NCBI GenBank assembly: GCA_000004985.1 | Contig: GG738891.1 | DNA length: 64,000 bases | DNA from: Naegleria gruberi | Taxonomy: Eukaryota | Strand: one strand, 5' to 3' | In this document: in pieces, positions 1 through 64,000 of the stretch | Layout of the letters: every line of letters begins with the position of its first letter | How positions within the stretch are numbered: the first letter of the stretch is position 1 | The notes under the pieces: generated by a model | The model's database searches: none | What the model was told of the DNA's origin: nothing | What the model saw: the letters and a program-made list of their open reading frames with translations, nothing else | Made by a program: the position numbers and the translations under genes

Positions 1-1
1 T

Positions 2-187
2 TAAACAAGTTGATGATTTATTTCATATTGTATGTACTCATAATTTTATAAATGATTTATTGAATGAAGCAGGTTGTAGTGAGAAGCAAATGGAGGCATT
101 TTTTTTTGCCTACTACACTGTAGATTGTCAAGGAAGAAACCACGTGTTCGATTCTTGTCCAAGGACTTTGATTATGCTTGAAAATTA
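2..187 (+). CDS. Possible C-terminal fragment of a gene that begins upstream of the window. It reads ...VDDLFHIVCTHNFINDLLNEAGCSEKQMEAFFFAYYTVDCQGRNHVFDSCPRTLIMLEN and ends at a TAA.
   Basis: Open frame running from the window edge to a stop at 185-187. There is no start codon. No recognisable domain. Confidence 0.15.
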
Positions 188-388
188 AAAATAAACGTGA
201 GCGTGGCCAAGTACCTAACAATCATCCATTACTAAAATTAAAAATAATTGTGAGTTGTAATGAAAATCTAAAATAAGAGAATGTGAGTATAAAAACTCAG
301 TTGCACCTTGTATGAACACCCACAAAAATTAAAAAAGAAATACTGAAAATGTTGAATCAAGATATGAAATACCAACAAGCTGACACTC

Positions 389-1021
389 ATGAAATTAATG
401 ATGACGATGATTGTTTCCTTCGTTATGAAGATATCACCGATAATACTCACAAAGTTACATCCAATAACACTGCCTCAAGTCCCTCGATATTCTCACCACT
501 CTCAACTATCCTCTCTCAAGAAGAAAGTTACTGAGTTTCAAAACATTAACTCAACCTCTCAATCACAACCACATGAAATTATTCACCCATATGAAAATCA
601 AGTTCAAAACGTCTCACATATTATACTTCAACAAACCGCTCAACAAATGCCAATGTCTTTCATTAACAAATCAAATTTCGAGAGTTGCAGTGATTTTAGA
701 TTCATCAATAGATCTTCCGAAAAAATACTTGAAATTGGAATATACCAGTTTTCCTTTGTAAACCAAAATTTGATTCGTACTAGACGTTTACGTGTTACCA
801 TTCCAGAATATAGAGAAACAGGAAATGCATATCGTGTAAAATATATTATCGACAAATACCAAGGACAAATTTATTTGGAAATTAAAGGAACTTTTGTTAA
901 GCTAATTAGTAAAGGTAAACTTAATACAATTATCATCAATGAAAACAATATAAGTTTACAAAAAATCAATTACAACAATCAAAGCTCATTGGAATGTACT
1001 GATTATGAAGTCTATGAATGA
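389..1021 (+). CDS. Hypothetical protein of 210 aa; the exon structure is unclear.
   Basis: ORF from the track. An AAAATG start context sits at 345-351 in a neighbouring frame, which hints at an unresolved intron or frameshift. No recognisable domain. Confidence 0.2.
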   Translation: MKLMMTMIVSFVMKISPIILTKLHPITLPQVPRYSHHSQLSSLKKKVTEFQNINSTSQSQPHEIIHPYENQVQNVSHIILQQTAQQMPMSFINKSNFESCSDFRFINRSSEKILEIGIYQFSFVNQNLIRTRRLRVTIPEYRETGNAYRVKYIIDKYQGQIYLEIKGTFVKLISKGKLNTIIINENNISLQKINYNNQSSLECTDYEVYE

Positions 1022-1621
1022 ATTTGTTTTTGATTGTCTAATTCTGAGCGAAGTGAAGAATGGACTTGTTTTCATTGTAAACTTAATAAAATATAAGTTG
1101 AGTATTTTTCAACAAGACCTTAACTACCTTCTTCAGGTACAATCAGCAAAAGATATCACCTGGCAAAGACTCAAACAACGCCAAGGTTGGTTCACAAGGT
1201 GCTTCTGCTCGCTTCTTCGATGGAATTGTTTGAGTCCAACCCATCTGAAGAGGTTTCTGGTAAAAGAGCAAGAGTTGCTGATGAACCAGATGATTGGTTT
1301 AAAACCACGTCATCAACTCTTACCAAAGAATGTTTGGTGTATCATTGAAAGAAGATTTGCAGTTGGAAGAAGCTGTTTCGAATAGAAGAGAGCGCTGACA
1401 ACTTGGAATTCAAGAATAGAATGGCTGCTCTTGAATAGACACTCCATTCCAGATTCATCTAGTATAAAAGATATTAAAAGTAAAGGTTATTCTTTACTTT
1501 TAACAAATTCTTTTATCATCTCTCAAATCTGCAAGCGTTTGAGAGAGAGTGATAACCTTGATTTACCGCTTATTCTTCAAGGATTTGAATTTATTCAGAA
1601 TATTTCTGAGTTAAATCTAGT

Positions 1622-1924
1622 TTGGAGGCCAAACAACAAGAGAAGGCGATTAAATCTGCTGAAAAAGTAAAAACAGCAGAAACTATTGAAAAAGTCAGCA
1701 AATGGGCCAGCAGAACCCCTAATTTTCGTAAGTTCCCCACTAGATACGATAATAGACAAGCTGGCTACAACTACAACAACAACAAGCACAACAACAACAA
1801 CTTCAACCAAGGACAAGGTAATGGTTATCAATCCAACAATCAAGGCTTCAGAAGATTCAATAATGCTCACCAAGCAAGTGGAACCTCTTCAAATTCCTCC
1901 AACTCAAACAACAACAATAAATGA
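1622..1924 (+). CDS. N/Q-rich low-complexity ORF, possibly one exon of a larger gene spanning about 1100-1976. It runs into the assembly gap.
   Basis: ORF with KSAEKVK-type lysine-rich N-terminus followed by an N/Q/G-rich tract (NNNKHNNNNFNQGQGNGYQSNNQGF). Truncated by the N-run at 1977. Confidence 0.25.
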   Translation: MEAKQQEKAIKSAEKVKTAETIEKVSKWASRTPNFRKFPTRYDNRQAGYNYNNNKHNNNNFNQGQGNGYQSNNQGFRRFNNAHQASGTSSNSSNSNNNNK

Positions 1925-1976
1925 TGCCAACATTCCTCTTGGTGGTCGCCTCTCTCGTTTTCACAGCGGATGGCAA

Positions 1977-2026
1977 NNNNNNNNNNNNNNNNNNNNNNNN
2001 NNNNNNNNNNNNNNNNNNNNNNNNNN
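1977..2026. other. Assembly gap (50 N).
   Basis: Run of n characters. Confidence 0.99.
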
Positions 2027-2249
2027 AATATTACTTTTATATTTTTGTGATACTAGTAACTATATATCTACTATTACACTTAATAGTAGATATATAGTTA
2101 CTAACAATCAAATTGGTGATGAAGGATCCAAACATATAAGTGAAATGAAACGGTTGATATCACTTGATATTGGTAACAATTTAATTAGTGATGAAGGAGT
2201 TAAATATATCAGTGAAATGAAACAATTGATATCACAAGAAAATAGGTAA
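2027..2249 (+). CDS. Leucine-rich-repeat fragment of ribonuclease-inhibitor type; partial CDS resuming after the gap.
   Basis: Repeated L..L.L.NN.IGDEG.K.ISEMK..ISLDIGNNLISDEGVKYISEMKQLIS periodicity typical of RI-type LRRs. The 5' part is lost in the N-run. Confidence 0.4.
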
Positions 2250-2364
2250 TTTGTTCTCTTTACAACATGTTTCGACCTTGAACTCGAAAGAAGTTTAATT
2301 TATTTTTAACTCTAAAAAAAACACAACAAACAACACACGACAGTAGCCACACCAACAAACAACA

Positions 2365-2874
2365 ATGGCAATAATGTACGGAGGCTTGGCAAGAAGTGGT
2401 AAAGTCAAATATCAAACACCACGTGTAGAAAAGACCAGCGATTCATCCTATCACGGAGGTTGCGCCAAATACAAAATCAAATCATCAAATAATTTATCAT
2501 ATTCGGGAGGTGCTCATCGGTTGGAGAAGAATTTTACTGAAGAGTTGAAAGTCTATGATCAATACAAGGAAAATCATCAACGATGTGATTGGGTGGAGGA
2601 GAGAGCGAATATAAAGAGATCAGAACCTGTTCTTTTGAATTCCTTTCACAAGTTTAATACTGAGAAGGGTTTTAACAAGATGGAATGGAATTCAATGAAA
2701 AAGGAGGAGAATATCTTGAAGAATAGATACAATTATAATCCAAATGCAAAGAATCATAAAAAGTGGCATAGAAATCATCCTAAAGATGGTTTTTATCAAA
2801 AGAGAACTGTTGATGCCAATGATTTGGAATGTTGGGAAGATGAAGTAATTCAATTCTCTCATTTGTATGAATAA
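2365..2874 (+). CDS. Hypothetical 169-aa protein whose first roughly 25 residues resemble ribosomal protein S30 (GGLARSGKVKYQTPRVEK).
   Basis: Real ATG in an A-rich context (aaacaacaATGg). The N-terminus resembles the eS30 motif GSLARAGKV+.QTPKV, but the rest is unrelated basic/N-rich sequence. Confidence 0.3.
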   Translation: MAIMYGGLARSGKVKYQTPRVEKTSDSSYHGGCAKYKIKSSNNLSYSGGAHRLEKNFTEELKVYDQYKENHQRCDWVEERANIKRSEPVLLNSFHKFNTEKGFNKMEWNSMKKEENILKNRYNYNPNAKNHKKWHRNHPKDGFYQKRTVDANDLECWEDEVIQFSHLYE

Positions 2875-3064
2875 TTGCAAACAATAGAAAGGAATTCAAG
2901 AGATGGAGCTTGTTGTTATTACAATATATTTGGAAGGTCACTTTCCCATAATATGAAAAGGCACAGAATGTGCTAACCAGACATTTTAACATTATCAGTT
3001 CTATTAATTTCAATAAAATTATATTAATTATTAAGGAATGCTATTGCCTTGTTAAGCCAGGAAT

Positions 3065-4162
3065 TTATTGTTTTCTATCAACTCTTGAAAATTCAATTAA
3101 TTTCTTAATAGAATCAACATGTTCGTTCATGGTTTCGTCTCCAATTTCTTTCACTTCATTGGTGAAAAGGTTCAATAATTGATTGAATTTTGAATTCCAT
3201 CGTTCATGTTTAGTTTCCCCATTCTTCATTTCCATCAAATAACCCTTCACATTTTCAACAAATCTAACCAAAGCAATGGCCTTTCGAATTCCATTAGTTT
3301 CGTAATAATTTCCAAGTTGATTTGCATTGATTTTAACCTGCTTCTCCTCTCTGACCTTCTTTCCTTCAACAGTCTCATAAGAAAGTGTTAATTTCACATT
3401 CGATTCTCCTTTAAAATCATTCTTTGCTTTCAATCTTAATAAAACTATTCCTCCCTTAACTCCTCTTTCATCTAATTGACTAGCAGAACAAGTATCAACT
3501 TTCATAATCTCGCCAGTTGATTCTCCTGCCATATTTGTTCCAAAACATTTTTCAATTTCATAATTTTCACATTCCAAACTCAACTTGACATTGTAACAAA
3601 TCGGTGTTACAATATAATTGAAATCCTGATTCAAAATCTTTGTAAAATCCTCAGTTGATTTAACAGAGAAATAATTACAACCACGAACTTGAGTCAATTC
3701 TTCAACAATATCCGAATTGAAATCTAAACCAATTCCAATAAAAGTTGAAAAGATATTATACGGACCAGAGTTTGCATCTTTTGTAAGAATATCGAGAGTG
3801 TCAGTTCCACCCACATTTGGACAAGCATCTGTCAAGTAAATAATTCTATTAGAATTGGATAAATCAGACGAATCTAGAGTGGAAAATAAATCAATTCCTC
3901 TTTGCATGCCAGCTTCAAAATTTGTAGATCCCTTCTCTTTAATCTTTAGAACAGTTTCCTTGAGCGATTTCTTATCTAAATCCTGAACAATTGTTAATGG
4001 AAGAAAAGTTTCGGCCTTGTCATCGAATAAAACAATTCCCAATCTTTCAAATTCTCTCAAATTGTCAATTATTTCACAAATTACTTGATTGGCAACTTGC
4101 ATTTTGGTTTTTTCCTTGTTAGACATGGCAGATCCCATTGATCCACTAATATCCAATACAAT
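3065..4162 (-). CDS. von Willebrand factor type A (vWA) domain protein, exon 2.
   Basis: The exon begins IVLDISGSMG, the MIDAS DxSxS motif preceded by a hydrophobic beta-strand. The acceptor AG lies at 4164-4163 on the minus strand. A long ORF continues to the stop at 3065. Confidence 0.7.
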   Translation of the reverse strand: MVLDISGSMGSAMSNKEKTKMQVANQVICEIIDNLREFERLGIVLFDDKAETFLPLTIVQDLDKKSLKETVLKIKEKGSTNFEAGMQRGIDLFSTLDSSDLSNSNRIIYLTDACPNVGGTDTLDILTKDANSGPYNIFSTFIGIGLDFNSDIVEELTQVRGCNYFSVKSTEDFTKILNQDFNYIVTPICYNVKLSLECENYEIEKCFGTNMAGESTGEIMKVDTCSASQLDERGVKGGIVLLRLKAKNDFKGESNVKLTLSYETVEGKKVREEKQVKINANQLGNYYETNGIRKAIALVRFVENVKGYLMEMKNGETKHERWNSKFNQLLNLFTNEVKEIGDETMNEHVDSIKKLIEFSRVDRKQ

Positions 4163-4210
4163 CTTTAGTTTACAATAATTATTAAATAATCATAACTAAA
4201 CAACACGTAC

Positions 4211-4501
4211 AACTAAATTCAAATCCCTTCTTTCATTCAAACCATCTTTACAACTGTGCAATCCTAATGCCAAGTGAATTTGTCTTTCCGCACTGATCGG
4301 ATCATGATCAACAGCAATCGAATAGGCAGTTTCCAATAATTTATCAGAAACCTTCATCACACCAGTTTGATAAAAGTATTCTTTCATAATTCCCTCGAAT
4401 GTAATGGAAGAATTGGAGGGTAATCTCTTTCCACAATTCAAAACCTCTTTAAAAGATTCGGAATTAAAAGCTCCGGAAGAAAATAAAGCTGCTTTCATCA
4501 T
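4211..4501 (-). CDS. vWA domain protein, exon 1 (97 aa N-terminal region).
   Basis: Real ATG at 4501-4499. A GTACGT donor is at 4210-4205. Splicing out the 48-nt intron (4210-4163) joins ...RRDLNLV to IVLDISGSM in phase 0 and reconstitutes a canonical vWA beta1 strand. Confidence 0.6.
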
Positions 4502-4671
4502 TTATTTTTTTGATTTCTGCAAGTTCAGTAAAATTGGATTTTACAATGGAAATTATCGGAAAACAATATATTATTCGAAACATTTCAGTTCTTAAGGCAA
4601 GTTTGATTTTTACAAGAATTTTGAAATAAGAAACAAGAAGAATTGAGGAAACTTTTTGTTACTGTAAATTA

Positions 4672-4690
4672 CCCGCTCATTTTTATTGAC
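4672..4690. repeat. Left terminal inverted repeat of the transposon.
   Basis: CCCGCTCATTTTTATTGAC matches the reverse complement of 7197-7215 with one indel. Confidence 0.6.
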
Positions 4691-4870
4691 GCTTGTTTTG
4701 ACGATTTTATAGTCATGAATGACGCCTTTGTTTATGCTTGTTAAGGTGTCATTGGGACGTTGTTGTGGACGTCAAAATGACGTTTTTTTTCGTCATTTTG
4801 ACGGTGTCAATTTGAGAGTCATTAAGACGTCAAAAAAAGCGTCCTCAATGACGTCTCAAAAAGTGTCTCC
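4686..4870. repeat. Subterminal GACG/TGACGTC repeat array, left end.
   Basis: At least 12 copies of (T)GACG or CGTCA within about 185 bp. Confidence 0.6.
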
Positions 4871-5309
4871 AATGACGTTGCAGAATGATTATTAATTTTT
4901 GATAAATTGAAATTTTATTGAACTATTCATAATTCTTACAAGTTGGAAATCCTTCATCTTGAACCATTTCACACTGAGTGAAACTCAATGCTGTGAAAGA
5001 TTCACACCGTGTGAATTAATATTGTAAAAGATTTCACACCATCAAAGATGACAAGGAAATTGACAAGAGTTTCTTATAAAAACGTGAAATAAAAATTTGA
5101 ATTGATATGTCTTGTAAATGAATTGAAATGATGTAATATAATTGATAACTGATACGACTTACTAGTATGTTGAGGTATTTTTTTTGAAAAATAGTTTAAA
5201 CTGGTTGCAAAAATAGAAAGTGTTTATTTTAGAGATGAAGCCAAATATGGAAAGACATTTAATATAATGTAAAGGCCATTTTGTGAATTGGTTTGAAGTG
5301 AAAAGAGCC

Positions 5310-6244
5310 NNNNNNNNNNNNNNNNNNNNNNNNNNNNNNNNNNNNNNNNNNNNNNNNNNNNNNNNNNNNNNNNNNNNNNNNNNNNNNNNNNNNNNNNNNN
5401 NNNNNNNNNNNNNNNNNNNNNNNNNNNNNNNNNNNNNNNNNNNNNNNNNNNNNNNNNNNNNNNNNNNNNNNNNNNNNNNNNNNNNNNNNNNNNNNNNNNN
5501 NNNNNNNNNNNNNNNNNNNNNNNNNNNNNNNNNNNNNNNNNNNNNNNNNNNNNNNNNNNNNNNNNNNNNNNNNNNNNNNNNNNNNNNNNNNNNNNNNNNN
5601 NNNNNNNNNNNNNNNNNNNNNNNNNNNNNNNNNNNNNNNNNNNNNNNNNNNNNNNNNNNNNNNNNNNNNNNNNNNNNNNNNNNNNNNNNNNNNNNNNNNN
5701 NNNNNNNNNNNNNNNNNNNNNNNNNNNNNNNNNNNNNNNNNNNNNNNNNNNNNNNNNNNNNNNNNNNNNNNNNNNNNNNNNNNNNNNNNNNNNNNNNNNN
5801 NNNNNNNNNNNNNNNNNNNNNNNNNNNNNNNNNNNNNNNNNNNNNNNNNNNNNNNNNNNNNNNNNNNNNNNNNNNNNNNNNNNNNNNNNNNNNNNNNNNN
5901 NNNNNNNNNNNNNNNNNNNNNNNNNNNNNNNNNNNNNNNNNNNNNNNNNNNNNNNNNNNNNNNNNNNNNNNNNNNNNNNNNNNNNNNNNNNNNNNNNNNN
6001 NNNNNNNNNNNNNNNNNNNNNNNNNNNNNNNNNNNNNNNNNNNNNNNNNNNNNNNNNNNNNNNNNNNNNNNNNNNNNNNNNNNNNNNNNNNNNNNNNNNN
6101 NNNNNNNNNNNNNNNNNNNNNNNNNNNNNNNNNNNNNNNNNNNNNNNNNNNNNNNNNNNNNNNNNNNNNNNNNNNNNNNNNNNNNNNNNNNNNNNNNNNN
6201 NNNNNNNNNNNNNNNNNNNNNNNNNNNNNNNNNNNNNNNNNNNN
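5310..6244. other. Assembly gap (935 N) inside the transposon.
   Basis: Run of n characters. The true element length is unknown. Confidence 0.99.
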
Positions 6245-6256
6245 CCAACCAATAAG

Positions 6257-6922
6257 ATGTCAACTAGAAAAAACAAATCTAAGGCAGCTGCTCCAAAGAG
6301 GAAGAATCAATCTGATGAAGATGAATCAAGTACTGATACAGATAATGATTCTGAACCAAGCAAGAAAAAACAATTTAAACCATCTTCCAGTAAACAACTA
6401 GTGAAGACAGTGAAGAAGACCATGTCAGTTCATGATTCAGATAGTGATGAATCCACCACTGAAGATTCAGAAAATGGTACTGGTGACTCCACAGAATCTG
6501 TCTATTTTCAAGTTCGTCACGTTAATGGAAAACGGGAATATGTGATTGTTCCAGAGCATGTCGATTACATCTTTGATTTGATAGATAAGGACAAAGCTTT
6601 TCCAGAGTTCATCAATGCCATTATCCAATGTGAAAAGGTATTAACTGACCTCACAAAAAGGTTTGCTCATCTATTTTCAGGGCTTGCATTCAACACTACC
6701 GTAAATGGTATAACTTATTCAATTCCTCCAGACATTATCAAAATGCTTATTGGTAATGTGACTCAAAAACAGTGCTTGGAATTGTTAGCACATCATCACT
6801 TCAAGAAACCTATAGGAGAACTCACAACTGATCAAAGAACAGTATGTAGAAAGTTCTTTGAAGCAAGGGGATGGGATAAAGAAAGTGTTCGGAAGGCAAT
6901 CAATAGTTTGATCAAAGAATAA
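6257..6922 (+). CDS. Transposon-internal ORF of 221 aa: a basic N-terminus (KNKSKAAAPKRKNQ) and an acidic tract, then a globular C-terminal part. Possibly an accessory or DNA-binding protein of the element, or the C-terminal part of a larger ORF lost in the gap.
   Basis: The ORF starts immediately after the N-run and lies between the TIRs. No DDE/DDD motif is visible in the sequenced part. Confidence 0.35.
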   Translation: MSTRKNKSKAAAPKRKNQSDEDESSTDTDNDSEPSKKKQFKPSSSKQLVKTVKKTMSVHDSDSDESTTEDSENGTGDSTESVYFQVRHVNGKREYVIVPEHVDYIFDLIDKDKAFPEFINAIIQCEKVLTDLTKRFAHLFSGLAFNTTVNGITYSIPPDIIKMLIGNVTQKQCLELLAHHHFKKPIGELTTDQRTVCRKFFEARGWDKESVRKAINSLIKE

Positions 6923-7140
6923 TTTCCAGACATGATGTTAAGCTTGATAGTCAAGCTTGTGAAATTTGTATTTTTTTTTTTAAAATTTTCAAAAAAATTC
7001 ACAAGTCTGAAATACGTCACCTCCTCCTTCACTGATTTTCATCATCAAAACAACACAAAACAAACAACAACAAATAAACAACACATTACAACATCAAGTA
7101 GAACACAACAGAATATCGATAATTAACTTTGGAGTAACTT

Positions 7141-7200
7141 TATGCAAAATCGTCAGCGATGACGTCAAAAAAAGCGTCAATCCACCATCAGGAATGACGA
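7141..7200. repeat. Subterminal GACG repeat array, right end.
   Basis: cgtcagcgatgacgtcaaaaaaagcgtcaa...aatgacga. Confidence 0.55.
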
Positions 7201-7215
7201 AATAAAATGAGCGGG
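7197..7215. repeat. Right terminal inverted repeat of the transposon.
   Basis: CGAAATAAAATGAGCGGG is the reverse complement of the left end. Confidence 0.6.
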
Positions 7216-7232
7216 TTAATTGGTGAAAAATT

Positions 7233-7249
7233 AAAGAGCAGAAAAAAAT
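7233..7249. repeat. 17-bp direct repeat AAAGAGCAGAAAAAAAT, copy 1.
   Basis: Identical to 7514-7530. Confidence 0.7.
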
Positions 7250-7513
7250 TTAAACGTTTATTAATCGTATGAACCCGACGGGTTCGTCTTGATGATATTA
7301 CGAATATTAAATAATAAATTCTTTCTTGTTGGGATTGCTTTGTTCATTTCTTGTAACTCTGTGGACACAAATACTTGGCTTGAACACCCTATGCTGGAAC
7401 CCCGGGTAGTATAGGGTACGGTGACTTAACCCGACGTAAGTATTGCGGCAACACACTGTGGTCTCAGGGTCAACAGTGTAGTTACTGGGTGGTACGACAT
7501 TTTTTTTGAGACG
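7250..7513 (+). other. 264-bp GC-rich insertion bracketed by the 17-bp direct repeats. Candidate small structured RNA gene or SINE-like retroposon.
   Basis: Local GC is well above the flanks. Contains the palindrome GAACCCGACGGGTTC and ends in T8 (cattttttttgagacg). Confidence 0.35.
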
Positions 7514-7530
7514 AAAGAGCAGAAAAAAAT
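7514..7530. repeat. 17-bp direct repeat, copy 2. It ends in the ATG of the downstream peptidase gene.
   Basis: Identical 17-mer; the final AT plus the following G form the start codon at 7529-7531. Confidence 0.7.
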
Positions 7531-8851
7531 GGGTAAATTCGAAACTCTGAAAACTGAAAGCATTCACTCACTGCAAAGCAAGGGACTATTTAGATTCGTC
7601 ATCATCGTGATGATGAGTTTAATTATGTTTTGTTCGAATATTGTTATCGGAAAACAATATATTATTCGAAACGTGCCATACTTTTCACAACAAACAGAAT
7701 ATTCGTGTGGAGCTACCAGTTTACAGATGGCACTTTCGTATTTTGATGGAAATTTTCATAGACAAATGAAAGAAGAGTCATTGTTAAAGGAAACAGTTTC
7801 GTTTCGAATAATTTCTCAAGAATCAATTGTAGATGTTGCTAGAACTTCCAATCATACAGGAACATGTTCATTAGACGTCATTAGAAGTGCCAGATTCTCC
7901 ACCATTAGTTCAACACCAATTTCTCAATATTATTTACAATATCCGAAACAAGCTCCGATGAACGGATGGTTTGGAATTGAGAATTCCCATAATTTATTGA
8001 ACAAATCTTTGGATTCAATTTACTATTTTGGAGGATTAATGACCATATACTATCCAGAAAGAGGTTCTTATTTGAAATCTGAAAAATGTTCTGAAAAGAA
8101 GGGAGGAGAAGGAAATGTCAAATGTTGGGTAAAAGAAATGATTGAATCCTTTTTGAAATTTGACATTCCTGTCATTTGTTTAATGTTTTATGATTTGAAT
8201 GATAGTGAAGGACATTACCGATTGGCAGTTGGTTACGAAACTAAACTAGACGAAAGTGGAAATGAAATTCCAACACATATTATTATGTGGGATCCTTACA
8301 ATCGAGAAGGAAATCCTCCAATTTCTAATTTTACAATTTCAGAATTTTGTAATTTGTGGAATTATACAGAATTGAGATTTGAGAATACTTGTTATAGACC
8401 TTATTTTGGAGCTGTCATGTATCCATTGGATATTAAGGCAATGGTTAGTAGAGAGGGACATTTGATGGTTGAGTATGGACATCCGAAACACTTGGTTTCG
8501 TCTGATTTTGTTTCGAAACATGTGGAAAAGACACTAGTGATAGACAATGTGGTGGCCAAGATTCGTATTTATCAAACGATTCCTAATCAAGAAGATATTT
8601 TGAAAGAAGTGGAAAGTGTTGATTTGCAAATGAATCCTTCCAGATTGAATTTTGGACAAAATCTTTCATTTTCTTGGAAATTACCATCAAATCTCTTATT
8701 GGAAAAGAATATTCGAATCAAAATTGGAATTTATGGATTAGTTTGTGATAAAACCTTAACTTGGCTCTATGAACCAAACACGGACAAGTTTAGTCAATCG
8801 TACAAATATTGCGATCAAGTTGGAGGAACAATTTTCATTAAAACAGATTAA
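7529..8851 (+). CDS. Membrane-anchored peptidase-C39-like (papain-fold) domain protein.
   Basis: N-terminal hydrophobic anchor (LFRFVIIVMMSLIMFCSNIVIG). The motif VPYFSQQTEYSCGATSLQMALSYFDG matches the C39-like Q...CG..SL.M.L.Y.G catalytic-Cys region, and EGHYRLAVGYE matches the His motif. Single 440-aa ORF. Confidence 0.6.
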   Translation: MGKFETLKTESIHSLQSKGLFRFVIIVMMSLIMFCSNIVIGKQYIIRNVPYFSQQTEYSCGATSLQMALSYFDGNFHRQMKEESLLKETVSFRIISQESIVDVARTSNHTGTCSLDVIRSARFSTISSTPISQYYLQYPKQAPMNGWFGIENSHNLLNKSLDSIYYFGGLMTIYYPERGSYLKSEKCSEKKGGEGNVKCWVKEMIESFLKFDIPVICLMFYDLNDSEGHYRLAVGYETKLDESGNEIPTHIIMWDPYNREGNPPISNFTISEFCNLWNYTELRFENTCYRPYFGAVMYPLDIKAMVSREGHLMVEYGHPKHLVSSDFVSKHVEKTLVIDNVVAKIRIYQTIPNQEDILKEVESVDLQMNPSRLNFGQNLSFSWKLPSNLLLEKNIRIKIGIYGLVCDKTLTWLYEPNTDKFSQSYKYCDQVGGTIFIKTD

Positions 8852-9168
8852 TCTTATTGGAAATATAATCTAAATTATTCTAAATTATTATGAAATTATT
8901 CTAAAATGATTAGAAACTATTTATATTGAAGCCATTTTTCGTAGATTGTTCTTTACAGTAGTGGCTTAATTATTATAGAAATTTGATCAATGAGATTACA
9001 AAAAAATTTGATGAATATTTATAGTAATTAAAACACATTATATTCGCTGTCATGATTTTCATTTTTTGTAAACTTGACAAAGAACCATTACATTCGTCTA
9101 ATCTCATATAATTGTGATTTTGCCTTTCGAATAGTTTAACAGTCAAAAAAATAATAACAAAATAAAAC

Positions 9169-9237
9169 ATGCAACAAGCAATGAAATTCTGGGTTCAAGA
9201 CACCAAACCAGCTTGGTTACCTGAAGGATTCCAAGTG
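9169..9237 (+). CDS. EF-hand plus fascin-like beta-trefoil protein, exon 1.
   Basis: aaaacATG start. A GTAAGT donor at 9238-9243 ends the exon in phase 0. Confidence 0.55.
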
Positions 9238-9282
9238 GTAAGTTTTCATATTTCTTTCGAGATCTTTTCACACATTTTAAAG

Positions 9283-9431
9283 CCAACCGAAATGTTAACT
9301 CACGTTCAACAATTATGTAAAGAAGCCGAAACTGTGTATAATCAAGTCGATTTGGAAGGTAATGGCTTCTTGAGAAGAAGAGAATTCAAGAAGGCAATGA
9401 AGAGATTGGGAATTAACAAGTTTGAAGCAAG
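9283..9431 (+). CDS. Exon 2, carrying an EF-hand loop (DLEGNGFLRRRE).
   Basis: Acceptor AG at 9281-9282. The frame matches the track ORF. A GTATGT donor lies at 9432-9437. Confidence 0.55.
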
Positions 9432-9481
9432 GTATGTGTTATCTTGGAGGATTAGTTAAATTTCTGACATTTTGACTTTAG

Positions 9482-10178
9482 ACACATGTTGATCTTTGTT
9501 GACAGAGAACGTCTCAAAGTTGTCAGTATCAAAAACTACGTCAATGCCTACTTATTCATCAAGAGTGGTGGCTTGAATCACATCAATGCTGATTATCAAG
9601 GTCCACTCACTTCCTCAGTTGACCAAAGAACTCACATGAACAATACAGATCCAGGAGAACCATTCAATTTCTCTCAATTAACCAAAAGACAATTATCCAA
9701 CACTACCCAACCACTCTCATTCTTTGCTCAAAACATGTTCCAACCAATTCCTCGTCCAAAAACCATCTACGGTTACACTCAATCCATGAAAGCAGCTAAT
9801 GGAATGTATCTCTGCTCTGAAAATGGAAGAGTCATTGCGAATCGTCCAGTAGTTGGTCCATGGGAGAATTTCTTCTTTCACTCAGATACAGAATGGTCCA
9901 GTGATTGGAATTCTTATTGTGCATTGAGAACTCATTGGAATACTCTGTTGTGTTGTGAGATGGATAATTCAATTATTGATAATAGAACTGTTGCTGGACC
10001 GTGGGAGAGGTTTACTGTGGAGATTCCTCCTGGGGCTGGTGGTGGCATTAGTTGTTACAAGTCGTGGACTGGACATTATTTGACAGCTGATGCTTCTGGA
10101 AATGTTTCGTTCAGTGCAACTAGTATTGGTCCAAATGAAACATGGATTTGTAAAGTACTTAATGTTCTATATCTTTAA
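9482..10178 (+). CDS. Exon 3, carrying fascin-like beta-trefoil repeats.
   Basis: Acceptor AG at 9480-9481 restores AG+A=Arg. Three repeats of G.YL..E..G.V.AN....GPWE.F (GMYLCSENGRVIANRPVVGPWENFFF, NTLLCCEMDNSIIDNRTVAGPWERFTV and GHYLTADASGNVSFSATSIGPNETW). Confidence 0.55.
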
Positions 10179-10271
10179 AAAGTTTAATTGTAATGTAAAT
10201 ATAAATGATTTATTTTTCTTGAATGTAAACTATTTCTGTAATCACGTTTCGTTTTCTTTCATTCCAAAAAA

Positions 10272-11870
10272 ATGTCAAAAGAATGTGCAGTGGCTGATCG
10301 CGAATATTATGAAGAATCTCAACCACCAACAGTGCTAAATAATCAAAATAATGCAAAGAAACTAGACGAAAGCTTTCCACCAGTTGAATATCACGAAAAT
10401 TCATTAAATTCTTTAACACCCGATTACATTTACCTTGACGAGAACAATATCGAAAAGGATTTAATCTGTTCTCTCTGCTACCATCCCTTCATTGATCCAA
10501 TTATGCACTCAACATGTGAAAATATGTTCTGCTCCTCTTGTGTTAAAAAAGTTATTGGAAACAAGTGTCCCCTATGTAAAGGAGAGAATTTCACATCAAA
10601 TTGCTCATCTGTTCCTCGATTCGTCACCAACAAGTTGCTACAATTGAAAGTGGAATGTTCCATGTGTAAGGGAGCAGTTGCAAGAGGTGATTTGAAAGAT
10701 CATCAGGAAAAATATTGTCCTCTTCATGATGCCTATCAACAGGTGACTAAATTGAAGGAGAAACTGGAAGAGGAATGCAAGGAGAAGAAGGATGAGTTGG
10801 GAAGAAAGTTGGAAGAATTATCTGAAAGTTTAAATCTCGAATGGAGTCAAAAGAAGGATGAGTTGACCAGAGAATTTGAATCGAAAGAGGAGGAACTGCA
10901 TGAACGAATTGAATTATTTGAGAATCAAATATTGGCAAGGGAAAAACTTGAGAATGTGAACAAACCTATTCATTTAAATGTTGGTGGGACTATTCTTACA
11001 GTTTCTTTGGGAACATTTATTCATAATGAAAGAGAATCAGATAATTTATTTAAAAAAATGTTCACAGGTGAATATCCATGCTATCAAACACCTTCAAAAC
11101 AGTTTGAAGAGCCTGTGTATTATGTTGATTGTGATCCAATGATTTTCAGATACATCTTAGGATGGTTACAATATGGAAAGAACTCAATTGGGCCAAGTTT
11201 GAGTTTATCTGACATTCTTCTAGCTTGTAAGAAGTTTAGTTTAGATAATCTAGCTGTTAAATTAACCAAATCTGAATACTTTTATGAGATTTCTCAACTA
11301 GAATTCTTCAAAATGAAGAATAGCTCTCCATCCATAATTTTAAACAAATTTGACATGACTAATTTAATGTTAAGAGGTATGGATCTACAAAAATCCTCAA
11401 TTTCACTTTCACTTTTCAGGGGAATGGATTTGAGTGGAGTGAATTTTTCCAATTCTAATTTGAATGGATGTAACTTTAGTGGTTGTATCTTGGATGGAAC
11501 TAATTTTTCAAAATCCAACTTGTCAAATGCAAACATTCAAATAAGTTCATCTTGTAATTTCACTAACTGTGATTTTTCTGGTTGCTTGATTGACAAGTCA
11601 AATTTGAACAATCTTTCATTTTCAGGATCCAGTTTTAAAGAAACCAAGTTTGTGGAATTGTGTAATTTGATTGAGAATGTGACACTGAGCAAGTGCACAA
11701 TTTACAAAGTTTACTTAAATGGAAAGACGTTTAATAGAGTTGACTTTAGTGAAACATCTTTTAAAGATTGCAAGTTTGCAGATTGTACCTTCAAGAACTG
11801 TAACTTTTCAGAGACTCAATGGAAGACAAGCAAAGTAGAGCGATGTAATTTTCTGGAATGCATTCAGTAA
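10272..11870 (+). CDS. RING/TRAF-type zinc finger, coiled coil, BTB/POZ (T1/KCTD-like) and pentapeptide-repeat protein, with KCTD9-like architecture.
   Basis: The start is set by the track ORF, which opens MSKECAV with ATG+TCA at 10272-10277; the written context is aaaaaaATGTCA. Motifs: C.LC....DP.....C...FC..C......KCPLC; a KLKEKLEEE coiled coil; IHLNVGGTILTVSLGTF...VYYVDCDPMIFRYILGWLQYG (BTB/T1); then pentapeptide-like repeats (NLSNANIQISSSCNFTNCDFSGCLIDKSNLNNLSFSGSSF...). Confidence 0.6.
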   Translation: MSKECAVADREYYEESQPPTVLNNQNNAKKLDESFPPVEYHENSLNSLTPDYIYLDENNIEKDLICSLCYHPFIDPIMHSTCENMFCSSCVKKVIGNKCPLCKGENFTSNCSSVPRFVTNKLLQLKVECSMCKGAVARGDLKDHQEKYCPLHDAYQQVTKLKEKLEEECKEKKDELGRKLEELSESLNLEWSQKKDELTREFESKEEELHERIELFENQILAREKLENVNKPIHLNVGGTILTVSLGTFIHNERESDNLFKKMFTGEYPCYQTPSKQFEEPVYYVDCDPMIFRYILGWLQYGKNSIGPSLSLSDILLACKKFSLDNLAVKLTKSEYFYEISQLEFFKMKNSSPSIILNKFDMTNLMLRGMDLQKSSISLSLFRGMDLSGVNFSNSNLNGCNFSGCILDGTNFSKSNLSNANIQISSSCNFTNCDFSGCLIDKSNLNNLSFSGSSFKETKFVELCNLIENVTLSKCTIYKVYLNGKTFNRVDFSETSFKDCKFADCTFKNCNFSETQWKTSKVERCNFLECIQ

Positions 11871-12460
11871 ATTGGCAAATGCAACTTCAAACAAGTTAAC
11901 CAATCTGATTGCCAATTTAAAAATTGTGCTCCAGAAGTTGTTGGACAATTCAAATCCATCACCATTACAGACAGCTCTATTTGGAAAGATATTTGTTCTA
12001 GTATTGGATTGCTTGGATTAAAACTTATTTATCGTGGAACAGTTCATGGTTTTAGTGCTTCTTCCTTCCACTCCAATTGCGATAATCAAGGACCAACCTT
12101 GACCATCATTAAATCTGAAAATGATCAAATATTTGGAGGATTTACCATTAATAATTGGAAATCGATAGAATCAAAACAGGAGCAAGATAAAAATGCATTT
12201 CTTTTCAAAATTGAAAATAGAAAATTTAACAGATTCAATATCAAACCAGAGAGGATAGATTTCGCCACATATAGCAGATTCAACAGAATGGAATTTCCAT
12301 TGACACGAATTGTAATGTGAATAATAATTCATATGCTGACTTTGGAAATACTTATCAGCTCCCTAGTGGAATGATTCGTGGAGAGGTCTCGAAAAGATAT
12401 TTGGCAGAAAGTGAGAAATTCAAAGTTGAAGAAATTGAGGTTTTCAAGTTGCTTTTAAAT
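11871..12460 (+). pseudogene. In-frame continuation encoding more pentapeptide repeats and a TLDc domain. It is separated from the upstream CDS by a single TAA and carries a +1 frameshift near 12318. Either a disrupted C-terminal part of the same gene or a sequencing error.
   Basis: Same frame as 10272..11870. LIYRGTVHGFSASSFHSNCDNQGPTLTIIKSENDQIFGGFTINNW matches the TLDc core (LLYR.S.DGFS...FH..CD.KGPT...IK...G..FGG.T...W). After the frameshift, NCNVNNNSYADFGNTYQ...FKVEEIEVF matches the TLDc C-terminus. Confidence 0.4.
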
Positions 12461-12820
12461 TGAAATCTGAATCACTTAAGGGAAATCTTTAAATTTTGAT
12501 GTGGTCTTCTGGAAAATATATTCTGGCTTTCATTTTTATTTTTAATAACCTAAATTTAGAAAACTCATTTCTATTATTAGACTCTTGTAATAAATATAGA
12601 TCTCTAAAAATTCTAAAAATAATTATAATATTTTTAGAATCAAAAAACTAAAAATATATTTTCTATTAATATTATGTTAAAAATAATCACCACACTCAAC
12701 AACAAATCATCATGGGAATAATATCTTGCGGAGTGTTTCACGACCCAATTTTTTAAACAATAAACACATCATCTCAACACACAATAAAAATCACAAGATT
12801 TTTCGGAATAAGTTATGATT

Positions 12821-12947
12821 ATTAGACCCTTTATACTCAGGTAAACAATTACTTTCAAATACGAGTAAAGACAATTCTTTTGAATGGACTGTAAAAAAAT
12901 TTTTTACAGAAACCTCTTATAACGTTCAAGAGTAAAGTAAACTTGAA
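12821..12947. repeat. Left arm of an imperfect foldback inverted repeat.
   Basis: agaccctttata and cctcttataacgttcaagagtaaagtaaacttgaaaa are mirrored as reverse complements at 13166-13300. Confidence 0.45.
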
Positions 12948-13165
12948 AAAATTAATTTTATTGAAAATGGTTGGTTTTGTCATCATGATCGGAATCAGTT
13001 GTTGCACAAAACATCTCTCAAACTTATTCATAATCATCAATGCCATTCTGCTGAAGCAGATGATGAAATATTGTAACACGATAATATAGCCTATCACAAA
13101 TTATTGTGATTGTTCTTTTCATGATGAAGAAACCTTTAGAGATGGACTAGCTTTGACATTTTTTT

Positions 13166-13300
13166 TGTTGTTGTTTTCAAGTTTACTTTACTTTACTCTG
13201 AACGTTATAAGAGGACTCTTGAAAATAAAATTTTTTTTAATTACTGTTCAATTCAAGCCCACCACTATAAAGGGTCTATTGTAATACTCAGTCCATTTTA
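13166..13300. repeat. Right arm of the foldback inverted repeat.
   Basis: ttttcaagtttactttactttactctgaacgttataagagg and tataaagggtct are reverse complements of the left-arm segments. Confidence 0.45.
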
Positions 13301-13325
13301 TAAGAATATAAAATATTTATTATTA

Positions 13326-16300
13326 TTATTCAAATACCAATCTCAAATCAATTTGCACTGCAGATGGAATTTCTTCTTCCTTCTTCTTCTTTCTGAATAA
13401 TTTTCTAACAGATTCCGATGAAAAATTGGACAAGACCGATATGAAGGAATGTCTAGAATTTGTTGTTGAGTTTCCATCATCATCATCACCTCCTCCTCTG
13501 CCTACGCCTTTGCCTCCTCTCACAACAGTCACTGCTCCTTCTGAATTATGATCATCACCATCATCATTATCATGACTAATTGTGATGTTGTTGCTATGAT
13601 TTGAATGTGTATCCTCCTCTCCCCTTGTTGAAGGAGTTTCTCTTGGAGTTGGTGGAAGATAAATTGTTTCTCCCTCCACAATAGGATGATCTTCATTATA
13701 TATTATTGTTGTTGTACTCGTATTATTAATAGTATTATTTAAATTAATGATAGGAACAACAGGATGAGGATGAGGATTAAAAGGCTCGATATGAAGATGA
13801 GGTTTTTCATCATCACCATTATCACTTTCTACATCGACATCAATTGCTGTTGTCATTGAAAGTGCTCTTCTTCTTCTATTCCGATGATGACGAAGAATGC
13901 TCGATTTACCACAACAATAACAACACCACCAACAGCAACAACAAAACTGCAGGCAAGGAATGGCTAGACAACATAATTCTCCATAGAAACAATAGTAGGC
14001 ATAGCAACCAATTGTTACAGAGCAACACAAAACCATAGCACCAACCACCACAGCAATGATAATGCCTATTAACATACTCTGATCATCTATATAAATCTTC
14101 TTTTGGACAATGAAGAGATTGAGTGTGGAGGAGACAAGATTGGTCATGTTGAAAGTGACAGAACATTTGCAGGTTGCCATTGTTGAATTGATAATTGTAA
14201 CTATGCAATTTGGATTATCTTCGATGGATAGTGTACTGATTGAGATTGAGGCACATGAATATGATGTATTGACCTCTTTGAAGAACAATTGACCCAAATT
14301 ACTGTCATCTTGAGTAGTAGTAGTATTCTCTAGCAGTGGAATATGGAATTCCAAGTCAATTATGGAAGATGATTTCAATAAGGCAACATCCAAATCACCA
14401 AAACCAAAAGCAATAATTTTAGATTGGAGAGAGGACTTTCTTCTAACTTTCTCAGAGAGAGTTTCTACTTTTGAGGCTAAATAATCACCAATGGAGAATA
14501 TATCATCCACCACAAGGAATGCTTGAAGGAATGGTTTGCTGGAATGTGTGGCCTTAATAGTATTATTTAACTGTACTTTGACACTTGTCAATGTTGAAGG
14601 TTCTATCAACAGCTGATGATTCGAATAGTCGTATAACCACACCAGTTCCATCACTCTTCTATAGAATGCTGCCTTCTTAAAGACTTTTGTTCTTGTCTTT
14701 GGTTGACTTCTGGCTTCTAGATGGGAGGTAAACTTGAGAGTTGTAAATAATTGTTGTGCATTTGAAGCTTGTTTGGTAAAGAATCGTTTCTCAAGGATGA
14801 ATTGGAAGGCAGAATCAATGACAGAGTCCAAACAAAAGTCAACACCCACTGGAAGTTTCAAGCTTTCATCAGCAATCACCTTAACAAGATATTTGACAAG
14901 TTGGGATAGAGCTTCTGATACTGTATTTGTATCAAGATGTTTGAAGTTATACAGAATCGAGTCTACAGTAAATGCAGCTATGGAAATGAGTTGATTATCC
15001 ATCATTATTTCTGTACCATTTGCTAACATTCTCAATAGTTGTAGATTCTTGTTTTGATATTCTGCAAAATCCTTGATGGTATTTTCACAAGCAACCCCAA
15101 CAAAACCTTCCCTACACATACAGGTATCCTTTTTCAAAATTCCACCATTCTTACATGTGAGACTTCTTGTCAATGACCTAGTATTTTCATATATTGAAAT
15201 TGGTTCAATTTTTGTGATGGCTCTATTCAGAAGGGCAGTAGAAGTTCTAGATATGGCTGCTGATTGATAGAGTGATCCCAATAGCGACTCTTCTTTTGCC
15301 TGTTTAATCCATTGTTGAGCTAAAACTTGTACTTGTGAAAAGGTTGAATATGAGCGAGTTTGAATGCTTACATTCATTGATTCTATAGTTGATGCTTGTG
15401 TGGCTGTATTGATTACCTCAAAGAAACATGTAACTGTCTCACCAATGAATGCTGTAGGAAGTTGTTTCGAATAGCCAACATCAATATTATGCATGTAAAT
15501 TTTTACACCAGACCTATCATCAATGAAACCATATCTGTAATCTAAATGATCTTCTTCACTTTTACAATTCATGCAAATGAATTCAAATTCTGTTTCTACT
15601 GCAAAACCATTCAAAGGAGTAATGGTACAATAACACATTGGAGGAGGGGAGGCAACACTGAAACTGTACTGAATCAATGAAGCAACATTTGCATTTGGAT
15701 CATAAGCTGACAGAGTAATAATATTATTGGAGCCAGCATTTAACAAACTTGGATCAATATTAATGTAATCTGAACTTGTGGAACCAACAATAACATTATT
15801 AACAATTACCGTATAATTGGTAATTAAAGATGTTCCAGGAATGAGAGAGGTCTGTAATGTTAGAGTATCACTAACAAGAAAGTATTCCTTCTTTGGGTAA
15901 ACATTAATAATGTTAATTATTGGTGGAATATACGTAAAATGGATAGTAGTCGATTTATGAATACTTCTTCCATCAGATTTAGTAACTTTAAGATCTAGTT
16001 CTAGTGATAGTGGAGGAACGGGGAAAAGAGCTGCATCAATTTTGAAGTTCGTTGACTTTTCTGAGGATAGTACTGAGAGAAACTCTAATAAGAGCTCATT
16101 GACGTTATTGTCCAAGCATGTCCATTCCCACACTTCTGTAGAGTATGCGTTGTAAACCATTTCAGGATCTGTATAATCTACATTAATTATGGTATAATTG
16201 GGTTGTGCATCAAAAGTAATTAAGTTCAAGTATAGATCTGGAGGTTTGGTGATTAAGGTTACAACTGAAACATCTTTGATGTTAGGATTGGATGGATAGT

Positions 16301-19300
16301 AGACAGATACTTGGAATTTATAGATCTGGTAACCAAATGTTTCTAAAGAGACGTAGAGGTCAGAGTATTTATCCATACTGTATCTGATTTTTGGTCCACT
16401 CAATTGAGTCCATTCAATGATTGAATTTTCTGATTTGCATGAAGATTCTGACACTATTTTCTTGATGGTAATAGGAAATTGAGTAGTTACTTTTTCAATA
16501 GTTGTTTGTGGAACATATAATGCTGGAAGAGGGCTTTCTGCTTTTGAAAATATGGAAGAATATACAGTTGAGCTATTTACAATATTTCCCACCACAAGAG
16601 AAACTAAATATTTTCCTTGTGGAAGGGTTGAATCTAGCTTAATTAATGGAGTATTGGGGAAATTGAATGGAATAATTTGGAACACATGGTCTGTCTCATT
16701 GAACAAGGTCCAGTAATAGTCAAGTGGTGTATTATTTGGAGATATACTGAGCGAGCCATCAATGATAATCTCATCACAGGAGCTATAGAATTCTGAGAGT
16801 AGATTTATGGATGCTGTTGGAGCGATAACTTTTTCATTTTCACACCAAATGCCATAATATCCATTCTCACATTGGCATTGATTGTAATCTATGCATACAC
16901 CTCTTCCAGAACAAACATTAGAATCATTCGAAAGTAGAGAATCACATCGTGTCAACTCACAATTCACACCAACATGATTACTGGTGCATGTACAATTATC
17001 AAAGCTTGAACAATTACCACGATTTGAACACACCAAAGGATTGGTATTATTCAGACCGAAACAAGAGTATTGTTCACAACTTTCACCGAAATAGCCGTCA
17101 GAGCATTGGCAAGTATCCAAATCAATGCAATTACCCTTTCCAGAGCAAACAGTTTCTTTTTCACTTGATGAAATGTTGAAACATGTGGTCAACTCACAAT
17201 TAGCTCCATGATACTTTTCTCCACATGTACAATTATTGTAGGATGAGCAAAATCCTCTACCAGAACAAACCTTTGAATCGGCATGCTCTGTTCCATTACA
17301 ATCAAAATAATTACATAGATCTCCATAAGTTCCTAATTGACAAGAGCACTTATTCACATCAATACATTGGCCATTTCCAGAACACACTGTCGAGTTGTCT
17401 TTTTCAATACCAAAGCATGAAAATTCTTTACATTCCACACCAGTATATCCTGAACGACATTTACAATCATCAAAATCAACACATTCACCTCTTCCTGAAC
17501 AAACATTTTGAGTTTCATTGCTCAAAACACCAAAACAACTTGTCACTGAACAATCTAATCCGAAATAATGTGATACACATTCGCACTCATCTGTTTCAGT
17601 ACAACTTCCGTGCCCAGAGCAAACTCTGGAATCAGTTCTATTCATTCCATAACAAGAATAATATTGGCAGTTGTCTCCGTAATATCCTTCAGAACAATTG
17701 CATTGATTGAATCGATAGCAATTTCCTTTTCCAGAGCAAACTTGAGGATTTGATGAAGATACATTGAAACACACATAAGATTCACATTCTTCTCCATGAT
17801 ATCCATGCTCACATGAGCAATTATTAGGAGAAACGCATTGACCATGACCTGAACAAGCCAATGGTTCTGAATGTTGCACATTAAAACATGAGAAATTGTC
17901 ACATTCCTTTCCATAGTAACCAGATACACATGTGCAATTATCAAAATCAACACATTCACCTCTTCCAGAACAAACACTTGAAGAATTGGAAAGTTTGGAG
18001 AAGCAAGTAGTGATGGAACAGTTCAAATCCATATAGTTCTCATCACATTGGCATTGATCCAAGCTGGAACAAGTTCCTCTTCCAGAACAAACATTGGAAT
18101 CTGAAGAATTGAATCCAAAACATGTGTAAAGTTCACAAAATTCACCAAAATATCCATATTCACATTGGCAATTATTAAATGTTTCACATGAACCATGCTT
18201 GGAACAAACTGAGCTATTGGAAGATGAAATTCCATCACAAGTAGTTTCTTGACAGAATGAACCAAAGTAATGTTCTACACATTCGCATGTGTCATGTTGC
18301 TTGCATTCACCACGTCCATTACAAACTCTTGAATCATTACTTAATAATCCCTCACAGGATGTCACTTGACATTTATCACCCCACCAATTGTTTGAGCAGT
18401 GACATGTATCGGGTCCAACACATATTCCATTTCCAGAACATGATATGTTTAAAGTTTTCGATTCATTAAAACATGAAAATTCGTCACAATTTGATCCAAA
18501 ATAATCAATTTCACATTGACATAAATTAAAATCAATGCATTGACCATGTGAGGAACAAACTAGATTGGTTTGATTCGATGGGATGGAAGCACAGGTGGTG
18601 AGTTGACATTCTTCTCCGAAATAGTTTGGTAGACAAAAGCATTCGTCAAGTTTCGAACAATTTCCTCTTCCAGAACAAACACTTTTGGTTTCAGTATGAT
18701 TAATTCCAAAGCAAGCATAATTTTCACAATCCATGCCTGAATAACCATTCTCACATTCGCAAATTTCAGATTTTAAGCATTTTCCGTGTTTGGAACAAAC
18801 TGAACTATTTAAATGCTCAATTCCATTACAATAAAATTCTTCACAATTTGATCCAAAATAACCAGTATTACAAGTGCAATTGTTAAAATCATTACAGTTA
18901 CCATTTTTGGTACAAACAGTCGAGTCATTTGACATTATTCCAAAACAAGAGGTTACGTCACATGCCAATCCAAAGTAATTTTCTTGACATTCACAATTTC
19001 CAAAATCTGAACAATTTCCTCTTCCTGAACAAACTAACACATCATTTTGAGTAATATTGTTACATGTGTAATATTGACATTCATCACCAAAATATCCAAA
19101 TTTACAAGAACAAGTATTGTAATCAATACATTTTCCTTTTCCAGAACAAGCTCGTGAACTGGAAGATATTTCAGCACCACAACTTGTCAATTGACAATAA
19201 TCTCCAAAATAGTGAGCTTGACATTTACAATTATTGTAAGAAGTACAATTTCCTTTTTGGGAACAAACAACAGAAGAATTGGTATTGTTAATGCCATTAC

Positions 19301-22300
19301 AAGTATAATATTGGCATTCTTCTCCGAAATATCCATCATTACAACGACATGAATTGTAATCAATACATTGGCCGTTAGAGGAACAAGCAGTTTCGTTTTG
19401 GTTGGAATATTCGAAACATTCGAATATCTCACAATTGAAGCCCCTGTAATTAAGCGAGCAGTTACATTGATTGTAATCAATGCAATTACCCTTTGATGAG
19501 CAGACTGTTGAATTTAGAGATGATACTGAGCTACATGTGGTCAACTCACAATTTTTTCCAAAATAATTTTCTTCACAAGTACAATTATCGAAACTTGAGC
19601 ATTTTCCTCGAGAAGAGCAAACTTTAAAATCGACATTTGATATTCCATGACATGAAAAATATTGACATTCGTCTCCAGAATATTCATCATTTTCACAAGC
19701 GCAATTATTAAAGGAAGTACATTTGCCGAAACCAGAACAAACTGAAGAGTTATAAGATTCAATTCCATTACAAGTGGTAATTTCACAACTCAATCCAAAA
19801 TAATTCATTTCACATTGACAGGTGTCAAAATCAACACAAGCTCCATAACCAGTACAAACCAAACTGTCATTACTCAATATTCCATTACAACTTGTCACTT
19901 GACACATTGATCCAAACATATTTTCCTTACATTCACAAGTATTTACATCAAGACATTTGCCACGACCAGAACATGACAAGTTGGAGAATTTGGAAATTTC
20001 AAAACAATTGAAATTTTCACATGAATCTCCATAATAATCAGCTGTGCAATTACAAGTATTGTAATCTATACATGTTCCCTTTGATGAGCAAACAGAACTT
20101 TCATTGGATTGAATATTATTACAAGTGGTCAATTCGCAATTATTTCCAAAATAGGAATCAATACAGGTGCAATTATCAAAACTCGAACATTTTCCTTTTG
20201 AAGAACAAACAGATTCCAAAGTATTGTTCACATTGAAACAAGTATAAAATTGACAATCATTTCCAAAGTATCCTTCGTCACATTCGCAATTCTCAAAACT
20301 TTTACAATGACCTCTTGATGAGCAAACTGAGGAATTGTAATGTTCAATGCCATTACAGTTAAATAATTCACAATTGGTTCCATAATATCCTTCATTGCAT
20401 TCGCAGAAATCAAAATCTGTGCAATTTCCTTTTCCAGAACAAACATTAGTTTCGTTTGAAAGTGTTGAATTACAACTGGTCAATTGACATTCATCTCCTA
20501 AATAATTAAGGAAACATGAACAATTATTTGTTGAATAGCATTCTCCACGTGAATGACAAACAGATGAGTTGATATTCAAAATGTCAAAACATTTGAATTC
20601 AGAACAATCAGAACCAAATGAATTTTCAAAACATTGACAGGTGTCAAATTGTGAACAAACTCCATTTCCAGAACATGTCAAATCTGTTACATTGGATGGA
20701 ACTCCAAAACATACAGTAACTTGGCAGAATTGACCAAAATAATTTTCAGTGCAATTACAACTATCTGTTTCAATACAATTACCACGTCCTGAACAAACAA
20801 TTGATTCATTACTCAATGTTCCATTACATTTGTATAATGAACAGTCAGCTCCGTAAGCATCTGGTTGACATTGACAGGAATTCACATCAGAACATTTGCC
20901 TCTGCCAGAACAAACTAATTGTGATTGATTTGAAGGAATGGAAAAACAATCAGTCACTTGACAATAATCTCCATAATATCCATCTCTGCATGAACATTGA
21001 TTTGGTGATAGACATTCTCCTCTTCCAGAACAAGTAATTGTTTCATTACTAAAAATGGAATTACATATTGTAACTGAACAATTCAGTCCAAAGTAATTAA
21101 AATCACATTCACACAAATCTGTTTCTGAACAAATACCATGTCCAGAACAAACCAAAGATTCACTATTATTCAAACCAAAGCAAGTGTGGAATTGACAATT
21201 CTCTCCATAATATCCCTCAGAACAATTACAATGATTGTAAGAAGAACAATCACCTTTTCCAGAACAAACACTGTTATTGGTCATATCAAGTCCAAAACAA
21301 GATGTTCTCTCACAAAATTCACCATAGTATCCATCCGTACAATTACAAATATCTTTTGCAACACAATTTCCATTGGAATTACAAACACTTGTCAAATTAC
21401 CAAAAGTTCCATTACATTTGGATATGGAACAATCCTCACCAAATGCATCTGGAAGACAAATACATGAATCTATATCTGAACAATTGCCTCTTCCTGAACA
21501 AACTGTAGAGTCCAAGTTGAGTGTGCCAAGACATGAGAATTGAGAACAAGTTATTCCTGAATAACCTGGTTTACAAGTACAATTATTGAAAGAAGAACAT
21601 AAACCGTGAGAGGAGCATACTTGAGTGAAATTGGAAACAATATTTTCACAAGTCGTGAGCTGGCAGAATGGACCAAAATAATTTGCCGTGCAATTACAGA
21701 TATCTGGATTAATACACGAGCCACTTCCGCTACAAACAAGGGAATCATTACTTGGAATACCATTGCACAATGTAAATTCACAATTTGTTCCATAAATTTG
21801 AGAATTATTGCAATGACAATTGTTAACATCTGAACAAACGCCCCTTGAGGAACAAACTGATGAGGAATTTCTGTTAAATCCAAAGCAATCATATTCTTGA
21901 CAGTCAGATCCATAGTATCCTTCCTCACATTCACAATTATTGTATTGAGTACAATTACCGCGACCTGAACAAACAATTGTGGAATTTGAAACGATATTTG
22001 AACACGTTGTGAACTGACACCATTCACCAAAGTAATGTTTGGAACAGTTGCAAACTTTGAAATCGGTACAAATACCATTCTTTGAACAGACTAATGAATC
22101 ATTTGCAGTAATATTGTTACAATATGGAATTTCACAATTCAATCCAGTATAACCATATTTGGAATCACAATTACAATTATTATATGAATCACAACTTCCA
22201 TGTCTACTACAAACACGTTGATCATTAGATCCAAAACCATAACATGTTGTAAAATCACAAAAAGTTCCAGCATAATTCAAGTCACATTCACAAACGTCCA

Positions 22301-25300
22301 TGTCAACACATTTTCCAAAATTATTACAAACAAGAGATGAGTTTGAAGAGATCGAATCACAAGTAGTAAATTCACAATTCGATCCAAAATATCCTTCTCT
22401 ACATTCACATCTATTGTACTCTGAACAGATTCCTCGGCCACTACATACAGACCTATTATTCGAATCCACTCGGTCACAAGTTGTAAGTTCACACCAATCA
22501 CCGAAATAATTCTGAGAGCAGTTACAATAATTTGGACCATAGCAAGTACCCCTGGAATTACAAACTCTTGAATCATTGCTCATCGTTCCATTACAATATG
22601 TCAATTCGCATTCTAATCCAAAACTAAACTCATTACACTCACACTTATTGTAATCAACACATTTGCCATTTTTTGAACAAGTTTCATTGGAATTAAAAAC
22701 TCCAAAACATGAAAATTCGCTGCAATTAAACCCAAAGTATCCATAACTGCATTCACAGGTATCGTATGCAGTACATTTACCCTTTCCATTACAAACTTGA
22801 GAATGTTGTGAATCAACTCCATAACAACTGGTCAACTCACAAAAGGAGCCCCAATAGTACGGTTCTATACAAGAGCACACATCAGGATTAGAACAGTTGC
22901 CTCTACCAACATCAGTACACTTTCCAATTAGTCCATTACATATTGGAATATCACAATCTGAGCCACCATAACCTAAAGTCTCATTACATGTGCAATTATT
23001 GAAATTTTCACACAATCCTCTCAAATTACAAACCAATGGTGAAGTGTTTTCAATGAGATTACATGTTGTAAATTGACACCACTCTCCATAATGACCCTCT
23101 TCACATGAACAAACATCGGTTTTTGTGCATTTTCCATGACCATTACAAACAAGAGTTTCATTTCCCAAAGTGCCATTACAATACAATACTGAACAATCAA
23201 CTCCAAAAGTGTCTGGTCTACAAGAGCAGGTATTGAAATCTGTACAATTTCCATTTCCAGAACAAACAGTTGGAGAGTTTGGAAGCAAATCAAAACATGT
23301 GAATAAATTGCAGTCCTCTCTGACATATGGTTGTAAAGGGTCAAAGGTTGATGGTTGACTGAATTTTGCTTGTTTCAAAATTAAATAACCACCTTCTGTA
23401 CAGGTTGACCAAATAGCTCCTTGAATATTATCTGAAACTATGAAATCGTGTCCATATCTTGCAATTACAGTTCCATGAACATTTCCAGAAAAGGTATTTC
23501 CATGAATTGCTGGATTGTAAACCCAATTTGCATTTCCAGAGCTGAAATAATAAGTCAACCAAAAAACATTTCTATAGGTAGCACATTTCAGATAGGTAAA
23601 ATCGGCGCCAAAATAGTGTACGAAAGGAAGCTTAAAGACCACTGGTTCAATTCCTACAATTGTAAACTTTTGGCCATTGATTGTCCATCCATTTTCCATG
23701 CAATAGACACCTCCTCTGTTGATGATAATGTTTCTACCCATGTCAGTGTCTGGATTTTTTATCATGTAATCACAAGGAAGGGCCAGAAGCTCCTGCATCT
23801 TATTAGAAACTTGTTGAACTAATTCTAAACCGTAATTTTCTGAACTGTTTGTAACTATAGCACTTCCATTGGCAACATAGGGATAAACTGGATCTGGATA
23901 AACATAATTTGGAGGATTAATGACGAATGAAGGTATTGCAATACTAGCAGAAAGTGGCGCGTTATCCAAACTATTCTTAACTAAAACTATTGGAATGTTG
24001 GAGATTAATTTATAACCAGCAAATATATCATTTTCGCACAAGGTTCCAGAAAAGCCAGCACTACAAGTACATTGATCAAATGCATAGCAACGTCCTCTTC
24101 CAGAACAAACTGAACTATTCGTATTTTCAATGCCGAAACATGAAGTAAATTGGCAGAAAGTTCCATAATAATTTTGAGAACAGGAGCAATTATTTGGAGC
24201 AAAACAAGCACCTCTTCCAGGTGCAGTACAAATTCCTACCAAATTATTACAAATAGGAATATCACAATTAGGTCCGCCAAATCCCATTTCTGTCCTACAT
24301 GTACAATTATCGAAATAGTCACAAATTCCACTACTGTTACAAACAAGAGGTGAATATTTGGAAACTCCTGCACATGTTGTAAACTCACAAAAAGTTCCAT
24401 TGTGTCCAAAGTCACATTGACATGTATCCTTGGCCACACATCGTCCGTGTCCACTACAAACATTTGAAACATTACTAAGAATTCCATTACAAAAGGAAAG
24501 TGAGCATTGAGGACCATAACTATCTGAATTACATATACAGGTGTCAAAATCTACACATTTACCCCTTCCAGAACATGTCATATTTGAAGTTGACACAATG
24601 CCATAACAATTCACACGAGAACAGAAAGTTCCATCATAATACGAATCTTGTGGATTAAATGTTATAGGTGCTGACAGTTTTACATCTTTAAAATTGAGAT
24701 TTCCTTTAGAATTTGGTGAATGAATCATCAAAGATCCTTGTATGTCACCTGTAACTGTCAAATCAGCATTGCTATTTGCGATCATTGTTCCTTGAACAGT
24801 TCCAGAAATAGTTAAATTAGAGTTTGCATCAGTGGATAGGAAGAGTAAATTTCTATAAGTTGCGCACTCAAGATATGAAACCTTGGATCCAATATAATTA
24901 AAATACGGAGCTTTAAAGACAACTTGTTCAGTACCTATTATGGTTAAAGACATTTTGTTAATTGTCCATCCTTGCTTCAAGCAATAAACCATTCCACCTC
25001 TAATAGTGATGCTAGTAGTCAATTCCAAGTCTGGATTAGTAACATTAACTGTACATGGTAATGCTATTAATTCAGTTACTTTTTTTGTTAATTCTTGAGA
25101 AAGAATTTGTCCGCTAGATGTTGTAGTATTCTTAATGACTGCATCTCCATTCGAAACATATTGGAATTGATACTTTTCTGTAACCATTAGTGGAATTGCA
25201 ATACTGGCCAATAGATATGAATTGGATCTTGAGTTTTTTACCAAATTTAGTTTCTTATTGGTGATGAGTTTGTATCCAGCAAAAAGATCATTTTGACAGT

Positions 25301-28300
25301 TAGTGCCAGAGAAACCTGCTCTACAAGAGCATGTATTGTAATCTGTACAATAACCATGTCCACTACAAACCATCGAATCATTGGAAATAAGCCCAAAACA
25401 AGTAGTCAACTCACAATTCACACCCAAATATCGTGAAGATGAGCATGTACAAGTATTAGCATTCGAACAAGTTCCTCTTCTCGAACAAACATTAGGATTT
25501 GAAGCATTCAAACCGAAACACATGGAAACATTGCACCAAGTTCCAGTAAATTTCGAATAATCAGCGCAAGTGCAATTATTGAAAGGCCAACAAGTTCCAT
25601 GCCCACCACAAACTAATGAAGAATTTGAAGATGAAATGGAAGCACAAGTTGTTTGATTGCAATTTGGTCCAAAATAATTGGATTTACAGGAACAAGTGTC
25701 AGTTGCCAAACAACTTCCCAATCCATTGCAAGTTTGTGTGGAATTACTCCAAATGCCAAAGCATTTCTGAATGGAACAATTCGTTCCATAATATCCATCG
25801 TAACATTTACATGTGTCAATAGCAGAACAAACACCTTTTCCACTACAAACATTTGTTGAATTTTTGAGAATTCCAAAACATTTGTAAATTTCACAATTAC
25901 TTCCAGAATATCCTGTCTTACAAGTACAATTGTTGTAATCAATGCATTTACCAAATCCTGAACAAGTTAGTGAATTATTTGATTCAATTCCACCACAAGT
26001 TGTCAAATCACAGAATTGACCATGATAACGTTGTGAACAGTTACAAACATCTGGATAGATACATGAACCATGAGTATTACAAACTGATGAAAGAGAAGCC
26101 TTTGTTCTATTGCAAATAGGAATTTCACAATCTAATCCAGTATAACCAAACTCTGAACTGCAATTACAATTATTGTAAACTTGACAAGAACCTCTTTCTC
26201 TACAAGCCAAGGAAGAATTTGATGAAACACCATTACATGTGGTTAGCTCACAGAATTTTCCGTAATAATGAGCATTACACTCACAAATGTCTTTGGCAGA
26301 ACAAATTCCTCTACCAGAACAAACAGTTGATATGTTACTGAAAATTCCATCACATTTAGATATGGAACAATCACTTCCATAGGCATCCTCTGAGCATACA
26401 CAAGTGTTATAATCTATGCATTGTCCTCTTCCATGACATGTACTATTTAAATTTGAAGAAACATTATAGCAAGAAGTGTAATTACAAAAATCTCCGATAT
26501 ACTTTTCATGAGTATCAAAAGTTAATGGTACAGCAAGAGAAACTTCATGTAAAATTGAGGTAGAGCTTCCTGTTACCCATAATTGACCATCAAACGGTCC
26601 TATTACCGTCATTGATCCAGAATAATTGGGAATGTACGTTCCAAGAATTGGTGGTAAATAATTTGTCAACTTGTTTCCTCCTTCAATCACAGTGGAACCA
26701 CCAATTATCCAGAAAAAGTTTCTATGGGATGCACATTCCAGTAGCAATATGTTTGCATTAGTAATTGTAAGAGACTGAACTTTGAAAATCACTAGTTCAG
26801 TACCAATAATTACAATTCTTTGGGACGAGTTGATTGTCCAAGTGAAATCAAAACAAAATACCCCAGATTTTCTAACAACAAGTTCTTTAGGTATTTGTGA
26901 TGAGCTGGTAAATCGTTGAGTGCAGGCCATTGCTATCAAGCTAGTTCTTTTTCTCTTCATTTTTTGAATAATCACATTTGACAGCGAGATAGAACTTTTA
27001 GTCATGGTTGCCTTTCCCTTGGATTTTAAAGTAATTCCGGTACTACTCATAGAACCATAAATAATACTTGATCCAAAGTACCTAGTTAAGCTGTTTACAA
27101 CTGGCTGATAATAGTTGTTCGAATATTCAATTTCGAATACACCTGGAGTATCAGAAATGAGACCATACCCAGCAAACATATCATACATGAATCTTTCACA
27201 ATAGATTCCATCATATTCGTCCTGACAAGAGCATGTTTCGTACAAATTACAAGCTCCATGTCCATTACAAACAAACGAATCATTCGAAGCAGTTTGGTTA
27301 CAAGTTGTCAGTTGACACCAATCACCATAATAATGATCATTACATAAACAGCTATTAGGGGATGTACACTTTCCGTGTGAGCTACAAACATTCGAATTAT
27401 CGCTATAAGTTCCATTACAAATTGTAATCTGACAATTCAATCCAAAATAATTTGGAATACAGGAACAAGTATTTGGGGCCATGCATGAACCTTTAGAAGA
27501 ACAAGTTGAATTCAACAAGCTAGATACTCCATTGCAATCATACTTATTACAAATTGTATCGTAATAACCTGATTTACATGTACAAGTTTCGAATGCAGTA
27601 CAAGTACCATGTGAGGAACAAACGGCCGTGTTATTCGATTCAGTTCCATTACAAGTAGTTACCTCACAATTAACACCATAGTAATGTTCTTTGCAGTGAC
27701 ATGTATTTGGTTCTGTGCAGTTACCTCTACCTGAGCAGACTTTCGAATCAGTGGCAGGTTTAGAATAACAAACAGGGATTTGACATTCAGATCCAGTATA
27801 TCCCTTTAGAGGATTACAAACACAAGTATTATAAGGCCAACAAGTACCCCTTTCATTACAAACGGTGGTGTTTGTGGAATTAATTCCAAAACATGTTGTA
27901 AATTGACATTTGAAGCTTTCGTAATTTGGTTTACAGACACAGGTGTCAGTATCTACACATGTGCCTTCTCCGCTACAAACATGTGATACATCATTACTTA
28001 AATACCCATAACACTTGGAAATTGAGCAATCATTTCCATAATATCCATCTCTACATTTACAATTATTGTAATCTAAACATTCACCTCTTCCAGAGCAAGT
28101 TGTGTTTGAATTTCTATTGATTCCATAACAATTAAATTCTTGACAATTATTTCCGTAATAGTTCGTCTTACAATCGCACTTTTCAAAGGCAGAACAAGAA
28201 CCATGAGATGAACAAACAGTTGAATTTGTTGAATTAATTTCTGAACATGTTGTCACTTGACATAGATCACCAAAGTAATGATCTGAACAATTACATACAG

Positions 28301-31300
28301 AAGGAGAGATGCAAGAACCATGTGCACTGCATACTGCACTACCAGTTGCCAAAATTCCTTTACAAATAGGAACTTGGCAATAGCTTCCTCCATATCCATA
28401 ATTGGAATTACAAGAACAGTTTTCATATTTGATGCATTGTCCTCTTCCACTGCAAACATCTGAAGAATTGCTGGAAATACCTCCACAAGTAGTCAATTCA
28501 CAGAAAGTTCCATAATAATTAGCATTACAAGAACAAGTATCTGGTCCTACACATTTTCCTCGAGTGGAGCAAACTGAAGATGTATTGCTATATGTGGAGT
28601 TACATAAGAACAAGGAGCAATCTAATCCAAAAGCACCTTCTAGACACTTGCATGTATCAATATCGACACAAACACCCTTTCCTGAACAAGTTGTATTTGA
28701 GTTGGATTTTTCATTGTAACATGTTGTAAAGTTACAAAAATCTCCAACTATTTGATCATAAGGATCAAATGTTATAGGAGCTGTAAACTTCACATTACTT
28801 AATTCTATCATCCCTAAATTCCAAATCTGACCTTCAACAAGACCACTAATTGGCAAATAGTCAACCGATGAAACAAGAGTTCCATACAGAGGACCCACAA
28901 CACGTGAAGTGAAATTCACAGACTTTCCTATGAACCAATAAACATTTCTAAATGACGAACATTCTAAATGAATCATTGAAACATTCTTATAATCAATACT
29001 TGGTGCTTTGAATACAATTGTCTCTGTACCAATTATTGTAATCTTTGTAGAAGAAACTGTTAAAGTTGAATTAAAGCAATAGACTCCTCCCTTTCTAATT
29101 ACCATAGAATTTGCAAAGAATGATAGAGAATTTGATATGTAATAGTTGCATCTCAATAGATTTAACTCTTGAACTTTTTCTTTCATTTGTCGAAGCAATT
29201 CTATACCAATTGGTTGACTTGTATTTGTAATGATAGCATTTCCATTAGAAATGTATTCGTATTGACCTTGAGAAACATTCATTGATGGTATAGCTATACT
29301 TGCCATCAAAGGGGAATTAGTTTGCAAGTTGATTTTTACATTGATTTTCGACTCACTGATTAATTTGTATCCAGCAAAGTAATCATGAATGAAAAGTTCA
29401 CAATTTGAACCATTATAACGAGTTACACATTCACAGATATCATAATCTAGACATTTTCCGTTTCCAGAACAAGCTAATGAAGAATTAGAAACCTCGCCAA
29501 AACATGTTGTCATTTCACACAAACTTCCCAAATAATTGCTATCACATGAACAGAGATCTGTAGAAGTACATGATCCGTGAGAGCTACATACAGAAGAAAC
29601 GTTGCTAAATACCCCGTTACATGTAGTTACTTCACAAGTATTTCCATAGAAATTTGTATTGCATTCACAAGTGTCTATATCAATACAATTTCCATTTTTG
29701 GAGCAAGATAAACCAGAGGCCATTCCTATTCCAAAGCAATCATATTCCTGACAAATCTTACCATAATAACCTTCCATGCATGAACAATTGTTAAAATCTG
29801 TGCATTCACCATGTCCAGAGCAAACCAAAGAATCATTTGAACTGATTCCATCGCATGTGGTCAACTCACATAAATTTCCAAAGTATGTGTCACTGCAATT
29901 ACAATAATCCAGCAATACACAATTTCCTCTATGGTTACACACCGTTTCATTGGTAGATATTATACCTTTGCAATATGTAAGTTCACATGAAAATCCCTCA
30001 AACCCTTCAAAACAAGTACAATTCTCAGCCATCGCACAAATTCCATTTCCATTACAAACAGTTGTGTCATTTGACAATACTCCACCACACAAGGTTTCAG
30101 AGCATGTCTCACCAAAATAGTTCAATTCGCAAAGGCAACTGTTTGTACTATGGCAAGAACCTCTTCCAGAGCAAACAGAACTGTCATTACTCGAAATACC
30201 ATTACAATAGGAAATTTCACACATCGCTCCCTCATATCCTTCTTCACATTGACAAGAATCAATATCTAAGCATTGACCCCTTCCAGAACAAACTTTACTA
30301 TTGTTCAAAGATAAACCGAAACAATTAAAAATTTCACATTCTTGTCCATAGTATCCTTGGGCACATTCACAATAATTGAAAGAAGAACAACTTCCTCTCA
30401 TGGAACAAACTGATGTAGAGTTGGATTCTAATCCAAAACACGTGGTTGATTGACAGAATTCTCCATAATAATTATCTGTACAATTGCAAATATTAACATC
30501 AATACATTGACCTCTTTCTGGTTGAGTGCAATAACCAACCAATCCATTGCACGTTGGAATATCACAATTGGATCCTCCATAAAGAAATGATGCATCACAA
30601 GAGCAATTATTAAATTTCTCACATGAACCTCTTTGATTACAGGCATTTGGTGATAAATTTGAAATACCATCACAAGTTCTGAATTGACACCAAGTACCAT
30701 TATTTCCATATTCACAAAGACAAGTATCTGTAGAGATACATTGACCATTTCCACTGCATGCATTCGATTCATTTCCAAGTACTCCATTACATTTGGAAAT
30801 AGAACAATCGTGTCCATAACTTTCTGAAGGACACAAGCATGCGTCCAAGCCAACACATAATCCCCTTCCTCCACAAACGCTCGCCTCACTCGATAACACT
30901 CCAAAACAATAGGTACTTAAGCATTGTGCAGTAATATAGGTATCATATGGATTGAAAGTTATTGGCGGACTAAACACGAGATCAAAAACAATCAATTGAG
31001 TTCCTCCGACATACCAGATTGCTCCTTGGACATTGTGGTAAACCTCCAAGCTGTAATAAGGAGAGGCTCCTATCACTGTACCATGAATTGTTCCTGTGAA
31101 AAAGTTGCCATTCAATCCTCTATCAAATGTCAACCAGAAAAAGTTTCTGTAAGAGGCACATTCCAAGTAATAGAAAGTGGCTCCATAGTAGTAGACAAAA
31201 GGAGTTTTGATTACAACAGGTTCTGTACCAATCACTACAAAAGTATAAGATGAATCTATGGCCAATCCATTTGGAAAACAATACACTCCTCCATGTTTGA

Positions 31301-32750
31301 AAATTGCACTCTTATTAGATCCAAAAAATGGTTCCTGATTGGAAAAGGTAAAATCACATGGTTTCTCAATAATTTCTTGAGCTCTTTTTTCCATGGCTTG
31401 AACAATTTGATCACCTAAAGGGTTTGTATCGTGTGTGTAAGAAATTGATGCGTAAACTTCGTCATCTGCCAAAACAAATGGTTCTGGAGGTGTTGATACA
31501 TAGGCTGTCGATAAAATCATTGATGGAAGAGCAATACTTGCAGAAAGAATGTTATTTGGAGCAGAGTTTCTTCCAATTACAACAGGTCTTGTACTAATGA
31601 GCTTGTAACCTGCTAAAATATCAACTTCACACAAATTCCCTTCAAATCCAGAAGGACATTCACATGTTTGATAGTCTGAGCATTTACCAACTCCTGAACA
31701 AGTAAACCTTGAATTGGATACAACCCCTCCACAAGATGTTAATTCACACAATTCACCAAAATAATTATTAGAGATGCACGAGCATTGATTAGGGCCAATG
31801 CACGAACCTCTCGAATTACAAGCAGTACTATTGGTATTCTCTACCTCTCCACATTTGAAAAGCTCACATTCTTCTCCATAAGCACCAGTGGAGCAGAGAC
31901 AAGTATCTAACTGTGTGCAATTTCCTCTTGAAGAACAAACATTGCTCATATTGGAGAGTTTATCAAAACAGGTGCTAATTTCACATTCCATACCAGAATA
32001 GCCATCAGAGCATGAGCATGTATTGTTGTCGGTGCAGTTTCCTCGTGAGTTGCAAACATTGAAATGGTCTTGTTGGATGCCAAAACATGAAATGGAAATA
32101 GATTCAGATGAGGAATTGTTGGAAAGAGTGGTTTCATTATTAGATATTTGGGTGTTGTTGTTTTCAATAGACTCACAATTCAAACCTGAGTAACCTATTG
32201 AACAATTGCAAAAATCAAATTCAATACATGTACCAGAGCCAGAACATACTTCGCTCTCATTACTAAGTAATCCAAAACAAGATGTTATGGAACAATTTTC
32301 TCCAATGTAATTAATATCGCATTTACATGTATCTGGTCCAATACATTGACCGTGTTGGGAACAAGTCGTATTGAAATCATCAGGGTCCAGTCCATAACAT
32401 TGATAGTTTTCACAGTCGGCACCAAAATATCCACTCTCACATATACACTCTGTTCCATTACTCTCCGAAGAACAATTGCCTCTACCAGAACAAACTTCAG
32501 TGATTGAAGAATTGTAAAAAGATGTTGTATCATTAGAACATGATATAGCAGAGACATTCCAATAATGATGAAGGTGTCTATCACTCAACATGAAGAAAAG
32601 AAGTTGTATCAATAGAAGAAGTGAAATGAGTCTATGTATCATTAGAGTAGACCTCCTCTCTGTGTATGAACATTGAGCAGTAGATGCCTGCATCTTCAGT
32701 GTAGTTCCGTATCCTTCAGTAGTATGAAGCATATTAAAAGAGAGGAACAA
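13326..32750 (-). CDS. Giant (up to 6474 aa) single-exon type I membrane protein. It has a signal peptide, over 100 tenascin-type EGF-like repeats interrupted by five repeated roughly 230-aa modules, a roughly 1170-aa non-EGF juxtamembrane region, one TM helix and a cytoplasmic tail.
   Basis: Uninterrupted 19.4-kb ORF. Six-Cys periodicity CFG(L/I)xSNxSxVCSGRGxCx5CxCx3YxGxxCE repeats every about 31-33 aa. The N-terminal hydrophobic segment MIHRLISLLLLIQLLFFMLS gives a likely ATG at 32642. The C-terminal TM MLIGIIIAVVVGAMVL lies at about 14040-14090. The track start at 32750 is a TTG. Confidence 0.8.
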   Translation of the reverse strand: MFLSFNMLHTTEGYGTTLKMQASTAQCSYTERRSTLMIHRLISLLLLIQLLFFMLSDRHLHHYWNVSAISCSNDTTSFYNSSITEVCSGRGNCSSESNGTECICESGYFGADCENYQCYGLDPDDFNTTCSQHGQCIGPDTCKCDINYIGENCSITSCFGLLSNESEVCSGSGTCIEFDFCNCSIGYSGLNCESIENNNTQISNNETTLSNNSSSESISISCFGIQQDHFNVCNSRGNCTDNNTCSCSDGYSGMECEISTCFDKLSNMSNVCSSRGNCTQLDTCLCSTGAYGEECELFKCGEVENTNSTACNSRGSCIGPNQCSCISNNYFGELCELTSCGGVVSNSRFTCSGVGKCSDYQTCECPSGFEGNLCEVDILAGYKLISTRPVVIGRNSAPNNILSASIALPSMILSTAYVSTPPEPFVLADDEVYASISYTHDTNPLGDQIVQAMEKRAQEIIEKPCDFTFSNQEPFFGSNKSAIFKHGGVYCFPNGLAIDSSYTFVVIGTEPVVIKTPFVYYYGATFYYLECASYRNFFWLTFDRGLNGNFFTGTIHGTVIGASPYYSLEVYHNVQGAIWYVGGTQLIVFDLVFSPPITFNPYDTYITAQCLSTYCFGVLSSEASVCGGRGLCVGLDACLCPSESYGHDCSISKCNGVLGNESNACSGNGQCISTDTCLCEYGNNGTWCQFRTCDGISNLSPNACNQRGSCEKFNNCSCDASFLYGGSNCDIPTCNGLVGYCTQPERGQCIDVNICNCTDNYYGEFCQSTTCFGLESNSTSVCSMRGSCSSFNYCECAQGYYGQECEIFNCFGLSLNNSKVCSGRGQCLDIDSCQCEEGYEGAMCEISYCNGISSNDSSVCSGRGSCHSTNSCLCELNYFGETCSETLCGGVLSNDTTVCNGNGICAMAENCTCFEGFEGFSCELTYCKGIISTNETVCNHRGNCVLLDYCNCSDTYFGNLCELTTCDGISSNDSLVCSGHGECTDFNNCSCMEGYYGKICQEYDCFGIGMASGLSCSKNGNCIDIDTCECNTNFYGNTCEVTTCNGVFSNVSSVCSSHGSCTSTDLCSCDSNYLGSLCEMTTCFGEVSNSSLACSGNGKCLDYDICECVTRYNGSNCELFIHDYFAGYKLISESKINVKINLQTNSPLMASIAIPSMNVSQGQYEYISNGNAIITNTSQPIGIELLRQMKEKVQELNLLRCNYYISNSLSFFANSMVIRKGGVYCFNSTLTVSSTKITIIGTETIVFKAPSIDYKNVSMIHLECSSFRNVYWFIGKSVNFTSRVVGPLYGTLVSSVDYLPISGLVEGQIWNLGMIELSNVKFTAPITFDPYDQIVGDFCNFTTCYNEKSNSNTTCSGKGVCVDIDTCKCLEGAFGLDCSLFLCNSTYSNTSSVCSTRGKCVGPDTCSCNANYYGTFCELTTCGGISSNSSDVCSGRGQCIKYENCSCNSNYGYGGSYCQVPICKGILATGSAVCSAHGSCISPSVCNCSDHYFGDLCQVTTCSEINSTNSTVCSSHGSCSAFEKCDCKTNYYGNNCQEFNCYGINRNSNTTCSGRGECLDYNNCKCRDGYYGNDCSISKCYGYLSNDVSHVCSGEGTCVDTDTCVCKPNYESFKCQFTTCFGINSTNTTVCNERGTCWPYNTCVCNPLKGYTGSECQIPVCYSKPATDSKVCSGRGNCTEPNTCHCKEHYYGVNCEVTTCNGTESNNTAVCSSHGTCTAFETCTCKSGYYDTICNKYDCNGVSSLLNSTCSSKGSCMAPNTCSCIPNYFGLNCQITICNGTYSDNSNVCSSHGKCTSPNSCLCNDHYYGDWCQLTTCNQTASNDSFVCNGHGACNLYETCSCQDEYDGIYCERFMYDMFAGYGLISDTPGVFEIEYSNNYYQPVVNSLTRYFGSSIIYGSMSSTGITLKSKGKATMTKSSISLSNVIIQKMKRKRTSLIAMACTQRFTSSSQIPKELVVRKSGVFCFDFTWTINSSQRIVIIGTELVIFKVQSLTITNANILLLECASHRNFFWIIGGSTVIEGGNKLTNYLPPILGTYIPNYSGSMTVIGPFDGQLWVTGSSTSILHEVSLAVPLTFDTHEKYIGDFCNYTSCYNVSSNLNSTCHGRGQCIDYNTCVCSEDAYGSDCSISKCDGIFSNISTVCSGRGICSAKDICECNAHYYGKFCELTTCNGVSSNSSLACRERGSCQVYNNCNCSSEFGYTGLDCEIPICNRTKASLSSVCNTHGSCIYPDVCNCSQRYHGQFCDLTTCGGIESNNSLTCSGFGKCIDYNNCTCKTGYSGSNCEIYKCFGILKNSTNVCSGKGVCSAIDTCKCYDGYYGTNCSIQKCFGIWSNSTQTCNGLGSCLATDTCSCKSNYFGPNCNQTTCASISSSNSSLVCGGHGTCWPFNNCTCADYSKFTGTWCNVSMCFGLNASNPNVCSRRGTCSNANTCTCSSSRYLGVNCELTTCFGLISNDSMVCSGHGYCTDYNTCSCRAGFSGTNCQNDLFAGYKLITNKKLNLVKNSRSNSYLLASIAIPLMVTEKYQFQYVSNGDAVIKNTTTSSGQILSQELTKKVTELIALPCTVNVTNPDLELTTSITIRGGMVYCLKQGWTINKMSLTIIGTEQVVFKAPYFNYIGSKVSYLECATYRNLLFLSTDANSNLTISGTVQGTMIANSNADLTVTGDIQGSLMIHSPNSKGNLNFKDVKLSAPITFNPQDSYYDGTFCSRVNCYGIVSTSNMTCSGRGKCVDFDTCICNSDSYGPQCSLSFCNGILSNVSNVCSGHGRCVAKDTCQCDFGHNGTFCEFTTCAGVSKYSPLVCNSSGICDYFDNCTCRTEMGFGGPNCDIPICNNLVGICTAPGRGACFAPNNCSCSQNYYGTFCQFTSCFGIENTNSSVCSGRGRCYAFDQCTCSAGFSGTLCENDIFAGYKLISNIPIVLVKNSLDNAPLSASIAIPSFVINPPNYVYPDPVYPYVANGSAIVTNSSENYGLELVQQVSNKMQELLALPCDYMIKNPDTDMGRNIIINRGGVYCMENGWTINGQKFTIVGIEPVVFKLPFVHYFGADFTYLKCATYRNVFWLTYYFSSGNANWVYNPAIHGNTFSGNVHGTVIARYGHDFIVSDNIQGAIWSTCTEGGYLILKQAKFSQPSTFDPLQPYVREDCNLFTCFDLLPNSPTVCSGNGNCTDFNTCSCRPDTFGVDCSVLYCNGTLGNETLVCNGHGKCTKTDVCSCEEGHYGEWCQFTTCNLIENTSPLVCNLRGLCENFNNCTCNETLGYGGSDCDIPICNGLIGKCTDVGRGNCSNPDVCSCIEPYYWGSFCELTSCYGVDSQHSQVCNGKGKCTAYDTCECSYGYFGFNCSEFSCFGVFNSNETCSKNGKCVDYNKCECNEFSFGLECELTYCNGTMSNDSRVCNSRGTCYGPNYCNCSQNYFGDWCELTTCDRVDSNNRSVCSGRGICSEYNRCECREGYFGSNCEFTTCDSISSNSSLVCNNFGKCVDMDVCECDLNYAGTFCDFTTCYGFGSNDQRVCSRHGSCDSYNNCNCDSKYGYTGLNCEIPYCNNITANDSLVCSKNGICTDFKVCNCSKHYFGEWCQFTTCSNIVSNSTIVCSGRGNCTQYNNCECEEGYYGSDCQEYDCFGFNRNSSSVCSSRGVCSDVNNCHCNNSQIYGTNCEFTLCNGIPSNDSLVCSGSGSCINPDICNCTANYFGPFCQLTTCENIVSNFTQVCSSHGLCSSFNNCTCKPGYSGITCSQFSCLGTLNLDSTVCSGRGNCSDIDSCICLPDAFGEDCSISKCNGTFGNLTSVCNSNGNCVAKDICNCTDGYYGEFCERTSCFGLDMTNNSVCSGKGDCSSYNHCNCSEGYYGENCQFHTCFGLNNSESLVCSGHGICSETDLCECDFNYFGLNCSVTICNSIFSNETITCSGRGECLSPNQCSCRDGYYGDYCQVTDCFSIPSNQSQLVCSGRGKCSDVNSCQCQPDAYGADCSLYKCNGTLSNESIVCSGRGNCIETDSCNCTENYFGQFCQVTVCFGVPSNVTDLTCSGNGVCSQFDTCQCFENSFGSDCSEFKCFDILNINSSVCHSRGECYSTNNCSCFLNYLGDECQLTSCNSTLSNETNVCSGKGNCTDFDFCECNEGYYGTNCELFNCNGIEHYNSSVCSSRGHCKSFENCECDEGYFGNDCQFYTCFNVNNTLESVCSSKGKCSSFDNCTCIDSYFGNNCELTTCNNIQSNESSVCSSKGTCIDYNTCNCTADYYGDSCENFNCFEISKFSNLSCSGRGKCLDVNTCECKENMFGSMCQVTSCNGILSNDSLVCTGYGACVDFDTCQCEMNYFGLSCEITTCNGIESYNSSVCSGFGKCTSFNNCACENDEYSGDECQYFSCHGISNVDFKVCSSRGKCSSFDNCTCEENYFGKNCELTTCSSVSSLNSTVCSSKGNCIDYNQCNCSLNYRGFNCEIFECFEYSNQNETACSSNGQCIDYNSCRCNDGYFGEECQYYTCNGINNTNSSVVCSQKGNCTSYNNCKCQAHYFGDYCQLTSCGAEISSSSRACSGKGKCIDYNTCSCKFGYFGDECQYYTCNNITQNDVLVCSGRGNCSDFGNCECQENYFGLACDVTSCFGIMSNDSTVCTKNGNCNDFNNCTCNTGYFGSNCEEFYCNGIEHLNSSVCSKHGKCLKSEICECENGYSGMDCENYACFGINHTETKSVCSGRGNCSKLDECFCLPNYFGEECQLTTCASIPSNQTNLVCSSHGQCIDFNLCQCEIDYFGSNCDEFSCFNESKTLNISCSGNGICVGPDTCHCSNNWWGDKCQVTSCEGLLSNDSRVCNGRGECKQHDTCECVEHYFGSFCQETTCDGISSSNSSVCSKHGSCETFNNCQCEYGYFGEFCELYTCFGFNSSDSNVCSGRGTCSSLDQCQCDENYMDLNCSITTCFSKLSNSSSVCSGRGECVDFDNCTCVSGYYGKECDNFSCFNVQHSEPLACSGHGQCVSPNNCSCEHGYHGEECESYVCFNVSSSNPQVCSGKGNCYRFNQCNCSEGYYGDNCQYYSCYGMNRTDSRVCSGHGSCTETDECECVSHYFGLDCSVTSCFGVLSNETQNVCSGRGECVDFDDCKCRSGYTGVECKEFSCFGIEKDNSTVCSGNGQCIDVNKCSCQLGTYGDLCNYFDCNGTEHADSKVCSGRGFCSSYNNCTCGEKYHGANCELTTCFNISSSEKETVCSGKGNCIDLDTCQCSDGYFGESCEQYSCFGLNNTNPLVCSNRGNCSSFDNCTCTSNHVGVNCELTRCDSLLSNDSNVCSGRGVCIDYNQCQCENGYYGIWCENEKVIAPTASINLLSEFYSSCDEIIIDGSLSISPNNTPLDYYWTLFNETDHVFQIIPFNFPNTPLIKLDSTLPQGKYLVSLVVGNIVNSSTVYSSIFSKAESPLPALYVPQTTIEKVTTQFPITIKKIVSESSCKSENSIIEWTQLSGPKIRYSMDKYSDLYVSLETFGYQIYKFQVSVYYPSNPNIKDVSVVTLITKPPDLYLNLITFDAQPNYTIINVDYTDPEMVYNAYSTEVWEWTCLDNNVNELLLEFLSVLSSEKSTNFKIDAALFPVPPLSLELDLKVTKSDGRSIHKSTTIHFTYIPPIINIINVYPKKEYFLVSDTLTLQTSLIPGTSLITNYTVIVNNVIVGSTSSDYINIDPSLLNAGSNNIITLSAYDPNANVASLIQYSFSVASPPPMCYCTITPLNGFAVETEFEFICMNCKSEEDHLDYRYGFIDDRSGVKIYMHNIDVGYSKQLPTAFIGETVTCFFEVINTATQASTIESMNVSIQTRSYSTFSQVQVLAQQWIKQAKEESLLGSLYQSAAISRTSTALLNRAITKIEPISIYENTRSLTRSLTCKNGGILKKDTCMCREGFVGVACENTIKDFAEYQNKNLQLLRMLANGTEIMMDNQLISIAAFTVDSILYNFKHLDTNTVSEALSQLVKYLVKVIADESLKLPVGVDFCLDSVIDSAFQFILEKRFFTKQASNAQQLFTTLKFTSHLEARSQPKTRTKVFKKAAFYRRVMELVWLYDYSNHQLLIEPSTLTSVKVQLNNTIKATHSSKPFLQAFLVVDDIFSIGDYLASKVETLSEKVRRKSSLQSKIIAFGFGDLDVALLKSSSIIDLEFHIPLLENTTTTQDDSNLGQLFFKEVNTSYSCASISISTLSIEDNPNCIVTIINSTMATCKCSVTFNMTNLVSSTLNLFIVQKKIYIDDQSMLIGIIIAVVVGAMVLCCSVTIGCYAYYCFYGELCCLAIPCLQFCCCCWWCCYCCGKSSILRHHRNRRRRALSMTTAIDVDVESDNGDDEKPHLHIEPFNPHPHPVVPIINLNNTINNTSTTTIIYNEDHPIVEGETIYLPPTPRETPSTRGEEDTHSNHSNNITISHDNDDGDDHNSEGAVTVVRGGKGVGRGGGDDDDGNSTTNSRHSFISVLSNFSSESVRKLFRKKKKEEEIPSAVQIDLRLVFE

Positions 32751-35222
32751 CAGTTTGTTGGTGTTGTTGTTTTTTGTTATTTAATTCTTTGTTAGCAAAC
32801 AAAGAGGAGGAGCTATGCTAAATCAGTCCCAAAATACAGGCTATTATATTGAGCATTCAGTTGGCATCTGTGCTACCTTATTGAACTTCTACAATAGATG
32901 AAGCTTGCTAATAAGCTCATTTTTCTGAGATCCTTTTCTGAAACATTGGATATACTTGTCGATATCATTGCACTTAATAGTACTTGTGAAGGAGCAAAAT
33001 GAGATTAAGAGCAAGTATCGTCATATACAGAATTTAAATAAGGAAACGCAGATGGATCGTAATAATGAACGGGAGCAAACAATGGTCTTTTCTCTGAAAC
33101 TCATTTTCCTCGATTTTGGTACCCAAGCCAAAATGCTCTGCTTCTAGGAGTGTCCCCCAAACAAGGGGAATGACTAAAGATTTCCTTACTTCCCAAGGCA
33201 GACGTCTGCCACTCGACCAGAAGATGATCTTCCTCCTGTGATGCTCTATTAATACCCATCTTTGAAAAATAGAATCTACATCCGGTTCAAGTTTGTGTTG
33301 CATCGTATCGAGAGAGTTGATTGGTCTCTCCAATTGTCCTCAAGGTATTACTCAACAAATAGGCTCAATATGGATCGGAATCAAGCAACTACAATCATTC
33401 TTAATATAGTTTATTTGAGATATTGTAGTCTTGACTTGTTAGCTTATTAATACTCAGAATTACTTCTTGTGGTTCTCTAATAGTTCAATATGATCGCTAA
33501 AGTTTGGGCCATCTAAACCTCTAGGAATCATCTTATTCGCAAATAATAATGTGGATCTAGATTTGATGAGGAAACAATCACCACCACGTATGCTTTGCAC
33601 TGGAGGCTATCACTCAAACATTTTGAAAGCCAAATATCCTCATTCGAATAATTAAATATAACAGCCGAATTGTGTGAAGAAAGCAAAAAATTGGACCACA
33701 CAATGAGCATTGTTCTGTGGATGATACCACCTTGTGGTAAAGTGAAAAACAAGCTAACAACAAGTGTAAATTCTTGTATTGTTGTGTTCCTAAAAATCAT
33801 CATGTCCAACAATCAGATTATTGCTAATAAAGAAGATTTATTCGGATAATCACAAAATCTTCTCCAACACAGTATTCAGCAAGGTTTGTATTGGTTGCTT
33901 GTTGGTTTCATCCACCCAGACTTAAGCTCCTTCATTCGTTGGTGGTGTAAAACGATGGAGAATGTTCTTCTTGGTGAATTGTGGATATCAACCTTATAGA
34001 CGTAAATCTAGCTTCGCATGACAAGGGAAAGTAATCTATTGTTACTGTGTTTAAACCTTTGGCTATCGTTAGTTTAAATCTTCTCCTCCATCACAAACCA
34101 ATCCAAGTTTTCTCATTTTTTTTGTTGAATATTTAACGGTAACAATTAGCGGAGCGAAAATATTTACTGAGTGGTGAAGTTTCCTTTGCTTTTCTTCACA
34201 AAACGCAGAGTGCCATATTAAAAGTTGATCATGATTTTGAAGATTGGTGACTCAAGAGTATGATTAAATTGTATAATTTAATTACAATTAATTGTAATAA
34301 TAAAATATTATTTCTATTTACCTTTAAAAAAATGTTTAAATGTGAATCCTTCAACATTTTTCTCCGAAACACTAGTACTATTTCCTTTGTTAAATAATGT
34401 AAATTTTCCAATTCAACAACATTAAAACAACAATATGTGGTAGCTGAGGAAAGTAATTGCAAATATTGTTTGATCGACAGTGAGCACTCACTACTTCGGA
34501 AGTCGATTCAACATCTCTCCAAGATTTGATAAACAAAATAATCAGAAGGCTTTCAAGACAATACAGTCCACATTCAACAGATTTACTCAAGCATTTAATA
34601 ATATTCTATTTCTTCTGGCCAATTCCATTCCTCCTCTGTGAACACTGTCAATGTTTATTCAAAACTGGATTCCGATTTATTGCCCTTCCTTGCTTTCCTT
34701 AAAATTCTTGGTGGAGAATATTTATTGCAACTTGTCCTCTCAAAGAACAAATGTATCTGCCAAGTTATTATAATTCTTCAAACGCCTTTTCGAATTTTGA
34801 CTCCATTCTGTACTTTCTCTTGCACTGTGCTCATAGATTTGTTGGAGAAATTAAGGTGTAGAAAGCAATTACTGGAGATTTATCCTGATATAATTACAAT
34901 GTTATTGGAAATTTAACATTCTCATTTACTATAACGAACAAATCACTTCCAAACTCTTAATTGTCTGCTCTATAATATATGGTGGAGAGTATTGCAATCT
35001 GAAGAGTACACCGTTCCCAAACAGACCTCAATATATACAAATTCACAATATCCATACGTATTATTGGCACAATCCCAACCAGGACTGACCAGTAAAGATG
35101 TTGAAGGAGATGTTGTCTAACCAGAAACACAGCAGTGACTGCTTTAAGAAATTAATTTAAAATATGGCTTTTAGTTGCGAAAGATATTCTAGTGTTTTAC
35201 CGTTTTGTGATTATAGATGTAA

Positions 35223-35295
35223 GTACCCTTGGCTCAATTGGAAGAGCATCGGCCTACGGAGCCGGGGGTTGTGGGTTCGAGTCCCACAGGGTATA
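35223..35295 (+). tRNA. tRNA-Arg (anticodon ACG), 73 nt, no intron.
   Basis: Cloverleaf by hand. Acceptor GTACCCT/AGGGTAT (G-U at 1:72). D-arm GCTC-AATTGGAA-GAGC. Anticodon arm TCGGC-CTACGGA-GCCGG, the same loop as known eukaryotic Arg-ACG. T-arm GTGGG-TTCGAGT-CCCAC. Discriminator A. Confidence 0.85.
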
Positions 35296-35362
35296 ACTTT
35301 TTAACTTTTGTAATTTTTCTTACTGGTGTAAGCACAACTAAATCTTCTCAAAAATCGTTTTA

Positions 35363-36382
35363 TTAATCAAAATTATTAAAGAATGAAGACAATGAATCAG
35401 AGCACCAAAACTCATCTCGAACCAAACCTTCCTCAGGAGTTGATTCTAGGGTATTGTTAAAGTCAAATAAAAAGTCTAACTGTGAGAGTTCATCAAGGTT
35501 GGCACTGCTTGTGGCACATGTACTTGTTGTTGCTGATTTTTCATTGCATGTAGTATCCAGTGTTGGTTGCAACAATTTGTAATCAAATGAGGTATTGTTG
35601 TTGGAATAAGCCATCATTGACATCATGGATGGCATACTTGCAACAATATTAGGGTGAACATTCTCCACATCACCAAACTCTTTCTTTACAGTTATCAGCT
35701 TGTTCTTCTTCTTTGGAGAAACAAATGTTTGTTCTTCCTCTTCTTGTTTTACAATGTTTGGATGAATAGTCTTCAGTATGGCATGTATTGCTTCTTCATC
35801 TGAGGACGAAAAACTCTTGCATGCATCATCACTATGTTGTTCACTATCAGTGTCATTGCACTTTCTCTTCTTACTCTCGGTTGTGGTTCTCTTTGAATTT
35901 CTATCTTGAATGAGGAAGGATTCTATGGTTGTCCACTCAACACCATTCGAAGAGTCATCCCTATCTAAAAGTTGTATTCTAAATATTCCCTTTGTACCTC
36001 TATTTCCCTTGTTAATTGATACCTTGAGTTGAGCTCCAAACTCAACCTCTGATATCTTGCTCAAACTACACATTGTCTCTTTACTTAGAAGTGAGTTTCC
36101 ATCTTGTGTCACAAGCATGGTACCATTAGTGGGATCTCTCAATTCAATCATACAATAGTATCGGTTAGGTTGGAATGAAAACTTGCTATTCTTCATAAAT
36201 TTGATATTAATATCAAATTTTAAAACATTACTCTTCTTGATAACAGTGTTGGCTAAACTGCTTGTATCAATATTTGTTAATATTTGGTAGGAGAGAATAC
36301 ATGAGGAGAGGTTACTTGTCTTATCATGTTGTTGTTTGAATAAGACTTGATTGTGAAAGTCGATTGGTTTACGGTTAGGCAT
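35363..36382 (-). CDS. Hypothetical nuclear-type protein of about 339 aa from the first ATG. It has a beta-rich central region, a KKRK basic cluster and an acidic C-terminus. The ORF stays open upstream to 36655 (a GTG), so the 5' end is uncertain.
   Basis: ORF from the track. ATG at 36382-36380 (MPNRKPIDF). Features: ESKKRKCND and a C-terminal DELSQLDFLFDFNN acidic tail. No confident domain call. Confidence 0.4.
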   Translation of the reverse strand: MPNRKPIDFHNQVLFKQQHDKTSNLSSCILSYQILTNIDTSSLANTVIKKSNVLKFDINIKFMKNSKFSFQPNRYYCMIELRDPTNGTMLVTQDGNSLLSKETMCSLSKISEVEFGAQLKVSINKGNRGTKGIFRIQLLDRDDSSNGVEWTTIESFLIQDRNSKRTTTESKKRKCNDTDSEQHSDDACKSFSSSDEEAIHAILKTIHPNIVKQEEEEQTFVSPKKKNKLITVKKEFGDVENVHPNIVASMPSMMSMMAYSNNNTSFDYKLLQPTLDTTCNEKSATTSTCATSSANLDELSQLDFLFDFNNTLESTPEEGLVRDEFWCSDSLSSFFNNFD

Positions 36383-37179
36383 TCTGTTGTTGTAATGTAC
36401 AAGATGTGTTTGTTGATTGGTCGGATGTGTTTTTTGTAAACTTGTGTGTTTAGCACCGGATGAACTATTAATAATGAAGGTTGCTTGGCCTTGAAGAGAA
36501 TATTCGGTCAGGTGCTTGTTTGGTAGTGGAGGCAAGCTTTTTGCTGTTCGAGCTCTCAATCTTTTTTTTTGAATATAAAATAATAATATTTGTGATGAAG
36601 GTTGGTCGAGTTGCTTGCCACCTCCAAAATCGCAAAAATTTGTTGTACTTTCCACTCGAGCTGATTTTCAGCGGTTCATTCTCTGTTCAGGCTCGCTTGG
36701 ATTTTGTGCTTAAAAATTTTTTTAGGTCGTGGCATTTTTAGAAGTTCCGCCATGAGCGGGAAAGCTAGTTTGACGTTTACAATGGGAATACTAAATTTTT
36801 GGTAACTTTGATTTTTCACTTTACAATGAAAAATTTTTATTTAGGGATTGTGTTACATCTTTTGAAGGCAACTACAGTAAAATTATACAATGGCAAGTTG
36901 GGAAACTGCCTATATTTAAGTTTGGCTTGTGATTTTTGGTGCTTCTAGCAGAGTTTGAGGGAAAATGCGATTTTCTTTATTCTGAGCCTATTTTTCATTG
37001 TGATAGTGAGGTAACGATCAAAATTCGAACGCCTCTGAAAATACTATACCTCAAATAGTTTCTACTGATGTAAAGTCAATAATTGTGGTTAAAAAAGAGA
37101 AAGAAAGCGTTACATTTGTATTTTATGGCTATTTCTGTTATTTACTATCTATTGCACATTTTTAATGCAATAATGTGAA

Positions 37180-37260
37180 GCAGGGGTTCCCGAGTGGTCA
37201 AAGGGGGTAGACTCAAGTTCTACTGCGCAAGCTTCGTGGGTTCAAATCCCACCTTCTGCA
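37180..37260 (+). tRNA. tRNA-Leu (anticodon CAA), 81 nt, long variable arm, no intron.
   Basis: Acceptor GCAGGGG/CTTCTGC (two G-U pairs). D-arm CCC-GAGTGGTCAAA-GGG. Anticodon arm GTAGA-CTCAAGT-TCTAC. 12-nt variable arm. T-arm GTGGG-TTCAAAT-CCCAC. Discriminator A. Confidence 0.85.
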
Positions 37261-37429
37261 ACTTTTTATTTTTCGATTACTTAATGAAATTGCTATTTTT
37301 TCTATTTTCTGGTAGTATTTGATTTATACTACATAATTGGAGAGAGTCTATCTGTTACAATATATATTTGTTCGAAAAATAGCCTCGGATTGAAAACTTT
37401 CATTTTTAGCACAAATATTTAATAAAAAA

Positions 37430-37774
37430 ATGCAAACTCAACTATTGGAAACCTTGGAAAGCAACATTTCACACGAGCAAACCATCATACAAAGAACACA
37501 ATCCTATCAAATTATTGGCTTTCTCGGATTTACATGTGCAATCTCTCTCTTCAAGTTTGGAAGAAACAAAAAATTAACAACACCACTAGCAGCTGTCTTG
37601 TTCCCTTCCTCTTGTTATCTATTTGGATATAATACAGTTTTGAGAAGGAAAACAAATAGAAAATTGGAAAAGTATTCGGAAATTTATGAAAATGTGAAAA
37701 ATTCTTCTGAAATGAGTAAACAAGAAGGAAAACAAATTTTGGAATTAATGAAATCTATTCGAATTTCCAAATAA
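37430..37774 (+). CDS. Small hypothetical protein of 114 aa with one or two predicted TM segments.
   Basis: aaaaaaATGcaa start context. Hydrophobic stretches IIGFLGFTCAISLF and AAVLFPSSCYLFGY. No homology recognised. Confidence 0.3.
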   Translation: MQTQLLETLESNISHEQTIIQRTQSYQIIGFLGFTCAISLFKFGRNKKLTTPLAAVLFPSSCYLFGYNTVLRRKTNRKLEKYSEIYENVKNSSEMSKQEGKQILELMKSIRISK

Positions 37775-37822
37775 TTAATTCATTATTCAATGGAAGGTGT
37801 GAATTTCATACCTTGTTCAGAT

Positions 37823-38365
37823 TCACTTTTGGATTCGTCTACCCGTTCTAATTCTACTACGATCTTCCATCAAAATTACACAATGACCCATTTCTACATG
37901 TTTTTTCAATTGATATTCCTCATGAACTTCATAGACATTCTCCTTACACACATTGCAATATCTGTAACCATTTAGACTATCACTCATTGAATCAATTTTT
38001 AGTGGACATTCGTATTCCCATTCACAATTTTCTATAAATTCACGTTTGTAATCTATTGGGGAATACAATGTTTTGGACTTGGATAATGGCAACGAGTTTG
38101 GAGAATGAATTTGTAAATGGATGATTCGTCTACGGAGAATGTGCATCCAATTTTTCACATTTAGAGTTTTGGAATAATTGGAAAAGTAGAATAGAACTAG
38201 GGGTTTCCAAATGATTGTTTGAGTTGGTTGAAATGTTTCATCATTTTCATTGTAAACATCTTTGATGGAAACTATTCTTGAAGACATGTTCATCTCTTCA
38301 AGTGGTGAAATATCATCAATTGCATCATTGGCACGAACTTTGGAGAAGAATCGAAATAGTGGCAT
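37823..38365 (-). CDS. Hypothetical 180-aa protein with a C-terminal Cys/His cluster (CNVCKENVYEVHEEYQLKKHVEMGHC).
   Basis: ORF from the track only. Confidence 0.25.
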   Translation of the reverse strand: MPLFRFFSKVRANDAIDDISPLEEMNMSSRIVSIKDVYNENDETFQPTQTIIWKPLVLFYFSNYSKTLNVKNWMHILRRRIIHLQIHSPNSLPLSKSKTLYSPIDYKREFIENCEWEYECPLKIDSMSDSLNGYRYCNVCKENVYEVHEEYQLKKHVEMGHCVILMEDRSRIRTGRRIQK

Positions 38366-38768
38366 TTTTTTATTAGAGGTGTTTCATATGATTGTCGATG
38401 CCGTTTCTATTGTGAAATTCCACACTTTTTATTTTACAGGAATAGTTTTGAATTTTCATTTACAAGTTAGTTTGGATTCCACCAAAAGGAAAACTACAGA
38501 AATTGTTATAGAGGTCAAGAATCAAACCAGGAGTACCAGGAGTGAAAATTGCTTCAACCGTGTCATTGATTGTCCGCCCTCTGTGTGAAACCTCATCCAA
38601 ACAAACATCAGCATCCTCAAATAATAAATGCTCATGCACATTACATGAAAATGCATCCGCACGCTTTATGCACTATTTCTACTCTCAATAAAACGTTTCA
38701 ACTCTCTTCCGAAAATCAACAGAATAACAACAATAAGAAAAAAACAATTTAATAATATTAAAGAGAAA

Positions 38769-39380
38769 ATGGTCGTTGAAATTGCTTACTTTGCTGGTCC
38801 TGGTCGTGCCGAAGTTTTAAAGTTAATTGCTGAAGTTGGTCAAGTTGAATACACCTTCAAGGGTATTCCTCGTGAAGAATGGCCAAATCACAAGGTAACC
38901 TGTAGATATGGACAACTTCCTTACCTGAAGATTAATGATGAAACAACCTTGTATCAAACCATTGCTATTGCTAGATATTTGGCTCAAGAAGGTGGTCTCT
39001 ATCCAACTGACCGTCTCGAAGCCAGTGCCAGTGAAGAATATGTTGCTGCCATTGATGATATCATTGCTGGTTTTGTTAGAATTTTCTTCAGAACCCCAGA
39101 AGAAAAGAGAGAAGAAGAATTGAAAGCCTTTTCCGAAGGTATTTTGAAGACTACTTTGGTTGCTTTTGAAAAGGTTTTGGAAAAGAATGAAGGAAACTTG
39201 GTTAAGGGAAAGCTTACTTGGGCTGATTTGGTATTGTATGATATTGTCGTTAATATTCAATCTAAGGGAGCTGATATTTCCTATGCTCAAAATGTTCTCA
39301 AATTGAAGGAAACTGTCGCTGCTCACGAGAGAGTTAAGGCATTCTTGGAATCTGATAGAAATTTGAGAAAGCAACAATAA
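38769..39380 (+). CDS. Glutathione S-transferase (sigma/alpha-like class).
   Basis: N-terminal thioredoxin-like GST motifs: YFAGPGRAEVLKLIAEVGQVEY...GQLPYLKINDETTLYQTIAIARYLA. C-terminal helical domain. Codon usage is biased to GGT/GCT/GTT, suggesting high expression. Start context agagaaaATGg. Confidence 0.85.
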   Translation: MVVEIAYFAGPGRAEVLKLIAEVGQVEYTFKGIPREEWPNHKVTCRYGQLPYLKINDETTLYQTIAIARYLAQEGGLYPTDRLEASASEEYVAAIDDIIAGFVRIFFRTPEEKREEELKAFSEGILKTTLVAFEKVLEKNEGNLVKGKLTWADLVLYDIVVNIQSKGADISYAQNVLKLKETVAAHERVKAFLESDRNLRKQQ

Positions 39381-39655
39381 ATTGTTTACATAACTATTAA
39401 TAATATAATTGATTGATTCAATAATTATCTATTTTTAATGCATTATTGTTCACCATAATGATGATGAGATATCTATCGTTCTTGTCCTTAATAATCACCG
39501 TAATCCAAAAAGAATTGAATTAGAGTTAGGTGCACCTCAAAAATCCTACAATTACCGCTGCTCCTCAATACTCCTCGATACTCCTTATCTTGTTGCTTAT
39601 CTTCTCTGAACAATAATAACATTTCATTTATTAAAAAACAACAAACAACAATAGT

Positions 39656-39830
39656 ATGGATCCATCCAATTTACTGGAAGAAGAGACAACACCAACTCAG
39701 AGAAGGAAATCGGCTGTCGAAACTTCATCCCTCAAAAAGTCAACCATTTCAGCTCTAGTACTAATCGTTACTGGAGTTGCTTGCTTGGTTATCGCCATTG
39801 GCTTTTTATTGGTCAATTACTTGTTGGATG
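39656..39830 (+). CDS. Two-TM membrane protein, exon 1.
   Basis: ATG at 39656. TM segment ISALVLIVTGVACLVIAIGFLLVNYLL. A GTAAGT donor at 39831 ends the exon in phase 1. Confidence 0.45.
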
Positions 39831-40085
39831 GTAAGTCACTCCATCCTTATAGGGTTTTCTAATTAATAACTATATATTGTGCTAATTCTTCATCTCTATT
39901 AAGATAAGAGAAAATATCAACTTTCAACTTGGACAAAATATAATGATAAAAACATTATGAATCATGTCATGGAATTGTTAGGAGTTTAAATTATCATTTC
40001 CAAAAAATTGAACTCTCTCCAAATAGAAATCTATGGAAGCCAATTGTTAGAGAACTTTTATATCAACTCAAAACTGCTCCTTTAG

Positions 40086-40870
40086 CCGTCCACAAGATTA
40101 GTTTTGCCTCAAAGGACGATTATTACCTTGCATTAGAATGGAATTTTGTTACCAACAAATACTCACTTGAATATTATCAAAACGGTCAATTATTCACCTC
40201 AGTTGATGTTGATTTGGAAGGAAATTATGTCTTGCCAGAAAAGGGTGCATTTACTCCTTCCTCACTGAATGATTTGGTATTTTGGAATTCTTACACACAA
40301 GCACCAAATTCCCAAAAGTGGAACTTTAAAGCCAACGAAGAATATTTGGACGTAACTGCCAGCACTGGTTTCTATGCAGAAAATGGAAGATTGAATTACT
40401 TGATTACTGTCACTTATTACTCCAAAGGCTTTTCCAAAGTCATTAATGTACCACAAACACTTAATTCTAAATACTATTTGATAACTCCAGATTTGAATAT
40501 GATTGAGGCGTATGATGAAAGTCCAATTGGCAAGAATAAGTTTGGAATTGGAAGAAAATCATTGCTTAACAGTGATAATACTGATGTTAGAGAATTGGGC
40601 AAGTATATGCTCTCATCTCAACATGTTGAAAAATGGTTCTACCAAAAGTTTACTGCAGATGACAGTGGCAGAGATTATTATGTAAAGGTGGAAACTTTGG
40701 ATAATTCATGGTGGTTGGTGCACACGATCGCTGTTGATGATTATGAATATGACCTTGTCAAGTATTTCACTGTAGTTGTCTTTTTGATATCAGTTGTTGC
40801 TGCCTTTGTGTTGATGTGTCTATTTGGAGTTCAATTTAATGTTTACAAGACTCATGTTGCAAAGAAATAA
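40086..40870 (+). CDS. Two-TM membrane protein, exon 2. The acceptor at 40084-40085 is preferred; an alternative lies at 40135-40136.
   Basis: An upstream in-frame TAA at 39947-39949 limits the exon. A phase-compatible AG is at 40084-40085. A C-terminal TM (YFTVVVFLISVVAAFVLMCLFGV) precedes the stop at 40868-40870. Confidence 0.4.
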
Positions 40871-41139
40871 ACATCTTTGTTTGTTTGGAAAGCTTCTCTA
40901 TTTCCAATCATTGCAAGATTCAATTCAAGAACCACCTTTGAAAACTGGAAATATTAAAAACAAGTTTAGTGACTAATATTAATTCTAATGACAATGTTTG
41001 GCAATGAATTGGCGTCAAGCTTTAGTGATAGAATTGTTAGTTTCCTGTTGTGTGCGAAAAGGTTAATGGGATTGAGTTACAGATTCAGTAATTTGTCAGC
41101 TCAAATATGATTTGAAAATTCTATTTTAATGGTCATGTT

Positions 41140-41698
41140 CTAATCCATTTTAATTGACAATTCTTTTTCCAATTCCTTTCCAAATTCAGAGTGAAATCTA
41201 TAAAAACTGTCGAGCATGTTGTGTTCACACACTTGTTGAATTTCATTGAAAATTGAAATTGAGATGATGCTTTCCAAATTGGTTCCGTTCATTGAATTGT
41301 AGATTTCTATAATTTCTGGAATACCATTTGTAGATCGAGCAATGTTCAATTCGAGAGGAGCTCCCAATATTACATAGGTCTTTACAATTGTTCTGAATAA
41401 TTCGACTCGTTTCTTATTCGATTTGATCATTTTGAATTGTTCAATGGCATTCCACATCATGACATCTTCAGGACAATAACTCTTTTCATTGAATAAAAGG
41501 AATTTTGAATTCCACTTTTTAGAGGTCAAACATTTCTTGATGTGATTCGAAGAGTTTCCTCCAGAACTTTGAGAATCTCTTGGTTTTGAAGAGGAGGTAC
41601 TTCTTTGATAGATAAAAACTGGAAGGAAATGAGCTACAAATGTATCCCATATACATCCAAATACAATAAACATTTGCCATGGAAAGAAATAGTCAACT
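41140..41698 (-). CDS. 7TM-RGS protein, copy A, exon 2 (TM7 plus RGS domain).
   Basis: A 48-nt intron (41699-41746) with acceptor AG restores the codon TT+A=Leu and continues VDYFFPWQMFIVFGCIWDTFVAHFLPVFIY (TM7). The RGS box follows: KWNSKFLLFNEKSYCPEDVMMWNAIEQF...ILGAPLELNIARSTNG...EHNMLDSFYRFHSEF. Compare the RGS consensus AP.EVNID and DSY.RFL.S. Confidence 0.6.
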
Positions 41699-41746
41699 CT
41701 TTACAATAAATGTTAACTATTTAAAAACTACTAAAAGGTAACTTAC

Positions 41747-42927
41747 AAAGTATTAATATCAGTAAAGAATGAAGGTATGGCATACAATAAACTTGATAAC
41801 AACCATCCTACACAAATTAAAAACAGCTCCAACTTAATTTTCCACACATCATTCTTCATAAACAGAGCTAGCACAAATAATCCAAAAATAATCAACACAT
41901 AAACTCCAAAATGAATTGCCATAATCACCAAATCAAGTGTTCCATTTCCACATCCTTCCACCGAAAGTAAATGAGTGCCCCGAACGAACGAAGATACTGA
42001 GCTATTCAATCTATCTGTTTCAGCAATAATGGCATTGTAATAATCTGCAACTCCAACTGAAAAGTAAATTATCAAGTGAATTCCATAAACAACCAGGAAG
42101 AGTAATCCAATGAATTTGGAGCTTGTGAAAAATCGATAGATTCTCAATTTTTGTTTGTCAAATTTGGAAGAACTCAATCTTGATATTTCTTGGCTGTTTG
42201 TAGAATTTTTGGAGGTTTTTCTTTTAGGAATTTCTACTTGGATGTGTGAATCAGCATTGGTTTGTTTAGTTTCAAGCTGTGAATTAGAATCAGTAGTAGT
42301 TTCTTCTTGATTATTCACCAAAGCAAGTGAACTAAACGATTGTGAAATGGAAACTCCACTCAAACTCTGCAGCTCCACACTATTTCCATTATTTCCACTC
42401 GATCCTTCCACCATAAAACTACTTAGATCATTCAACTCCATGCTTTGGCTCAATAACTTTCGTTTTCCAATTTTCACTTTCAATTGATTCATCCAAGTCA
42501 AGGCAATCAATCGAACACATCTCCCAATGATAATGGCAGCCAATCCAGGCACTGCCATCCAATAGGTGAAGGTAAATAGAAAGCACGGATAGGTCTTTCT
42601 GGAAATGACAACTCTCAACAGCTGAATTAATACGAAAGCATACGAAGTTAAAGTTCCCAGAACCATCAGAGCAGGATTTCTGGCAATGGATATGTAGTTA
42701 ACCTCCTTGTTGCCTATTCTGTTGGTTTTTAGTTTCCATTGTTTGTAGAAGAGGCCAATTAGACAGGCAATTACCATCACTGTGTAGAACCCAAGAAATA
42801 AACCAGCCGAAACTCGACTTGTGGGATAATCATCACATAATCCTCGATAACTCGTGTAGCCCATTTCAAGGAGAATAGGATGACATGCGGCTGATGTATC
42901 ATTGATAGAAGAAATAGAATAGTTCAT
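41747..42927 (-). CDS. 7TM-RGS protein, copy A, exon 1 (TM1-TM6).
   Basis: Real ATG at 42927-42925. Six hydrophobic helices with a Ser-rich loop between TM3 and TM4. GTAAGT donor at 41746-41741. Confidence 0.6.
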
Positions 42928-43152
42928 GATAGAACCTGTGTGAATTTTTTTTCAAGTTTCGGATAATCAAATCATGGATGATTAACGTTAACAAAGACAG
43001 CAAGGGCTTCCGTAAGAGGCAAGGGCTATTAAGTTCCAATTCCAGAAATTGTAAAAAGTGAAATATTTACCATTAATATTTTTACTTTCAAAATTAAAAT
43101 ATTAATTTCCGTTTCTTCTGATTATTATATGTATTAAGAATCGTTTGAGTCT

Positions 43153-43720
43153 CTATATATCTTCAAATTTAATTCCCAATTCTTGTTCCAATTCCTTTCT
43201 AAATTCAGAGTGAAATCTCAGAAAACTATCAACCATGTTGTGTTCGCAAACCTGCTGAATTTCATTGAAAATTGAAATGGAAATTGAGATGCTTTCCAAA
43301 TTGGTTTCGTTAATCGAGTTGCAGAGTTCTATAATTTCTGGAATACCATTTGTAGATCGAGCAATGTTCAATTCGAGAGGAGCTCCAATCAAAATGTAGG
43401 TTCTCACAATAGTTCTGAATAATTCGACTCGTTTCTTATTCGATTTGATCATTTTGAATTGTTCAATGGCATTCCACATCATGACATCTTCAGGACAATA
43501 ACTCTTTTCATTGAATAAAAGGAATTTTGAATTCCACTTTTTGGAAGTTAAACACTTCTTGATGTGATTTGAAGAGTTTCCTCCAGAACTTTGAGAATCT
43601 CTTGGTTTTGATGAATTTCTATTCCTCTGATAGACAAAAACTGGAAGGAAATGAGCTACAAATGTATCCCATATACATCCAAATATAAGGAATAATTGCC
43701 ATGGAAAGAAATAGTCAACT
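43153..43720 (-). CDS. 7TM-RGS protein, copy B, exon 2 (TM7 plus RGS).
   Basis: 76-nt intron (43721-43796). The exon is about 95% nucleotide-identical to copy A exon 2, intron included. Confidence 0.55.
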
Positions 43721-43796
43721 CTAATTCACAATTATTTGCAAATCAAATTTCAATTACAATATTTCTTCTTCCAATTTAATGGATGTAACTACTTAC

Positions 43797-45007
43797 AATG
43801 TAGTAATATCACTAAAGAATGAAGGAACAGCATAGGTAATTGTCGACAACAACCATCCCACACAAATCAATGACAATTCCCATTTGATTTTCCACACATC
43901 ATTCTTCATAAACAGAGCTACAATCACAAATCCCAACAAGAGTATCAAATAAGCTCCAAAATACGTGGCCATCACCACCAAATTATAAGTTCCATTTCCA
44001 CATCCCTGCTCTGATAACAAATGAGTTCCCACCACAAAGGACAACTTTTTGTTTTGTAACTTTTCCAATGAACCTGATTGGACATTGAAATAATCAGCAA
44101 CTCCAACTGAAAAGTAAATGATCAGATGGGTTCCATAGATCAGTGCAAATAGAATAGCAATGAATTTTGAGCTGGTAAAAAATCGATACATTCTCAATTT
44201 TTGCTTGTCGAATCTGGAAGATCCCAATCGAATAATTTCTTCACTATTTTCAGAGTTTCTCTTGTTGTTTGCTGTTTCATTATTTGATCTAGTCACTATA
44301 CTTTCGTCCTTCTTTTCTTTCTGTTCTGAACTACTTTCCACATTTGTTGCTGGGCCAAGATCTTGTTGATCTTCATTCATCAAGGCCCCAATCGAACTAA
44401 ACGATTGTGAAATGGAAACTCCACTCAAACTCTGCAGCTCCACATTACTTGCACTCATCAATTCTACTCGATTCTCATCCATCAATAAACTCCTACTCTC
44501 CGTATTCTCCAACATGAAACTCTGACTCAATAACTTTCGTTTTCCAATTTTCACTTTCAATTGATTCATCCAAGTCAAGGCAACCAATCGAACACATCTC
44601 CCAAGAATAATGGCAGCCAATCCAGGCACACCCATCCAATAAGTGAATGAAAACATGAAACAGGGAAATAATTTCCTCGAAATGACAACTCTCAACAATT
44701 GAACTAGTGTGAAAATGTACGAGGTGATAGTTCCCAAGACCATTAGTGTTGGATTTCTTGCGATGGATATGTAATTCACCTCTCTGTGTCCTATCCTATT
44801 AGTTTTTAATTTCCATTGTTTGTAGAATTGACCAATTAAACTGGCAATCACCAGAGCTGTGTACAATCCGAGTGTCAGAGCTGCCAAAACTCTACTCGTT
44901 GGATAGTCATCACATAATCCTCGATAGTTTGTGTAGCCCATGCGAAGGAGTGCTGGATGACACGCAGCCGAAGTGTCATTTATTGCATAAATTGATGTGT
45001 AGTTCAT
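43797..45007 (-). CDS. 7TM-RGS protein, copy B, exon 1.
   Basis: Paralog of copy A. The ATG at 45007-45005 (MNYTSIY) aligns with the copy A start. An upstream in-frame ATG at 45127 is also possible. GTAAGT donor at 43796. Confidence 0.55.
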
Positions 45008-46748
45008 TTTGGCTTTCAATTTTTTTTTGCATGAGACTTTCTGCCACTCGATGATTGTTGACAGTTTAAAGGTTTCTTGAAGAGGCAACAGGATACAAAT
45101 AGATGAAAGCCAAATCGCAAAGTTCATTCTGAATCAAAACTAAAACCACTGTCCATTCAAACCAAAAATCCATCTATTTCGAATAAAACAATTGTATAAA
45201 TATCAAGTTTCACCTTTCAATATTTTCTTCAATCCAGCGCACCACACTCTTTCCATTATTATTCACCCAAATACCACCACTACAGCTTCTAAGTCCAAAA
45301 AGTAATTTACAGTAAATTCACAAATATCTACAGTACATTTAACTACCCACCTCAATTCAGAATATGAAACATACGCACGTTATTATACTGTAGTAACCAC
45401 GTTGCTCTTATTTATATAATAGATTATCGCAGTGCAAATCAATATCAGATATTATCAAAACAATCATTATAATTAATACAGGCAATATATCGCTCTCAAA
45501 GTTCATTGACCATTAATTGATGATTGAGGTTGTCAAGTCGTTGTTGGCACCTCTGTGATTATTTACTGTGAATACTTTGTGTTACTTTTAAATTGTGTTA
45601 TAATTGAAAGTAGGAAGGAATTAAGGAATTAAGGATTCTTTCATCAGTTTGAATTTACAATGATGCTTTCGCTTAATCCAATCAAAAAGAAAATTGAAAT
45701 ATATGGGTAGTCGTCGGACCATTCACATGAATGTCAAAACACCAATTTCAAGTGTTACTGGTTGAACGGTTGCAACGAAACCTAGAAAAATTCGCCATAA
45801 TTAAAGATGTGGAAAATTTGGCTTTGAAAGTGTCGAGTTTCAATATATTAAAAAGGAAGAGATGTGGACACGGCACTGTATCCAAGATACAATGAATGTG
45901 CAAACCAAACTCGTGAATTTTTGATTGTTTTTTAAGTTTTCAAGGATAGAAAATTCTGAATACTTGTTAATCAATACATATTGAACAACATTAAGGACAT
46001 ACACTAGTCAGGTCTGAAAAGAGCTCAACAAGCCCAAAAGAAGATTATAAGGTCCCTGAAAGAGCTTACTCGCTTAATGAACTAATAAGGATAATGAGTG
46101 TTTCGGATACTCGAACTCAGGCAAGCTGTGCTTAACAGTTACTTTTTAGAGACGAGTAATATAAGAAGAACAAACTGCTTGTTACGATGGTTTAAAAAGT
46201 GAATATTGAAAACCAGTAATACAATTAGAAAGAATTACTTCTTCCCCATGAGAATAAGAATTAGAAGCAATCTCGATATTGATATTAACAACAAAATGAT
46301 GTAGGGACATAAAATGGTACATTGCCTGTTTAAGAACATCCTTATAGAATCCGCTTCACTGAAGAAAAAGTTGTCTAGATTAAGCTAGTAGATTCCCTTA
46401 ATCAAATATCTCAAAACACCCTCCCCATTTAATCTACATTCTCTACAAATAAAGAAATCGTTTAAGCACATTGATGAGAATCACAGCGCTTGCGCATAGC
46501 ACAATAAACACTTCATACACACGTGTGTGGAGGAAGAAAAGGTCGTGCCATTCTATCACAAATTCTTCCTCCATGTTGCTCCTCCACAAACATCTCACCA
46601 ACCAACAAAACCTTAAAAAAAGCATCAACAAACAACAGTTTTAGACTGCTAGTTCTGTTCAGAATTAAACAAGGGAAGAATCAGTTCAATATTCACAAAC
46701 CTTTTGGCAAACACTAGTATCACCAATACATACACACATTTTGAGAGT

Positions 46749-47921
46749 ATGGGATCCAATACTTCATCCACAGTTAATCAAACCTCGCAAAAAGTCAGAG
46801 ATGTCCTCCTCCATAGTCCTGTCAATAAGAAGAATAGAGTTACCAACTCTTCTGCTAGTGCTCAAATGAGTAGGTCCTCTCCAACACTCACATTGGAAGG
46901 AAGAGTGCTGAAACCATGTTTAAAGAAGAATACAAACTTGATACAGAATGCCTCACTTCCAGTCATTTCCTCTCCATCCAACAATAACAGAAAGGCACTC
47001 TATAAGAGTGTCAGTTCTGACAATTTCACCACCAATGATGAAACAATGACTGCACCAGCTGTTGATATTGAATGTGAATCGACATGTTCTTCATCCTCCT
47101 CTTCAAGCTCTGATGAGCAACAAGTTAAAACAGCATTGAACACTGTTGCCAATGCCCAACAGCTAAATATGAATCCAACAGATATTACCAAATCAGGTCC
47201 GCCCAATTCCTCAATTTCCTCTTCTCATGCCAATAGAAAACAGCTCCAATTAGCTCCAATTATTCTCTCGCCTTCAAATTCCTCATCTTCCTCCTCTCCT
47301 AGCCAAAGAGTTCAGTTTGCTGATACAAGACGTTCTGGATCATTCTCCTCACTCACCTATACAAATTATATGAATTCCATGGATTCAAAGTTGAGAAACT
47401 CTCCATCCTCTTCACCAGCCAATTCTCCAAGAAGATTTTCTAGTTCTTCAGCTCCTTCTAATTCTCCTCGTTCTGCAACTTCAACAAGCATCAGCAGTGG
47501 AAGAAAGAAGTTAACAATTAGTACTCCTTCTTCACCTTCAAGCTCTTCTTCATCTAACGGTTCTCCTACTCATCATGTGAGTAATGTAAAGTTTCAATCA
47601 ACATCCAATTCATCTTCTCCTTCAACACCATCCTCTAGACCAATGTCCCTTTTTGAAATGTATAACAACTGCAATAGTAATTCACCTAAATCTCCATCAA
47701 GAAGTGACTCTTTCAGAACACACAAGGATTTCAGTTCGAGCAAATCCGATTCAAAGAGCATGAAGAATCTTTATGCCTCAAGATTTGGTTCGATATTCAA
47801 TCCTTCTCTCAATACTGCTATTCAAATTCCATTGTTGAGTGTTACTCAGCCAGACGCTCCACCTTCCTATGTTTATTATCCAAAGACTAATAGATCAACT
47901 CAATACTTGGATGTTCGATAA
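46749..47921 (+). CDS. Ser/Thr/Pro-rich low-complexity protein of about 390 aa.
   Basis: The ATG at 46749 is in frame with the track ORF, whose own start is a TTG. Composition is dominated by S, T, N and P tracts (SSSSSSSDEQQ, SPSNSSSSSSPSQR). Confidence 0.4.
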   Translation: MGSNTSSTVNQTSQKVRDVLLHSPVNKKNRVTNSSASAQMSRSSPTLTLEGRVLKPCLKKNTNLIQNASLPVISSPSNNNRKALYKSVSSDNFTTNDETMTAPAVDIECESTCSSSSSSSSDEQQVKTALNTVANAQQLNMNPTDITKSGPPNSSISSSHANRKQLQLAPIILSPSNSSSSSSPSQRVQFADTRRSGSFSSLTYTNYMNSMDSKLRNSPSSSPANSPRRFSSSSAPSNSPRSATSTSISSGRKKLTISTPSSPSSSSSSNGSPTHHVSNVKFQSTSNSSSPSTPSSRPMSLFEMYNNCNSNSPKSPSRSDSFRTHKDFSSSKSDSKSMKNLYASRFGSIFNPSLNTAIQIPLLSVTQPDAPPSYVYYPKTNRSTQYLDVR

Positions 47922-48695
47922 ATTTAATGTATATAACATGGATATTAAACCCTATAGTTTCGAGATTTTTGAATAAATAATGAAATGCTTTATTGATAAT
48001 TGATATTGTTGTGTTTCTATGAGTAGCATTGTCTGATTGTATTGATGATATCAAAACCTTAATATTATTCAACGTGAATATTGAACAGAAATATTTCAGT
48101 TATTCTAGAATGCATTGCGAAATGACCAAATTCAAACCATTCATATCTATTAATTGACGATTCTCTTTGAAAACACTGTCCATGACTTAATATGAAGTGT
48201 ATTGTCTTTTTTAATGCCAAATTAATCGTATTGGGTCCAATACACTACAATTATTGCTGTATCTTATGGTTGTTCTAATATTCAAGGTCGCGAACAGTAC
48301 ATGGACTTTTGGATGAACAAATAAAAGAACTGCTCCACTTGTTTGGTGGAGAATCCCTCAAGATAATTCTCCACAACAACGTTCCAATAAATCCCAACAA
48401 TACTGTGTCCAAATCCACAAACAAGGATACATCTTCTCCTGTTTGGTCACACTACTTCCAAATTCTGTCCAACATCTCAATAAAGAGCAAATTATTCAAA
48501 TGTGCAAGAAGGTTTTCCACAACCAATTACGAACATGTTCTCAAATATAATGCTTCTTCTGTATTTGAATAATGTAATCCTAATAATTATCTTTGTTCTT
48601 AAATATGTCCAACAACCAATAGATTCTATAGCTAATCATCATTATCTTTGAATCCAATCAATTGATGCATAAAGAATCGTGATACCTCCTCAATT

Positions 48696-49195
48696 TCAAA
48701 AATAAAAGACAAATGGTTCTTCCACAATCTTTTGCTTCTTATCCCCAATTACAGAGGTTGCATTCATGTAAATTCTATCTGACTGCTCCTCATGGTAGTA
48801 ACCTCTCGAATCGTGATTGTGTCCAAAAATGTGAACTCTTAATTGTTTAAAATAGTCAGAATCCAACAAGGTAGTCAACTCTTCAGATCCTCTCGAAGTC
48901 ACACCATCATAGATAATATCCAGTGAATTCTTATTGGCTGGTGTGTGGGTCAGTAAAATGTCAATATCGTGTGGAATGAAGAATTTTGTCTTTTTTACAG
49001 AGTCCTTCTTGAGGGGTGGAAATTTCCATGCATCTCTGAATCTGCTTCCATAAATTTTAATATTGTGTCCATGGTTATCAGGAATGGATATGGTTTCGTC
49101 TAGAAGGAGATGAATTTGAGATTTTGTCTTTTTATCTCGAAAATGTTTTTTGAAATGTCTACCAACAACAATATCAGGAGCCCATTCATGATTAC
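48696..49195 (-). CDS. Metallophosphoesterase, exon 2.
   Basis: A 108-nt AT-rich intron (49196-49303). The splice creates ...KYILMIV-GNHEWAPD (GNHE motif). Downstream lies HIFGHNHDSRGYY (the GH.H motif). Confidence 0.7.
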
Positions 49196-49303
49196 CTATT
49201 TAATATTTAATAATTATTTAATAAATATTTAATAAATATGTAATTTTCATTACAAATAATATTTAAAATAACATTTAATATTAAAAAGAATCAATCTACA
49301 TAC

Positions 49304-49616
49304 CAACAATCATTAAAATATATTTAAATCTTCCATCGCAATTCTTTGTAATATATTCAAAGAAATTATTAACCTCCTCTGCAGTTCCTCTATTCGTAAA
49401 GTCTCCACAATGAATCAAGACATCACCATCAGGAATTTTCAATAATTCATGAAGATTGTGAGTATCGGAAATGACTACAAACTTTAACCTTCCTCCATTA
49501 TCATGATTATTTTCCTCATCATGATGATAATAATTATTTTCTCCTTCGTGATGATGATTCTTCTTTCTTGAAGGCACTTTAACAACTTTACCAACAACGT
49601 TAGCTTCCGATAGCAT
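49304..49616 (-). CDS. Metallophosphoesterase (calcineurin-like phosphoesterase), exon 1.
   Basis: ATG at 49616-49614. KFVVISDTHNLHELLKIPDGDVLIHCGDFTNRG are the MPP motifs I-II. A GTATGT donor ends the exon. Confidence 0.7.
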
Positions 49617-50011
49617 GTTTGTTTTTTTAGAATGTTAGTTCCAGAAAACTTCATTCTAATAATAAGTTTAAATTAATTACATCATCAATTATTATTATTA
49701 TTTATTGTGATGATATGTTATCATTCTTATTAAAAACCGTACTCCTCATCGTTTAAAAAAAAACATAAATATTGAAATATTTTTAAGGTCGCTGCCTTAG
49801 TTCATCTCCATCATCAATTCGATCGTTAGTTTGACGAGAATTGGATTGCTAACATCAATAGACCGCCATCAATATTGGTGTTAATTCTATTGTTGAATTT
49901 TTGAGGACGTTAGAAAATATAATAATCAGTTTGGGAGATTATTGTTATTCTATAGAGAGAATATTAAGTAGTTTTAAACGACGACCAAATAACAATATAT
50001 ATTGTATAACA

Positions 50012-50578
50012 ATGGAGAGAAATGTCGTGATGATTGCCCAACTGGGCCTCATTGCAATTTTATTCTTTAGTTTTGTGAGTGCGGAACTTGAATGTGATTG
50101 TGAGAAGATGTTTGCTCCAGTTAGATTACCTGCTAAGCATAATGACACAGAATGTGAGCAGTGGGGTTATCTTCCTTCAACATCGAATGGAACACTTCTT
50201 GTAAATCATACATTGAATCAAAATATAACTTGGTCAAGCAATTCAACAGAATCACAAAATAATTCAACAACTTCATCATCGAAAATACCTACCATACCTG
50301 CCAATAATAATAACTCAACAAGATCGAAAACAGAGGGAAATACTACTCTTGTAGAAACAATGGATCAAGTTCTCAATGGAAAAGGGAAACAAGCTCAAGC
50401 TGGAGTTGCAACAGATAAAGGAGCTGATCCAGGGATGATTGCAGGTATTGTAATTGGATGTATTGCTGCTTTAGTCATCCTGGTGATATTTACATTAATG
50501 ATTATAGGAGTGATTATATTCAAATCCAAGTACAAGACTGCCTATTACTTTGTCCATGATGTCAGTGGTAAGAAGAGT
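50012..50578 (+). CDS. Type I membrane glycoprotein-like protein, exon 1 (signal peptide, N-glycosylation-rich ectodomain, TM).
   Basis: acaATGgag start. Signal peptide MIAQLGLIAILFFSFVSA. Many N.S/T sites. TM segment MIAGIVIGCIAALVILVIFTLMIIGVIIF. GTAAGT donor at 50579. Confidence 0.5.
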
Positions 50579-50650
50579 GTAAGTATCAGACCCTTTTTAA
50601 TCTTTATTCTTAAATGATTTATTTTCAATTATTTTAAATTACTGAAATAG

Positions 50651-50829
50651 TTTGCTGATGAAACAGCAGATATTATGAGAGAAACAGAAGAAGAATTCTC
50701 AAGTCATTTCACAGAGAGAAATGATAATGAGAGTGACACTAATAGTGAAAGAGGAATCGATTTGGGTGAAATGTCTGATGATGAAATTAGTGAAATTGTT
50801 GACTTTTCTAATGACAAGTTTGAATATTA
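50651..50829 (+). CDS. Type I membrane protein, exon 2 (acidic cytoplasmic tail).
   Basis: Acceptor ...gaaatAG at 50649-50650, phase 0. The exon FADETADIMRETEEEFSS...DDEISEIVDFSNDKFEY ends in a TAA. Confidence 0.45.
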
Positions 50830-50849
50830 ACTTATAAATCTCAATTTGT

Positions 50850-52292
50850 TTATAAATTATTTGAATCTGAAATTAAAAGTGGAGAAATATTATCCATTAT
50901 GGATTCGATTGATTCTAAAGATTTCTTCAATTCTTTTGAATCTTTCATTTTCCTTTTGAGATTGAGATGTTTTTCTCTCATCACTTCCAGTTTTTCCTTC
51001 AGTTTTGCAATCTTTTCCTCGTTTTGTTGAGATGACTTTTTCAGTTGATCATTTTCTGATTGTTGAGAAGAGAGCTCACTCATCAAGTCTCGTATCATGG
51101 TTTGGTCTTCTCTACTTTCTCTACTTTCTGTTGTGTTAGTATTGCTAGTGTTGAAATTTTGTTGTTGGGAAATGATTGGTTTTGTTGGACTAGCTTTAGA
51201 TGCTGGTTGGTAGTCTCTAAATTCAGTTCCACTCCTCAGTTTAACAATGGAGCATGAAAAAGTATTGTACAATTCTGAAAGTCCCTTATTGGACGAAGTT
51301 TCATCAAAATCCATGAATGGGAAGAGCCACTTTTTCAAAACAACGGCCATTGACTGAAGACTTCTCGTAAAGATAACACTCGCACCATGAGGAAGATCAT
51401 CAGTCTCCCTAGGATGTGAATCTGCCAACAAGAACATTCCAGTCTTGAAATTGTAAAAGATCAATACTGTTTCTGGTTGTTTTGTAAATATGGCACATAG
51501 TGGTCTCCTCATTTGATGAGAACAGCTCTCAATTGTTTCCAGAGTTGTGAGAAACGATGGGCCTTTGACTGATTTTTGAATTTCTGGATGCACTAGCTCT
51601 AGATAACTACTCATTCTATTATTGATATTCATTACTTCCTCAAAAGACAAGTTTCCAAGTCGAGGATCTTGCATGCATCCACACTCAATTACCTTGTCAA
51701 TAGTGGTGGGACTCCAAGAGAATGATCTCTCAGAATCCAACACTCCGTTCAACAGTTGAATAGCAAATTCACATGCTATTGAAGTACAAGCATTCTTTCC
51801 CCCAAATGAGTACTGGTCCTTACTACTCACTACAACTGCAATGTGTTCAATCTTTAATCCTGTTGTGGTTGCATCTACATGTCTGTAATGGGTTGAAAAT
51901 AGAGCAAGACTTGCTTGTTTCGAATTGTTTTTTCCACTTTGAGATTCTTCAAATTTCTCACTACAAACACTCGATCCATAAACATGATCTAAAAAGATGG
52001 AATAATTTGTATAGATTTCTCCACAAATTGGGCAAGTGTTTTGTGTTGGAGAGGGAGTTTGTTTTGAGTACATTCCTTGTGATGAGGGTGGTTTGGTTGG
52101 TGAAATTGTTGGAAGTGAGGCTCCCCTACTAAATTGTGACTGTTTGATAGGGGAGATGTGATGAATGGGCGAAGAAGAGTAATCGTACAAATCTGTAGAG
52201 TGTGTAGCATGTCCTGTATCACTAATTCCACTCAAATCCAAATCCGAAGCATGCAGCGATTCAAATGAATCCTTATATGAATTTGATCTCAT
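50850..52292 (-). CDS. Hypothetical protein with a C2H2-like Zn-finger motif (CPICGEIY...H), a central putative Cys-protease-like core (GKNACTSIACEFAIQLL ... HPRETDDLPHGASVIFT) and a C-terminal coiled coil.
   Basis: ATG at 52292. The central segment has a Q/N-x-x-C-[TS]-x-hydrophobic pattern reminiscent of MINDY/ZUFSP-type deubiquitinases. This is weak inference only. Confidence 0.35.
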   Translation of the reverse strand: MRSNSYKDSFESLHASDLDLSGISDTGHATHSTDLYDYSSSPIHHISPIKQSQFSRGASLPTISPTKPPSSQGMYSKQTPSPTQNTCPICGEIYTNYSIFLDHVYGSSVCSEKFEESQSGKNNSKQASLALFSTHYRHVDATTTGLKIEHIAVVVSSKDQYSFGGKNACTSIACEFAIQLLNGVLDSERSFSWSPTTIDKVIECGCMQDPRLGNLSFEEVMNINNRMSSYLELVHPEIQKSVKGPSFLTTLETIESCSHQMRRPLCAIFTKQPETVLIFYNFKTGMFLLADSHPRETDDLPHGASVIFTRSLQSMAVVLKKWLFPFMDFDETSSNKGLSELYNTFSCSIVKLRSGTEFRDYQPASKASPTKPIISQQQNFNTSNTNTTESRESREDQTMIRDLMSELSSQQSENDQLKKSSQQNEEKIAKLKEKLEVMREKHLNLKRKMKDSKELKKSLESIESIMDNISPLLISDSNNL

Positions 52293-52369
52293 CTCCAATT
52301 TTTAAATTCCGATAGAATCAAAATTCTTCAATCAAATCACAATTAAATAGTAGTAATAAATATGAGGTT

Positions 52370-52870
52370 TTCTAAAAGGTCGTGAATAAACCTCTCCGCG
52401 GTATGTTTTCTTATTTTTTTACTAATATTTTTTTGTAGAATTTTTGGCGCCATATTTTTTAAATCTCTTCTCGTGAGGATCATCACTACTTTGTGATATT
52501 AAGCCATCTTTTTCATTGATCAAAATATTAAAATTAATTTTCATCAAAATAATCGCTCTCGAATTCTCAACCATCTTAAAATCCATCTAACTTCATGACA
52601 AAATCCATCTAACCTCATATCGATTCAATTTAATAAAATAGCAATATATAATTCGATAAAAAACATTTTATACCAATAGTGTGATGATTAAAAAAAATTG
52701 GGTTGCAAATTTGCAAAAAATTTTATTTATTGCAAAGTACCAGCATTAACCAATGAATCAGCAACACCCTTCAAGAATGAGTAAGCATTTGGATTCTTGT
52801 GTGGTTCTCCGAATAACCCTACAATGACAGCTGACTTTAAGACAACTCCTGATACTCCTTGCTTCTTTGT
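52370..52870. repeat. Segmental duplication, copy 1 (profilin 3' coding end plus 3' flank).
   Basis: About 500 bp, roughly 90-95% identical in inverse orientation to 60128-60600. Confidence 0.7.
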
Positions 52871-53125
52871 TGAAGAAAAGCCTTGGAAGTTTTCTTCATC
52901 AGCAACCAAACCCATATATTTGACACCACCCAAAGTGATACCAGTAGCAGGGACGGAAGATGGATTAGCAACTTGACCAGCCAAATTCTTGGCTTCTTGA
53001 GCAGTAACAGCCCATCCGTCAGTAACACCCCAGATGGTACCATCTCTACCCATGATAAAACCCTTTTGGATCAAACCATTTGATGGAGCAACGAATTGAG
53101 AGTCAACGAAAGGAGTCCAAGACAT
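52727..53125 (-). CDS. Profilin.
   Basis: 132 aa. MSWTPFVD...GFIMGRDGTIWGVTDGW...LGGVKYMGLVADEE...KSAVIVGLFGEPHKNPNAYSFLKGVADSLVNAGTLQ matches profilin family motifs. Strong GGT/GCT/GTT/CCA codon bias. aaaATGtct start. Confidence 0.85.
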   Translation of the reverse strand: MSWTPFVDSQFVAPSNGLIQKGFIMGRDGTIWGVTDGWAVTAQEAKNLAGQVANPSSVPATGITLGGVKYMGLVADEENFQGFSSTKKQGVSGVVLKSAVIVGLFGEPHKNPNAYSFLKGVADSLVNAGTLQ

Positions 53126-53921
53126 TTTGTTGTTGTATTTTTTTTTATGTTTTAATATTTGATTGATTGGCTTGAATATTTGACGTGTTTTTGCTTGGTT
53201 GACCATAAGCTTGTCAAGTTAAAAACCTGTCCATCAATTAATACAAAATGCTTCCGTCACCAGACAAAACTCGTCAATCTTGAAGATTGTAAAAATAATG
53301 ATTCGATTCCGCGATTAAAAAGCTTAAAATTTTGACAGGTTTTGTCAGTTAGAAAGAAAATGCTTATTGATTGGTTTCACACTACTCACAAGACTGTATT
53401 GAAATAGATTAATTCATTGAAAAGAAAATGTCCAAACTCTAATCAAGTTCCATTCAAGAAATACTATTGAAATTGACCAAGTTCTATATTTTTACAAAAT
53501 ACCAAAAGAGACGAATTGCCCAATCAGTCTATATGCAGGAATTTTATGGATTTGGATAATTGTGTTGAGGTCTAGGATTGTAGACTAGTTGAATAGGATA
53601 CAATGCTGGAAGTGATCATTATTCCTTGATGGGCTGCTTTACAATTTTAAAAAACTTGAGCACTGATAAGGAATGTTGCAATTTTTCATCAACAGAGTAA
53701 TGCAATATTCCCTTCTTGCATTTCCTTTGGCTAATCTTGTAAAAGTTTGAAATGGAACAATACTTTGAATATGAAAGTAATTCCTTGGTGAAAATGGATA
53801 ACAAAAATATGCTTGTTCATATTCAAGGATATCGAATCAAAGGAAAAATAGTCTTACTTAATACTTGGCAATAGACGAGTGTGAGGAAAGGAATGAAATG
53901 TTCCCTTAGGGTCTGTTCAAG

Positions 53922-55114
53922 ATGGACTCAACAATCGGTGAGTTAAAAGAGGAGAATTTGCAATTCTTCTCCCAAATTGTTGTGGATTTTTATCATAAAA
54001 ATCATAAGGCAGTTGTAAAACAAGGCATTGTGACAGATAAAAAGCCAATTGTGAAATCTTTTAATTTGGATAAGAGTGCAATTAATTATTTAGTATTTCT
54101 TTGTAGAAATTCAATACGATTTGGAACACCCTTGGGTTAATCAAATCAGTGCTCAGAATTTACCTCAATCAGTGTTTGTCAAGTCATTGCCAAGAAGAAT
54201 TAGAGGAAGAATTGTCAGGTTTTGTTGTATTGATCATTACTGTTTTTTCTCTCAAATCCTCAGTAATGATTATTGATCATCATTTACATAAAAAAGTAAT
54301 GATCATATTATGAGAGGAAAGTATCATTTCAGAGGATATTCTCCAAAGACTATTACCAAAGAAGAAAAGTTTAAAACTGTGGAAACTATTGCCAAGCTTC
54401 ATGCTTCTGGTATGGCTTATTTCAGATCACTTCCAGAGAAAGAAAGGCAATACAAGATTGACCAATTAGATAGAAAGGCACCAGTATTTTGCAAGAATAC
54501 ACAAAACACACCAGACCTTATCATGTTGATTCCACAAATTTGCTTCTGGTAAAATGGTTGACAATGATATTCATCCTGAAATTATTGAACTTGCTAAACA
54601 ATTCTTCCAATCTTCAGTTATCAATGCCAAGTTAAAGTTATGTGAGGGAGCAGAGGAAATGCTTTCATTCGTTCACAGAGATTTACATTTCAATAATATT
54701 ATTCAATTCGACCATGTCAGTGTTAAACTCGTTGATTGGCAATGCTGTGGATTGGGTAATCCTCTATTTGATGTATTTTACATGATATGTTTCACATCTG
54801 ATTTGAATACAGTTGAATCTGTCGAGAAGGAATATTTGGACAATTACTATATTTGCATTTGCAAGGAATTGGAGCAATGAGGACTTTCCAAACCAAAACA
54901 ATTAGAAAATTATGAAAATTATTTGGAATTCTACAAGAATGCCATGCTTAGTTTCTTCACTTGGTGTCTTGCCATCCAACTCATTTCAACTCAAAGCAAG
55001 GACAAGAATACTGAACTTGGTATTTCTGCCATAAATTTCCTCCAATCAGGAGCTCATCTCCTATTAAAGTATGGTAATTTAAAGAAGAGAGTTAATAAAA
55101 TTCTCAGCCAATAA
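53922..55114 (+). CDS. EcKinase/choline-ethanolamine kinase-like (APH-fold) phosphotransferase. It is fragmented across four ORFs by frameshifts or unresolved short introns.
   Basis: SVFVKSLP (beta3 Lys region), FVHRDLHFNNIIQFD (catalytic-loop H.D....N) and VKLVDWQ (the DFG-equivalent metal-binding motif) appear in consecutive ORFs at 54140-54880. There are frame changes at about 54140, 54310 and 54553. Confidence 0.45.
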
Positions 55115-55207
55115 TGATGAGAAATAACACTAAGGTTGTTTGAATTATCATCTCTGATTATTATTTTAAATTGTGATGAATTTTAATTTTTTTTAATTAA
55201 TAAAAAA

Positions 55208-55511
55208 ATGATTACCAACAATAATGCAGTTTCGGAGGTGACCATTTCATCTTCATCATCACCAGAAGAACATGGTTTTGTTATTAACAAGACTCAAGAA
55301 TTTCTGAAGAGTAAAGGATTTGGGTGGTTGATGGAAGTGGATTCGTCATCAGATAGTAAGGAAAATATTTTGGGAGGAGAATCGGTTGAACAACCATCAA
55401 TTTTAGAAGAATTGGATATTGATGTGGCCGAAATTATATTCAAAGTCAAGAGAGTAATTGTACCTTTTGGAAAATTTAGTAGTGAAGATTTGGAAAAATT
55501 GAGAGAACCAG
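55208..55511 (+). CDS. Yip1 domain family protein, exon 1.
   Basis: aaaaaaATGatt start. PSILEELDIDVAEI...VIVPFGK matches the Yip1 family N-terminal cytoplasmic region. GTAAGA donor at 55512. Confidence 0.6.
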
Positions 55512-55606
55512 GTAAGAGGATCAAATCGATCATTCTCACAATAATTTTCTCATCAATTATATTTAAATATAATTAATAATAATTTAATGATTGAAATAAT
55601 ATTTAG

Positions 55607-56058
55607 ATTTTTGGGGACCATTCTTTATAATTTTAGCTTATGCCTTCCTTGTGGAATTAACTTATTTACAACTTAAAGTCATTACTTGGATGTATTTGAT
55701 TTGGTTTATTGGATCTGCATTGCTTTTTGCACTTGGTAGATTATTCACTCCAGCAAATATTGAAGAAGCCAGATCACTTAAAAAGCTCAAGATGAATCAA
55801 GAAGGTTTCCAACCAATTGGAACATCAGATAATGCCCAATTTCCTTCTAGTGACAATGATGCTCCACAAATTTCTGAAGAAGAACAAAAGATTATTGATG
55901 TTCACTATGGACAAGTCATGTCATTTGTTGGATATTCCCTGATACCTCATGTTGCCATTCTCGTAGTTTTACTTCTTTTCAGACTTATTTTCGATCCTAT
56001 ATTATTCTCTTTAGTCTCACTTATTTTGAACTTGTGCTCAATTGCTTGGTCTACAGTG
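55607..56058 (+). CDS. Yip1 family protein, exon 2 (multi-TM core).
   Basis: The acceptor at 55605-55606 gives G+AT=Asp, producing ...EPGDFWGPFF (the Yip1 D[LF].GP motif). Several TM helices. GTAAGT donor at 56059. Confidence 0.6.
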
Positions 56059-56128
56059 GTAAGTTTAATTTTCAGAATTCATTTAGCCTTATTCTAATTT
56101 CAATAGTCTTGTGTTTATTTATTCACAG

Positions 56129-56167
56129 CTGATAATTATTATCTGGAAAAGAAGAAGAAACTCTTGA
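56129..56167 (+). CDS. Yip1 family protein, exon 3 (short C-terminal segment LIIIIWKRRRNS*).
   Basis: Acceptor ttcacAG at 56127-56128, phase 0, TGA at 56165-56167. Confidence 0.45.
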   Translation: MIIIIWKRRRNS

Positions 56168-56351
56168 TTGTTCCAATCTTGTTATTATATTTATACTTTT
56201 TCTCCATGCAATCAGGTGTTTAAATCTTTACATTCAATTAAATAATTAAATAATATTTTATTATTTCAAATCACATTGGACATTGGATATCCAAATTGTT
56301 CATTGTAAAATGTTAAAATATCCAATTTTTGATGGAAACACAAATTAAAAA

Positions 56352-57965
56352 ATGGCAAGAAAACGATTGCACACTTCCGAACATGATGACGAGGAAGAGA
56401 ATCAACTTGTTGATCAAGAAATAATTGATGAAGAACAAGAAGAGGAAACAAAACATGATGATAAAGATATTATGGAAGATGATGAAGCACAAGATGAAAA
56501 TGATGGAGAACTTGATTTTGTCTACTCTGCTTCCGATGTTTTCACCAAACCAAAAAAGAAAAAGAAACACTCACATAGTGATGGATGCTGTGTTGTTAGG
56601 GATATTGTCAATGTTGATATTTCAAAGGCTGGTTCTTTTGGTAGAATTTCAGAGTTGGCCTTCTCCTATATTTTGTTATATACGCACACAAAAGATACAA
56701 CCAATTTGGCCTCTGTTTGTAAATGGACTTATTCAGTATTCTTATCTCTTAGATCATACAGTTTGAATAACATTCGTTTGGAGTATTTGAATGGCAGATG
56801 TCAACAGTACAAGACTTTGAATAGTTTGTTTAAAGTAGATAACATGAATAGAATGACTGGCTTTATGAAATATTTACCAAACTTTGAACCTGTTGATATT
56901 ATGAATGATGACATTACTTTAAAGCTTCCAAACAAGTTTACCAAGAGAAGAAATGTTCTCATTGATCTGTATAATGATTTTACTGCAGAGGAGAAGAGTG
57001 ATGCGAGTCCTGTGAAGAGAGATTTTCATTTTGATAGGATGAATCATTTAAAGTGGGAAACCTCTTTTCCAGAAAACATTGAAGAATTCCAATCTGTAGT
57101 GTCAGAAAATGCTGAACTTGGAAAGCACTTGTTGGACTGTTTGTGGGAAAATAACAAGGAGAATAGGGAGAAATTCATTATCGCTGGTGGTTTTGTTCTT
57201 TCATGTTTAACATCTAATACGCATTCATCTGATATTGATGTATTCTGTATTCAAAATGGAGAATCCAAAGAAAATTGCCACATGTCATTGAGAAGGATTT
57301 TATTCAAGTTTGGAGAATTAGCCAAGAAACACAAGTTTAATTATGGTATTGTGAAGAATAATGGTTGTATCAATATTTGCTTTGAGAAGAGATCTAAAAT
57401 GATACAATTTATTCTGAGAAGAGTGGACACCATTGAGGAATTAATGACCTTCTTTGATATTGATTGTTGCAGATTTTGTTTTGACGGTGAAAGAGTCTAC
57501 ACAACAAGAGAGGGTATTGCCAGTCTTAATGTCAAGTACAACTTTGTACCAGCAGAGCACAAGGAGAAGGGAATGTACACCTCCAGAGCATACAAATACG
57601 GAATGAGAAACGTGATGACTCTTTTCACAAAAGATCACTCTCTCGATCATTTTCATTCCAGAAAACTCAAACTCGATAGAATTAATGAAGCCCTGGAACA
57701 GAATGATACCGAAGAATCAGAAGTGCTCTTTGGTGATGGTACTGACAAGAAGGATTTTGAAGGATTATATTCTATTTTCAATGACTTTTCACTTTCGTAT
57801 GATATTATCAAATTGGTAAGAGTTGTGGGAGTGAGAAAATTCTTGTCACACAATTGGGAGAACTATTATGGATCAAATTGGGATGGCATATCATACAATC
57901 CTCAAGATTATGAAAACAATGAAGAAGAAGTCAAGGTTCTTTTGATGAAAAGTTGGAAGCAATGA
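56352..57965 (+). CDS. Hypothetical 537-aa protein with an acidic N-terminus (DEEENQLVDQEIIDEEQEEE).
   Basis: aaaaaATGgca start. Single ORF. No confident domain. The motif FIIAGGFVLSCLTSNTHSSDIDVFC was noted without assignment. Confidence 0.5.
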   Translation: MARKRLHTSEHDDEEENQLVDQEIIDEEQEEETKHDDKDIMEDDEAQDENDGELDFVYSASDVFTKPKKKKKHSHSDGCCVVRDIVNVDISKAGSFGRISELAFSYILLYTHTKDTTNLASVCKWTYSVFLSLRSYSLNNIRLEYLNGRCQQYKTLNSLFKVDNMNRMTGFMKYLPNFEPVDIMNDDITLKLPNKFTKRRNVLIDLYNDFTAEEKSDASPVKRDFHFDRMNHLKWETSFPENIEEFQSVVSENAELGKHLLDCLWENNKENREKFIIAGGFVLSCLTSNTHSSDIDVFCIQNGESKENCHMSLRRILFKFGELAKKHKFNYGIVKNNGCINICFEKRSKMIQFILRRVDTIEELMTFFDIDCCRFCFDGERVYTTREGIASLNVKYNFVPAEHKEKGMYTSRAYKYGMRNVMTLFTKDHSLDHFHSRKLKLDRINEALEQNDTEESEVLFGDGTDKKDFEGLYSIFNDFSLSYDIIKLVRVVGVRKFLSHNWENYYGSNWDGISYNPQDYENNEEEVKVLLMKSWKQ

Positions 57966-58310
57966 TTAGAAAATTAACATTTGAAGATACTCACTACTTT
58001 TGTCTGAGTGCTAGAGAATTATTCTTGAGAGATGCCACTATTTATTACTCTGATTACTATTTTGATTCACATCTTAGAGGAAAGTACAACTTTTGGAAGT
58101 GCTATTGTTGTGGATTCTACAGACATTCGAGAAAACTGAGTTATACCAATGATGGACACGATATGTGCGATACTTGCTCTCTATTTAATAGTAGAATGAG
58201 ATCTTTGAAGAGAGATTTGGTTGGAAAGGTTGCTATTGTGACTGGTGCAAGAATCAAGATTGGTTTTGAGACTGCTCGTGCTCTTTTGAAAAATGGAGCT
58301 ACTGTTATTG
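57962..58310 (+). CDS. Atypical short-chain dehydrogenase/reductase (SDR), exon 1 (Cys-rich N-terminal extension plus Rossmann TGxxxGxG).
   Basis: The ATG at 57962 overlaps the TGA of the upstream gene (ATGA). CYCCGFY...CDTC motifs, then GKVAIVTGARIKIGFETARALLKNGATVI. GTATGT donor at 58311. Confidence 0.5.
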
Positions 58311-58356
58311 GTATGTATCAACATTTCATTTGGTATTTTAACATTTTTATTCATAG

Positions 58357-58531
58357 CTACTTCCAGGTTTACTCATGATGCCTATGAAAAGTATGCAGAA
58401 TGTGATGACTTTGAGGATTGGCAATCTCGCCTCTTTATTTATCCATTGAACTTGAAAGATGGTGATTCAATTCTTTCATTCTGTGCCTATGTAAAGAATA
58501 ATTTTTCTAAAATTGACATTCTCATTAACAA
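58357..58531 (+). CDS. SDR, exon 2.
   Basis: 46-nt intron. The exon reads ATSRF...FSKIDILIN, with a GTAAGT donor at 58532. Confidence 0.5.
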
Positions 58532-58585
58532 GTAAGTATTATTCACCTTGACTGAGTTTTGTAAACTAATTATTGATCTATACAG

Positions 58586-59369
58586 TGCTGCTCAAACTGT
58601 GAGAAGACCACTCAAGTATTATGAAAAATTATTGGAGAAAGAAAAGAGTAACTTATCAGAAACTCATCTTGGAGAAATCAAAACCAATGACTCTACCGAG
58701 TTGGTTCTCAAGAATGAAAATAAGAAAATTGTAATTTACAGTGACGAATTATCAATCAAGAACCACTGTCTCAATATTACAGAACATTACAGTTTAACTA
58801 AGGAAGATTTTGATTCCAACCTCCATAGCATGTTTCCTGAGGGAGAAACTGATCAATTTGGTGAACAAAAAGATAATAGAACCCACCACTCTTGGACATA
58901 CTTACTTCCAGAAATTGATGCTATTGAACTATTGGAAACTACAATGATTAACAATATTGCACCAACAATTATTGTCTCTCAACTAATGGACATTATGAAA
59001 CCTAAAGTGGAAGATCTAGAAAATGTAACTGCTGAAGACATTTTGACTGGCAAAAACTCATCCTACATTATCAATGTTGTTTCACATGAAGGTATTTTCA
59101 ATATTGATGGTAAAACAGATGGTCACGTCCACACCAACATGTCCAAAGCTGCTCTCAACATGCTCACCAGAAGTGCCTCAAACTACTATGCCAAGAATGG
59201 AATCTTGATGAATTCATGTGATACTGGTTGGATTTCATCTGCAATCAAAACCTTTATGAAACCACCTCTCACTGTAAAGGATGGTGCCTATAGAATTTTA
59301 TATCCTATTCTCACTTGTTCATTAGATTATGGCAAGTTGTATAAGAATTATCATGAATCCAAGTGGTAG
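58586..59369 (+). CDS. SDR, exon 3.
   Basis: The splice completes IDILINNAAQ (the NNAG motif). Further on come IINVVSHEG and HVHTNMSKAALNMLTRS (the YxxxK region with the Tyr replaced). The exon ends in a TAG. Confidence 0.5.
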
Positions 59370-60127
59370 TAAAAATTGAAAAAAGGATTAAAAATGTTAT
59401 TAATAATGATGACAAGTTTTGAACAGGTTAAGCCTGTTTACAGCAATCCTAAACTTGATATGAATAAATTCATAAAGTATTCAATGCACTTTGAGCTATT
59501 CTGAAATCCGAACAAGAATTGTGGTGAAGTGAAGCTAAGAGAATTCAAATGGATGTTCCAGTAGAAGGTCTCAGTTCACTCAACCCAATTGTCATTGATG
59601 ACGAAGATGATGAAGTAATCAAGCTTTGTTTTTTGAGTATGTGTTTGAAGAGGATCCACTAAAGAAAGGTTCCAGTAAAATTAATATCAAAAGAAAAAAT
59701 CAGATGATTTTCAAGTTCTCATCGGATTGTTGGATTTCATTTTTAGTGGATTCTTCCAAAATCCGTGCTTTCAGTGTGTCTGTTGTATAATTTTTTGCCT
59801 TATTCTTTTTTAAAGTTACTCTTTATTTCTAAAAAAGTTGCACTAGTGCAATTTTTTATAGAGATTCTACCTCAATGTTCTTTTCATCTTGATTGTCTCA
59901 TCCTTCTGGCCATTCCTCGTCCTACTGATCAACCTTAATAATTAGGTAAGTAATGAAATATACTCTTAAGAAAAAGTACTGAAAGAGAGTGGATTCGGAT
60001 CAATTTATATCAACAAGAAGACAGCCAATGAAGGAGCCAAGTCAAAGATGATGTTGTGTAACGACAACATGTTTGTTCCTAACACAGAAGTTAAAAACAA
60101 CTCTCTAGATGTATACAAATGCAGTAG

Positions 60128-60262
60128 CAAGGAGTATCAGGAGTTGTCTTAAAGTCAGCTGTCATTGTAGGGTTATTCGGAGAACCACACAAGAATCCAA
60201 ATGCTTACTCATTCTTGAAGGGTGTTGCTGATTCATTGGTTAATGCTGGTACTTTGCAATAA
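60128..60262 (+). pseudogene. Profilin 3' fragment (last 44 codons ...QGVSGVVLKSAVIVGLFGEPHKNPNAYSFLKGVADSLVNAGTLQ*) within the inverted duplicate.
   Basis: Exact coding match to the profilin C-terminus. No upstream profilin sequence: the breakpoint lies at ...cagtag|caaggagtatc. Confidence 0.6.
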
Positions 60263-60600
60263 ATAAAATTTTTTGCAAATTTGCAACCCAATTTTTTTTA
60301 ATCATCACACTATTGGTATAAAATGTTTTTTATCGAATCATATATTTCTATTTTATTAAATTGAATCGATATGATGTAGTGTGTATTTTGTCATGAGGTT
60401 GGATGGATTTTAAGATGGTTGAGAATTCGAGAGCGATTATTTTGATGAAAATTAATTTTAATATTTTGATCAATGAAAAAGATGATCCGAGAAGAGATTT
60501 AAAAAATATGGCGCCAAAAATTCTACAAAAATTATATAATTAAAAAAAATAAGAAAACATATAGGAGGAGGTTTTAATTCTGTCATGATTAAGAGAACCT
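60128..60600. repeat. Segmental duplication, copy 2 (inverted).
   Basis: The reverse complement of the profilin 3' end and downstream sequence. Several small indels. Confidence 0.7.
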
Positions 60601-60873
60601 TCAAGAACAAGAGGAAGAAGTAAGATATTTGACACAACAATGAAAAACCCAACACTATCGAACTAGTTCACTACCATATCAAACTAAATTTTCATTCCTC
60701 TGGTTACAGAGCTTACTATTTTATACTGCTCACTCAATTTAAGAAACTCTCCGTAACACAAGAAACTATTTGCATGTAACACTACAATTTCTTCACTTCC
60801 TGCTCGTGTGGCAGATTTTATCATCTCTATAATCGTGCGCTGGCTGATTTATTTTCTCTCCACCTTAAAAAAA

Positions 60874-61506
60874 ATGGCAAAATTACTCCTCGCTCTACTA
60901 ATCATTGTAATCTCCCTAGTAGCTTTATTAAGCGTGGATAATGTTGTGGAGGCAATTGTTTGCCAACAAAATTTTGAATATCCATTGTATAAACAATGCG
61001 GCCAGCCATGGTCTAATGACTTGTTTGGTCGTAGCTCTATTTGTTATACTGGATCTTTGATTACATCAATGAGCATGGCTTTGAACGGTCGGAAGATATC
61101 TTCCATGAATCCTGGTCAATTAAATTCTTGGGCACATACAGCTCTTAAAGAATGGTTTGATAAGTGGAATGATGATGATAGAGCATTGGAAAATGCCTTA
61201 GTACATGGCTTGGAAAAGCTTGGCATGAAAAACACTAATTACTATCCGAATAATAATTGGATTGGAGAGATGGTTACTGATCTTTGCAAGGGAAAGGTTG
61301 TTCTTTTACAGGTTGCCAAAGATGACTATAACAAATACTGGACTCTGGCCACTGGTTTTGATGAGACAACATTCACTGTTAATAATCCAGCCTATTCCAA
61401 GACAGTTTTTAATGCAATGGAAGTTAAGAGTGCTGTTGTTTTCGAACAAATCAATCAAGAATTCATGAAATATTTTGATTGTCATGTTGAAATAGTTAAA
61501 TTGTAA
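60874..61506 (+). CDS. Small secreted protein of about 210 aa with a putative papain-fold (C39-like?) peptidase-like core.
   Basis: aaaaaaaATGgca start. Signal peptide MAKLLLALLIIVISLVALLSVDNVVEA. The motif Q-CGQPW...SSICYTGSLITSMSMAL loosely resembles the Cys-motif of the 7529 gene (SCGATSLQMAL). The His motif is not evident. Confidence 0.35.
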   Translation: MAKLLLALLIIVISLVALLSVDNVVEAIVCQQNFEYPLYKQCGQPWSNDLFGRSSICYTGSLITSMSMALNGRKISSMNPGQLNSWAHTALKEWFDKWNDDDRALENALVHGLEKLGMKNTNYYPNNNWIGEMVTDLCKGKVVLLQVAKDDYNKYWTLATGFDETTFTVNNPAYSKTVFNAMEVKSAVVFEQINQEFMKYFDCHVEIVKL

Positions 61507-61524
61507 TGAATCAATTAATAAAAA

Positions 61525-63675
61525 ATGTATCAACATGTAAATGTTGTCACTATACCATCAAGAGAACCTAAACTCAATATGAGAGAATTATTGGAAAGGC
61601 TGAATAAATCGGAAGAATATTTACTAACCAATCAAATTGATCAATATGTGAATATCAGATACAATAATTGTGATCCTATCATTCAGGATTTAATTATTAA
61701 TGATTTGAAAACAAACAATAGCACCTACCAGCAGCAGCAACAGAATATTAAATTAAATATTAAATTATTAACAAATTGTTTGGATGAGAATATAATTTAT
61801 GAAATTATTCAATTCATTCCGACTTATTCTAGGATTCATGATCAATTGAATAATGATGACAATGATGATGATGGATCGGAATTTAATTTTGCAGACTATG
61901 TGATGGATGATACGTTAGTAACACTTCACAAGATGAGATTGATTAACAAGACTTTTAATTCAATCATGATGAAGAGAATTCTAACACTTTCAAAGATTAG
62001 AATTGATTTGACCGTAAATTATAGGAATTCAAGAGATTCCTTTATCAAATTACTTGATTCTCAGGAATTGTACAAGGAAAACATGATGTCAGATAAGAAT
62101 TTCACTTTAGGATACTCATTCGATAGCTTAGTGGATGGAGGGTGGGAAAATAAAAAGCCCCTTACTCTAGTTTCTTCCAATATGGAATACAAGGAAGCTG
62201 TGTATTCAATATACCATTCAGAGAAAATACGTACGCTTGAAGCATTGAGAAAACATACTTATCGATCAACAACTTGGAATACCACAGTTGAAGAATTGAC
62301 AATTTGCACTGAGGATTCAGATATGGAATTTATGTTGTCATGTAAAAAATTGAGAAAGTTGAACATTTTGACAACTGTAATGCCAAAGTTGACTACCCAT
62401 CAATTCGATGTATTGGAAGAGGTGGAAATTATTGAACCTTCCCATGATTCAGTAGTTAATAATGGCAGAACATTTAGAATGTTAATCAATTTACCGAATA
62501 TCAAATCATTGACGCTTTTCTTGGTTGAATCAGATGAAGATGCCTATTACAAGCTAATGGTTTTCTTTCTTTCTCTGAACTTTGGAATTAATTTCAAATT
62601 TTATGAAATTGTGGAGAATGGAGAAAAAAGAGAACTAGATGTGAAGGAGTTATCAACTCGTGAGGAAACAGGACGAGTAGTCGTGATCAATTTCAATTCT
62701 GTAATATCAAACCCCAGCAGAAAAGTATTGAAAGAGCTTATTGAGCGATATGGTTCCAAATTCGAAACCTACCTACCAAGAATTATCTTCACTTCAGAAA
62801 CTGACAAGACATCTACCATAGAGAAATTCAGAGAAATAGCAGGTGATTTTCTAAAAGAGGGAATATTTCACATCTGTCACACGAATTCTCTGAAAATGTT
62901 TAAATCTTGCAATGTGGATCCAAAGACTGCTTTGATGTTGCAACATGTAGTTTATTCTTGCAATGAGTATCAAGAATCGAAACTTATTTCCTATCGTCCT
63001 TTTAACAAGGAAGACTTTCCAATATTTTTAGAGGCAATTCATTACGGATTGGATTTTAGAAAACAAATCAAGGAAATTATGAATATTTATTGTTCTATGG
63101 ATGATGTTTCTGGAATAGGCTCAACCCTACATTATTTGAATGTGGATTACAAAGTTATTTATTCCATGCTTCACAATATTACTAAAGTTATTATGAAACT
63201 CAATCAGTTTTCCAAAGGAATTGAGATATTGATTAGCTACATGCTCAAGAATAATCCAAAACTACTATTCGAATGGTTAAAAGAAAAGAAGGCGATTTCA
63301 AAGTCTGAAATATGGCACATTCCTTTTCTTGCAAGCTTATTTTCCACAAATATTAATCCATATTTCGTAAGACTATTAATTGATGAAATGGATAAGGAAA
63401 TATTTGAATGGGTAAATGAGAGAGGAGATTCAATTCTTCATTTATTCATCTTTTTAACAAAATCATTCAATTATGAGATATTCCTTGCAATTATCAAGAA
63501 GAATCCCAATTTATTGAACCTGTCCAATCACAAAAACGAAACTCCTCTCCAACTTTTACTGCTTCGACAAAAAGATAACGCCTACTCACTTCTTTTTGAA
63601 ACAGCAAGATTAACAGGACTTGAGATTAAAAACTTGGGAGGTAATACTTTTGATATGGACTTTACGTTCAAATAA
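61525..63675 (+). CDS. Hypothetical 716-aa protein with C-terminal ankyrin-like repeats.
   Basis: aaaaaATGtat start. Single ORF. NERGDSILHLF...NHKNETPLQLLLL are ankyrin-type motifs. The central region has LRR/F-box-like periodicity. Confidence 0.5.
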   Translation: MYQHVNVVTIPSREPKLNMRELLERLNKSEEYLLTNQIDQYVNIRYNNCDPIIQDLIINDLKTNNSTYQQQQQNIKLNIKLLTNCLDENIIYEIIQFIPTYSRIHDQLNNDDNDDDGSEFNFADYVMDDTLVTLHKMRLINKTFNSIMMKRILTLSKIRIDLTVNYRNSRDSFIKLLDSQELYKENMMSDKNFTLGYSFDSLVDGGWENKKPLTLVSSNMEYKEAVYSIYHSEKIRTLEALRKHTYRSTTWNTTVEELTICTEDSDMEFMLSCKKLRKLNILTTVMPKLTTHQFDVLEEVEIIEPSHDSVVNNGRTFRMLINLPNIKSLTLFLVESDEDAYYKLMVFFLSLNFGINFKFYEIVENGEKRELDVKELSTREETGRVVVINFNSVISNPSRKVLKELIERYGSKFETYLPRIIFTSETDKTSTIEKFREIAGDFLKEGIFHICHTNSLKMFKSCNVDPKTALMLQHVVYSCNEYQESKLISYRPFNKEDFPIFLEAIHYGLDFRKQIKEIMNIYCSMDDVSGIGSTLHYLNVDYKVIYSMLHNITKVIMKLNQFSKGIEILISYMLKNNPKLLFEWLKEKKAISKSEIWHIPFLASLFSTNINPYFVRLLIDEMDKEIFEWVNERGDSILHLFIFLTKSFNYEIFLAIIKKNPNLLNLSNHKNETPLQLLLLRQKDNAYSLLFETARLTGLEIKNLGGNTFDMDFTFK

Positions 63676-63690
63676 AGTTGTTTATTCAAG

Positions 63691-63966
63691 TTAAAAGAGA
63701 ATGAGTGGAGCAATTGCAAACCAATTACCAACAACTGTAAATGCAACAGCCCATAAAATTCCATTCAATAAAACAGTATTATATTCTGATTGATTCCACA
63801 AACTATTGTACAATTGGAGTGGTTGGTCGTGATTCTTTTTGTGAGTTCTGTCAGATAAAAAGTTGCAAAGGTTTTTCTGATATGTGGAATAGTAGATTGA
63901 ATAGGCAAAAAGGGTAGCTCCTCTGAAAACTGCTTTTGGTATTGTGATACCTCTTTGATGTTTCAA
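63691..63966 (-). CDS. Possible 3' part of a membrane-protein gene (C-terminal AVAFTVVGNWFAIAPLILF). The start is uncertain.
   Basis: Track ORF only, near the window end. Confidence 0.2.
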   Translation of the reverse strand: MKHQRGITIPKAVFRGATLFAYSIYYSTYQKNLCNFLSDRTHKKNHDQPLQLYNSLWNQSEYNTVLLNGILWAVAFTVVGNWFAIAPLILF

Positions 63967-64000
63967 ATGGAGATAGCAAACAAAACTGACGAGTGCTGAT

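Follow-up and report, generated by a model that had tools for sequence, protein, structure and literature searches.

[quoted passage not shown] The original prediction of a TIR DNA transposon was upheld by a diverged second copy at another locus that ends at the same terminal base. No description of this transposon family in Naegleria was found in the literature, Repbase not being among the sources covered. The features of the element are collected in Table 1.

Table 1. Features of the element and their positions in the window.
Feature	Position	Strand	Remark
Target site duplication (TSD) copies, TTA	4669..4671 and 7216..7218	.	Perfect 3-bp direct repeat bordering both ends
Left TIR core, CCCGCTCATTTT	4672..4683	+	One of two inverted matches in the window
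Left subterminal repeat region	4684..4880	.	10 TGACG/CGTCA sites, both orientations
AT-rich non-coding stretch	4881..5309	.	No ORF >26 aa on either strand; no similarity to L001
Assembly gap, 935 N	5310..6244	.	N run; 37% of the element
Accessory gene, C-terminal part, model NAEGRDRAFT_58999	6245..6922	+	100% identity to N. gruberi protein
Conserved right subterminal block	6987..7215	.	Gap-free alignment to L001, 83% identity, K = 0.19
Right TIR core, reads AAAATGAGCGGG on the + strand	7204..7215	-	L001 homology ends exactly at 7215

Termini, subterminal repeats and genomic setting

The 12-mer CCCGCTCATTTT occurs exactly twice in the whole 64 kb window, in mutually inverted orientation; with up to one mismatch allowed, about 0.13 matches would be expected in the window by chance. 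Past the 12-mer and a 1-nt indel, both ends read ATT, and the inverted termini that had been predicted are thus borne out as a repeat of 15-16 bp. If two indels of 21 bp and 9 bp are allowed, the two ends remain similar over ~60-70 bp, to about 4740 on the left side, as an extended imperfect repeat of the form ATTGACGCTT[G/T]TTTTGAC, then GTCATnnnTGACG. The element termini are CCCGCTC...GAGCGGG, and CCCGC...GCGGG is found both in the window copy and in the related copy on Logan contig L001 (SRR28981358). With the element boundaries marked by slashes, the flanks read ...AAATTA/CCC...GGG/TTAATT..., as had been stated. In this one complete copy the flanks match only at 3 bp, with no match at the other lengths from 2 to 8 bp, and by our estimate a 3-bp match would arise by chance in ~2% of cases at the local base composition. 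A 3-bp duplication of TTA is the parsimonious reading of the window flanks. TTAA is present in the empty site as reconstructed (AAATTAATT), and the pre-insertion site would be expected to read ...CTGTAAATTAATTGGTG....

The dense subterminal GACG repeats described at both ends were confirmed by counting. Of 51 TGACG/CGTCA sites in the window, 15 lie within ~400 bp at the two element ends, with 10 in 4687-4877 and five in 7151-7199 against a background of 0.2 per 250 bp. GACGTC palindromes occur at 4768, 4826, 4850, and 7161, and common forms in the left array are GTCA-N3-4-TGACG or TGACGTCA. The arrays are asymmetric, mixed in strand, and located within about 200 bp of the ends; the right-end sites are conserved in the related copy. 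The conserved right block includes a near-invariant 54-nt stretch at ~7026-7079 and CTTTGGAGTAACTTTATG at ~7129-7146. Divergence from the related copy over these terminal 229 bp (K in Table 1) is lower than at the synonymous sites of the adjacent ORF (dS 0.38), as fits a cis-acting end, and identity is 52% just past the ORF stop codon. Near 53.1 kb lies a minor cluster of TGACG sites, which was considered as a related element and rejected.

The element occupies the short intergenic region of two divergently transcribed genes, one with a vWA domain (minus strand, ATG at 4501) and the other for a C39-like peptidase. The peptidase ORF, downstream at 7529-8851, matched Peptidase_C39_2 in Pfam (E 1.4e-08), and 313 bp separate its ATG at 7529 from the right terminus, in keeping with the insertion ~300 bp upstream of a peptidase gene that had been noted. 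This neighboring peptidase is of bacterial type. Neither Rfam nor tRNA scans gave a match in 4000-9000. Insofar as the TGACGTCA-rich ends sit in a divergent promoter region, they could affect the expression of both neighbors.

The accessory gene and the assembly gap

The annotated ORF of 221 amino acids begins at an ATG at 6257 and ends at 6922, and upstream of the ATG no in-frame stop codon intervenes before the gap edge at 6245. It aligns at 67% identity to residues 254-484 of a 489-amino acid protein, P0002, encoded on L001. The open frame at the gap edge and the alignment to the C-terminal half of P0002 show NAEGRDRAFT_58999 to be a truncated gene model; judging from the alignment, the ORF covers the C-terminal half of a protein of roughly 480 amino acids whose gene is cut by the gap. 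The ORF had been reported to have no DDE signature. It indeed has no Pfam match, but it is a gap-truncated C-terminal half and not a complete ORF. For annotation, NAEGRDRAFT_58999 is better treated as a gap-truncated transposon gene than as a free-standing 221-amino acid host gene.

P0002 was the one true relative found by phmmer among 1.84e9 representative proteins, which gives a family of two members. Word-indexed protein searches returned the self match alone for the 221-amino acid ORF and self only for P0002, whose candidate list was swamped by low-complexity words. No relative was found in two metagenome and two viral protein scans, and neither the window ORF nor the peptidase had an exact protein match in a contig index that excludes the N. 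gruberi genome. In Pfam searches no Myb/SANT domain was matched in the window ORF or P0002, and PF13843 (DDE_Tnp_1_7) was absent from the window ORF and, at E <= 1, from P0002. The accessory protein has a long disordered acidic/basic low-complexity linker and small helical domains, with no evident nuclease-like motif. Its C-terminal domain of ~140 amino acids (residues 81-221 of the window ORF) is alpha/beta in a structure model of moderate quality (pLDDT 64); for P0002 as a whole the model was too poor to use (pLDDT 37.6). Between the window and L001 copies, the ORF has a dN/dS of 0.51.

The interior of the element had been described as mostly gap, which overstates a gap of 935 bp out of 2544 bp, and a transposase was thought to be possibly hidden there. 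The gap would contain the start of the accessory ORF, ~253 codons (~760 bp) for the N-terminal part of the protein, and the region upstream of this ORF. Together with a spacer of 55 bp, as on L001, the missing part of the ORF takes up ~815 of the 935 N, a gap length that is itself the assembler's estimate. Because this fit is nearly exact, the window copy probably lacks a transposase gene, contrary to the idea of one hidden in the gap. Minus-strand frames that open into the gap start at 5224 and 5259.

A related copy and its putative transposase gene

Positions 1865-2813 of L001 aligned to window 6272-7215 with 77.8% identity, and the homology stopped exactly at the terminal GGG. The right flank after GGG reads AACT and is followed by a trypsin-like ORF (Pfam PF00089, E 0.0048). 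Homology that ends at the terminal GGG, next to a different flanking locus, supports mobility and fixes the element boundary, and the AACT flank argues against a strict TTAA target. The contig presumably comes from another Naegleria or a close relative. The conserved 22-mer CTTCACTGATTTTCATCATCAA was absent from GTDB genomes and viral contigs in a DNA scan.

Upstream of the P0002 gene, 55 bp away and divergent from it, L001 carries a minus-strand partner gene (1-1011) that encodes an N-terminal fragment of 337 amino acids. Because the contig lacks the left end of the element, the place of this gene inside the element is not proven. The fragment carries a zinc-finger-like CxxC...HCxC motif, then LNGDGVSPF...NEMSPSNRKK...FLWAILP...IDIEIGL, and its sequence weakly resembles the start of a TNP2/CACTA-type DDE transposase. 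The TNP2 family was picked by eye before testing, and the TNP2-like sequences used for comparison were confirmed by Pfam as PF02992 (E 3e-72 and 2.9e-101). The fragment aligned to them in the same register, with ~80 amino acids of the domain present on the contig. BLASTP on trimmed fragments gave an E of 7e-4 and hhalign an E of 0.085; a second pairwise BLAST gave an E of 0.99, so that the statistical case for TNP2 is insecure. In this last alignment D336 falls opposite the INDFPA motif, at its second catalytic D, and D258 would be the first catalytic residue. Pfam reported only a weak match to DUF7082 (E 0.001-0.0085) for the fragment and not Transposase_21 (PF02992), a word-indexed search of 5.8e9 clusters found no homologue of it, and PDB sequence searches with the fragment and with the accessory protein were empty.

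Interpretation and comparison with known systems

CACTA elements carry TIRs, a 3-bp TSD, and two ORFs, and their asymmetric subterminal repeats serve as binding sites for a second protein that is family-specific and non-homologous (PMC2613891, PMC4158355). In the En/Spm-like reading that we favor, a divergent second gene, as found on L001, would encode a TNP2/CACTA-type DDE transposase that would cut at the CCC/GGG termini. The orphan accessory protein, like TNPA of En/Spm, would bind the TGACG subterminal repeats and bring the ends together, with GTCAAAATGACG or TGACGTCA, both with a GACG core, as its candidate binding sites. The window copy would be an internally deleted, non-autonomous derivative that kept both ends and the accessory gene and lost the transposase gene, and it would move only if supplied with transposase from a full-length copy. 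Otherwise the biology of the element is that of a fairly ordinary class II transposon. A Naegleria DNA transposon family is now available whose ends are exactly defined and for which a 3-bp duplication and a candidate motif for protein binding are described, and such a family could be useful insofar as genetic tools for Naegleria are few. More tentatively, the family may represent an undescribed heterolobosean lineage, whether as a deep-branching CMC group that has CCC termini or as a superfamily of its own, in which the transposase escapes current profile models and the orphan, a sequence-specific DNA-binding protein of a new kind, recognizes the TGACG/TGACGTCA arrays at the element ends.

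A piggyBac-like insertion at TTAA followed by the loss of one base from the left copy had been the first choice of the original prediction, with PIF/Harbinger as the alternative. The piggyBac reading now seems scarcely credible. The CCC...GGG termini fit the piggyBac rule, and the AT-rich target, with TTAA in the right flank and in the reconstructed empty site, is also shared, but the left flank (ATTA) requires an extra deletion, the right flank on L001 is AACT, and PF13843 had no match at E <= 1 in the 337-amino acid partner fragment, a result that comes from the related copy, as the window interior is partly gap. piggyBac elements normally have one gene and no dense subterminal repeat arrays, a general pattern unlike the apparent two-gene layout and the dense arrays seen here. 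PIF/Harbinger elements would combine a DDE_Tnp_4 transposase and a second DNA-binding protein with insertion at TTA/TAA and a 3-bp duplication. The perfect TTA duplication of the window copy, the apparent two-gene layout, and TIRs of a typical length of tens of bp agree with this, and the suggestion was right in part. We regard the assignment itself as quite improbable: no match to PF13359 (DDE_Tnp_4) or Plant_tran was obtained at E <= 1 in the partner fragment, which at 337 amino acids should span most of the domain since Harbinger transposases are only ~350-450 amino acids long; its motif is DGVSPF and not GAxDGTH; and the L001 flank is AAC and not TWA. The accessory protein also lacks a Myb/SANT-like match, and some second proteins of Harbinger-related lineages are likewise without Myb/SANT domains (PMC12730594).

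A different or undescribed superfamily would be implied if the putative transposase on L001 were unrelated to CMC, or if the ~480-amino acid orphan were itself a single-gene recombinase. Both proteins are orphans with no significant Pfam or PDB match, the termini are unlike those of CACTA, and the window copy seemingly carries the orphan ORF alone. We nevertheless consider this reading unlikely, insofar as the orphan has a long disordered linker, small helical domains, and no evident nuclease-like motif, the series DGxxPF...NxxP...ILP...IDI and the distance between the two D residues are best matched by CMC among the superfamilies known to us, and the combination of a 3-bp TSD and subterminal repeats is classic for En/Spm. 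Very improbable, in turn, is a non-mobile host gene flanked by an inverted repeat of chance origin and by transcription-factor sites of CRE type (TGACGTCA). In its favor, TGACGTCA is a classic site of the bZIP/CRE kind, the annotation treats the ORF as an ordinary gene, and no second copy within N. gruberi is shown; the inverted 12-mer pair, however, is far beyond chance and is flanked by a perfect 3-bp duplication, the L001 copy sits in another context (in or beside the trypsin-like ORF) with homology that ends at the exact terminal base, and the terminal 229 bp are conserved above synonymous sites.

Among the systems compared, Kolobok elements are class II transposons reported from Naegleria, with TTAA duplications and 5'-RR...YY-3' termini (PMC9587614). 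They share with the present element their class, their presence in this genus, and, in some lineages, a second protein; the present element differs in its YY...RR termini (CC...GG), its 3-bp duplication, and flanks that are not TTAA/TTAA. The differences from maize En/Spm (CACTA, CMC; relatives Tam1, Tgm, and Plavaka) lie in the termini, which are CACTA...TAGTG (or CAC...GTG) in that system and CCCGC...GCGGG here, and in the genes, which are nested and alternatively spliced in En/Spm whereas the L001 pair diverges from a 55-bp spacer. The putative L001 transposase fragment goes unrecognized by Pfam PF02992, the 12-mer repeat of En/Spm is unrelated to the TGACG motif, and the host here is a heterolobosean amoeba. 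En/Spm and the present element nevertheless share a short TIR of ~12-13 bp with a 3-bp TSD, a short subterminal motif that is reiterated asymmetrically and in both orientations, and a DGxxPF-type first-D motif, present here in the putative transposase of L001. A two-gene organization, in which a transposase is paired with a second protein that evolves fast and is specific to the family, may be shared as well, a likeness that runs through L001, whose left end is missing. Deletion derivatives that keep their ends are common in En/Spm, as is proposed for the window copy.

Termini of the element and a second copy

The feature is a DNA transposon, real and correctly bounded. Within the AT-rich window (GC about 33%) the 12-bp core of the terminal inverted repeat, CCCGCTCATTTT, occurs exactly only twice in 64 kb, once per strand, where about 0.13 occurrences would be expected even with one mismatch allowed. 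When the left end was aligned with the right end in reverse complement, the latter showed an extra 21 bp after the core, and beyond this insert ATTGACGCTT[G/T]TTTTGAC and a GTCATnnnTGACG unit are common to both ends. The inverted repeat is thus imperfect and about 60-70 bp long, so that the similarity between the inverted termini extends further than in the original prediction. The flanks read AAATTA before the first CCC and TTAATT after the final GGG, and the 3-bp TTA is the sole matching direct repeat among lengths of 2-8 bp tested.

The earlier assignment as a transposon with terminal inverted repeats is borne out by a second copy that ends at the same terminal base. This diverged copy lies on L001, a 2967-bp Logan contig (run SRR28981358) that encodes P0002, a relative of the window ORF. 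L001 1865-2813 aligned with window positions 6272-7215 (77.8% identity, 969 columns), and homology stopped exactly at the terminal ...GAGCGGG, where the element end had been placed. Past this point L001 continues as AACTGTCAAGG... and the window as TTAATTGG; the unrelated sequence indicates that the copies, of which the one on L001 shows one terminus only, occupy different loci. Judged from these flanks, the target is not strict TTAA. The window leads into a C39-like peptidase gene, and L001 into an open frame with a weak Pfam Trypsin match (profile positions 47-89, E 0.0048). This Trypsin-like frame (L001 2814-2967) adjoins the transposon end just past the expected position of the catalytic-His motif, and the L001 copy may interrupt a serine-protease gene. 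Scans of metagenome, viral and prokaryote sequences found no relatives.

The dense TGACG/GACGTC subterminal repeats reported for both ends were also recovered: 10 of the 51 TGACG/CGTCA sites in the window fall within 4687-4877 and five within 7151-7199; the background density is 0.2 sites per 250 bp. Oriented and stacked, the sites gave a unit (A/T)TGACG(T), often with GTCA three or four bases 5' of it as a split palindrome; four times the unit forms the full palindrome GACGTC. The last 229 bp of the element (6987-7215) aligned with L001 ungapped at 83% identity (K = 0.19), compared with 52% for the 64 bp directly past the ORF stop codon and unrelated flanks. For the window ORF, dS was 0.38 and dN 0.20 (dN/dS = 0.51). 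Hardly any change was seen in the 54 nt at about 7026-7079, in a CTTTGGAGTAACTTTATG box or in the TGACG sites closest to the terminus. Because this non-coding terminal DNA is better conserved than synonymous sites, the element ends are probably under constraint, which is how cis-acting transposon ends would appear.

Accessory protein and putative transposase

The window ORF (protein P0001) is 100% identical to the hypothetical protein NAEGRDRAFT_58999 of Naegleria gruberi. A HMMER search of 1.84 billion representative proteins returned one real relative, the 489-aa P0002 (E 3.8e-78, 67% identity), with which the ORF aligns at residues 265-484. By tblastn the match reaches back as far as P0002 residue 254, which corresponds to window base 6245, directly past the Ns; the window gene is thus truncated by the gap and without about 253 codons (about 760 bp). 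This stretch and the 55-bp spacer 5' of the P0002 ORF add up to about 815 bp of the 935-N gap. No ORF longer than 26 aa was observed in the left arm of the window copy. Provided that the estimated gap length is roughly correct, this copy has no space for a transposase gene.

Neither P0001 nor P0002 gave a Pfam match or a PDB sequence match. The AlphaFold model of the full-length accessory protein was unreliable (pLDDT 37.6), and its C-terminal 141 aa were predicted to form two beta-hairpins and a helical bundle with moderate pLDDT (64). Its putative DNA binding is proposed from the architecture of the element.

On L001 a divergent partner gene begins 55 bp from the P0002 start on the minus strand; its frame runs for 337 codons without a stop until the contig ends. 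It contains IHYCRECKDF...HTHCSCEKIW and, 83 residues on, LNGDGVSPFKKSLNNFYNFILQFNEMSPSNRKKSTNNFLWAILPRKPDKIDIEIGLKVIMNDL, a region that we take to resemble the way in which the DDE domain begins in TNP2/CACTA transposases (DGFNPF...YNLPP...LLIPGP...DIDVYL). Two TNP2-like sequences, both placed by Pfam in PF02992 (E 3e-72 and 2.9e-101), were used for comparison. Pairwise BLASTP of trimmed fragments, with the family picked by eye beforehand, reached E 7e-4, and the motifs lined up as expected; the longer pair gave E 0.99 in the same register, with D336 opposite the second catalytic D in the INDFPA motif, and hhalign gave E 0.085. A Pfam scan returned no Transposase_21; for this stretch it listed DUF7082 below threshold. 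Since the family was chosen before testing, the link to TNP2 is a consistent lead, short of demonstrated membership.

Sequence surrounding the element

The left copy of TTATCGGAAAACAATATATTATTCGAAAC is intergenic, 91 bp left of the transposon, and the right copy is coding, within the peptidase gene (IGKQYIIRN), with no similarity past the 29 bp; the repeat may have arisen as filler DNA during double-strand-break repair. The GC-richer segment enclosed by AAAGAGCAGAAAAAAAT has the appearance of another insertion flanked by a long target duplication, and without it the transposon end would lie just about 32 bp from the peptidase ATG. It has no Rfam match and no further copy within the window, and its predicted RNA fold was no better than shuffles (z -0.22). 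The peptidase is of a bacterial-type family, a possible horizontal acquisition in Naegleria. Farther away lies a single very long array, rich in ACA/GCA on the plus strand; read from the minus strand these are Cys codons, and the array looks like a giant gene for a cysteine-rich repeat protein. One arm of an inverted duplication adjoins a short minus-strand gene, by eye a candidate profilin-like gene.

Coordinates of features in the window
Feature	Position	Description
N runs (two)	1977-2026; 5310-6244	
Direct repeat TTATCGGAAAACAATATATTATTCGAAAC	4553-4581; 7644-7672	29 bp, exact
Inverted repeat core CCCGCTCATTTT	4672-4683 (+); 7204-7215 (-)	exact match
Left arm	4881-5309	
Window ORF	6257-6922	221 aa
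Direct repeat AAAGAGCAGAAAAAAAT	7233-7249; 7514-7530	17 bp, exact
Enclosed segment	7250-7513	264 bp, higher GC, directly 5' of peptidase ATG
Peptidase gene	7529-8851	intronless, 440 aa; N-terminal Peptidase_C39_2, E 1.4e-08
Repeat array	~16800-32500	diverged ~117-bp (39-codon) units
tRNA genes (two)	35223-35295; 37180-37260	tRNA-Arg(ACG); tRNA-Leu(CAA)
Tandem duplication	41266-42742; 43288-44819	~2 kb; copies 75-93% identical
Inverted duplication	52414-52866; 60123-60547	arms ~7.2 kb apart; 362 nt at 97%, 60 nt at 88%

Type of transposon

A piggyBac-type element inserted at TTAA, the reading originally preferred, is wrong: it would need one additional deletion in the left flank, and the L001 copy contradicts it. 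The 3-bp TTA duplication proposed with the PIF/Harbinger alternative proved right and would fit such an element, but the label itself is not supported, given the AAC flank of the L001 copy and the domain tests on the partner gene. The negative outcome of these tests is firmer than the TNP2 comparison: the 337 residues of the partner gene, a span that these domains would largely fit, gave no signal at E <= 1 for either the piggyBac (PF13843) or the Harbinger (PF13359) transposase profile. Kolobok elements, known from Naegleria, have TTAA duplications and RR...YY termini (PMC9587614), which do not fit this element.

The best-fitting model is an En/Spm-like two-gene element. Its assignment to the CACTA superfamily is not secured, because its termini lack the defining CAC(TA) and the TNP2-domain comparisons gave E values from 7e-4 to 0.99. 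The likeness to En/Spm-type elements lies in the short terminal inverted repeat with a 3-bp duplication, the subterminal motif arrays, which are asymmetric and run in both orientations, and the pairing of a putative transposase gene (on L001) with a second gene that evolves rapidly. En/Spm-type elements need both of their proteins for transposition, TNPA being the one that binds the subterminal repeats (PMC2613891, PMC4158355). From this matching anatomy and the roles of the two proteins, we propose that the element would work as En/Spm does and that the window copy would be a deletion derivative.

Follow-up and report, generated by a model that had tools for sequence, protein, structure and literature searches.

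A probable lineage-specific insertion of 264 bp, flanked by a perfect 17-bp duplication, at the start codon of a gene for a C39-like peptidase in Naegleria gruberi

Directly upstream of a C39-like peptidase gene in Naegleria gruberi NEG-M, a stretch of 264 bp lies between two identical 17-bp sequences, the second of which runs into the start codon of the gene. This raises the question of what the stretch is and how it came to be there. The locus was analysed within 64,000 nucleotides of contig GG738891.1, hereafter the window, in which the peptidase (NAEGRDRAFT_71499, XP_002673306.1) is encoded by a 440-aa open reading frame with a Peptidase_C39_2 match on the plus strand (7529-8851). An earlier note on this DNA had read the stretch as an insertion, either a retroposed small structured RNA (SINE-like or a pol III transcript) or a non-coding RNA gene embedded in the promoter.

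The repeat itself is as perfect as had been described. Copies of AAAGAGCAGAAAAAAAT occupy positions 7233-7249 and 7514-7530 with zero mismatches between them, and the last two bases of the right copy supply the AT of the ATG at 7529-7531. The adjoining bases differ on both sides, making the repeat exactly 17 bp long, and no third copy with up to 2 mismatches is present in the 64-kb window. This is the sole non-coding exact 17-mer in the window to be directly repeated within a distance of at most 500 bp, all of the remaining ones falling inside an open reading frame of 6,474 aa composed of EGF repeats. Third-order Markov simulations of the window yielded a mean of 0.025 such repeats, with at least one in 3 of 200 simulations, and the pair is thus more than a chance occurrence. 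The EGF-repeat reading frame is a feature of the region in its own right: its 6,474 codons stay open on the minus strand from 13326 to 32750, with EGF-like CSGRGxC repeats and a Cys-rich, transmembrane-like tail.

The peptidase and six further ORFs of the window match N. gruberi proteins exactly, all of them encoded on a scaffold of 339,217 bp. Within the protein collection, the nearest relative of the peptidase has 434 aa and is 97% identical in amino acid sequence; it is encoded on an 1,804-bp ENA metagenome contig (L001) from a close relative with ∼95.7% nucleotide identity. L001 matches the window in three colinear pieces, namely L001 1-378 with window 4292-4671 (95.6% identity), L001 376-409 with 7216-7249 (100%) and L001 393-1804 with 7514-8960 (95.7%), and the second of these runs straight into the third. 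The sequence at this junction is ...ctgtaaaTTAAttggtgaaaaattAAAGAGCAGAAAAAAATGggtaaattcg..., comprising a single TTAA and a single 17-mer (L001 393-409) directly before the G of the ATG. Both the 264-bp segment (7250-7513) and a neighbouring 2.5-kb piggyBac-like element are missing from L001, which makes both of them lineage-specific, and by sequence comparison we read this contig as the empty site for two separate insertions. Since the empty site holds only one copy of the 17-mer, the other was made by the insertion, and the pair can be recognised as a target-site duplication (TSD). The proposal of a TSD around a real insertion is therefore borne out through an orthologous locus lacking the insert, the kind of comparison that the earlier note had suggested, while the ancient promoter repeat that it had named as the alternative is contradicted by the single copy in L001. 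Taken together, the segment appears to be a real lineage-specific mobile-element insertion.

The insert is compositionally foreign DNA. Its 3′ half (7381-7505) reaches 50% GC, the 99.9th percentile of 125-bp windows, and to this half the description of the insert as GC-rich applies; the 5′ half has 33%, however, and the insert as a whole only 41%, compared to 34% for the window. The insert also contains 13 CpG dinucleotides (observed/expected ratio 1.17, 99.7th percentile by count), against an observed/expected ratio of 0.44 for the window, and nearly all of the other CpG-richest 264-bp windows coincide with one or other end of the neighbouring transposon. The CpG richness of the insert and the transposon ends fits young mobile DNA in which host CpG decay has so far been absent. 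The window itself is strongly depleted in CpG, with GpC at an observed/expected ratio of 0.79, which fits methylation-driven CpG decay of resident DNA; Naegleria encodes Tet-like dioxygenases. CpG peaks were located at 4621-4935, 7041-7405 and 7250-7513, the last of these, the insert, sharing the top count of 13.

Two sequence elements that had been reported within the insert are indeed present. The palindrome GAACCCGACGGGTTC (7271-7285) lies in the AT-rich 5′ half and carries two of the window's three AACCCG[A/T]CG motifs. The element GTAAGTAT (7436-7443) forms part of TTAACCCGACGTAAGTAT (7426-7443, plus strand), which also contains the octamer TTAACCCG. With 4 occurrences in the window versus 1.6 expected, GTAAGTAT is only mildly over-represented and is thus weak evidence when taken alone. 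The insert does not end in a run of eight T residues, as had been supposed. On the plus strand, its 3′ end (7500-7513) consists of T8 at 7500-7507 and then GAGACG at 7508-7513, after which the second repeat copy begins, placing the T-run inside the insert. A repeat search of 7233-7530 found no terminal inverted repeats (TIRs) or long terminal repeats belonging to the insert. Neither end has a poly(A) or simple-repeat tail, the plus-strand end being T8GAGACG and the minus-strand end AATAAACGTTTAA; at most 1-3 A residues (at most 3 in the plus orientation) could be assigned to a tail, and these are common to the TSD. Close to the insert end, CATTTTTTT (7498-7506) is the exact reverse complement of AAAAAAATG (7523-7531), which consists of the end of the TSD and the G of the start codon, giving a potential 9-bp hairpin around the junction. 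This complementarity may have arisen by chance in A/T runs or may be a trace of integration microhomology.

The second element missing from L001 occupies positions 4672-7215 and has the TIRs CCCGCTCATTTT / AAAATGAGCGGG. It is flanked by TTA (4669-4671) on the left and TTAA (7216-7219) on the right, the left flank thus being a TTAA minus one base, where the empty site has a single TTAA. TIRs of the CCC...GGG type together with a TTAA target are the piggyBac pattern. The subterminal regions of this transposon contain 15 and 5 GACG/CGTC motifs, compared to a background of 1.75 per kb. No transposase was detected in its visible sequence: an assembly gap of 935 bp, seen as a run of Ns, spans 5310-6244, and the ORF at 6257-6922 has no Pfam match. 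A second run of Ns in the window lies at 1977-2026. The ORF corresponds to NAEGRDRAFT_58999, whose cluster at 90% identity includes an N. gruberi protein of 476 aa that UniRef names as SPK-domain-containing. A piggyBac-type transposase gene (DDE_Tnp_1_7; L002 2248-4155) is present in N. lovaniensis, ∼6 kb upstream of the orthologous peptidase. The transposon end at 7215 is separated from the first 17-mer copy by 17 bp, 13 bp of which lie beyond the TTAA. Of the earlier reading, the notion of two separate insertions holds, both being missing from L001.

The insert is not itself a piggyBac element. It shares with its neighbour a CpG-rich composition and one copy of TTAACCCG, but its TSD is 17 bp long and is not TTAA, TIRs are absent, and it shows no similarity to the neighbour that can be aligned. 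TTAACCCG consists of the TTAA target and the first four TIR bases of the transposon, and it occurs in the window only at the transposon end and in the insert (7426-7433). Beyond this 8-mer no similarity was found between insert and transposon, and a relationship between the two was rejected as a candidate, the local alignment scoring no better than the shuffle null. GACG/CGTC occurs 4 times in the insert versus 0.46 expected, a nine-fold excess which, by a rough estimate, is not significant given the 13 CpGs; both this enrichment and the octamer match were found post hoc.

Coding potential was sought on both strands of the insert. On the minus strand, an open frame of 68 codons runs across the GC-rich part, and an AT-rich stretch containing AATAAA lies behind it. 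An equally long frame was present in 23% of shuffles, and its length is thus not significant. The codon score of the frame is −3.6, whereas real genes of the window score +33 ± 19 and off-frame sequence scores −48 ± 31. Its 68-aa product had no relative in a 5.8-billion-cluster collection that includes the N. gruberi proteome, nor in a full phmmer search against 1.84 billion representatives, and a single query joined from the open segments of the remaining five frames likewise had no match in the 5.8-billion-cluster collection. Two candidates were rejected on these results: that the frame is the C-terminus of a gene or a LINE ORF2 (length not significant, codon usage atypical, no homologue), and that the insert is a processed pseudogene derived from the mRNA of a protein-coding gene (no parent coding homology in six frames). 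The search for further copies of the insert was negative in the 64-kb window, in ∼120 kb of other loci (N. lovaniensis, Willaertia and, for the most part, unrelated or distant genomes), in plasmids (blastn) and, for exact 21- to 24-mers, in JGI metagenomes, viral contigs and prokaryotic genomes. Members of the Logan cluster were unrelated fungal and bacterial contigs.

How, then, might a short non-coding segment have been inserted with such a long duplication? The most likely origin, to which we give about an even chance, is target-primed reverse transcription of a non-coding RNA of ∼264 nt. The source RNA may have been SINE-like, the 3′ end of a 5′-truncated LINE (non-LTR retrotransposon) or some other transposon-derived transcript. 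In this scheme, an endonuclease encoded by an element would nick one strand of the A/T-rich DNA immediately upstream of the start codon, reverse transcription of the RNA would begin at that nick, and the second strand would be cut 17 bp away, fill-in of the stagger then producing the 17-bp duplication. Copying by reverse transcription, the orientation of the insert and the kind of RNA from which it came are all matters that we infer.

Several features of the insert can be set against those of known element classes. Non-LTR retroposons have TSDs of variable and frequently long extent (7-25 bp), and the 17-bp duplication, checked against an empty site, is of this kind; the lack of TIRs and LTRs agrees with this class as well. 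A 3′ poly(A) or simple-repeat tail, on the other hand, was not found, and this absence is the main weakness of the retroposition model. It lowers the retroposon claim without excluding it, since some LINE clades are without tails. A SINE in the strict sense has an internal pol III promoter that stems from tRNA, 5S or 7SL RNA; none was seen, and neither were the TIRs and short superfamily-specific TSD of a cut-and-paste transposon or MITE. To our knowledge, no eukaryotic DNA-transposon superfamily makes TSDs of 17 bp, the range being 3-11 bp, and we know of LINE-type integration but of no cut-and-paste superfamily in eukaryotes that leaves a TSD this long without TIRs.

The cues to orientation conflict. 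APE-type LINE endonucleases prefer TTTT/AA, where the slash marks the nick. If the insert is in the plus orientation, the nick on the primed strand would read CTCTTT/AATTTTT, which is TTTT/AA-like, while in the minus orientation it would read AAAAAAAT/GGG, which is unlike this preference. The minus orientation has in its favour the order of the 68-codon open frame (itself not significant) and the AT-rich stretch with AATAAA behind it, and in this orientation the T-rich, pyrimidine-rich TSD would resemble the preference of EhLINE-type elements. On balance, the plus orientation is slightly favoured.

LINEs have been reported from Naegleria, N. lovaniensis having 190 copies (PMC6125883), and the literature search returned no description of Naegleria SINEs or of insertion-site features of Naegleria LINEs. 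Among the closest known systems is EhSINE1 of Entamoeba histolytica, whose young copies lie in A/T-rich targets and are mostly flanked by TSDs of 18-24 bp (PMC2996970). Like EhSINE1, the insert is a short non-coding sequence without TIRs or LTRs in an A/T-rich intergenic target, has a long perfect TSD, and is polymorphic between close relatives. It differs in its length, ∼264 bp as opposed to 450-680 bp, and in that no copy family, partner LINE or conserved 3′ tail or poly(A) was found for it in the sequences searched. Similarly, L1-type retrocopies and pol III retropseudogenes share with the insert a TSD within 7-20 bp and, in the plus orientation, a TTT/AA-like nick, but the insert has no poly(A), no annotated mRNA source and no match to a known small RNA.

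Target-primed reverse transcription has to be weighed against other origins, one of which is the small RNA gene of the earlier note. A retroposed or mobile small RNA gene, of pol III type or similar to an snRNA or SL RNA and perhaps transcribed from within the promoter of the peptidase gene, could account for the GC-rich 125-nt block that finishes in T8, with the T-run serving as a terminator or Sm-like site. The element GTAAGTAT would then be a splice donor or a U1-complement element, given that on the minus strand it reads AUACUUAC and is followed by AUUUGUG; small hairpins also exist in the insert. Nevertheless, neither a small structured RNA nor a pol III transcript nor a promoter-embedded non-coding RNA gene emerged from the searches. 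The Rfam covariance-model scan that the earlier note had suggested was carried out (three scans in all) and gave no match for the insert at the gathering score across the window or at E ≤ 10 in local scans, the families without a match including U1, SL RNAs, 5S, 7SL/SRP, tRNA and snoRNAs as well as rRNA. The best sub-threshold scores, snoR14 (E = 7.5) and mir-2072 (E = 5.7), fall far below the cut-offs. ARAGORN found no tRNA-like element in the insert, only two tRNA genes being present in the window, at 35 and 37 kb, and no internal A/B-box promoter was seen, inspection by eye yielding just partial B-box-like strings. Dinucleotide shuffles gave the same folding energies as the whole insert and its GC-rich half, on either strand (z from −0.56 to +0.56). 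Moreover, the insert continues for 6 nt (GAGACG) past T8 and so does not match a pol III stop at its end, GTAAGTAT is just mildly over-represented, and the close relative is without the sequence, which is therefore no essential RNA gene conserved at this site. On this evidence a small RNA gene is a decidedly unlikely origin. More specific versions of it were dropped for lack of Rfam support at E ≤ 10 and of any structure signal, namely a minus-strand U1 snRNA (AUACUUAC ... AUUUGUG) and a plus-strand SL-RNA-like gene (GUAAGUAU donor and U-run); the idea of a dictyostelid DUSE-type promoter was dropped as the host is Naegleria.

Alternatively, an unrelated fragment of DNA or cDNA may have been captured during repair of a staggered double-strand break, which we regard as unlikely. 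Such filler-DNA capture, including that of cDNA and organellar DNA, is known from yeast, and the insert is like these cases in being a single-copy-looking, unrelated sequence without transposon termini. The absence of a tail, of TIRs and of any detectable family would be expected, and the break itself might be connected with activity of the neighbouring transposon, at a distance of 17 bp. The fragment could even span a piggyBac-type transposon end and the flank of another locus, to which the confinement of TTAACCCG to the transposon end and the insert would conform, as would the excess of GACG/CGTC, a motif typical of transposon subterminal arrays. Two insertions at most 20 bp apart, in a genome that surveys have described as TE-poor, also hint at a linked event. 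End-joining, however, does not normally yield a clean 17-bp duplication, and filler-DNA events rarely do so. The similarity to the neighbouring transposon is not above the shuffle null, the motif excess fails to reach significance given the CpG content, and the octamer match was noticed post hoc. The co-location is in part forced, because both insertions lie in the only intergenic stretch of ∼200 bp available between two genes. A mitochondrial source would further disagree with the composition of the insert (41-50% GC), the mitochondrial DNA of Naegleria being very AT-rich. Nor is the insert rRNA, for which Rfam gave no match. A non-autonomous DNA transposon of an undescribed type, without TIRs and with long target duplications, would explain the perfect TSD, the missing tail and a composition like that of the neighbouring transposon's ends; yet we can recall no eukaryotic cut-and-paste superfamily that has 17-bp TSDs, or that lacks TIRs while making TSDs, and consider this very unlikely. 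There is an equally small chance that the insert represents an undescribed short mobile element of Heterolobosea with 17-bp TSDs and without TIRs, poly(A) or a pol III-type promoter, perhaps derived from or co-mobilised with piggyBac-like ends. The link to piggyBac is based on the TTAACCCG core, the GACG motifs and the common CpG-rich composition and, if true, would connect a DNA transposon family to a retroposition-like or break-repair route of integration. Lastly, the direction of the change is read from one comparison sequence, and deletion by recombination across the two repeat copies would produce a site indistinguishable from an empty one. The 17-mer pair could accordingly be an old promoter or chance repeat from which the relative has lost the intervening DNA. 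We hold this to be extremely unlikely, as a perfect 17-bp repeat is unlikely to have been there beforehand (0.025 per 64 kb) and the DNA between the copies is compositionally foreign; even then, an earlier insertion with this repeat as its TSD would be the best explanation.

The peptidase ORF is intact. The 15 bases in front of the ATG survive in the right TSD copy, and the old upstream region is now 281 bp further from this ATG. Any transcript starting upstream of the insert would include the upstream ATGs at 7269, 7292 and 7391. Two young insertions have rebuilt the entire 5′ region of this gene, which makes the locus a natural test case for the insertion tolerance of compact Naegleria promoters. 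Naegleria genomes have been reported as TE-poor, with 0.28% TE in one recent survey and 5.1% total repeats in another, and almost nothing has been described of their non-LTR or SINE-type elements. The filled and empty pair with its perfect 17-bp TSD suggests that machinery for long-TSD integration was recently active in the N. gruberi lineage, and the 264-bp insert provides a seed sequence for finding its family. In other respects this is an ordinary finding of transposon biology in a TE-poor protist genome.

Some further observations concern the peptidase gene itself. Its N-terminal region differs from that of the relative by in-frame indels of 15 nt and 3 nt (7541-7560 and ∼7610; L001 418-470), giving 440 aa in place of 434 aa, and both indels are near the point of insertion. 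Positions 4553-4581 and 7644-7672 of the window, and likewise 268-296 and 505-533 of L001, hold a perfect 29-nt direct repeat, the peptidase codons for IGKQYIIRN recurring ∼150 nt upstream of the gene in the spacing of the empty site. The upstream copy falls inside a mini-ORF that begins at the ATG at 4547 (MEIIGKQYIIRNISVLKASLIFTRILK, then a stop). As the relative has both copies, this repeat is an older partial duplication, and its copies have possibly been kept identical by gene conversion. In Willaertia magna (JBEGDK010000067.1) there are two near-identical peptidase loci (62-84 kb and 121-142 kb), which are 58 kb apart and both keep the same neighbouring genes.

Follow-up and report, generated by a model that had tools for sequence, protein, structure and literature searches.

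Peptidases of the C39-like family PF13529 are, overall, mainly prokaryotic. Members of this family are stand-alone enzymes with structural decorations rather than domains of transporters (PMC10318531). PeiR, a pseudomurein endoisopeptidase, serves a methanogen virus as its lytic enzyme (PMC6189367). The window analyzed here, a stretch of 64,000 nucleotides, comes from the heterolobosean Naegleria gruberi and not from an amoebozoan, as a preliminary description of this DNA had supposed, and it contains a gene whose product combines a PF13529 domain with a second, all-β domain. We consider it probable that this is a nuclear, vertically inherited heterolobosean gene for a secreted C39-like peptidase that groups with eukaryotic relatives.

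The gene, NAEGRDRAFT_71499 (EFC40562.1; XP_002673306.1; D2VR86), occupies positions 7529–8851 of the plus strand and, in the list of open reading frames, is complete and single-exon, running without interruption from an ATG through 440 codons to a stop; its translation is identical to EFC40562.1 (100% over 440 aa). The start codon stands in the context gcagaaaaaaATGg, A-rich as had been claimed. The adjoining open reading frames match N. gruberi proteins exactly, all on one 339,217-bp scaffold, and the neighbors in the window encode EF-hand, fascin-like, RING/BTB/pentapeptide and VWA proteins. D2VR86/EFC40562.1 is already annotated as a “predicted protein,” with a Pfam-based annotation that leads to PF13529, and literature searches by accession number and on the C39-like family in eukaryotes returned nothing specific. 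A GC-richer patch 5′ of the ATG (7270–7510) belongs to a strain-polymorphic insertion; it was rejected as a noncoding RNA because Rfam gave no match and its folding was not unusual (z = −0.5).

The papain-fold domain extends over residues ∼44–300 (7658–8428, plus strand) and carries two heterolobosean insertions, at residues ∼73–96 and ∼148–198. PF13529 (Peptidase_C39_2) matched the protein at 35.9 bits (E = 1.4e-8; gathering threshold, 24 bits), with the alignment confined to residues 48–87, the half containing the Cys, because the lineage-specific insertions split the domain. Orthologues score between 33 and 43 bits, and homologues free of the insertions score between 52 and 68 bits, aligned to positions 2–143 of the 143 in the model. 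Profile matches to C39 domains in the PDB reached E ∼1e-4. Among NCBIfam profiles the only matches were sub-threshold ones to the PA2778 family; PHROGs yielded nothing for the Naegleria protein, a tblastn search of phage genomes gave no match, and the BFVD viral search returned only weak matches, to a Gordonia phage endolysin and an uncharacterized mimivirus protein.

Two motifs had been singled out at the start, SQQTEYSCGATSLQMALSYFDG with Cys60 and EGHYRLAVGYE with His229, and together with two further residues they make up what we regard as the full putative catalytic set. All four codons lie on the plus strand. Gln54 (7688–7690), the putative oxyanion-hole residue, is a Gln in 69 of the 75 sequences compared, with a gap or E in the remainder; Cys60 (7706–7708), the putative nucleophile, is a Cys wherever a sequence extends over that column and sits at the N-terminus of a helix (residues 60–84); His229 (8213–8215), the putative general base, lies on a strand (residues 225–240) and is invariant (38/38 and 75/75); and Asp255 (8291–8293), which would complete the triad, belongs to a DPW/DPY motif and is likewise invariant in the 38- and 75-sequence alignments. 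In the alignment of 38 family members, Gln54 and Cys60 are nearly invariant. A nucleophilic Cys where a helix begins, together with a His on a β-strand, is the arrangement of the papain-like fold for PF13529 and is the one seen here, and the domain would act through these four residues, with Cys60 opening the long helix. The original assignment to this family from its Cys and His signatures, for which a HMMER search against Pfam had been proposed, is thus borne out by the Pfam score, by conservation of the catalytic residues and by the AF2 fold. The 38-sequence alignment also reveals invariant residues that are specific to the family (R105, G111, T112, D116, R119, R231, and D429), and there is a family-specific helix segment, DQRxIxDVxRTSxxxGTxSxDxxR.

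A second small secreted protein with a weaker version of the Cys motif had been reported from the same window. The open reading frame exists (EFC40573.1, 210 aa; 60874–61506, plus strand), and its match to PF13529 is marginal (25.2 bits against the threshold of 24, E = 2.7e-5); BLASTP against the Naegleria C39-like protein aligned DYNKYWTLATGFDE to DYGGHYKVIIGYDE, and the Gln/Cys half is shared. The likeness stops at the catalytic His, where this protein has a Tyr: hhalign against the C39-like family gave a probability of 9% with Tyr or Trp at the His position, and the subfamily HMM did not match it at E ≤ 10. On these grounds EFC40573.1 was rejected as a paralogue and falls outside the C39-like subfamily; because the catalytic His is absent, it may be of a pseudo-peptidase kind.

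Ahead of the catalytic domain, as the preliminary description had it, is an N-terminal hydrophobic segment (residues ∼20–41, LFRFVIIVMMSLIMFCSNIVIG; 7586–7651, plus strand), the sole such stretch in a Kyte-Doolittle profile of 19-residue windows (peak, 2.5). AF2 predicts a helix over residues 18–35, and the orthologues have short classical signal peptides. We read the segment as a predicted signal peptide or signal anchor, the membrane anchoring named in the preliminary description being one of these two candidate readings, in which cleavage after G41 (IVIG41) would be compatible with the −3/−1 rule, and which would route the protein to the secretory or endolysosomal pathway. Behind the catalytic domain lies an all-β domain, a β-sandwich of residues ∼301–440 (8429–8848, plus strand) that no Pfam model covers. 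It ends in Y425-x-Y427-C-D429-x-V-G-G, the local form of a motif that is invariant across the family (Y-x-Y-x-D-x-[IV]-G-G) and situated in the last strand. The AF2 model of the whole protein, computed from the 38-sequence alignment, has a pLDDT of 88.6 and a pTM of 0.87 (a 6-sequence alignment gave a pLDDT of 52), and a Foldseek search of the PDB produced generic β-sandwich matches to the C-terminal domain alone. It is probable that this domain packs onto the catalytic one or takes part in binding the substrate.

Homology searches by word index, started from the single protein and from two profiles, returned almost exclusively Heterolobosea, and on their own would wrongly imply a lineage-restricted orphan; an exhaustive HMMER profile search was needed, and it found 197 relatives. 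Those with names come from Cavenderia, Tieghemostelium, Pelomyxa, Bolivina, Willaertia, and one Promethearchaeota MAG. The orthologues of N. lovaniensis, N. fowleri, and Willaertia magna lie on contigs of 170–775 kb amid kinase, RCC1, KH, and other eukaryotic genes; within ±10 kb, no synteny is conserved between N. gruberi and either N. lovaniensis or Willaertia. Beyond Heterolobosea the best matches are eukaryote-type, the named ones being from Pelomyxa, Bolivina, Cavenderia, and Tieghemostelium, and G-alpha, BTB, and SPRY genes accompany one further eukaryote-type relative on its contig. Dictyostelia, Pelomyxa, a foraminiferan, and numerous eukaryote-type sequences from the environment share the two-domain architecture (signal peptide, C39-like domain, β-sandwich closing with Y-x-Y-x-D-x-[IV]-G-G), a patchy eukaryotic distribution over four lineages (Heterolobosea, Dictyostelia, Archamoebae, and Foraminifera). 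Among GTDB archaea and bacteria, 33 loci have the full-length architecture, and its prokaryotic carriers are Bathyarchaeia, Promethearchaeota, Hermodarchaeota, Methanothrix, Thermoplasmata, Lentisphaerae, Desulfobacterota, and Gammaproteobacteria; a single peptide pattern retrieved 185 prokaryotic relatives. The two-domain subfamily, as yet uncharacterized, is one of amoeboid eukaryotes from at least three supergroups and of mostly anaerobic archaea and bacteria.

In unrooted neighbor-joining trees, every prokaryotic member falls into one clade (bootstrap 96–97) apart from all eukaryotic members; inside the eukaryotic part, bootstrap values are below 40. Profile scores of the Naegleria protein agree with this split: 220 bits with the HMM of eukaryotic clade A, 184 with that of the dictyostelid-type clade B, and 134 with that of the prokaryotes. 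A Cys199/Cys274 pair is present in all 27 Heterolobosea and clade A sequences and in none of the 48 others. Clade A is mostly environmental, and its eukaryotic origin is directly evident in only a few sequences, with the poly(A) end of one (L089) as a hint. These comparisons lead us to place the Naegleria protein with the eukaryotic sequences inside the subfamily. Within Heterolobosea, Willaertia paralogue b lies outside the group formed by Willaertia paralogue a and Naegleria (bootstrap 98–100), and the gene would have been present, and duplicated, before Naegleria and Willaertia diverged.

The alternative that survives best concerns the ultimate origin of the gene and is compatible with vertical inheritance in Heterolobosea, to which it adds an earlier chapter. 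One could envision a single ancient entry of the two-domain gene into eukaryotes, or a small number of them, from an archaeon or a bacterium, or else its inheritance from the archaeal ancestor, after which only amoeboid phagotrophs kept it, through differential loss or eukaryote-to-eukaryote transfer. The sharing of one architecture across archaea and bacteria and the patchiness among eukaryotes speak for such an origin, as does clade B, which like the prokaryotes lacks the Cys pair. However, the Asgard sequences join Bathyarchaeia (bootstrap 100) within the prokaryotic clade and do not stand beside the eukaryotes, the grouping of clade B with prokaryotes has a support of just 27–36% in trees that have no root, and transfer in the reverse direction, from eukaryote to prokaryote, is possible. 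We regard the question as evenly poised; any interdomain transfer is, in either case, ancient. A bolder extension is that the two-domain enzyme is an ancient secreted hydrolase of Asgard archaea, Bathyarchaeia, and amoeboid phagotrophs of three supergroups, kept by eukaryotes for prey digestion as a bacteriolytic or archaeolytic cell-wall isopeptidase, with a eukaryotic clade that descends from an early eukaryote or an archaeal ancestor rather than from scattered recent transfers; we think this unlikely. Were the enzyme to digest microbial cell-wall peptides, it would count among the hydrolases linked to phagotrophy and might serve to mark ancient gene flow between domains. As a single gene the locus is of modest interest, and the mildly useful part is the wider distribution of a subfamily that is well conserved, predicted to be secreted, and unusual in its spread, which includes the pathogen N. 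fowleri, methanogens, and anaerobic bacteria.

As for function, the most likely role of the Naegleria protein is that of a cysteine (iso)peptidase or amidase acting on its own, outside the cell or in the lysosome, and not that of a transporter-coupled leader peptidase, because it has a predicted signal peptide, is not fused to an ABC transporter, and has no conserved neighbors in the nine prokaryotic loci whose gene neighborhoods were inspected, where the adjacent genes are unrelated. Activity and location are deduced from sequence, and our best guess at a substrate would be short peptides or the cell-wall-type peptide cross-links of prey microbes. The competing possibility, that it belongs to the classical C39 peptidases that remove double-glycine leaders from bacteriocin-like or other Gly-Gly precursor peptides, as do ComA, LahT, and PCAT1, is more doubtful still than the extension above. 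The corresponding model, PF03412, scored only 13 bits (E = 0.092), under its 22-bit threshold, and no ABC transporter is fused to the gene or adjoins it within the window, nor was one present at the prokaryotic loci that were inspected. The protein also has a predicted signal peptide of its own, plus an additional β-sandwich domain, and to our knowledge the equivalents of its invariant R105, G111, T112, D116, R119, R231, and D429 form no part of the C39 signature.

The preliminary description had taken the domain, as one of bacterial type, to be a candidate for horizontal transfer, which in its recent or Naegleria-restricted form means that the host lineage gained a bacterial PF13529 gene. The family's mainly prokaryotic distribution, the prokaryotic relatives retrieved with one peptide pattern, the lack of introns, and the absence of the gene from most eukaryotes (a handful of lineages were found to have it) could all be cited in favor. 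Against this, base composition and codon usage, which the same description had suggested checking, are those of the host: GC is 0.329 and GC3 is 0.272 (0.31–0.39 and 0.23–0.39 in 12 other open reading frames of the window), and relative synonymous codon usage correlates at 0.94 with that of neighboring genes. N. lovaniensis, N. fowleri, and the two Willaertia paralogue lineages have the gene as well, on large contigs amid eukaryotic genes, and its residency in the genome, which had also been asserted, is secure on these grounds. The nearest relatives outside Heterolobosea are eukaryotic, all 33 full-length prokaryotic genome loci belong to the separate clade, and the prokaryote HMM scores the protein 86 bits lower than the eukaryote HMM. 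Best matches that are eukaryotic and broad were what the preliminary description itself had named as telling against transfer, and such are the matches obtained here; a “bacterial-type” domain call made without a family-level phylogeny is no evidence of horizontal transfer. Nothing in these sequences points to a bacterial acquisition that is recent or specific to Naegleria, and we consider that reading largely refuted, with a very small chance of being correct. That the protein is an inactive, pseudo-peptidase binding protein, or the gene a contaminant or assembly artifact, deserves the least credence of all, nothing favoring it for this open reading frame, since every lineage retains the four catalytic residues, purifying selection acts on the gene (dN/dS = 0.14 in comparison with an environmental contig 96% identical), it has genuine N. 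gruberi genes on either side within a 339-kb scaffold, and an independent environmental contig bears the same gene. The reading we prefer is that of a functional nuclear gene that would have been passed on vertically within Heterolobosea.

Set beside the known systems, the Naegleria protein comes closest to PF13529 enzymes such as 3erv of Bacillus anthracis, with which it shares a score above threshold, the Gln/Cys/His/Asp arrangement, and the stand-alone form; its family differs in the C-terminal β-sandwich, the family helix segment, and the occurrence in amoeboid eukaryotes and archaea, and the heterolobosean proteins differ further in two large insertions and extra cysteines. From the MEROPS C39 (PF03412) peptidases ComA (5xe8), LahT (6mpz), and PCAT1 (8vp3) it is set apart by a sub-threshold score, by the lack of a fused or adjoining ABC transporter, by a predicted signal peptide of its own for secretion, and by the extra C-terminal domain. 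PeiR (8z4h; MEROPS C71, Pei) gave a profile match that was not significant (E = 0.079), and its accessory domains are different ones. The phytochelatin-synthase-like Alr0975 (2btw), AvrRpt2 (C70, 6hqz), the papain-like CdiA-CT toxins (8ssm), and staphopain share clan CA but belong to other families, with other substrates and contexts, and the Naegleria gene stands in no toxin-immunity setting.

The peptidase is encoded at 7529-8851 (+) by an uninterrupted ORF of 440 residues, with an ATG start in the context gcagaaaaaaATGg, on a 339,217-bp Naegleria gruberi scaffold that contains the window. Exact N. gruberi NEG-M protein matches (EFC40561 to EFC40574) were found for 6 of the 10 window ORFs looked up, and this product is identical to EFC40562.1 / XP_002673306.1 / D2VR86, labelled merely "predicted protein" (NAEGRDRAFT_71499); this makes the host a heterolobosean (Discoba) rather than the amoebozoan assumed in the preliminary description. 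The gene's GC (0.329) and GC3 (0.272) are indistinguishable from those of 12 other window ORFs, and its codon usage correlates with that of its pooled neighbours at 0.94. It is under purifying selection, with 14 synonymous and 8 non-synonymous differences (dN/dS = 0.14) from L001, an environmental contig whose DNA is about 96% identical. N. lovaniensis, N. fowleri and Willaertia magna have orthologues with 41–45% identity (in the last, two copies that are identical and one paralogue that has diverged), on contigs of 170–775 kb and flanked by genes for kinases, RCC1, KH, F-box and similar proteins; local synteny is not kept between the species compared. Host-like composition, a low dN/dS and orthologues in three heteroloboseans thus uphold the proposal that this is a resident gene.

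The Willaertia orthologue P0002 is encoded twice (L003 and L004, about 58 kb apart on contig JBEGDK010000067.1) beside the same neighbour genes (F-box, RCC1, zf-A20), which reflects either segmental duplication of recent date or duplication within the assembly. For the N. fowleri orthologue (entries P0021 / P0004), neither the model KAF0979800.1 (405 aa, beginning MDVARTSNH) nor a related 463-aa model (beginning MALTYWDD) has the signal peptide and catalytic-Cys motif present in all other orthologues, and both models are probably truncated at the 5' end.

The earlier identification of C39-like Cys and His motifs was confirmed. Pfam assigns PF13529 (Peptidase_C39_2) at 35.9 bits (threshold 24; E = 1.4e-8), and the protein falls below the Pfam thresholds of the related DUF3335 and PF03412. 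The PF13529 alignment is confined to residues 48-87 because two large insertions interrupt the domain in heterolobosean proteins; the His half is also matched in orthologues, and where relatives lack the insertions the model is matched over its full length, at 52–68 bits. Aligning 38 family members shows H229 and D255 to be invariant and Q54 and C60 nearly so, a pattern that all four residues repeat in 75 sequences. A confident AlphaFold2 model built with the 38-sequence alignment (pLDDT 88.6, pTM 0.87) has Cys60 opening a long helix, while His229 lies on a beta-strand. The family profile finds C39 domains in the PDB at E of about 1e-4, and the best structural matches, with their scores, are 22oc ("P210 CD lyase", 14.9), 5xe8 (ComA peptidase domain, 14.7), 6mpz (LahT, 14.3), 3erv (putative C39-like peptidase, 14.3), 2btw (Alr0975, 14.2) and 8z4h (PeiR, a pseudomurein endoisopeptidase, 27% identity, 14.2), followed by PCAT1, AvrRpt2 and staphopain.

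Pfam, AlphaFold2 and structural matches place the peptidase domain at residues about 44-300. The family-specific segment DQRxIxDVxRTSxxxGTxSxDxxR has G111 and R119 invariant and R105, T112 and D116 nearly so in the 38-sequence alignment. Residues about 301-440 form an all-beta domain of beta-sandwich type (AlphaFold2, structure searches), which is covered by no Pfam model, returns only generic Ig-like matches in structure searches, and terminates in the motif Y425-x-Y-x-D429-x-[IV]-G-G, which is kept family-wide, D429 being invariant. The sole strongly hydrophobic segment spans residues about 20-41; orthologues have short classical signal peptides, and since IVIG41/KQ satisfies the -3/-1 rule, a cleaved signal would be as likely as an anchor.

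Word-index searches returned relatives in Heterolobosea only; exhaustive profile searching with HMMER across 1.84 billion representatives returned 197, 64 of them at E≤1e-10, mostly of 340–400 residues and matched from signal peptide through C-terminal motif. Among them the Dictyostelia are represented by Tieghemostelium lacteum and by Cavenderia fasciculata, where the module makes up the C-terminal portion of a protein of 1,512 residues. Other named relatives come from Pelomyxa schiedti (Archamoebae), Bolivina argentea (Foraminifera), Willaertia (a second paralogue) and a Promethearchaeota MAG, on whose contig Arf/Ras GTPases, Rpb6 and a helicase of Hef type are also encoded. Within clade A (Pelomyxa, Bolivina and environmental eukaryote-type sequences), one member shares its contig with G-alpha, BTB/BACK and SPRY genes and is therefore eukaryotic, and another lies on a gene-sized contig with a terminal run of A. 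A peptide-pattern scan of prokaryotic genomes (one per species, 185,579 species) found 185 relatives, at least 33 with the full two-domain architecture, in archaea (Methanothrix/Methanotrichaceae, Methanosarcinales, Thermoplasmata, many Bathyarchaeia, Hermodarchaeota, Promethearchaeota) and bacteria (Lentisphaerae, Verrucomicrobiota, Desulfobacterota, Gammaproteobacteria and a bin labelled Kuenenia). In Bathyarchaeia (loci L025-L038) the module sits inside large multidomain secreted proteins of 700–1,200 residues; one type has an N-terminal WxxGG...GTHDWIAxHAL motif, which we take to resemble zinc phospholipase C / nuclease P1, and others have beta-propeller-like repeats and dockerin-like C-terminal ends.

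Bootstrapped neighbour-joining trees (329 and 288 trimmed columns, two different distance measures) unite all prokaryotic sequences in one clade, apart from every eukaryote-type sequence including that of N. gruberi (support 96% and 97%). Heterolobosea are monophyletic (100%), the Asgard sequences cluster with Bathyarchaeia (bootstrap 100) rather than with eukaryotes, and branching within the eukaryotic part is not resolved. The N. gruberi protein scores 220 bits against a clade A HMM, 184 against one of clade B (dictyostelid type) and 134 against the prokaryote HMM. The cysteine pair C199 and C274 is present in 27/27 Heterolobosea plus clade A sequences and in 0/48 clade B or prokaryotic ones, and a clade A-type sequence occurs in none of the prokaryotic genomes scanned, though the scan's peptide pattern fits clade A proteins. 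From these sequences we place the gene in a eukaryotic clade and judge it older than the Naegleria/Willaertia split. The patchy eukaryotic spread, together with full-length archaeal and bacterial homologues, does point to an ancient interdomain transfer, in whichever direction, or else to shared ancestry with massive loss. Horizontal transfer, raised initially as a candidate, does not stand as first put: an acquisition from bacteria that is recent or confined to Naegleria finds no support, composition does not deviate from that of the neighbours, and the best matches are eukaryotic and broad, the outcome named beforehand as refuting the idea.

A second ORF with a supposedly weaker Cys motif (60874-61506 (+), EFC40573.1; 210 residues with a signal peptide) narrowly passes PF13529 (25.2 vs 24 bits), but a Tyr or Trp occupies the expected catalytic His position. 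We rejected it as a paralogue of the main gene, given the missing His, an hhalign probability of 9% against the main family and no match to the subfamily HMM. It may be a non-catalytic relative.

Upstream of the main gene, a 2.55-kb segment (4669-7218) is missing from L001 (L001:1-378 corresponds to 4292-4671 and L001:376-409 to 7216-7249). It has imperfect terminal inverted repeats (4666-4703 vs 7163-7221, CCCGCTCATTTT... / ...AAAATGAGCGGG), subterminal GACGTCAAAAAAAGCGTC repeats, an apparent 3-bp TTA target duplication and very AT-rich DNA (GC 0.20), and it includes the ORF 6257-6922 (EFC40561), whose 90% cluster holds a second N. gruberi protein, EFC35873. Pfam finds no transposase domain in it; the segment resembles a DNA transposon that has integrated some 300 bp in front of the peptidase gene. 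A second insertion, 7250-7513, lies immediately before the start codon and is about 264 bp long when compared with L001; a 17-bp direct repeat, AAAGAGCAGAAAAAAAT, flanks it as two perfect copies (7233-7249, 7514-7530). Its GC is higher than that of its surroundings and it ends in T8. The window holds no further copy of this insertion, Rfam gives no match and its folding is not unusual. It may be a SINE-like element or small retroposon, one that would have displaced the original promoter. Elsewhere in the window, an uninterrupted ORF of 6,474 codons (13326-32750 (-)) consists nearly entirely of EGF / teneurin-type EGF repeats (PF07974, PF25024, PF23106; E down to 1e-160), its predicted product being a giant extracellular repeat protein. 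EFC40564 (10272-11870 (+)) joins a RING finger, a BTB domain and C-terminal pentapeptide repeats, a combination unusual in eukaryotes, this type of repeat being found mostly in bacteria. The window also holds tRNA-Arg(ACG) (35223-35295 (+)) and tRNA-Leu(CAA) (37180-37260 (+)).

The main protein has a complete papain-type catalytic set and a secretory signal, and no ABC-transporter fusion or neighbour was found in the window or at nine prokaryotic loci, where the neighbours are unrelated. It is probably a cysteine (iso)peptidase or amidase that is secreted or endolysosomal and works on its own, with the C-terminal beta-sandwich probably contributing to substrate binding. Several invariant arginines, weak similarity to a phage endolysin in a fold search, the bacterivorous-amoeba hosts and a structural resemblance to PeiR, a cell-wall isopeptidase (PMC6189367), suggest, speculatively, microbial cell-wall peptides or small acidic peptides as the putative substrate. 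We found no direct support in the literature for a cell-wall-peptide role, and no phage homologue by tblastn against phage genomes or in PHROGs. In PMC10318531, PF13529 is presented solely as single-domain peptidases of unknown specificity. An annotation already exists for the gene, and its orthologues have been named "Peptidase C39-like domain-containing protein" by pipelines that draw on Pfam; as far as we found, neither the two-domain subfamily nor its distribution has been described.

Follow-up and report, generated by a model that had tools for sequence, protein, structure and literature searches.

Probable loss by decay of a C-terminal TLDc domain from a RING-BTB-pentapeptide gene of Naegleria gruberi

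The analysed window is a stretch of 64,000 nucleotides of Naegleria gruberi nuclear DNA. It is draft sequence, with gaps of Ns at 1977-2026 and 5310-6244, 4-8 kb upstream of the gene studied here; the region 10200-12600 holds no ambiguous bases. The gene is NAEGRDRAFT_71501 (XP_002673308.1), annotated on the plus strand, like all features below, as a single-exon ORF of 532 aa plus TAA at 10272..11870. A protein search returned an N. gruberi entry (P0001) with 100% identity to this ORF, and the ORF map agrees with the initial annotation in placing its end at the TAA at 11868-11870. With five paralogs as tblastn queries we found no further copies of the family in the window.

The ORF encodes a RING-zinc finger-coiled coil-BTB-pentapeptide protein. 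A RING finger and an adjoining C2HC zinc finger of the TRAF/LNX/RAG1 type occupy aa 60-153 (10449..10730), as indicated by Pfam (zf-RING_6, 2.4e-6, and zf-RING_5), by a family sub-profile and by structure matches to LNX2 (5din, aa 50-150), BARD1 and RAG1 (1rmd, aa 60-131). They are followed by a charged stretch, probably a coiled coil, at aa 154-228 (10731-10955), N-terminal to a T1/KCTD-type BTB domain at aa 229-333 (10956..11270). The latter was identified by BTB_2 (PF02214; E 1.5e-4, 22.5 bits against a gathering cutoff of 21.4), by the family sub-profile and by the structures of KCTD9, KCTD1 and KCTD15 (5bxh, 5bxb, 8pnm). The segment aa 361-532 (11352..11867) is a pentapeptide-repeat region forming a right-handed beta-helix, matched by Pentapeptide (PF00805, E 1.8e-21) and Pentapeptide_4 (PF13599, E 3.5e-20); solved pentapeptide-repeat proteins match aa 361-454 and 483-530.

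Homology does not end with the ORF. In the column of the TAA the paralogs have I, S, S, L, S, L and Q, and each of the codons TCA, TTA and CAA is a single substitution away from TAA. The tblastn alignments of five paralogs continue unbroken across 11868-11870, and the frame of the ORF stays open for 149 further codons, until a TGA at 12318-12320. The segment 11871..12020 reads in this frame as the last degenerate pentapeptide repeats (IGKCNFKQVNQSDCQFKNC) and a linker into a TLDc domain, and aligns with the paralog sequence FNNCSFKQV...VNFSSCSFNDC. Taken alone, the repeats behind the stop give a weak match (E 0.32); the Pentapeptide_4 match, however, bridges the stop position, covering residues 4-70 of a tested translation in which the stop is residue 43. 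The N-terminal two thirds of the TLDc remnant follow in the same frame at 12021..12257 (family-profile nodes 10-89, E 2.8e-31). The initial annotation had already proposed that pentapeptide-like repeats and a TLDc core continue in this frame, and we came to the same result.

The C-terminal third of the remnant (NGISIDTNCNVNNNSYADFGNTYQLP...YLAESEKFKVEEIEVFKLLLN) lies at 12287..12463 in a frame offset by +2, covers nodes 104-159 (E 7.3e-18) and is aligned in tblastn frame 2 by the C-termini of all five paralogs. It reads ...EIEVFKLLLN up to the ancestral stop TGA at 12461-63, so the earlier reading of EIEVF at the TLDc C-terminus stands. When the two frames are conceptually joined, the 197-aa tail matches Pfam TLD over profile positions 28-169 of 170 (E 8.3e-23), with a score of 81.6 bits against a gathering cutoff of 24.5 that is obtained from this repaired two-frame translation only.

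The change of frame was previously described as a +1 shift near 12318, which is wrong in both sign and place: the TGA found there is simply the first stop of the old frame past the true site. In the tblastn alignments of the five paralogs and in the family profile, homology leaves the ORF frame (frame 0; tblastn frame 3) after 12257-12266 and resumes at 12287-12293 with an offset of +2 (register of 10274; tblastn frame 2). This defines a lesion zone at 12258..12286 with a frame change of -1/+2, in which about 5-6 codons are absent compared with all paralogs. Frame 0 ends at node 89 and frame 2 starts at node 104, leaving at most 9 residues to cover nodes 90-103, and the unaligned DNA measures 26 or 41 nt (both 3n+2) where the paralogs have 14 or 23 residues. 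As the frame change coincides with the missing codons, the lesion resembles a deletion rather than a base-calling slip and would most simply be explained by the loss of 16-19 nt (3k+1).

The open reading and the TLDc coding signature of the relic are far beyond chance. There are no stops in 196 codons, compared with an average of 15.6 in shuffled sequences, and none of 20,000 shuffles was free of stops. The GC content of 0.33 is coding-like, while the intergenic stretch that comes next has 0.26. At the same time, conservation is relaxed: the relic retains 37 of 47 family-invariant columns and has replaced the other 10, whereas intact members lose 21 of 365 pooled columns (∼6%; leave-one-out; Fisher p = 0.001). 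Among the losses are two in the RDGF motif (R to V, D to H) and one in YLAGS (G to E). TLDc identity between the window copy and the N. gruberi paralogs is 47-49%, compared with 57-58% among those paralogs. A complete, uninterrupted TLDc domain with its invariant residues is thus absent, as what is left lies behind a stop, lacks most of nodes 90-103 and has the 10 replacements. When invariant-residue loss upstream and downstream of the stop is contrasted directly in the window copy itself, the difference fails to reach significance (p = 0.19). Lineage-specific divergence could account for part of the relaxation, because this copy is a divergent paralog (identity ≤41%) and conservation of its pentapeptide region, too, is lower than in the paralogs. 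The nearest solved structures to the relic are the TLDc domain of Skywalker/TBC1D24 (6r82) and mEAK-7 on the V-ATPase (7unf/7u4t/7u8o).

Other readings of the DNA at the relic were discarded. There is no ATG in its frame before 12288 that could start a separate TLDc gene, and the 'ORFs' with TTG and GTG starts that are listed at 12009 and 12317 arise artefactually from a bacterial start-codon rule. The minus strand beneath the relic holds ORFs of only 46-53 aa. A bacterial promoter and terminator scan was set aside as irrelevant in a eukaryote.

The initial annotation held that BTB, pentapeptide repeats and TLDc do not form a standard architecture. We find BTB_2, pentapeptide and TLDc together in at least nine clusters at 50% identity, mainly from Naegleria and relatives, and within the Heterolobosea the architecture RING-ZnF-coiled coil-BTB(T1)-pentapeptide-TLDc recurs. 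In N. gruberi, four or more intact paralogs (P0002, P0003, P0005 and P0076) carry the fusion in one protein, as do relatives from N. fowleri (P0004), N. lovaniensis (P0006) and environmental sequences (P0007/P0008); separate genes, the other outcome considered earlier, are not what the available, more distant relatives (paralogs and other Naegleria species) have. In both members checked in DNA, P0004 (3300 nt) and P0007 (1896 nt), the fusion is encoded by one unbroken, intronless ORF. The intact N. gruberi paralogs are NAEGRDRAFT_48585 (XP_002677869.1, 710 aa), NAEGRDRAFT_80657 (685 aa, named 'TLDc domain-containing protein' in UniProt), NAEGRDRAFT_82104 (927 aa) and NAEGRDRAFT_71251 (542 aa), and the intact relatives in other species are FDP41_001763 of N. 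fowleri (1099 aa) and C9374_011707 of N. lovaniensis (929 aa). The repaired window sequence is homologous to intact members over its whole length (E 1e-138 to 1e-112), and the intact Naegleria members share its domain order and 38-41% identity over 65-94% of it. The window copy differs from them in that its TLDc is severed by the TAA, is broken by a frame-shifting deletion and is not translated in the same ORF. Its pentapeptide array is also shorter than that of the members with 927-1099 aa. Relatives that have no TLDc exist too (P0011, P0021 and P0198/P0220), so the shortened architecture is viable.

Upstream of the stop the picture is one of conservation. The window copy keeps 63 of 71 invariant columns (89%), no different from the intact members (range 87-97%; p = 0.36), and every Cys/His ligand column of the RING and the zinc finger is retained in the family alignment, as is the BTB core. 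RING and BTB identities lie within the range of the paralogs, whereas conservation of the pentapeptide region is lower than in these. We also simulated drift of the upstream ORF, calibrating the divergence to d ≈ 0.05-0.07 on the excess loss of invariant residues in the relic. The chance of 532 codons staying open was P ≤ 0.002 at this divergence and P = 0.11 at d = 0.02; over d = 0.03-0.07 it was P ≤ 0.002-0.03, given the 33% GC of the genome. The survival of the ORF suggests that the truncated RING-BTB-pentapeptide protein is probably still made and in use.

Our preferred explanation, which we consider probable, is a real and moderately old loss of the TLDc domain by a premature stop and a frame-breaking deletion, with the truncated protein most likely still being made; both lesions would then be correctly assembled. 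The ancestral form of this amoeba-specific, heterolobosean family would have been one ORF with RING, C2HC zinc finger, coiled coil, T1-type BTB, pentapeptide beta-helix and C-terminal TLDc. A single-base change would have created the TAA at codon 533, within the last pentapeptide repeats, and a deletion of about 16-19 nt in the TLDc core would have removed 5-6 codons and broken the frame; the two lesions could have arisen in either order. The 590 nt from 11871 to 12460 would since have gone untranslated and would be decaying slowly, as a relic that probably belongs to the 3' UTR. The 532 codons upstream, kept open and conserved, would most likely still encode a shortened KCTD9-like RING-BTB-pentapeptide protein, which its domains suggest to be an oligomeric scaffold of the ubiquitin-ligase type minus the TLDc module. 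An inactivated C-terminal TLDc extension was among the possibilities raised by the initial annotation, and it is favoured by the uninterrupted fusion in the paralogs, the alignment through the TAA, the loss of invariant residues and the deletion of several codons at the frameshift.

There are several other possible reasons for the two lesions. The entire locus may be dead and the 532-codon ORF merely not yet disabled, which we regard as unlikely. The gene has lost a domain that all of its closest relatives keep and its pentapeptide region has diverged more than theirs, but so long an open frame is improbable under drift at this GC content, the upstream invariant columns are kept at the rate of intact genes with all ligands and the BTB core in place, and relatives without TLDc exist. 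It is less likely still that the lesions are artefacts of a draft Sanger assembly and that the real gene is an intact fusion ORF of 720-730 aa. The scaffold does have gaps nearby, an intact fusion is present in all relatives available, whether paralogs or from other Naegleria species, and the locus is represented by one assembly only, as searches of metagenome contigs and proteins found no independent sequence: a look-up of encoding contigs gave no record for P0001 or P0003, metagenome contigs scanned for the exact pattern at the TAA gave no match, and a protein search with the relic returned distant TLDc proteins (identity ≤43%) and no second allele or strain. The case for both lesions being real is therefore an indirect one. 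However, two independent errors within 420 bp would be needed, one of them a stop-making substitution, and neither site has ambiguous bases or a homopolymer run. The sequencing error proposed earlier is disfavoured further as a deficit of 5-6 codons compared with all relatives is beyond the reach of a one-base miscall, and as the remnant, even when repaired, carries independent radical substitutions at invariant positions. Naegleria is described as chiefly a heterozygous diploid and N. gruberi has been reported to show heterozygosity (PMC9928731), so that a damaged haplotype might have been assembled while the other NEG-M haplotype still encodes the full fusion. We think this very unlikely, since the many differences of the relic beyond the two lesions suggest a long history and a very old allelic divergence would be required.

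It is highly improbable that both lesions are bypassed at the RNA level, whether through introns that are cryptic or newly arisen or through programmed readthrough with frameshifting. Two GT-AG segments do exist, at 11867-11974 (108 nt, GTAAAT...ACAG) and 12312-12358 (47 nt, GTAATG...TCAG), and their joint removal would give an in-frame product of 678 aa. Introns are short in Naegleria, with a mean of 203 bp in N. gruberi and a median of 80 bp in N. lovaniensis, and mapping in N. fowleri used a 30-bp intron minimum (PMC8296547, PMC6125883). On the other hand, chance alone supplies 37 in-frame GT-AG pairs that span the TAA, and both candidate introns align in frame with coding sequence of the paralogs. 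Splicing of the second would delete the conserved block FG..DI.I..CN.N..SYS.FG..Y.LP and leave the out-of-frame RMEFPLTRI. The two members with DNA examined are intronless, and the TAA is also where the public gene model ends. Since the candidates consist of coding sequence that is homologous and in frame, and since GT-AG pairs of this kind arise by chance in large numbers, we reject introns as the principal reading; that two newborn short introns ('intronization' around the premature stop) yield a 678-aa protein with a remodelled TLDc-like tail is very improbable. Stop-codon readthrough, also suggested earlier, fares no better: the stop context is TAA-A, the frameshift would have to be bypassed as well, inspection of 12255-12290 revealed no X_XXY_YYZ heptamer, and two different recoding events would be required. 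TAA is not reassigned as a sense codon, given that the adjoining ORF of 6474 codons and other long ORFs are free of in-frame TAA, TAG and TGA. The RNA editing reported for N. gruberi is confined to mitochondrial C-to-U changes (PMC4758236), and C-to-U editing is unable to turn UAA into a sense codon. We read the locus as a case of ordinary gene decay, not of recoding.

Three modest uses follow, and nothing here should surprise a specialist. The annotation can be corrected, as NAEGRDRAFT_71501 is neither a stand-alone KCTD9-like gene nor a recoding case but a family member cut short, whose 3' region contains a TLDc relic that has not been annotated. The recurrent heterolobosean architecture is documented; a search of the available literature found no paper describing TLDc with pentapeptide repeats and BTB, or TLDc in Naegleria. 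Finally, the locus is a natural 'TLDc-minus' allele that could serve as a comparison for the role of TLDc in putative ubiquitin-ligase scaffolds. As in other partial (unitary) pseudogenisation, a multidomain ORF has been truncated by a nonsense codon and the downstream relic has gained an indel and radical substitutions. This is a textbook case, notable only for the legibility of the relic.

KCTD9 of animals and FIP2 of plants have a T1-type BTB followed by pentapeptide repeats and are described as Cul3-associated. NAEGRDRAFT_71501 resembles them in that its BTB_2 domain directly precedes the pentapeptide beta-helix. It is unlike KCTD9 in having an N-terminal RING, zinc finger and coiled coil and, ancestrally, a C-terminal TLDc, and it has no Pfam match at E ≤ 0.1 to the KHA domain that is N-terminal in animal KCTD9. 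Residues 46-150 align with the RING-ZnF modules of LNX2/LNX1 (5din, 5h7r), with RAG1 (1rmd) and with the BARD1 RING. Unlike modules of the LNX, RAG1 and TRAF type, however, the family as a whole has Asn at the canonical His ligand position (C-x-N-x2-C), hence E3 activity is not assured. The remnant is clearly a TLDc domain by Pfam, like those of TBC1D24/Skywalker, mEAK-7 (TLDC1), OXR1 and NCOA7. In contrast to these proteins the domain is untranslated in the window copy and its partners are RING, BTB and pentapeptide repeats instead of TBC, LysM/GRAM or EF-hand-like domains. In the intact paralogs the TLDc would supply a surface for binding partners; the known class of TLDc partner is the V-ATPase, and its binding by the Naegleria family is no more than an analogy. 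The modules are shuffled further in relatives, whose architectures include RING-BTB-TLDc, BTB-TLDc, RING-BTB-pentapeptide-RGS and tandem TLDc arrays.

The ORF at 10272..11870 (+) is 100% identical to NAEGRDRAFT_71501 (XP_002673308.1, UniProt D2VR88), a 532-aa predicted protein of N. gruberi, and both the ORF list and the DNA place its end at the TAA at 11868-11870, as the initial annotation had stated. Pfam reported a RING finger, BTB_2 and strong pentapeptide repeats, and sequence matches in the PDB assigned a RING and zinc finger (ZnF) of the LNX/RAG1/BARD1 type to aa 46-150, a KCTD-type BTB to aa 223-329 and pentapeptide beta-helices to aa 361-530. The locus is best read as a case of ordinary partial pseudogenisation, in which one paralog of a lineage-specific family has lost its C-terminal domain and the relic is still legible. 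The window has a GC content of 33%, dense ORFs mostly without introns and two N gaps. This agrees with the draft nuclear assembly of strain NEG-M, for which 41 Mb, 33% GC, 1.7 exons per gene and a mean intron of 203 bp are given (PMC8296547).

Past the TAA the frame of the ORF runs on without a stop for 149 codons, up to a TGA at 12318-20. One Pentapeptide_4 match spans the TAA position and the conceptually repaired tail matches Pfam TLD at 8.3e-23 (profile positions 28-169 of 170), so that the in-frame continuation, the further repeats and the TLDc core proposed earlier are all present. There are no stops in the 196 codons of the relic (11871-12460), compared to a mean of 15.6 after shuffling and not one zero-stop sequence in 20,000 shuffles. 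The GC content of the relic is 0.33, as in coding DNA, and that of the adjacent intergenic DNA 0.26. The TLDc-coding tail is thus real and far above chance expectation.

The suggested +1 shift near 12318 was wrong in both sign and site, as 12318 is only the first stop in the old frame. A profile made from seven intact relatives places one part of the domain at 12021-12257 in the frame of the ORF (nodes 10-89, E 2.8e-31) and the other at 12287-12454 in the +2 frame (nodes 104-159, E 7e-18). Together with tblastn this puts a -1/+2 frame change between 12258 and 12286. Each of five intact paralogs gave one unbroken alignment across the TAA in the frame of the ORF, numbered 3 by tblastn (for the N. 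gruberi protein P0003, aa 18-641 against 10398-12266), and a second one in the +2 frame, numbered 2, from 12287 or 12293 to 12448. The 26 or 41 nt left unaligned between the frames (both 3n+2) lie opposite 14 or 23 residues of the paralogs, so that the locus lacks 5-6 codons plus one base, which is the signature of one deletion of ∼16-19 nt.

With the repaired, frame-joined sequence as query we found relatives (E-values 1e-138 to 1e-70), each with its pentapeptide repeats and TLDc in a single chain. They are three N. gruberi paralogs (927, 710 and 685 aa), two environmental proteins, FDP41_001763 of N. fowleri (1099 aa) and C9374_011707 of N. lovaniensis (929 aa). The family alignment shows a common plan of RING, C2HC zinc finger, coiled coil, BTB, pentapeptide array of variable length and a TLDc ending in ...YLAGS.F.V.EIEV(F/Y). 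The N. fowleri gene (3300 nt) and one environmental gene (1896 nt) are each a single unbroken ORF. Orthologs with separate genes, named earlier as part of what would refute the proposal, were not found among these paralogs and proteins of other Naegleria species, where the TLDc is fused. Nor is the architecture a non-standard one as had been supposed: when domain scans were run on top of an exhaustive profile search, BTB_2, pentapeptide repeats and TLD occurred together in at least nine clusters at 50% identity, including a further N. gruberi gene, NAEGRDRAFT_71251. The architecture is thus a recurrent one in Heterolobosea. Modules are also shuffled into RING-BTB-TLDc (N. gruberi, Willaertia magna), BTB-TLDc, RING-BTB-pentapeptide-RGS and long tandem TLDc arrays. 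Many proteins in the profile search have 3-8 TLDc domains (e.g. P0074, P0077, P0086, P0087 and P0089), and P0089 and some others start with a RING-ZnF of the NAEGRDRAFT_71501-family type; we know of no such tandem array among characterised TLDc proteins. The RING-BTB-pentapeptide-TLDc architecture is unmentioned in any paper within the searchable library.

An inactivated TLDc extension, a sequencing error and readthrough had all been considered for the tail, and of these the first is the best supported. After repair the relic retains 37 of the 47 columns in which the seven intact relatives never vary. Among the residues lost are the R (to V) and D (to H) of LLYRGSRDGF and the G (to E) of YLAGS, together with the FG and DI motifs on either side of the deletion. 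In a leave-one-out comparison intact members lost 21/365, and the excess in the relic is significant (Fisher p=0.001). Upstream of the TAA 63/71 invariant columns are kept, on par with intact members (p=0.36), whereas the upstream versus downstream contrast inside the window alone is not significant (p=0.19). Identity of the TLDc to the N. gruberi paralogs is ∼10 points under the paralog-paralog level, a drop absent from the RING-ZnF and BTB regions. Caveats on this argument from relaxed conservation, besides the p=0.19 just given, are that conservation of the pentapeptide region, too, falls below that of the paralogs and that the window copy is a distant paralog. A sequencing or assembly error behind both lesions appears quite improbable, as the frame is broken by the loss of several codons and not by a one-base slip, 10/47 invariant residues are still lost after repair, and the identity deficit is confined to the TLDc when compared with RING-ZnF and BTB. 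These comparisons favour both lesions being real. No second copy of the locus was found in searches of the encoding contigs, of metagenome contigs around the TAA and of proteins with the relic as query. Heterozygosity has been reported for N. gruberi (PMC9928731), and an intact second allele is a possible but unlikely alternative.

Several ways of bypassing the lesions were rejected. Readthrough plus frameshifting would require two distinct kinds of recoding; the TAA is followed by A, and 12255-12290 holds no slippery heptamer. Against TAA as a sense codon stands the neighbouring 6474-codon ORF, which has no in-frame stop. Cryptic introns at 11867-11974 and 12312-12358 would remove both lesions and give an in-frame product of 678 aa, with lengths inside the Naegleria range. 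However, chance alone supplies 37 in-frame GT-AG pairs spanning the TAA, both segments are homologous, in frame, to coding sequence of the paralogs, and the second splice would remove the best-conserved TLDc block. The C-to-U editing known in N. gruberi is mitochondrial (PMC4758236) and irrelevant to a nuclear UAA.

For the upstream ORF we calibrated neutral divergence on the excess invariant-residue loss of the relic (d ∼0.05-0.07 substitutions/site). At this drift the simulated probability of 532 codons staying stop-free is P≤0.002, rising to P=0.03 at d=0.03 and P=0.11 at d=0.02. As every RING and ZnF ligand and the BTB core are also kept, and TLDc-less relatives exist (P0011, P0021, P0198/P0220), we somewhat favour the view that a shortened RING-BTB-pentapeptide protein has been retained; that the whole gene, including the 532-codon ORF, is dead is unlikely.

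By domain analogy, intact members may be oligomeric scaffolds of the ubiquitin-ligase type. The RING/ZnF would contact an E2, the T1 BTB would oligomerise and possibly bind Cul3 as in KCTD9, the pentapeptide beta-helix could be a rigid spacer or interaction surface, and the TLDc a terminal partner-binding module. Among solved structures, the TLDc domains nearest to the relic are those of Skywalker/TBC1D24 and of mEAK-7 on the V-ATPase, which makes the V-ATPase an obvious candidate partner. In NAEGRDRAFT_71501 the TLDc function would be gone, with the rest of the protein acting without it. The canonical RING pattern is C-x-H-x2-C. The whole family has Asn at this His position (CGNTFC / CENMFC), therefore ligase activity is not assured, and the zinc-ligand arrangement may be altered. 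A conserved His lies 3-4 residues upstream of the motif (SHST). The relic is of minor value for annotation, and so is the locus as a naturally TLDc-less member of this uncharacterised family of heterolobosean proteins.

About 860 bp from the 3' side of the relic, on the opposite strand, the 6474-codon ORF (13326-32750 (-), 19.4 kb) is unbroken and likely among the largest intronless ORFs of the genome. It consists almost wholly of teneurin-type EGF repeats (EGF_TEN, EGF_2, EGF_Teneurin, E down to 1e-159). Its C-terminus holds a Cys-rich, hydrophobic stretch that appears to span the membrane, along with a charged tail. Directly upstream of NAEGRDRAFT_71501 a 230-aa ORF (9486-10178 (+)) has a weak fascin/FRG1-type beta-trefoil match (PF06268, E 9e-5, slightly under the gathering score). 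The 440-aa ORF at 7529-8851 (+) matches a Peptidase_C39-like family near its N-terminus (PF13529, E 1.4e-8, aa 48-87). Most members of this family are bacterial, so the ORF may represent a cysteine peptidase domain that Naegleria gained by horizontal transfer or that evolves fast. Within 35363-63675, seven ORFs (393-716 aa) had no Pfam match at E≤1e-3 and appear to be lineage-specific genes: 35363-36655(-), 41743-42927(-), 43793-45127(-), 46704-47921(+), 50850-52298(-), 56352-57965(+) and 61525-63675(+). The N runs at 1977-2026 (50 bases) and 5310-6244 (935 bases) are scaffold gaps of the draft assembly, and the larger one explains both an apparent GC dip to 0.20 and the overlapping ORFs called on either strand at 5224-6401, which are spurious. 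The ORF at 3065-4156(-) encodes a VWA domain. Adjoining the 50-N gap, a 72-nt tandem repeat at 2102-2235 (+) within ORF 1686-2249 (1.9 copies, 83% match) encodes a 24-residue unit resembling an RNI-type leucine-rich repeat (NNQISDEGAKHISEMKQLISLDIG).

Follow-up and report, generated by a model that had tools for sequence, protein, structure and literature searches.

In polycystin-1, PKDREJ and suREJ1, a large ectodomain contains a REJ module close to the membrane and, after it, a GPS-type motif; the Naegleria gruberi protein described here has a REJ module and a GPS-like motif arranged likewise. suREJ1 combines an EGF module, REJ and a single transmembrane (TM) helix. The EGF repeats of teneurins and tenascins offer another point of likeness, since those of the N. 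gruberi protein match the Pfam Teneurin EGF models and have the six-Cys tenascin-type pattern. A GAIN domain combines a helical subdomain A with a beta subdomain B and ends in a Cys-rich GPS motif beside the first TM segment. The domain comprises ~320 residues, and polycystin-1 has a GPS before the TM helix and after REJ (PMC4810088). DUF3494 has been reported in ice-binding proteins and in substrate-binding or adhesion proteins, from both cold and temperate organisms (PMC12337378).

Here, we describe a locus within a 64,000-nt window of the N. gruberi assembly GCA_000004985.1 (contig GG738891.1). The locus is a genuine gene, 19.4 kb in a single exon, with a product of ~6,440 residues, the largest member found here of an N. 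gruberi paralog family. Judged from its architecture, the product most likely serves in adhesion or surface recognition and carries many glycans. A literature search that paired Naegleria with REJ, EGF, polycystin, teneurin or ice-binding turned up no paper on this family.

Results

A single open frame of 19.4 kb

Positions 13326–32750 of the minus strand form one uninterrupted open frame of 6,474 codons (stop codon, 13326–13328), as a previous reading of the sequence alone (hereafter the sequence-only reading) had stated. There is no N within it, and the log10 probability of 6,474 stop-free codons, computed from the ORF's own base composition, is −212. Across the same interval, the remaining five frames have 275–722 stops, and none stays open for more than 179 codons. 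GC content at codon positions 1/2/3 is 0.36/0.46/0.23, a coding-type pattern. A neighbouring ORF (10272–11867) matches an N. gruberi predicted protein with 100% identity and 100% coverage, which assigns the window to this species.

The figure of 6,474 is correct as a codon count but not as a protein length, because the count begins at a mechanical TTG rather than an ATG. The first ATG is codon 7 (32730–32732), and a further upstream ATG is at codon 20. The probable start is codon 37 (nt 32642), an ATG with the hydrophobic signal-like stretch MIHRLISLLLLIQLLFFMLS right after it. Hence, the protein is 6,438–6,468 aa long.

No AT-rich intron-like window was found along the ORF; the GC minimum over 120 nt is 0.26. 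We considered a hidden in-frame intron at the Asn/Ser-rich linker (aa 195–219) and rejected it: there is a GTGAGT at the start of the linker but no AG acceptor after it. The single frame had been singled out earlier for its lack of introns. However, the N. gruberi genome paper is said to report that most genes of this species have none, in which case the intronless state is unremarkable and only the size stands out.

The features of the encoded protein, in order from the N-terminus and all on the minus strand, are as follows.

32580..32642, minus: probable start ATG and signal-peptide-like hydrophobic stretch MIHRLISLLLLIQLLFFMLSD (Kyte-Doolittle peak 2.17)
31623..32522, minus: EGF array 1, 7 repeats, including an Asn/Ser-rich linker of 25 aa, aa 195–219 (Pfam, self-built HMM)
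30909..31628, minus: DUF3494-like beta-solenoid module 1, aa 375–614 (module comparison, hhalign)
29394..30914, minus: EGF array 2, 13 repeats (Pfam, self-built HMM)
28722..29399, minus: DUF3494-like module 2, aa 1118–1343 (module comparison, hhalign)
27192..28727, minus: EGF array 3, 13 repeats (Pfam, self-built HMM)
26472..27197, minus: DUF3494-like module 3, aa 1852–2093 (sub-threshold Pfam match, hhalign)
25290..26477, minus: EGF array 4, 10 repeats (Pfam, self-built HMM)
24609..25295, minus: DUF3494-like module 4, aa 2486–2714 (module comparison, hhalign)
24030..24614, minus: EGF array 5, 5 repeats (Pfam, self-built HMM)
23298..24035, minus: DUF3494-like module 5, aa 2906–3151, the copy modelled (AF2 model)
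16836..23303, minus: EGF array 6, 55 repeats, period 39 aa (Pfam, self-built HMM)
15186..16835, minus: REJ module region, aa 5306–5855 (Pfam REJ)
15081..15185, minus: isolated EGF-like domain after REJ, aa 5856–5890, kept in paralogs (HMM, alignment)
14076..15080, minus: juxtamembrane region, ~335 aa, helix-rich then strand-rich (predicted secondary structure; kept in four paralogs)
14133..14261, minus: GPS-like cysteine motif YSC...NC...ATCKCSVTFNMTNLV, immediately N-terminal to the TM helix (alignment to the paralog motif C-x-C-S-K-L-T-N-V-F)
14001..14075, minus: transmembrane helix, aa 6226–6250 (hydropathy peak 2.92)
13911..14003, minus: hydrophobic, Cys-rich stretch beside the TM helix, 31 aa with 12 Cys, to aa 6280 (hydropathy, composition)
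13329..13910, minus: cytoplasmic tail, 194 aa, low complexity, 32 D/E and 22 K/R (composition, Pfam)

More than 100 diverged EGF repeats

A self-built HMM found 104 EGF repeats, all with E<1e-3, and a strict six-Cys regular expression found 102, in agreement with the earlier count of more than 100 tenascin-type copies. They are grouped in arrays of 7, 13, 13, 10, 5 and 55 (103 in all) plus the isolated repeat. The period is 39 aa, mean identity is 41% (maximum 68%), and the cysteine spacing is kept in 104 of the 104. Pfam EGF_2 (PF07974) scores 81.6–500.7 bits over the four scanned segments (cut-off 22.1) and EGF_TEN (PF25024) up to 474.6 bits (cut-off 65); these two models and EGF_Teneurin (PF23106) exceed their cut-offs by a wide margin over the full ectodomain. 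A Pfam scan of the whole protein returned only EGF, REJ and weak Ice_binding matches.

Tandem Repeats Finder (TRF) reported no tandem array in the ORF, and direct-repeat families with 117-nt spacing are only 60–81% identical in DNA to their reference copies. An assembly artefact is therefore unlikely, and the earlier description of the repeats as old and diverged at the nucleotide level holds. Within the 55-repeat array there is no clear supra-repeat (identity by lag, 0.40–0.45).

Five modules related to DUF3494

The EGF arrays are separated by five modules of 226–246 aa with mutual identity of 28–43%. These had been noticed as copies of roughly 230 aa but left unassigned, and an assignment can now be offered. 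Only module 3 matches Pfam Ice_binding (PF11999) directly, with an E-value of 1.7e-4 and 21.8 bits, below the cut-off of 28.7; the other four have no PF11999 match in Pfam. A profile of all five, searched against 1.84 billion proteins, retrieved N. gruberi paralogs and then proteins that Pfam calls Ice_binding, with E-values from 8e-13 to 8e-68. One N. gruberi paralog, P0006, passes the PF11999 cut-off (44.1 bits vs 28.7). Alignment of the module family to Ice_binding domains with hhalign gave 99.3% probability (E 7.8e-21, 150 columns), a score somewhat flattered by the choice of the comparison set from the module-profile matches. Furthermore, the AF2 model of module 5 has a pLDDT of 88.8, and the top 28 Foldseek matches to it in the PDB are all DUF3494 proteins. 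As judged from profile comparison and predicted fold, the five modules are divergent DUF3494/ice-binding-like beta-solenoid domains, though below the Pfam cut-off.

A REJ module and a GPS-like motif before the membrane

The sequence-only reading placed a "non-EGF region" of ~1170 aa between the last array and the membrane. There is indeed a long region there (aa 5306–6225, up to the TM helix), but it is composed of REJ, a lone EGF and a GPS-like juxtamembrane region. Pfam REJ (PF02010) matches aa 5462–5803 (nt 15342–16367; profile positions 40–420 of 452) with 59.9–61.7 bits against a cut-off of 25 (E 2.3e-16 to 6.5e-17), a score that identifies the predicted domain as REJ.

The ~335-aa juxtamembrane region is possibly GAIN-like, a relationship at which the data only hint. 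Its size and position fit a GAIN domain with a GPS next to the TM helix. The only matches of the family profile to the PDB were to the GPS of latrophilin-3 (ADGRL3), and these are weak (E 0.024–0.053). Pfam GPS matches two paralogs weakly (E 0.046 and 0.17), and the giant protein itself has no Pfam GPS or GAIN match at E<=10. AF2, given a 3-sequence alignment, produced a poor model of the region (pLDDT 40.6), of which only the secondary structure is usable; Foldseek with this model returned no match at E<=0.001, and phmmer with the C-terminal 1,171 aa returned no match in the PDB. The His-Leu-Thr/Ser triad is absent: at the aligned positions the giant protein has Val-Thr-Phe and its paralogs have Lys/Thr/Arg-Leu/Phe-Thr/Gly, with Lys-Leu-Thr in P0001 and Lys-Phe-Thr in P0003. 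Hence, self-cleavage at the GPS-like motif would not be expected.

Membrane topology and glycosylation

The signal peptide claimed earlier is represented by a signal-like N-terminus, as judged by hydropathy alone. The single TM helix, also claimed, is borne out by hydropathy at aa 6226–6250. One strong TM helix, with the basic run RHHRNRRRR following the Cys-rich stretch, suggests a type I membrane glycoprotein. The cysteines of the Cys-rich stretch would lie at the cytoplasmic side of the membrane and are probably S-acylated as a cluster. The charged tail of about 200 aa in the sequence-only reading is present, with the 12-Cys stretch preceding its 194 aa; it has no Pfam domain and no recognisable signalling or cytoskeleton-binding motif, and it is not conserved between paralogs. 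The ectodomain contains 194 NxS/T sequons, compared with 112 ± 9 in shuffled sequences, which points to heavy N-glycosylation.

A family of N. gruberi paralogs

Four N. gruberi paralogs are named "predicted protein" in public databases: P0003 (XP_002674088.1, NAEGRDRAFT_51207; 4,968 aa), P0005 (XP_002669085.1, NAEGRDRAFT_75960; 2,641 aa), P0001 (1,832 aa) and P0002 (1,810 aa). The paralogs have the same order of parts: EGF arrays, modules with LFAGY...GGVYC...NVFW, REJ, the lone EGF, the juxtamembrane C-x-C motif, the TM helix and a tail. P0003 is colinear with the giant protein, with 46% identity over 3,727 columns, and its five modules are spaced at 746/753/643/423 aa, compared with 746/734/631/420 aa. 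We considered whether P0003 might be an ortholog from another species and rejected this, as it lies on a different N. gruberi scaffold and is a paralog. The giant protein differs from its relatives in being larger (6,474 codons, with 55 EGF repeats in the last array), in having a more diverged GPS-like motif (SVTF vs SKLT) and in its much longer Cys-rich juxtamembrane stretch. P0002 has a similar Cys run, FCCCCCRC, and the combination of TM helix and Cys-rich membrane anchor is conserved across the family.

The present N. gruberi protein set may lack the giant protein. Exact look-up of four full-length variants, one for each of four candidate ATGs, found none in a collection of 15 billion proteins. 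Exact look-ups of neighbouring proteins and of P0003 likewise gave no match, in an index that does not include this genome; the hint of an unsequenced species that this gave was dismissed on the 100% match of the neighbouring ORF. Word-indexed homolog searches gave no self match; they also missed P0003 and P0005, which HMMER found, so their silence cannot show that the gene is unannotated. Scans of metagenome contigs with the module and juxtamembrane alignments found no relatives. The suggestion that the protein may be undescribed stands in that we found no paper on the family, but paralogs are already in public databases under an uninformative name.

Discussion

What might a protein of this architecture do? 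From the N-terminus, the parts are a probable signal peptide, 103 EGF repeats in six arrays split by five DUF3494 domains, REJ, a lone EGF, a juxtamembrane region of ~335 residues with a GPS-like motif, the TM helix, a Cys-rich segment that is probably S-acylated, and a disordered cytoplasmic tail. In the mechanism that we propose, the EGF arrays make up an extended, rigid stalk with abundant N-glycans. One EGF repeat is 2–3 nm long, which would give a stalk of ~0.2–0.3 micrometres. The stalk would present the five DUF3494 solenoids, which would bind to surfaces such as substrate, prey or other cells, and the REJ and GPS-like region would couple it mechanically to the membrane, with no self-cleavage expected at a motif that lacks the triad. 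A giant adhesion or matrix receptor, as the sequence-only reading suggested, would fit this architecture. We favour this account as a whole (a real single-exon gene, a type I glycoprotein, the listed architecture, a paralog family and display on a stalk) with moderate confidence.

A broader proposal is that these proteins represent an unrecognised class of protist surface receptor, in which DUF3494 ligand heads were built repeatedly into an EGF stalk with an ancient REJ and GAIN-like anchor, and of which the largest member is possibly unannotated. The prokaryote-type DUF3494 domain would perhaps have been acquired by horizontal transfer, and the ligands may be, for example, bacterial prey or substrate polysaccharides. 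If this were true, the membrane-proximal REJ/GAIN design, in a non-cleaving single-pass form, would be present in Discoba, far from animals. We offer this proposal tentatively and expect that it may well not hold in full.

An alternative explanation is that the protein is a structural component of a coat, matrix or cyst wall rather than a receptor, with the ectodomain released through a protease, released at the GPS-like region, or serving as glycocalyx, and the TM helix needed for delivery only. Spacer-type EGF repeats dominate the protein, there are ~194 N-glycosylation sequons, and the low-complexity tail is unconserved between paralogs, all of which would suit a coat. Moreover, paralogs retain Leu-Thr at the GPS-like position, such that some members might be cleaved. 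However, the giant protein's own motif lacks the triad, and the family has conserved the TM helix with its Cys-rich anchor. We consider a coat function unlikely, though it is the competing explanation that we take most seriously.

Alternatively, the protein could be a mechanosensor in the style of polycystin-1 or adhesion GPCRs, with force on the ectodomain read through a REJ-GAIN unit and relayed to the cytoplasm. This is consistent with a REJ match above the Pfam cut-off, a juxtamembrane region close in length to a GAIN domain (PMC4810088) and the weak resemblance of its motif to the latrophilin-3 GPS. In contrast, the single TM helix, the lack of the triad, the poor model of the putative GAIN domain with its unsuccessful fold search, and a tail in which Pfam finds no known signalling domain all argue against it. 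There is no Pfam match to PLAT or PKD_channel, which sets the protein apart from the polycystin-1 family (PKD1, PKD1L, PKDREJ), and none to a 7TM domain, which sets it apart from adhesion GPCRs. Hence, a sensor of this kind is improbable.

The similarity of the modules to DUF3494 ice-binding proteins, in fold and by remote homology, raises the question of whether they bind ice, as in polar microbes. Indeed, bacterial ice adhesins carry DUF3494 on long stalks, and one of them, Shewanella SfIBP (6bg8), is among the fold-search matches. N. gruberi, however, is a temperate soil and freshwater amoeba, and identity to ice-binding protein structures is only 10–17% in the fold-search alignments. DUF3494 also occurs in substrate-binding proteins of non-polar organisms (PMC12337378). 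An antifreeze function therefore seems very improbable. Lastly, it is scarcely credible that the repeats were wrongly assembled or that the locus is a pseudogene whose frame has stayed open by chance. The assembly is a draft built of scaffolds, a run of N interrupts the window at ~5280–6260, and the full-length product is absent from the large protein collection, but the ORF has no N and a chance of ~1e-212 of being open, its repeats are diverged in DNA with no TRF array, their cysteine spacing is invariant, and a paralog on another scaffold shares the module spacing.

To our knowledge, almost nothing is known about how Naegleria attaches to surfaces or recognises prey or host cells. If the adhesion reading is right, a family of giant membrane-anchored proteins, each with five probable binding domains, is an obvious candidate for these roles. 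The DUF3494 assignment adds to the settings known for a domain that has mainly been investigated for its antifreeze role, and supports the view that many of its members are adhesion or substrate-binding modules. That a discoban amoeba has a single-pass protein combining REJ and a GPS-like motif is relevant to how early the unit next to the membrane in polycystin-1 and adhesion GPCRs arose. Furthermore, a single-exon gene of this length that is possibly unannotated suggests that giant repeat genes can escape gene prediction.

How does the giant protein compare with known systems? It shares only the type of EGF repeat with teneurins and tenascins, and belongs to neither group. Teneurins are type II proteins in which ~8 EGF repeats are combined with a teneurin intracellular domain, an NHL beta-propeller, a YD-repeat shell and a C-terminal toxin-like domain, whereas the N. 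gruberi protein is probably type I, with its TM helix toward the C-terminal end, and a Pfam scan of the whole protein found none of these domains other than EGF. Tenascins, which have an N-terminal assembly domain, an EGF array, FN3 repeats and a C-terminal fibrinogen globe, are secreted, unlike this TM protein, in which Pfam found neither FN3 nor fibrinogen_C. Relative to suREJ1, polycystin-1 and PKDREJ, it lacks the C-type lectin, PKD-repeat, LRR, PLAT and 11-TM channel-like regions, as well as the His-Leu-Thr triad, and has instead >100 EGF repeats and five DUF3494 inserts. The DUF3494/PF11999 proteins with which the modules were compared include AnpIBP (7bwx), a Flavobacteriaceae IBP (5uyt), ColAFP (3wp9) and SfIBP_1 (6bg8). 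Known DUF3494 domains stand alone or on bacterial Ig-like stalks, in contrast to the five copies placed here inside a eukaryotic EGF array, and the host of these copies is no cold specialist. The family is uncharacterised rather than unseen: its giant member is not a new kind of molecule, but an unusually large one assembled from known parts.

An uninterrupted coding frame

The giant ORF (window 13326..32750, minus strand; 6,474 codons in the mechanical ORF list of the window) is real coding sequence. The next longest ORF in the window has about 1/12 of its length. Its translation contains no stop and no X, the underlying stretch contains no N, and the remaining five frames of that stretch have 275–722 stops each, with a longest open run of 179 codons. 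GC at codon positions 1, 2 and 3 is 0.36, 0.46 and 0.23 (window GC, ~33%), and with the ORF's own base composition 6,474 stop-free codons would arise with a probability of ~1e-212. The uninterrupted 19.4-kb frame described in the sequence-only reading therefore stands, with small corrections. The codon count begins at a mechanical TTG, and there are in-frame ATGs at codons 7, 20 and 37; hence, the protein is 6,438–6,468 aa long. The ATG at codon 37 is immediately ahead of MIHRLISLLLLIQLLFFMLS (hydropathy peak 2.17), and hydropathy makes an N-terminal signal peptide plausible.

The EGF repeats are numerous and old

Throughout aa 77-5305, the cut-offs of the Pfam models EGF_2, EGF_TEN (Teneurin EGF) and EGF_Teneurin are greatly exceeded. 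With an HMM trained on the repeats of this protein itself, 104 EGF domains are detected, every one at E<1e-3, in arrays of 7, 13, 13, 10, 5 and 55, plus a single repeat at aa 5856-5890. Of the 103 intervals between repeat starts, 71 measure exactly 39 aa, and no clear higher-order period was found among the repeats. Pairwise identity averages 41% and reaches 68%. At the DNA level, copies spaced by 117 nt are 60-81% identical to reference copies, and Tandem Repeats Finder reported nothing. Divergence of the DNA copies, together with the absence of N, makes assembly collapse or expansion unlikely. Thus, both the count of more than 100 repeats and the view that they are old rather than an assembly artefact are borne out.

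The five intervening modules are divergent DUF3494 domains

Five modules are placed between the EGF arrays:

aa 375-614: module 1
aa 1118-1343: module 2
aa 1852-2093: module 3
aa 2486-2714: module 4
aa 2906-3151: module 5

Their mutual identity is 28-43%. The sequence-only reading was right as to the five copies but left the module unassigned; a profile search, a profile-profile match and structural tests agree that it is a divergent DUF3494 beta-solenoid. The only direct Pfam match is that of module 3 to Ice_binding (PF11999), which is sub-threshold (E 1.7e-4, 21.8 bits; cut-off 28.7). A HMMER search of 1.84 billion representative proteins with a five-module profile gave 11 matches. These include N. 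gruberi proteins (P0003, P0001, P0005, P0006/P0013 and P0008), an ENA fragment (P0004), and five proteins that are Pfam Ice_binding at E 8e-13 to 8e-68, among them an “ice-binding family protein” of Nitrosotalea MAGs. Profile-profile comparison of 18 Naegleria modules with six Ice_binding domains gave 99.3% probability (E 7.8e-21, 150 columns), a score that is somewhat inflated since the six domains were taken from the profile's own matches; the structural tests are free of this bias. Both groups share the landmarks Cys ... [GP]GVYC ... VFK ... NVFW ... G-x-I. An AlphaFold2 model of module 5, from an 18-sequence alignment, has many strands and one long helix (pLDDT 88.8, pTM 0.87).

DUF3494 has been described from every domain of life, in temperate as well as polar species, and as often spread by horizontal transfer (PMC12337378). 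Outside the window, N. gruberi P0006/P0013 (XP_002675978.1, 685 aa) combines a PhoPQ-activated pathogenicity-related domain (E 4e-94) with a DUF3494 domain that clears the Pfam cut-off (44.1 bits), which places DUF3494 outside the EGF-REJ family in this species as well. P0009, an unnamed 1,295-aa protein from a Logan assembly, also outside the window, has Ephrin_rec_like, EGF_CA and three Ice_binding stretches; its sequence suggests that Cys-rich repeats are joined to DUF3494 in another, probably eukaryotic, organism.

A REJ module and a GPS-like motif precede the membrane anchor

The long C-terminal region recognized earlier as non-EGF is present but is not EGF-free. It contains REJ (PF02010) at aa 5462-5803 (60-62 bits, cut-off 25; E ~1e-16; profile positions 40-420 of 452) and, C-terminal to it, the lone EGF repeat. 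A juxtamembrane region of ~335 residues follows (aa 5891-6225; 24-32% identity with four paralogs), ending directly before the TM helix in a cysteine motif: YSC...NC...ATCKCSVTFNM in the giant protein, C..F......C.L...ATH.KC.CSKLTNVF in the paralogs. A profile of this region searched against the whole PDB had only three matches, all to latrophilin-3 (E 0.024-0.053) and all exactly on the GPS motif. Pfam GPS matches two paralogs weakly (E 0.046 and 0.17) and does not match the giant protein. In polycystin-1, REJ is followed by a ~320-residue GAIN domain bearing GPS and a His-Leu-Thr cleavage site (PMC4810088), and our post-REJ region fits GAIN in position and size. A model of the region has low confidence (pLDDT 40.6), with helix-then-strand secondary structure merely compatible with GAIN, and a fold search with it was uninformative. 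We consider a GAIN domain here a reasonable hypothesis, not a result. The aligned cleavage positions read Val-Thr-Phe, and the paralogs have Lys, Thr or Arg at the His position; from these residues, self-cleavage of the giant protein would not be expected.

A single strong hydrophobic helix (aa 6226-6250, hydropathy peak 2.92) is followed directly by YAYYCFYGELCCLAIPCLQFCCCCWWCCYCC, in which 12 of the 31 residues are Cys; RHHRNRRRR comes next. This basic run argues for a cytoplasmic C-terminus, and for the Cys-rich stretch being a membrane-associated segment, probably S-acylated, rather than a second pass. One paralog, P0002, has a shorter Cys run, FCCCCCRC. Pfam recognises no domain in the low-complexity tail of 194 aa (32 D/E, 22 K/R), which is not conserved across paralogs. 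One TM helix and an acidic/basic tail of ~200 aa had been predicted, and both are found.

A family of paralogs in N. gruberi

N. gruberi paralogs of the giant protein, all named “predicted protein” (identity given for the REJ-to-TM C-terminal region)
P0003 (XP_002674088.1): 4,968 aa, on a 358,576-bp scaffold; five modules
P0005: 2,641 aa; 36% identity; EGFs
P0001: 1,832 aa; 33% identity; EGFs
P0002: 1,810 aa; 31% identity; EGFs

The three shorter paralogs have one to three modules each. P0003 is colinear with aa 276-3945 of the giant ORF (46% identity over 3,727 columns; 35% in the C-terminal part), and its module spacing is 746/753/643/423 aa, versus 746/734/631/420. The best partners of ORF modules 1 and 5 are the same-position P0003 modules (53% and 56%), so the five-module plan is older than the split between the two genes. 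We found no paper on these paralogs and no relatives in metagenome scans.

The giant protein, started at ATG codons 7, 20, 37 or 54, has no exact match in a 15-billion-protein collection, and the HMMER search of representatives, which are clustered at 50% identity, returned no self match. As a sign that the gene is unannotated, these absences are weakened by the clustering and by a failing of the word-indexed homolog searches, which miss long proteins: P0003 and P0005 were absent from them, although HMMER and BLASTP align both well. Hence, negatives from such searches are not to be trusted for very long proteins.

Neighbouring features

The window comes from a gapped draft scaffold.

5280-6260: run of N (scaffolding gap), ~7 kb from the stop-codon end of the giant ORF
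7529-8851, plus strand: ORF with N-terminal Peptidase_C39-like match (E 1.4e-8)
10272-11870, plus strand: RING finger, BTB and pentapeptide-repeat protein
35223-35295, plus strand: tRNA-Arg (ACG), intergenic, upstream of the giant gene
37180-37260, plus strand: tRNA-Leu (CAA), intergenic, upstream of the giant gene
41743-42927 and 43793-45127, both minus strand: tandem paralogous gene pair

The Peptidase_C39-like ORF is a possible horizontal-transfer candidate, since the family is mostly bacterial and the host is an amoeba. The RING-BTB-pentapeptide ORF matches a 532-aa N. gruberi “predicted protein” on a 339,217-bp contig with 100% identity and 100% coverage, which identifies the window as N. 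gruberi DNA. It has several N. gruberi paralogs (40-42% identity; four with PF07534, one named TLDc domain-containing), and its distant pentapeptide relatives are mostly bacterial. The tandem pair encodes proteins that are 66% identical over 407 alignment columns, with several hydrophobic stretches; a scan of the first gene gave no Pfam family.

Function and comparison with known proteins

What might such a protein do? There is good support for which domains it contains and for their order, and NxS/T sequons number 194 in its ectodomain (shuffled sequences, 112 ± 9). We propose that it would form a very long, glycosylated, membrane-anchored stalk, with five DUF3494 domains displayed for binding and a REJ plus GPS-like unit at its base. 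A long-reach adhesion or surface-recognition role would fit this architecture. The earlier suggestion of a giant adhesion or matrix receptor is thus partly supported: the architecture holds and is sharpened by DUF3494, REJ and the GPS-like base, and the function is read from it.

A less likely alternative is that the protein is shed or is a structural coat component. A polycystin-like mechanosensor is doubtful: REJ and the GAIN-sized region recall polycystin-1, but the multi-pass and PLAT parts are missing. DUF3494 is known from ice-binding proteins and from substrate-binding/adhesion proteins (PMC12337378), but true ice binding is very improbable for N. gruberi. Least probable of all is an artefact or pseudogene.

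Teneurin, tenascin, the polycystin-1 family and adhesion GPCRs were considered and rejected, because the defining parts of each were sought by Pfam scans and hydropathy and did not turn up. We therefore class the giant protein as a REJ-module, EGF-repeat, single-pass surface protein with repeated DUF3494 inserts. Both this kind of protein and the N. gruberi genome were already known; what is distinctive is the repeated DUF3494 inserts and the exceptional size.
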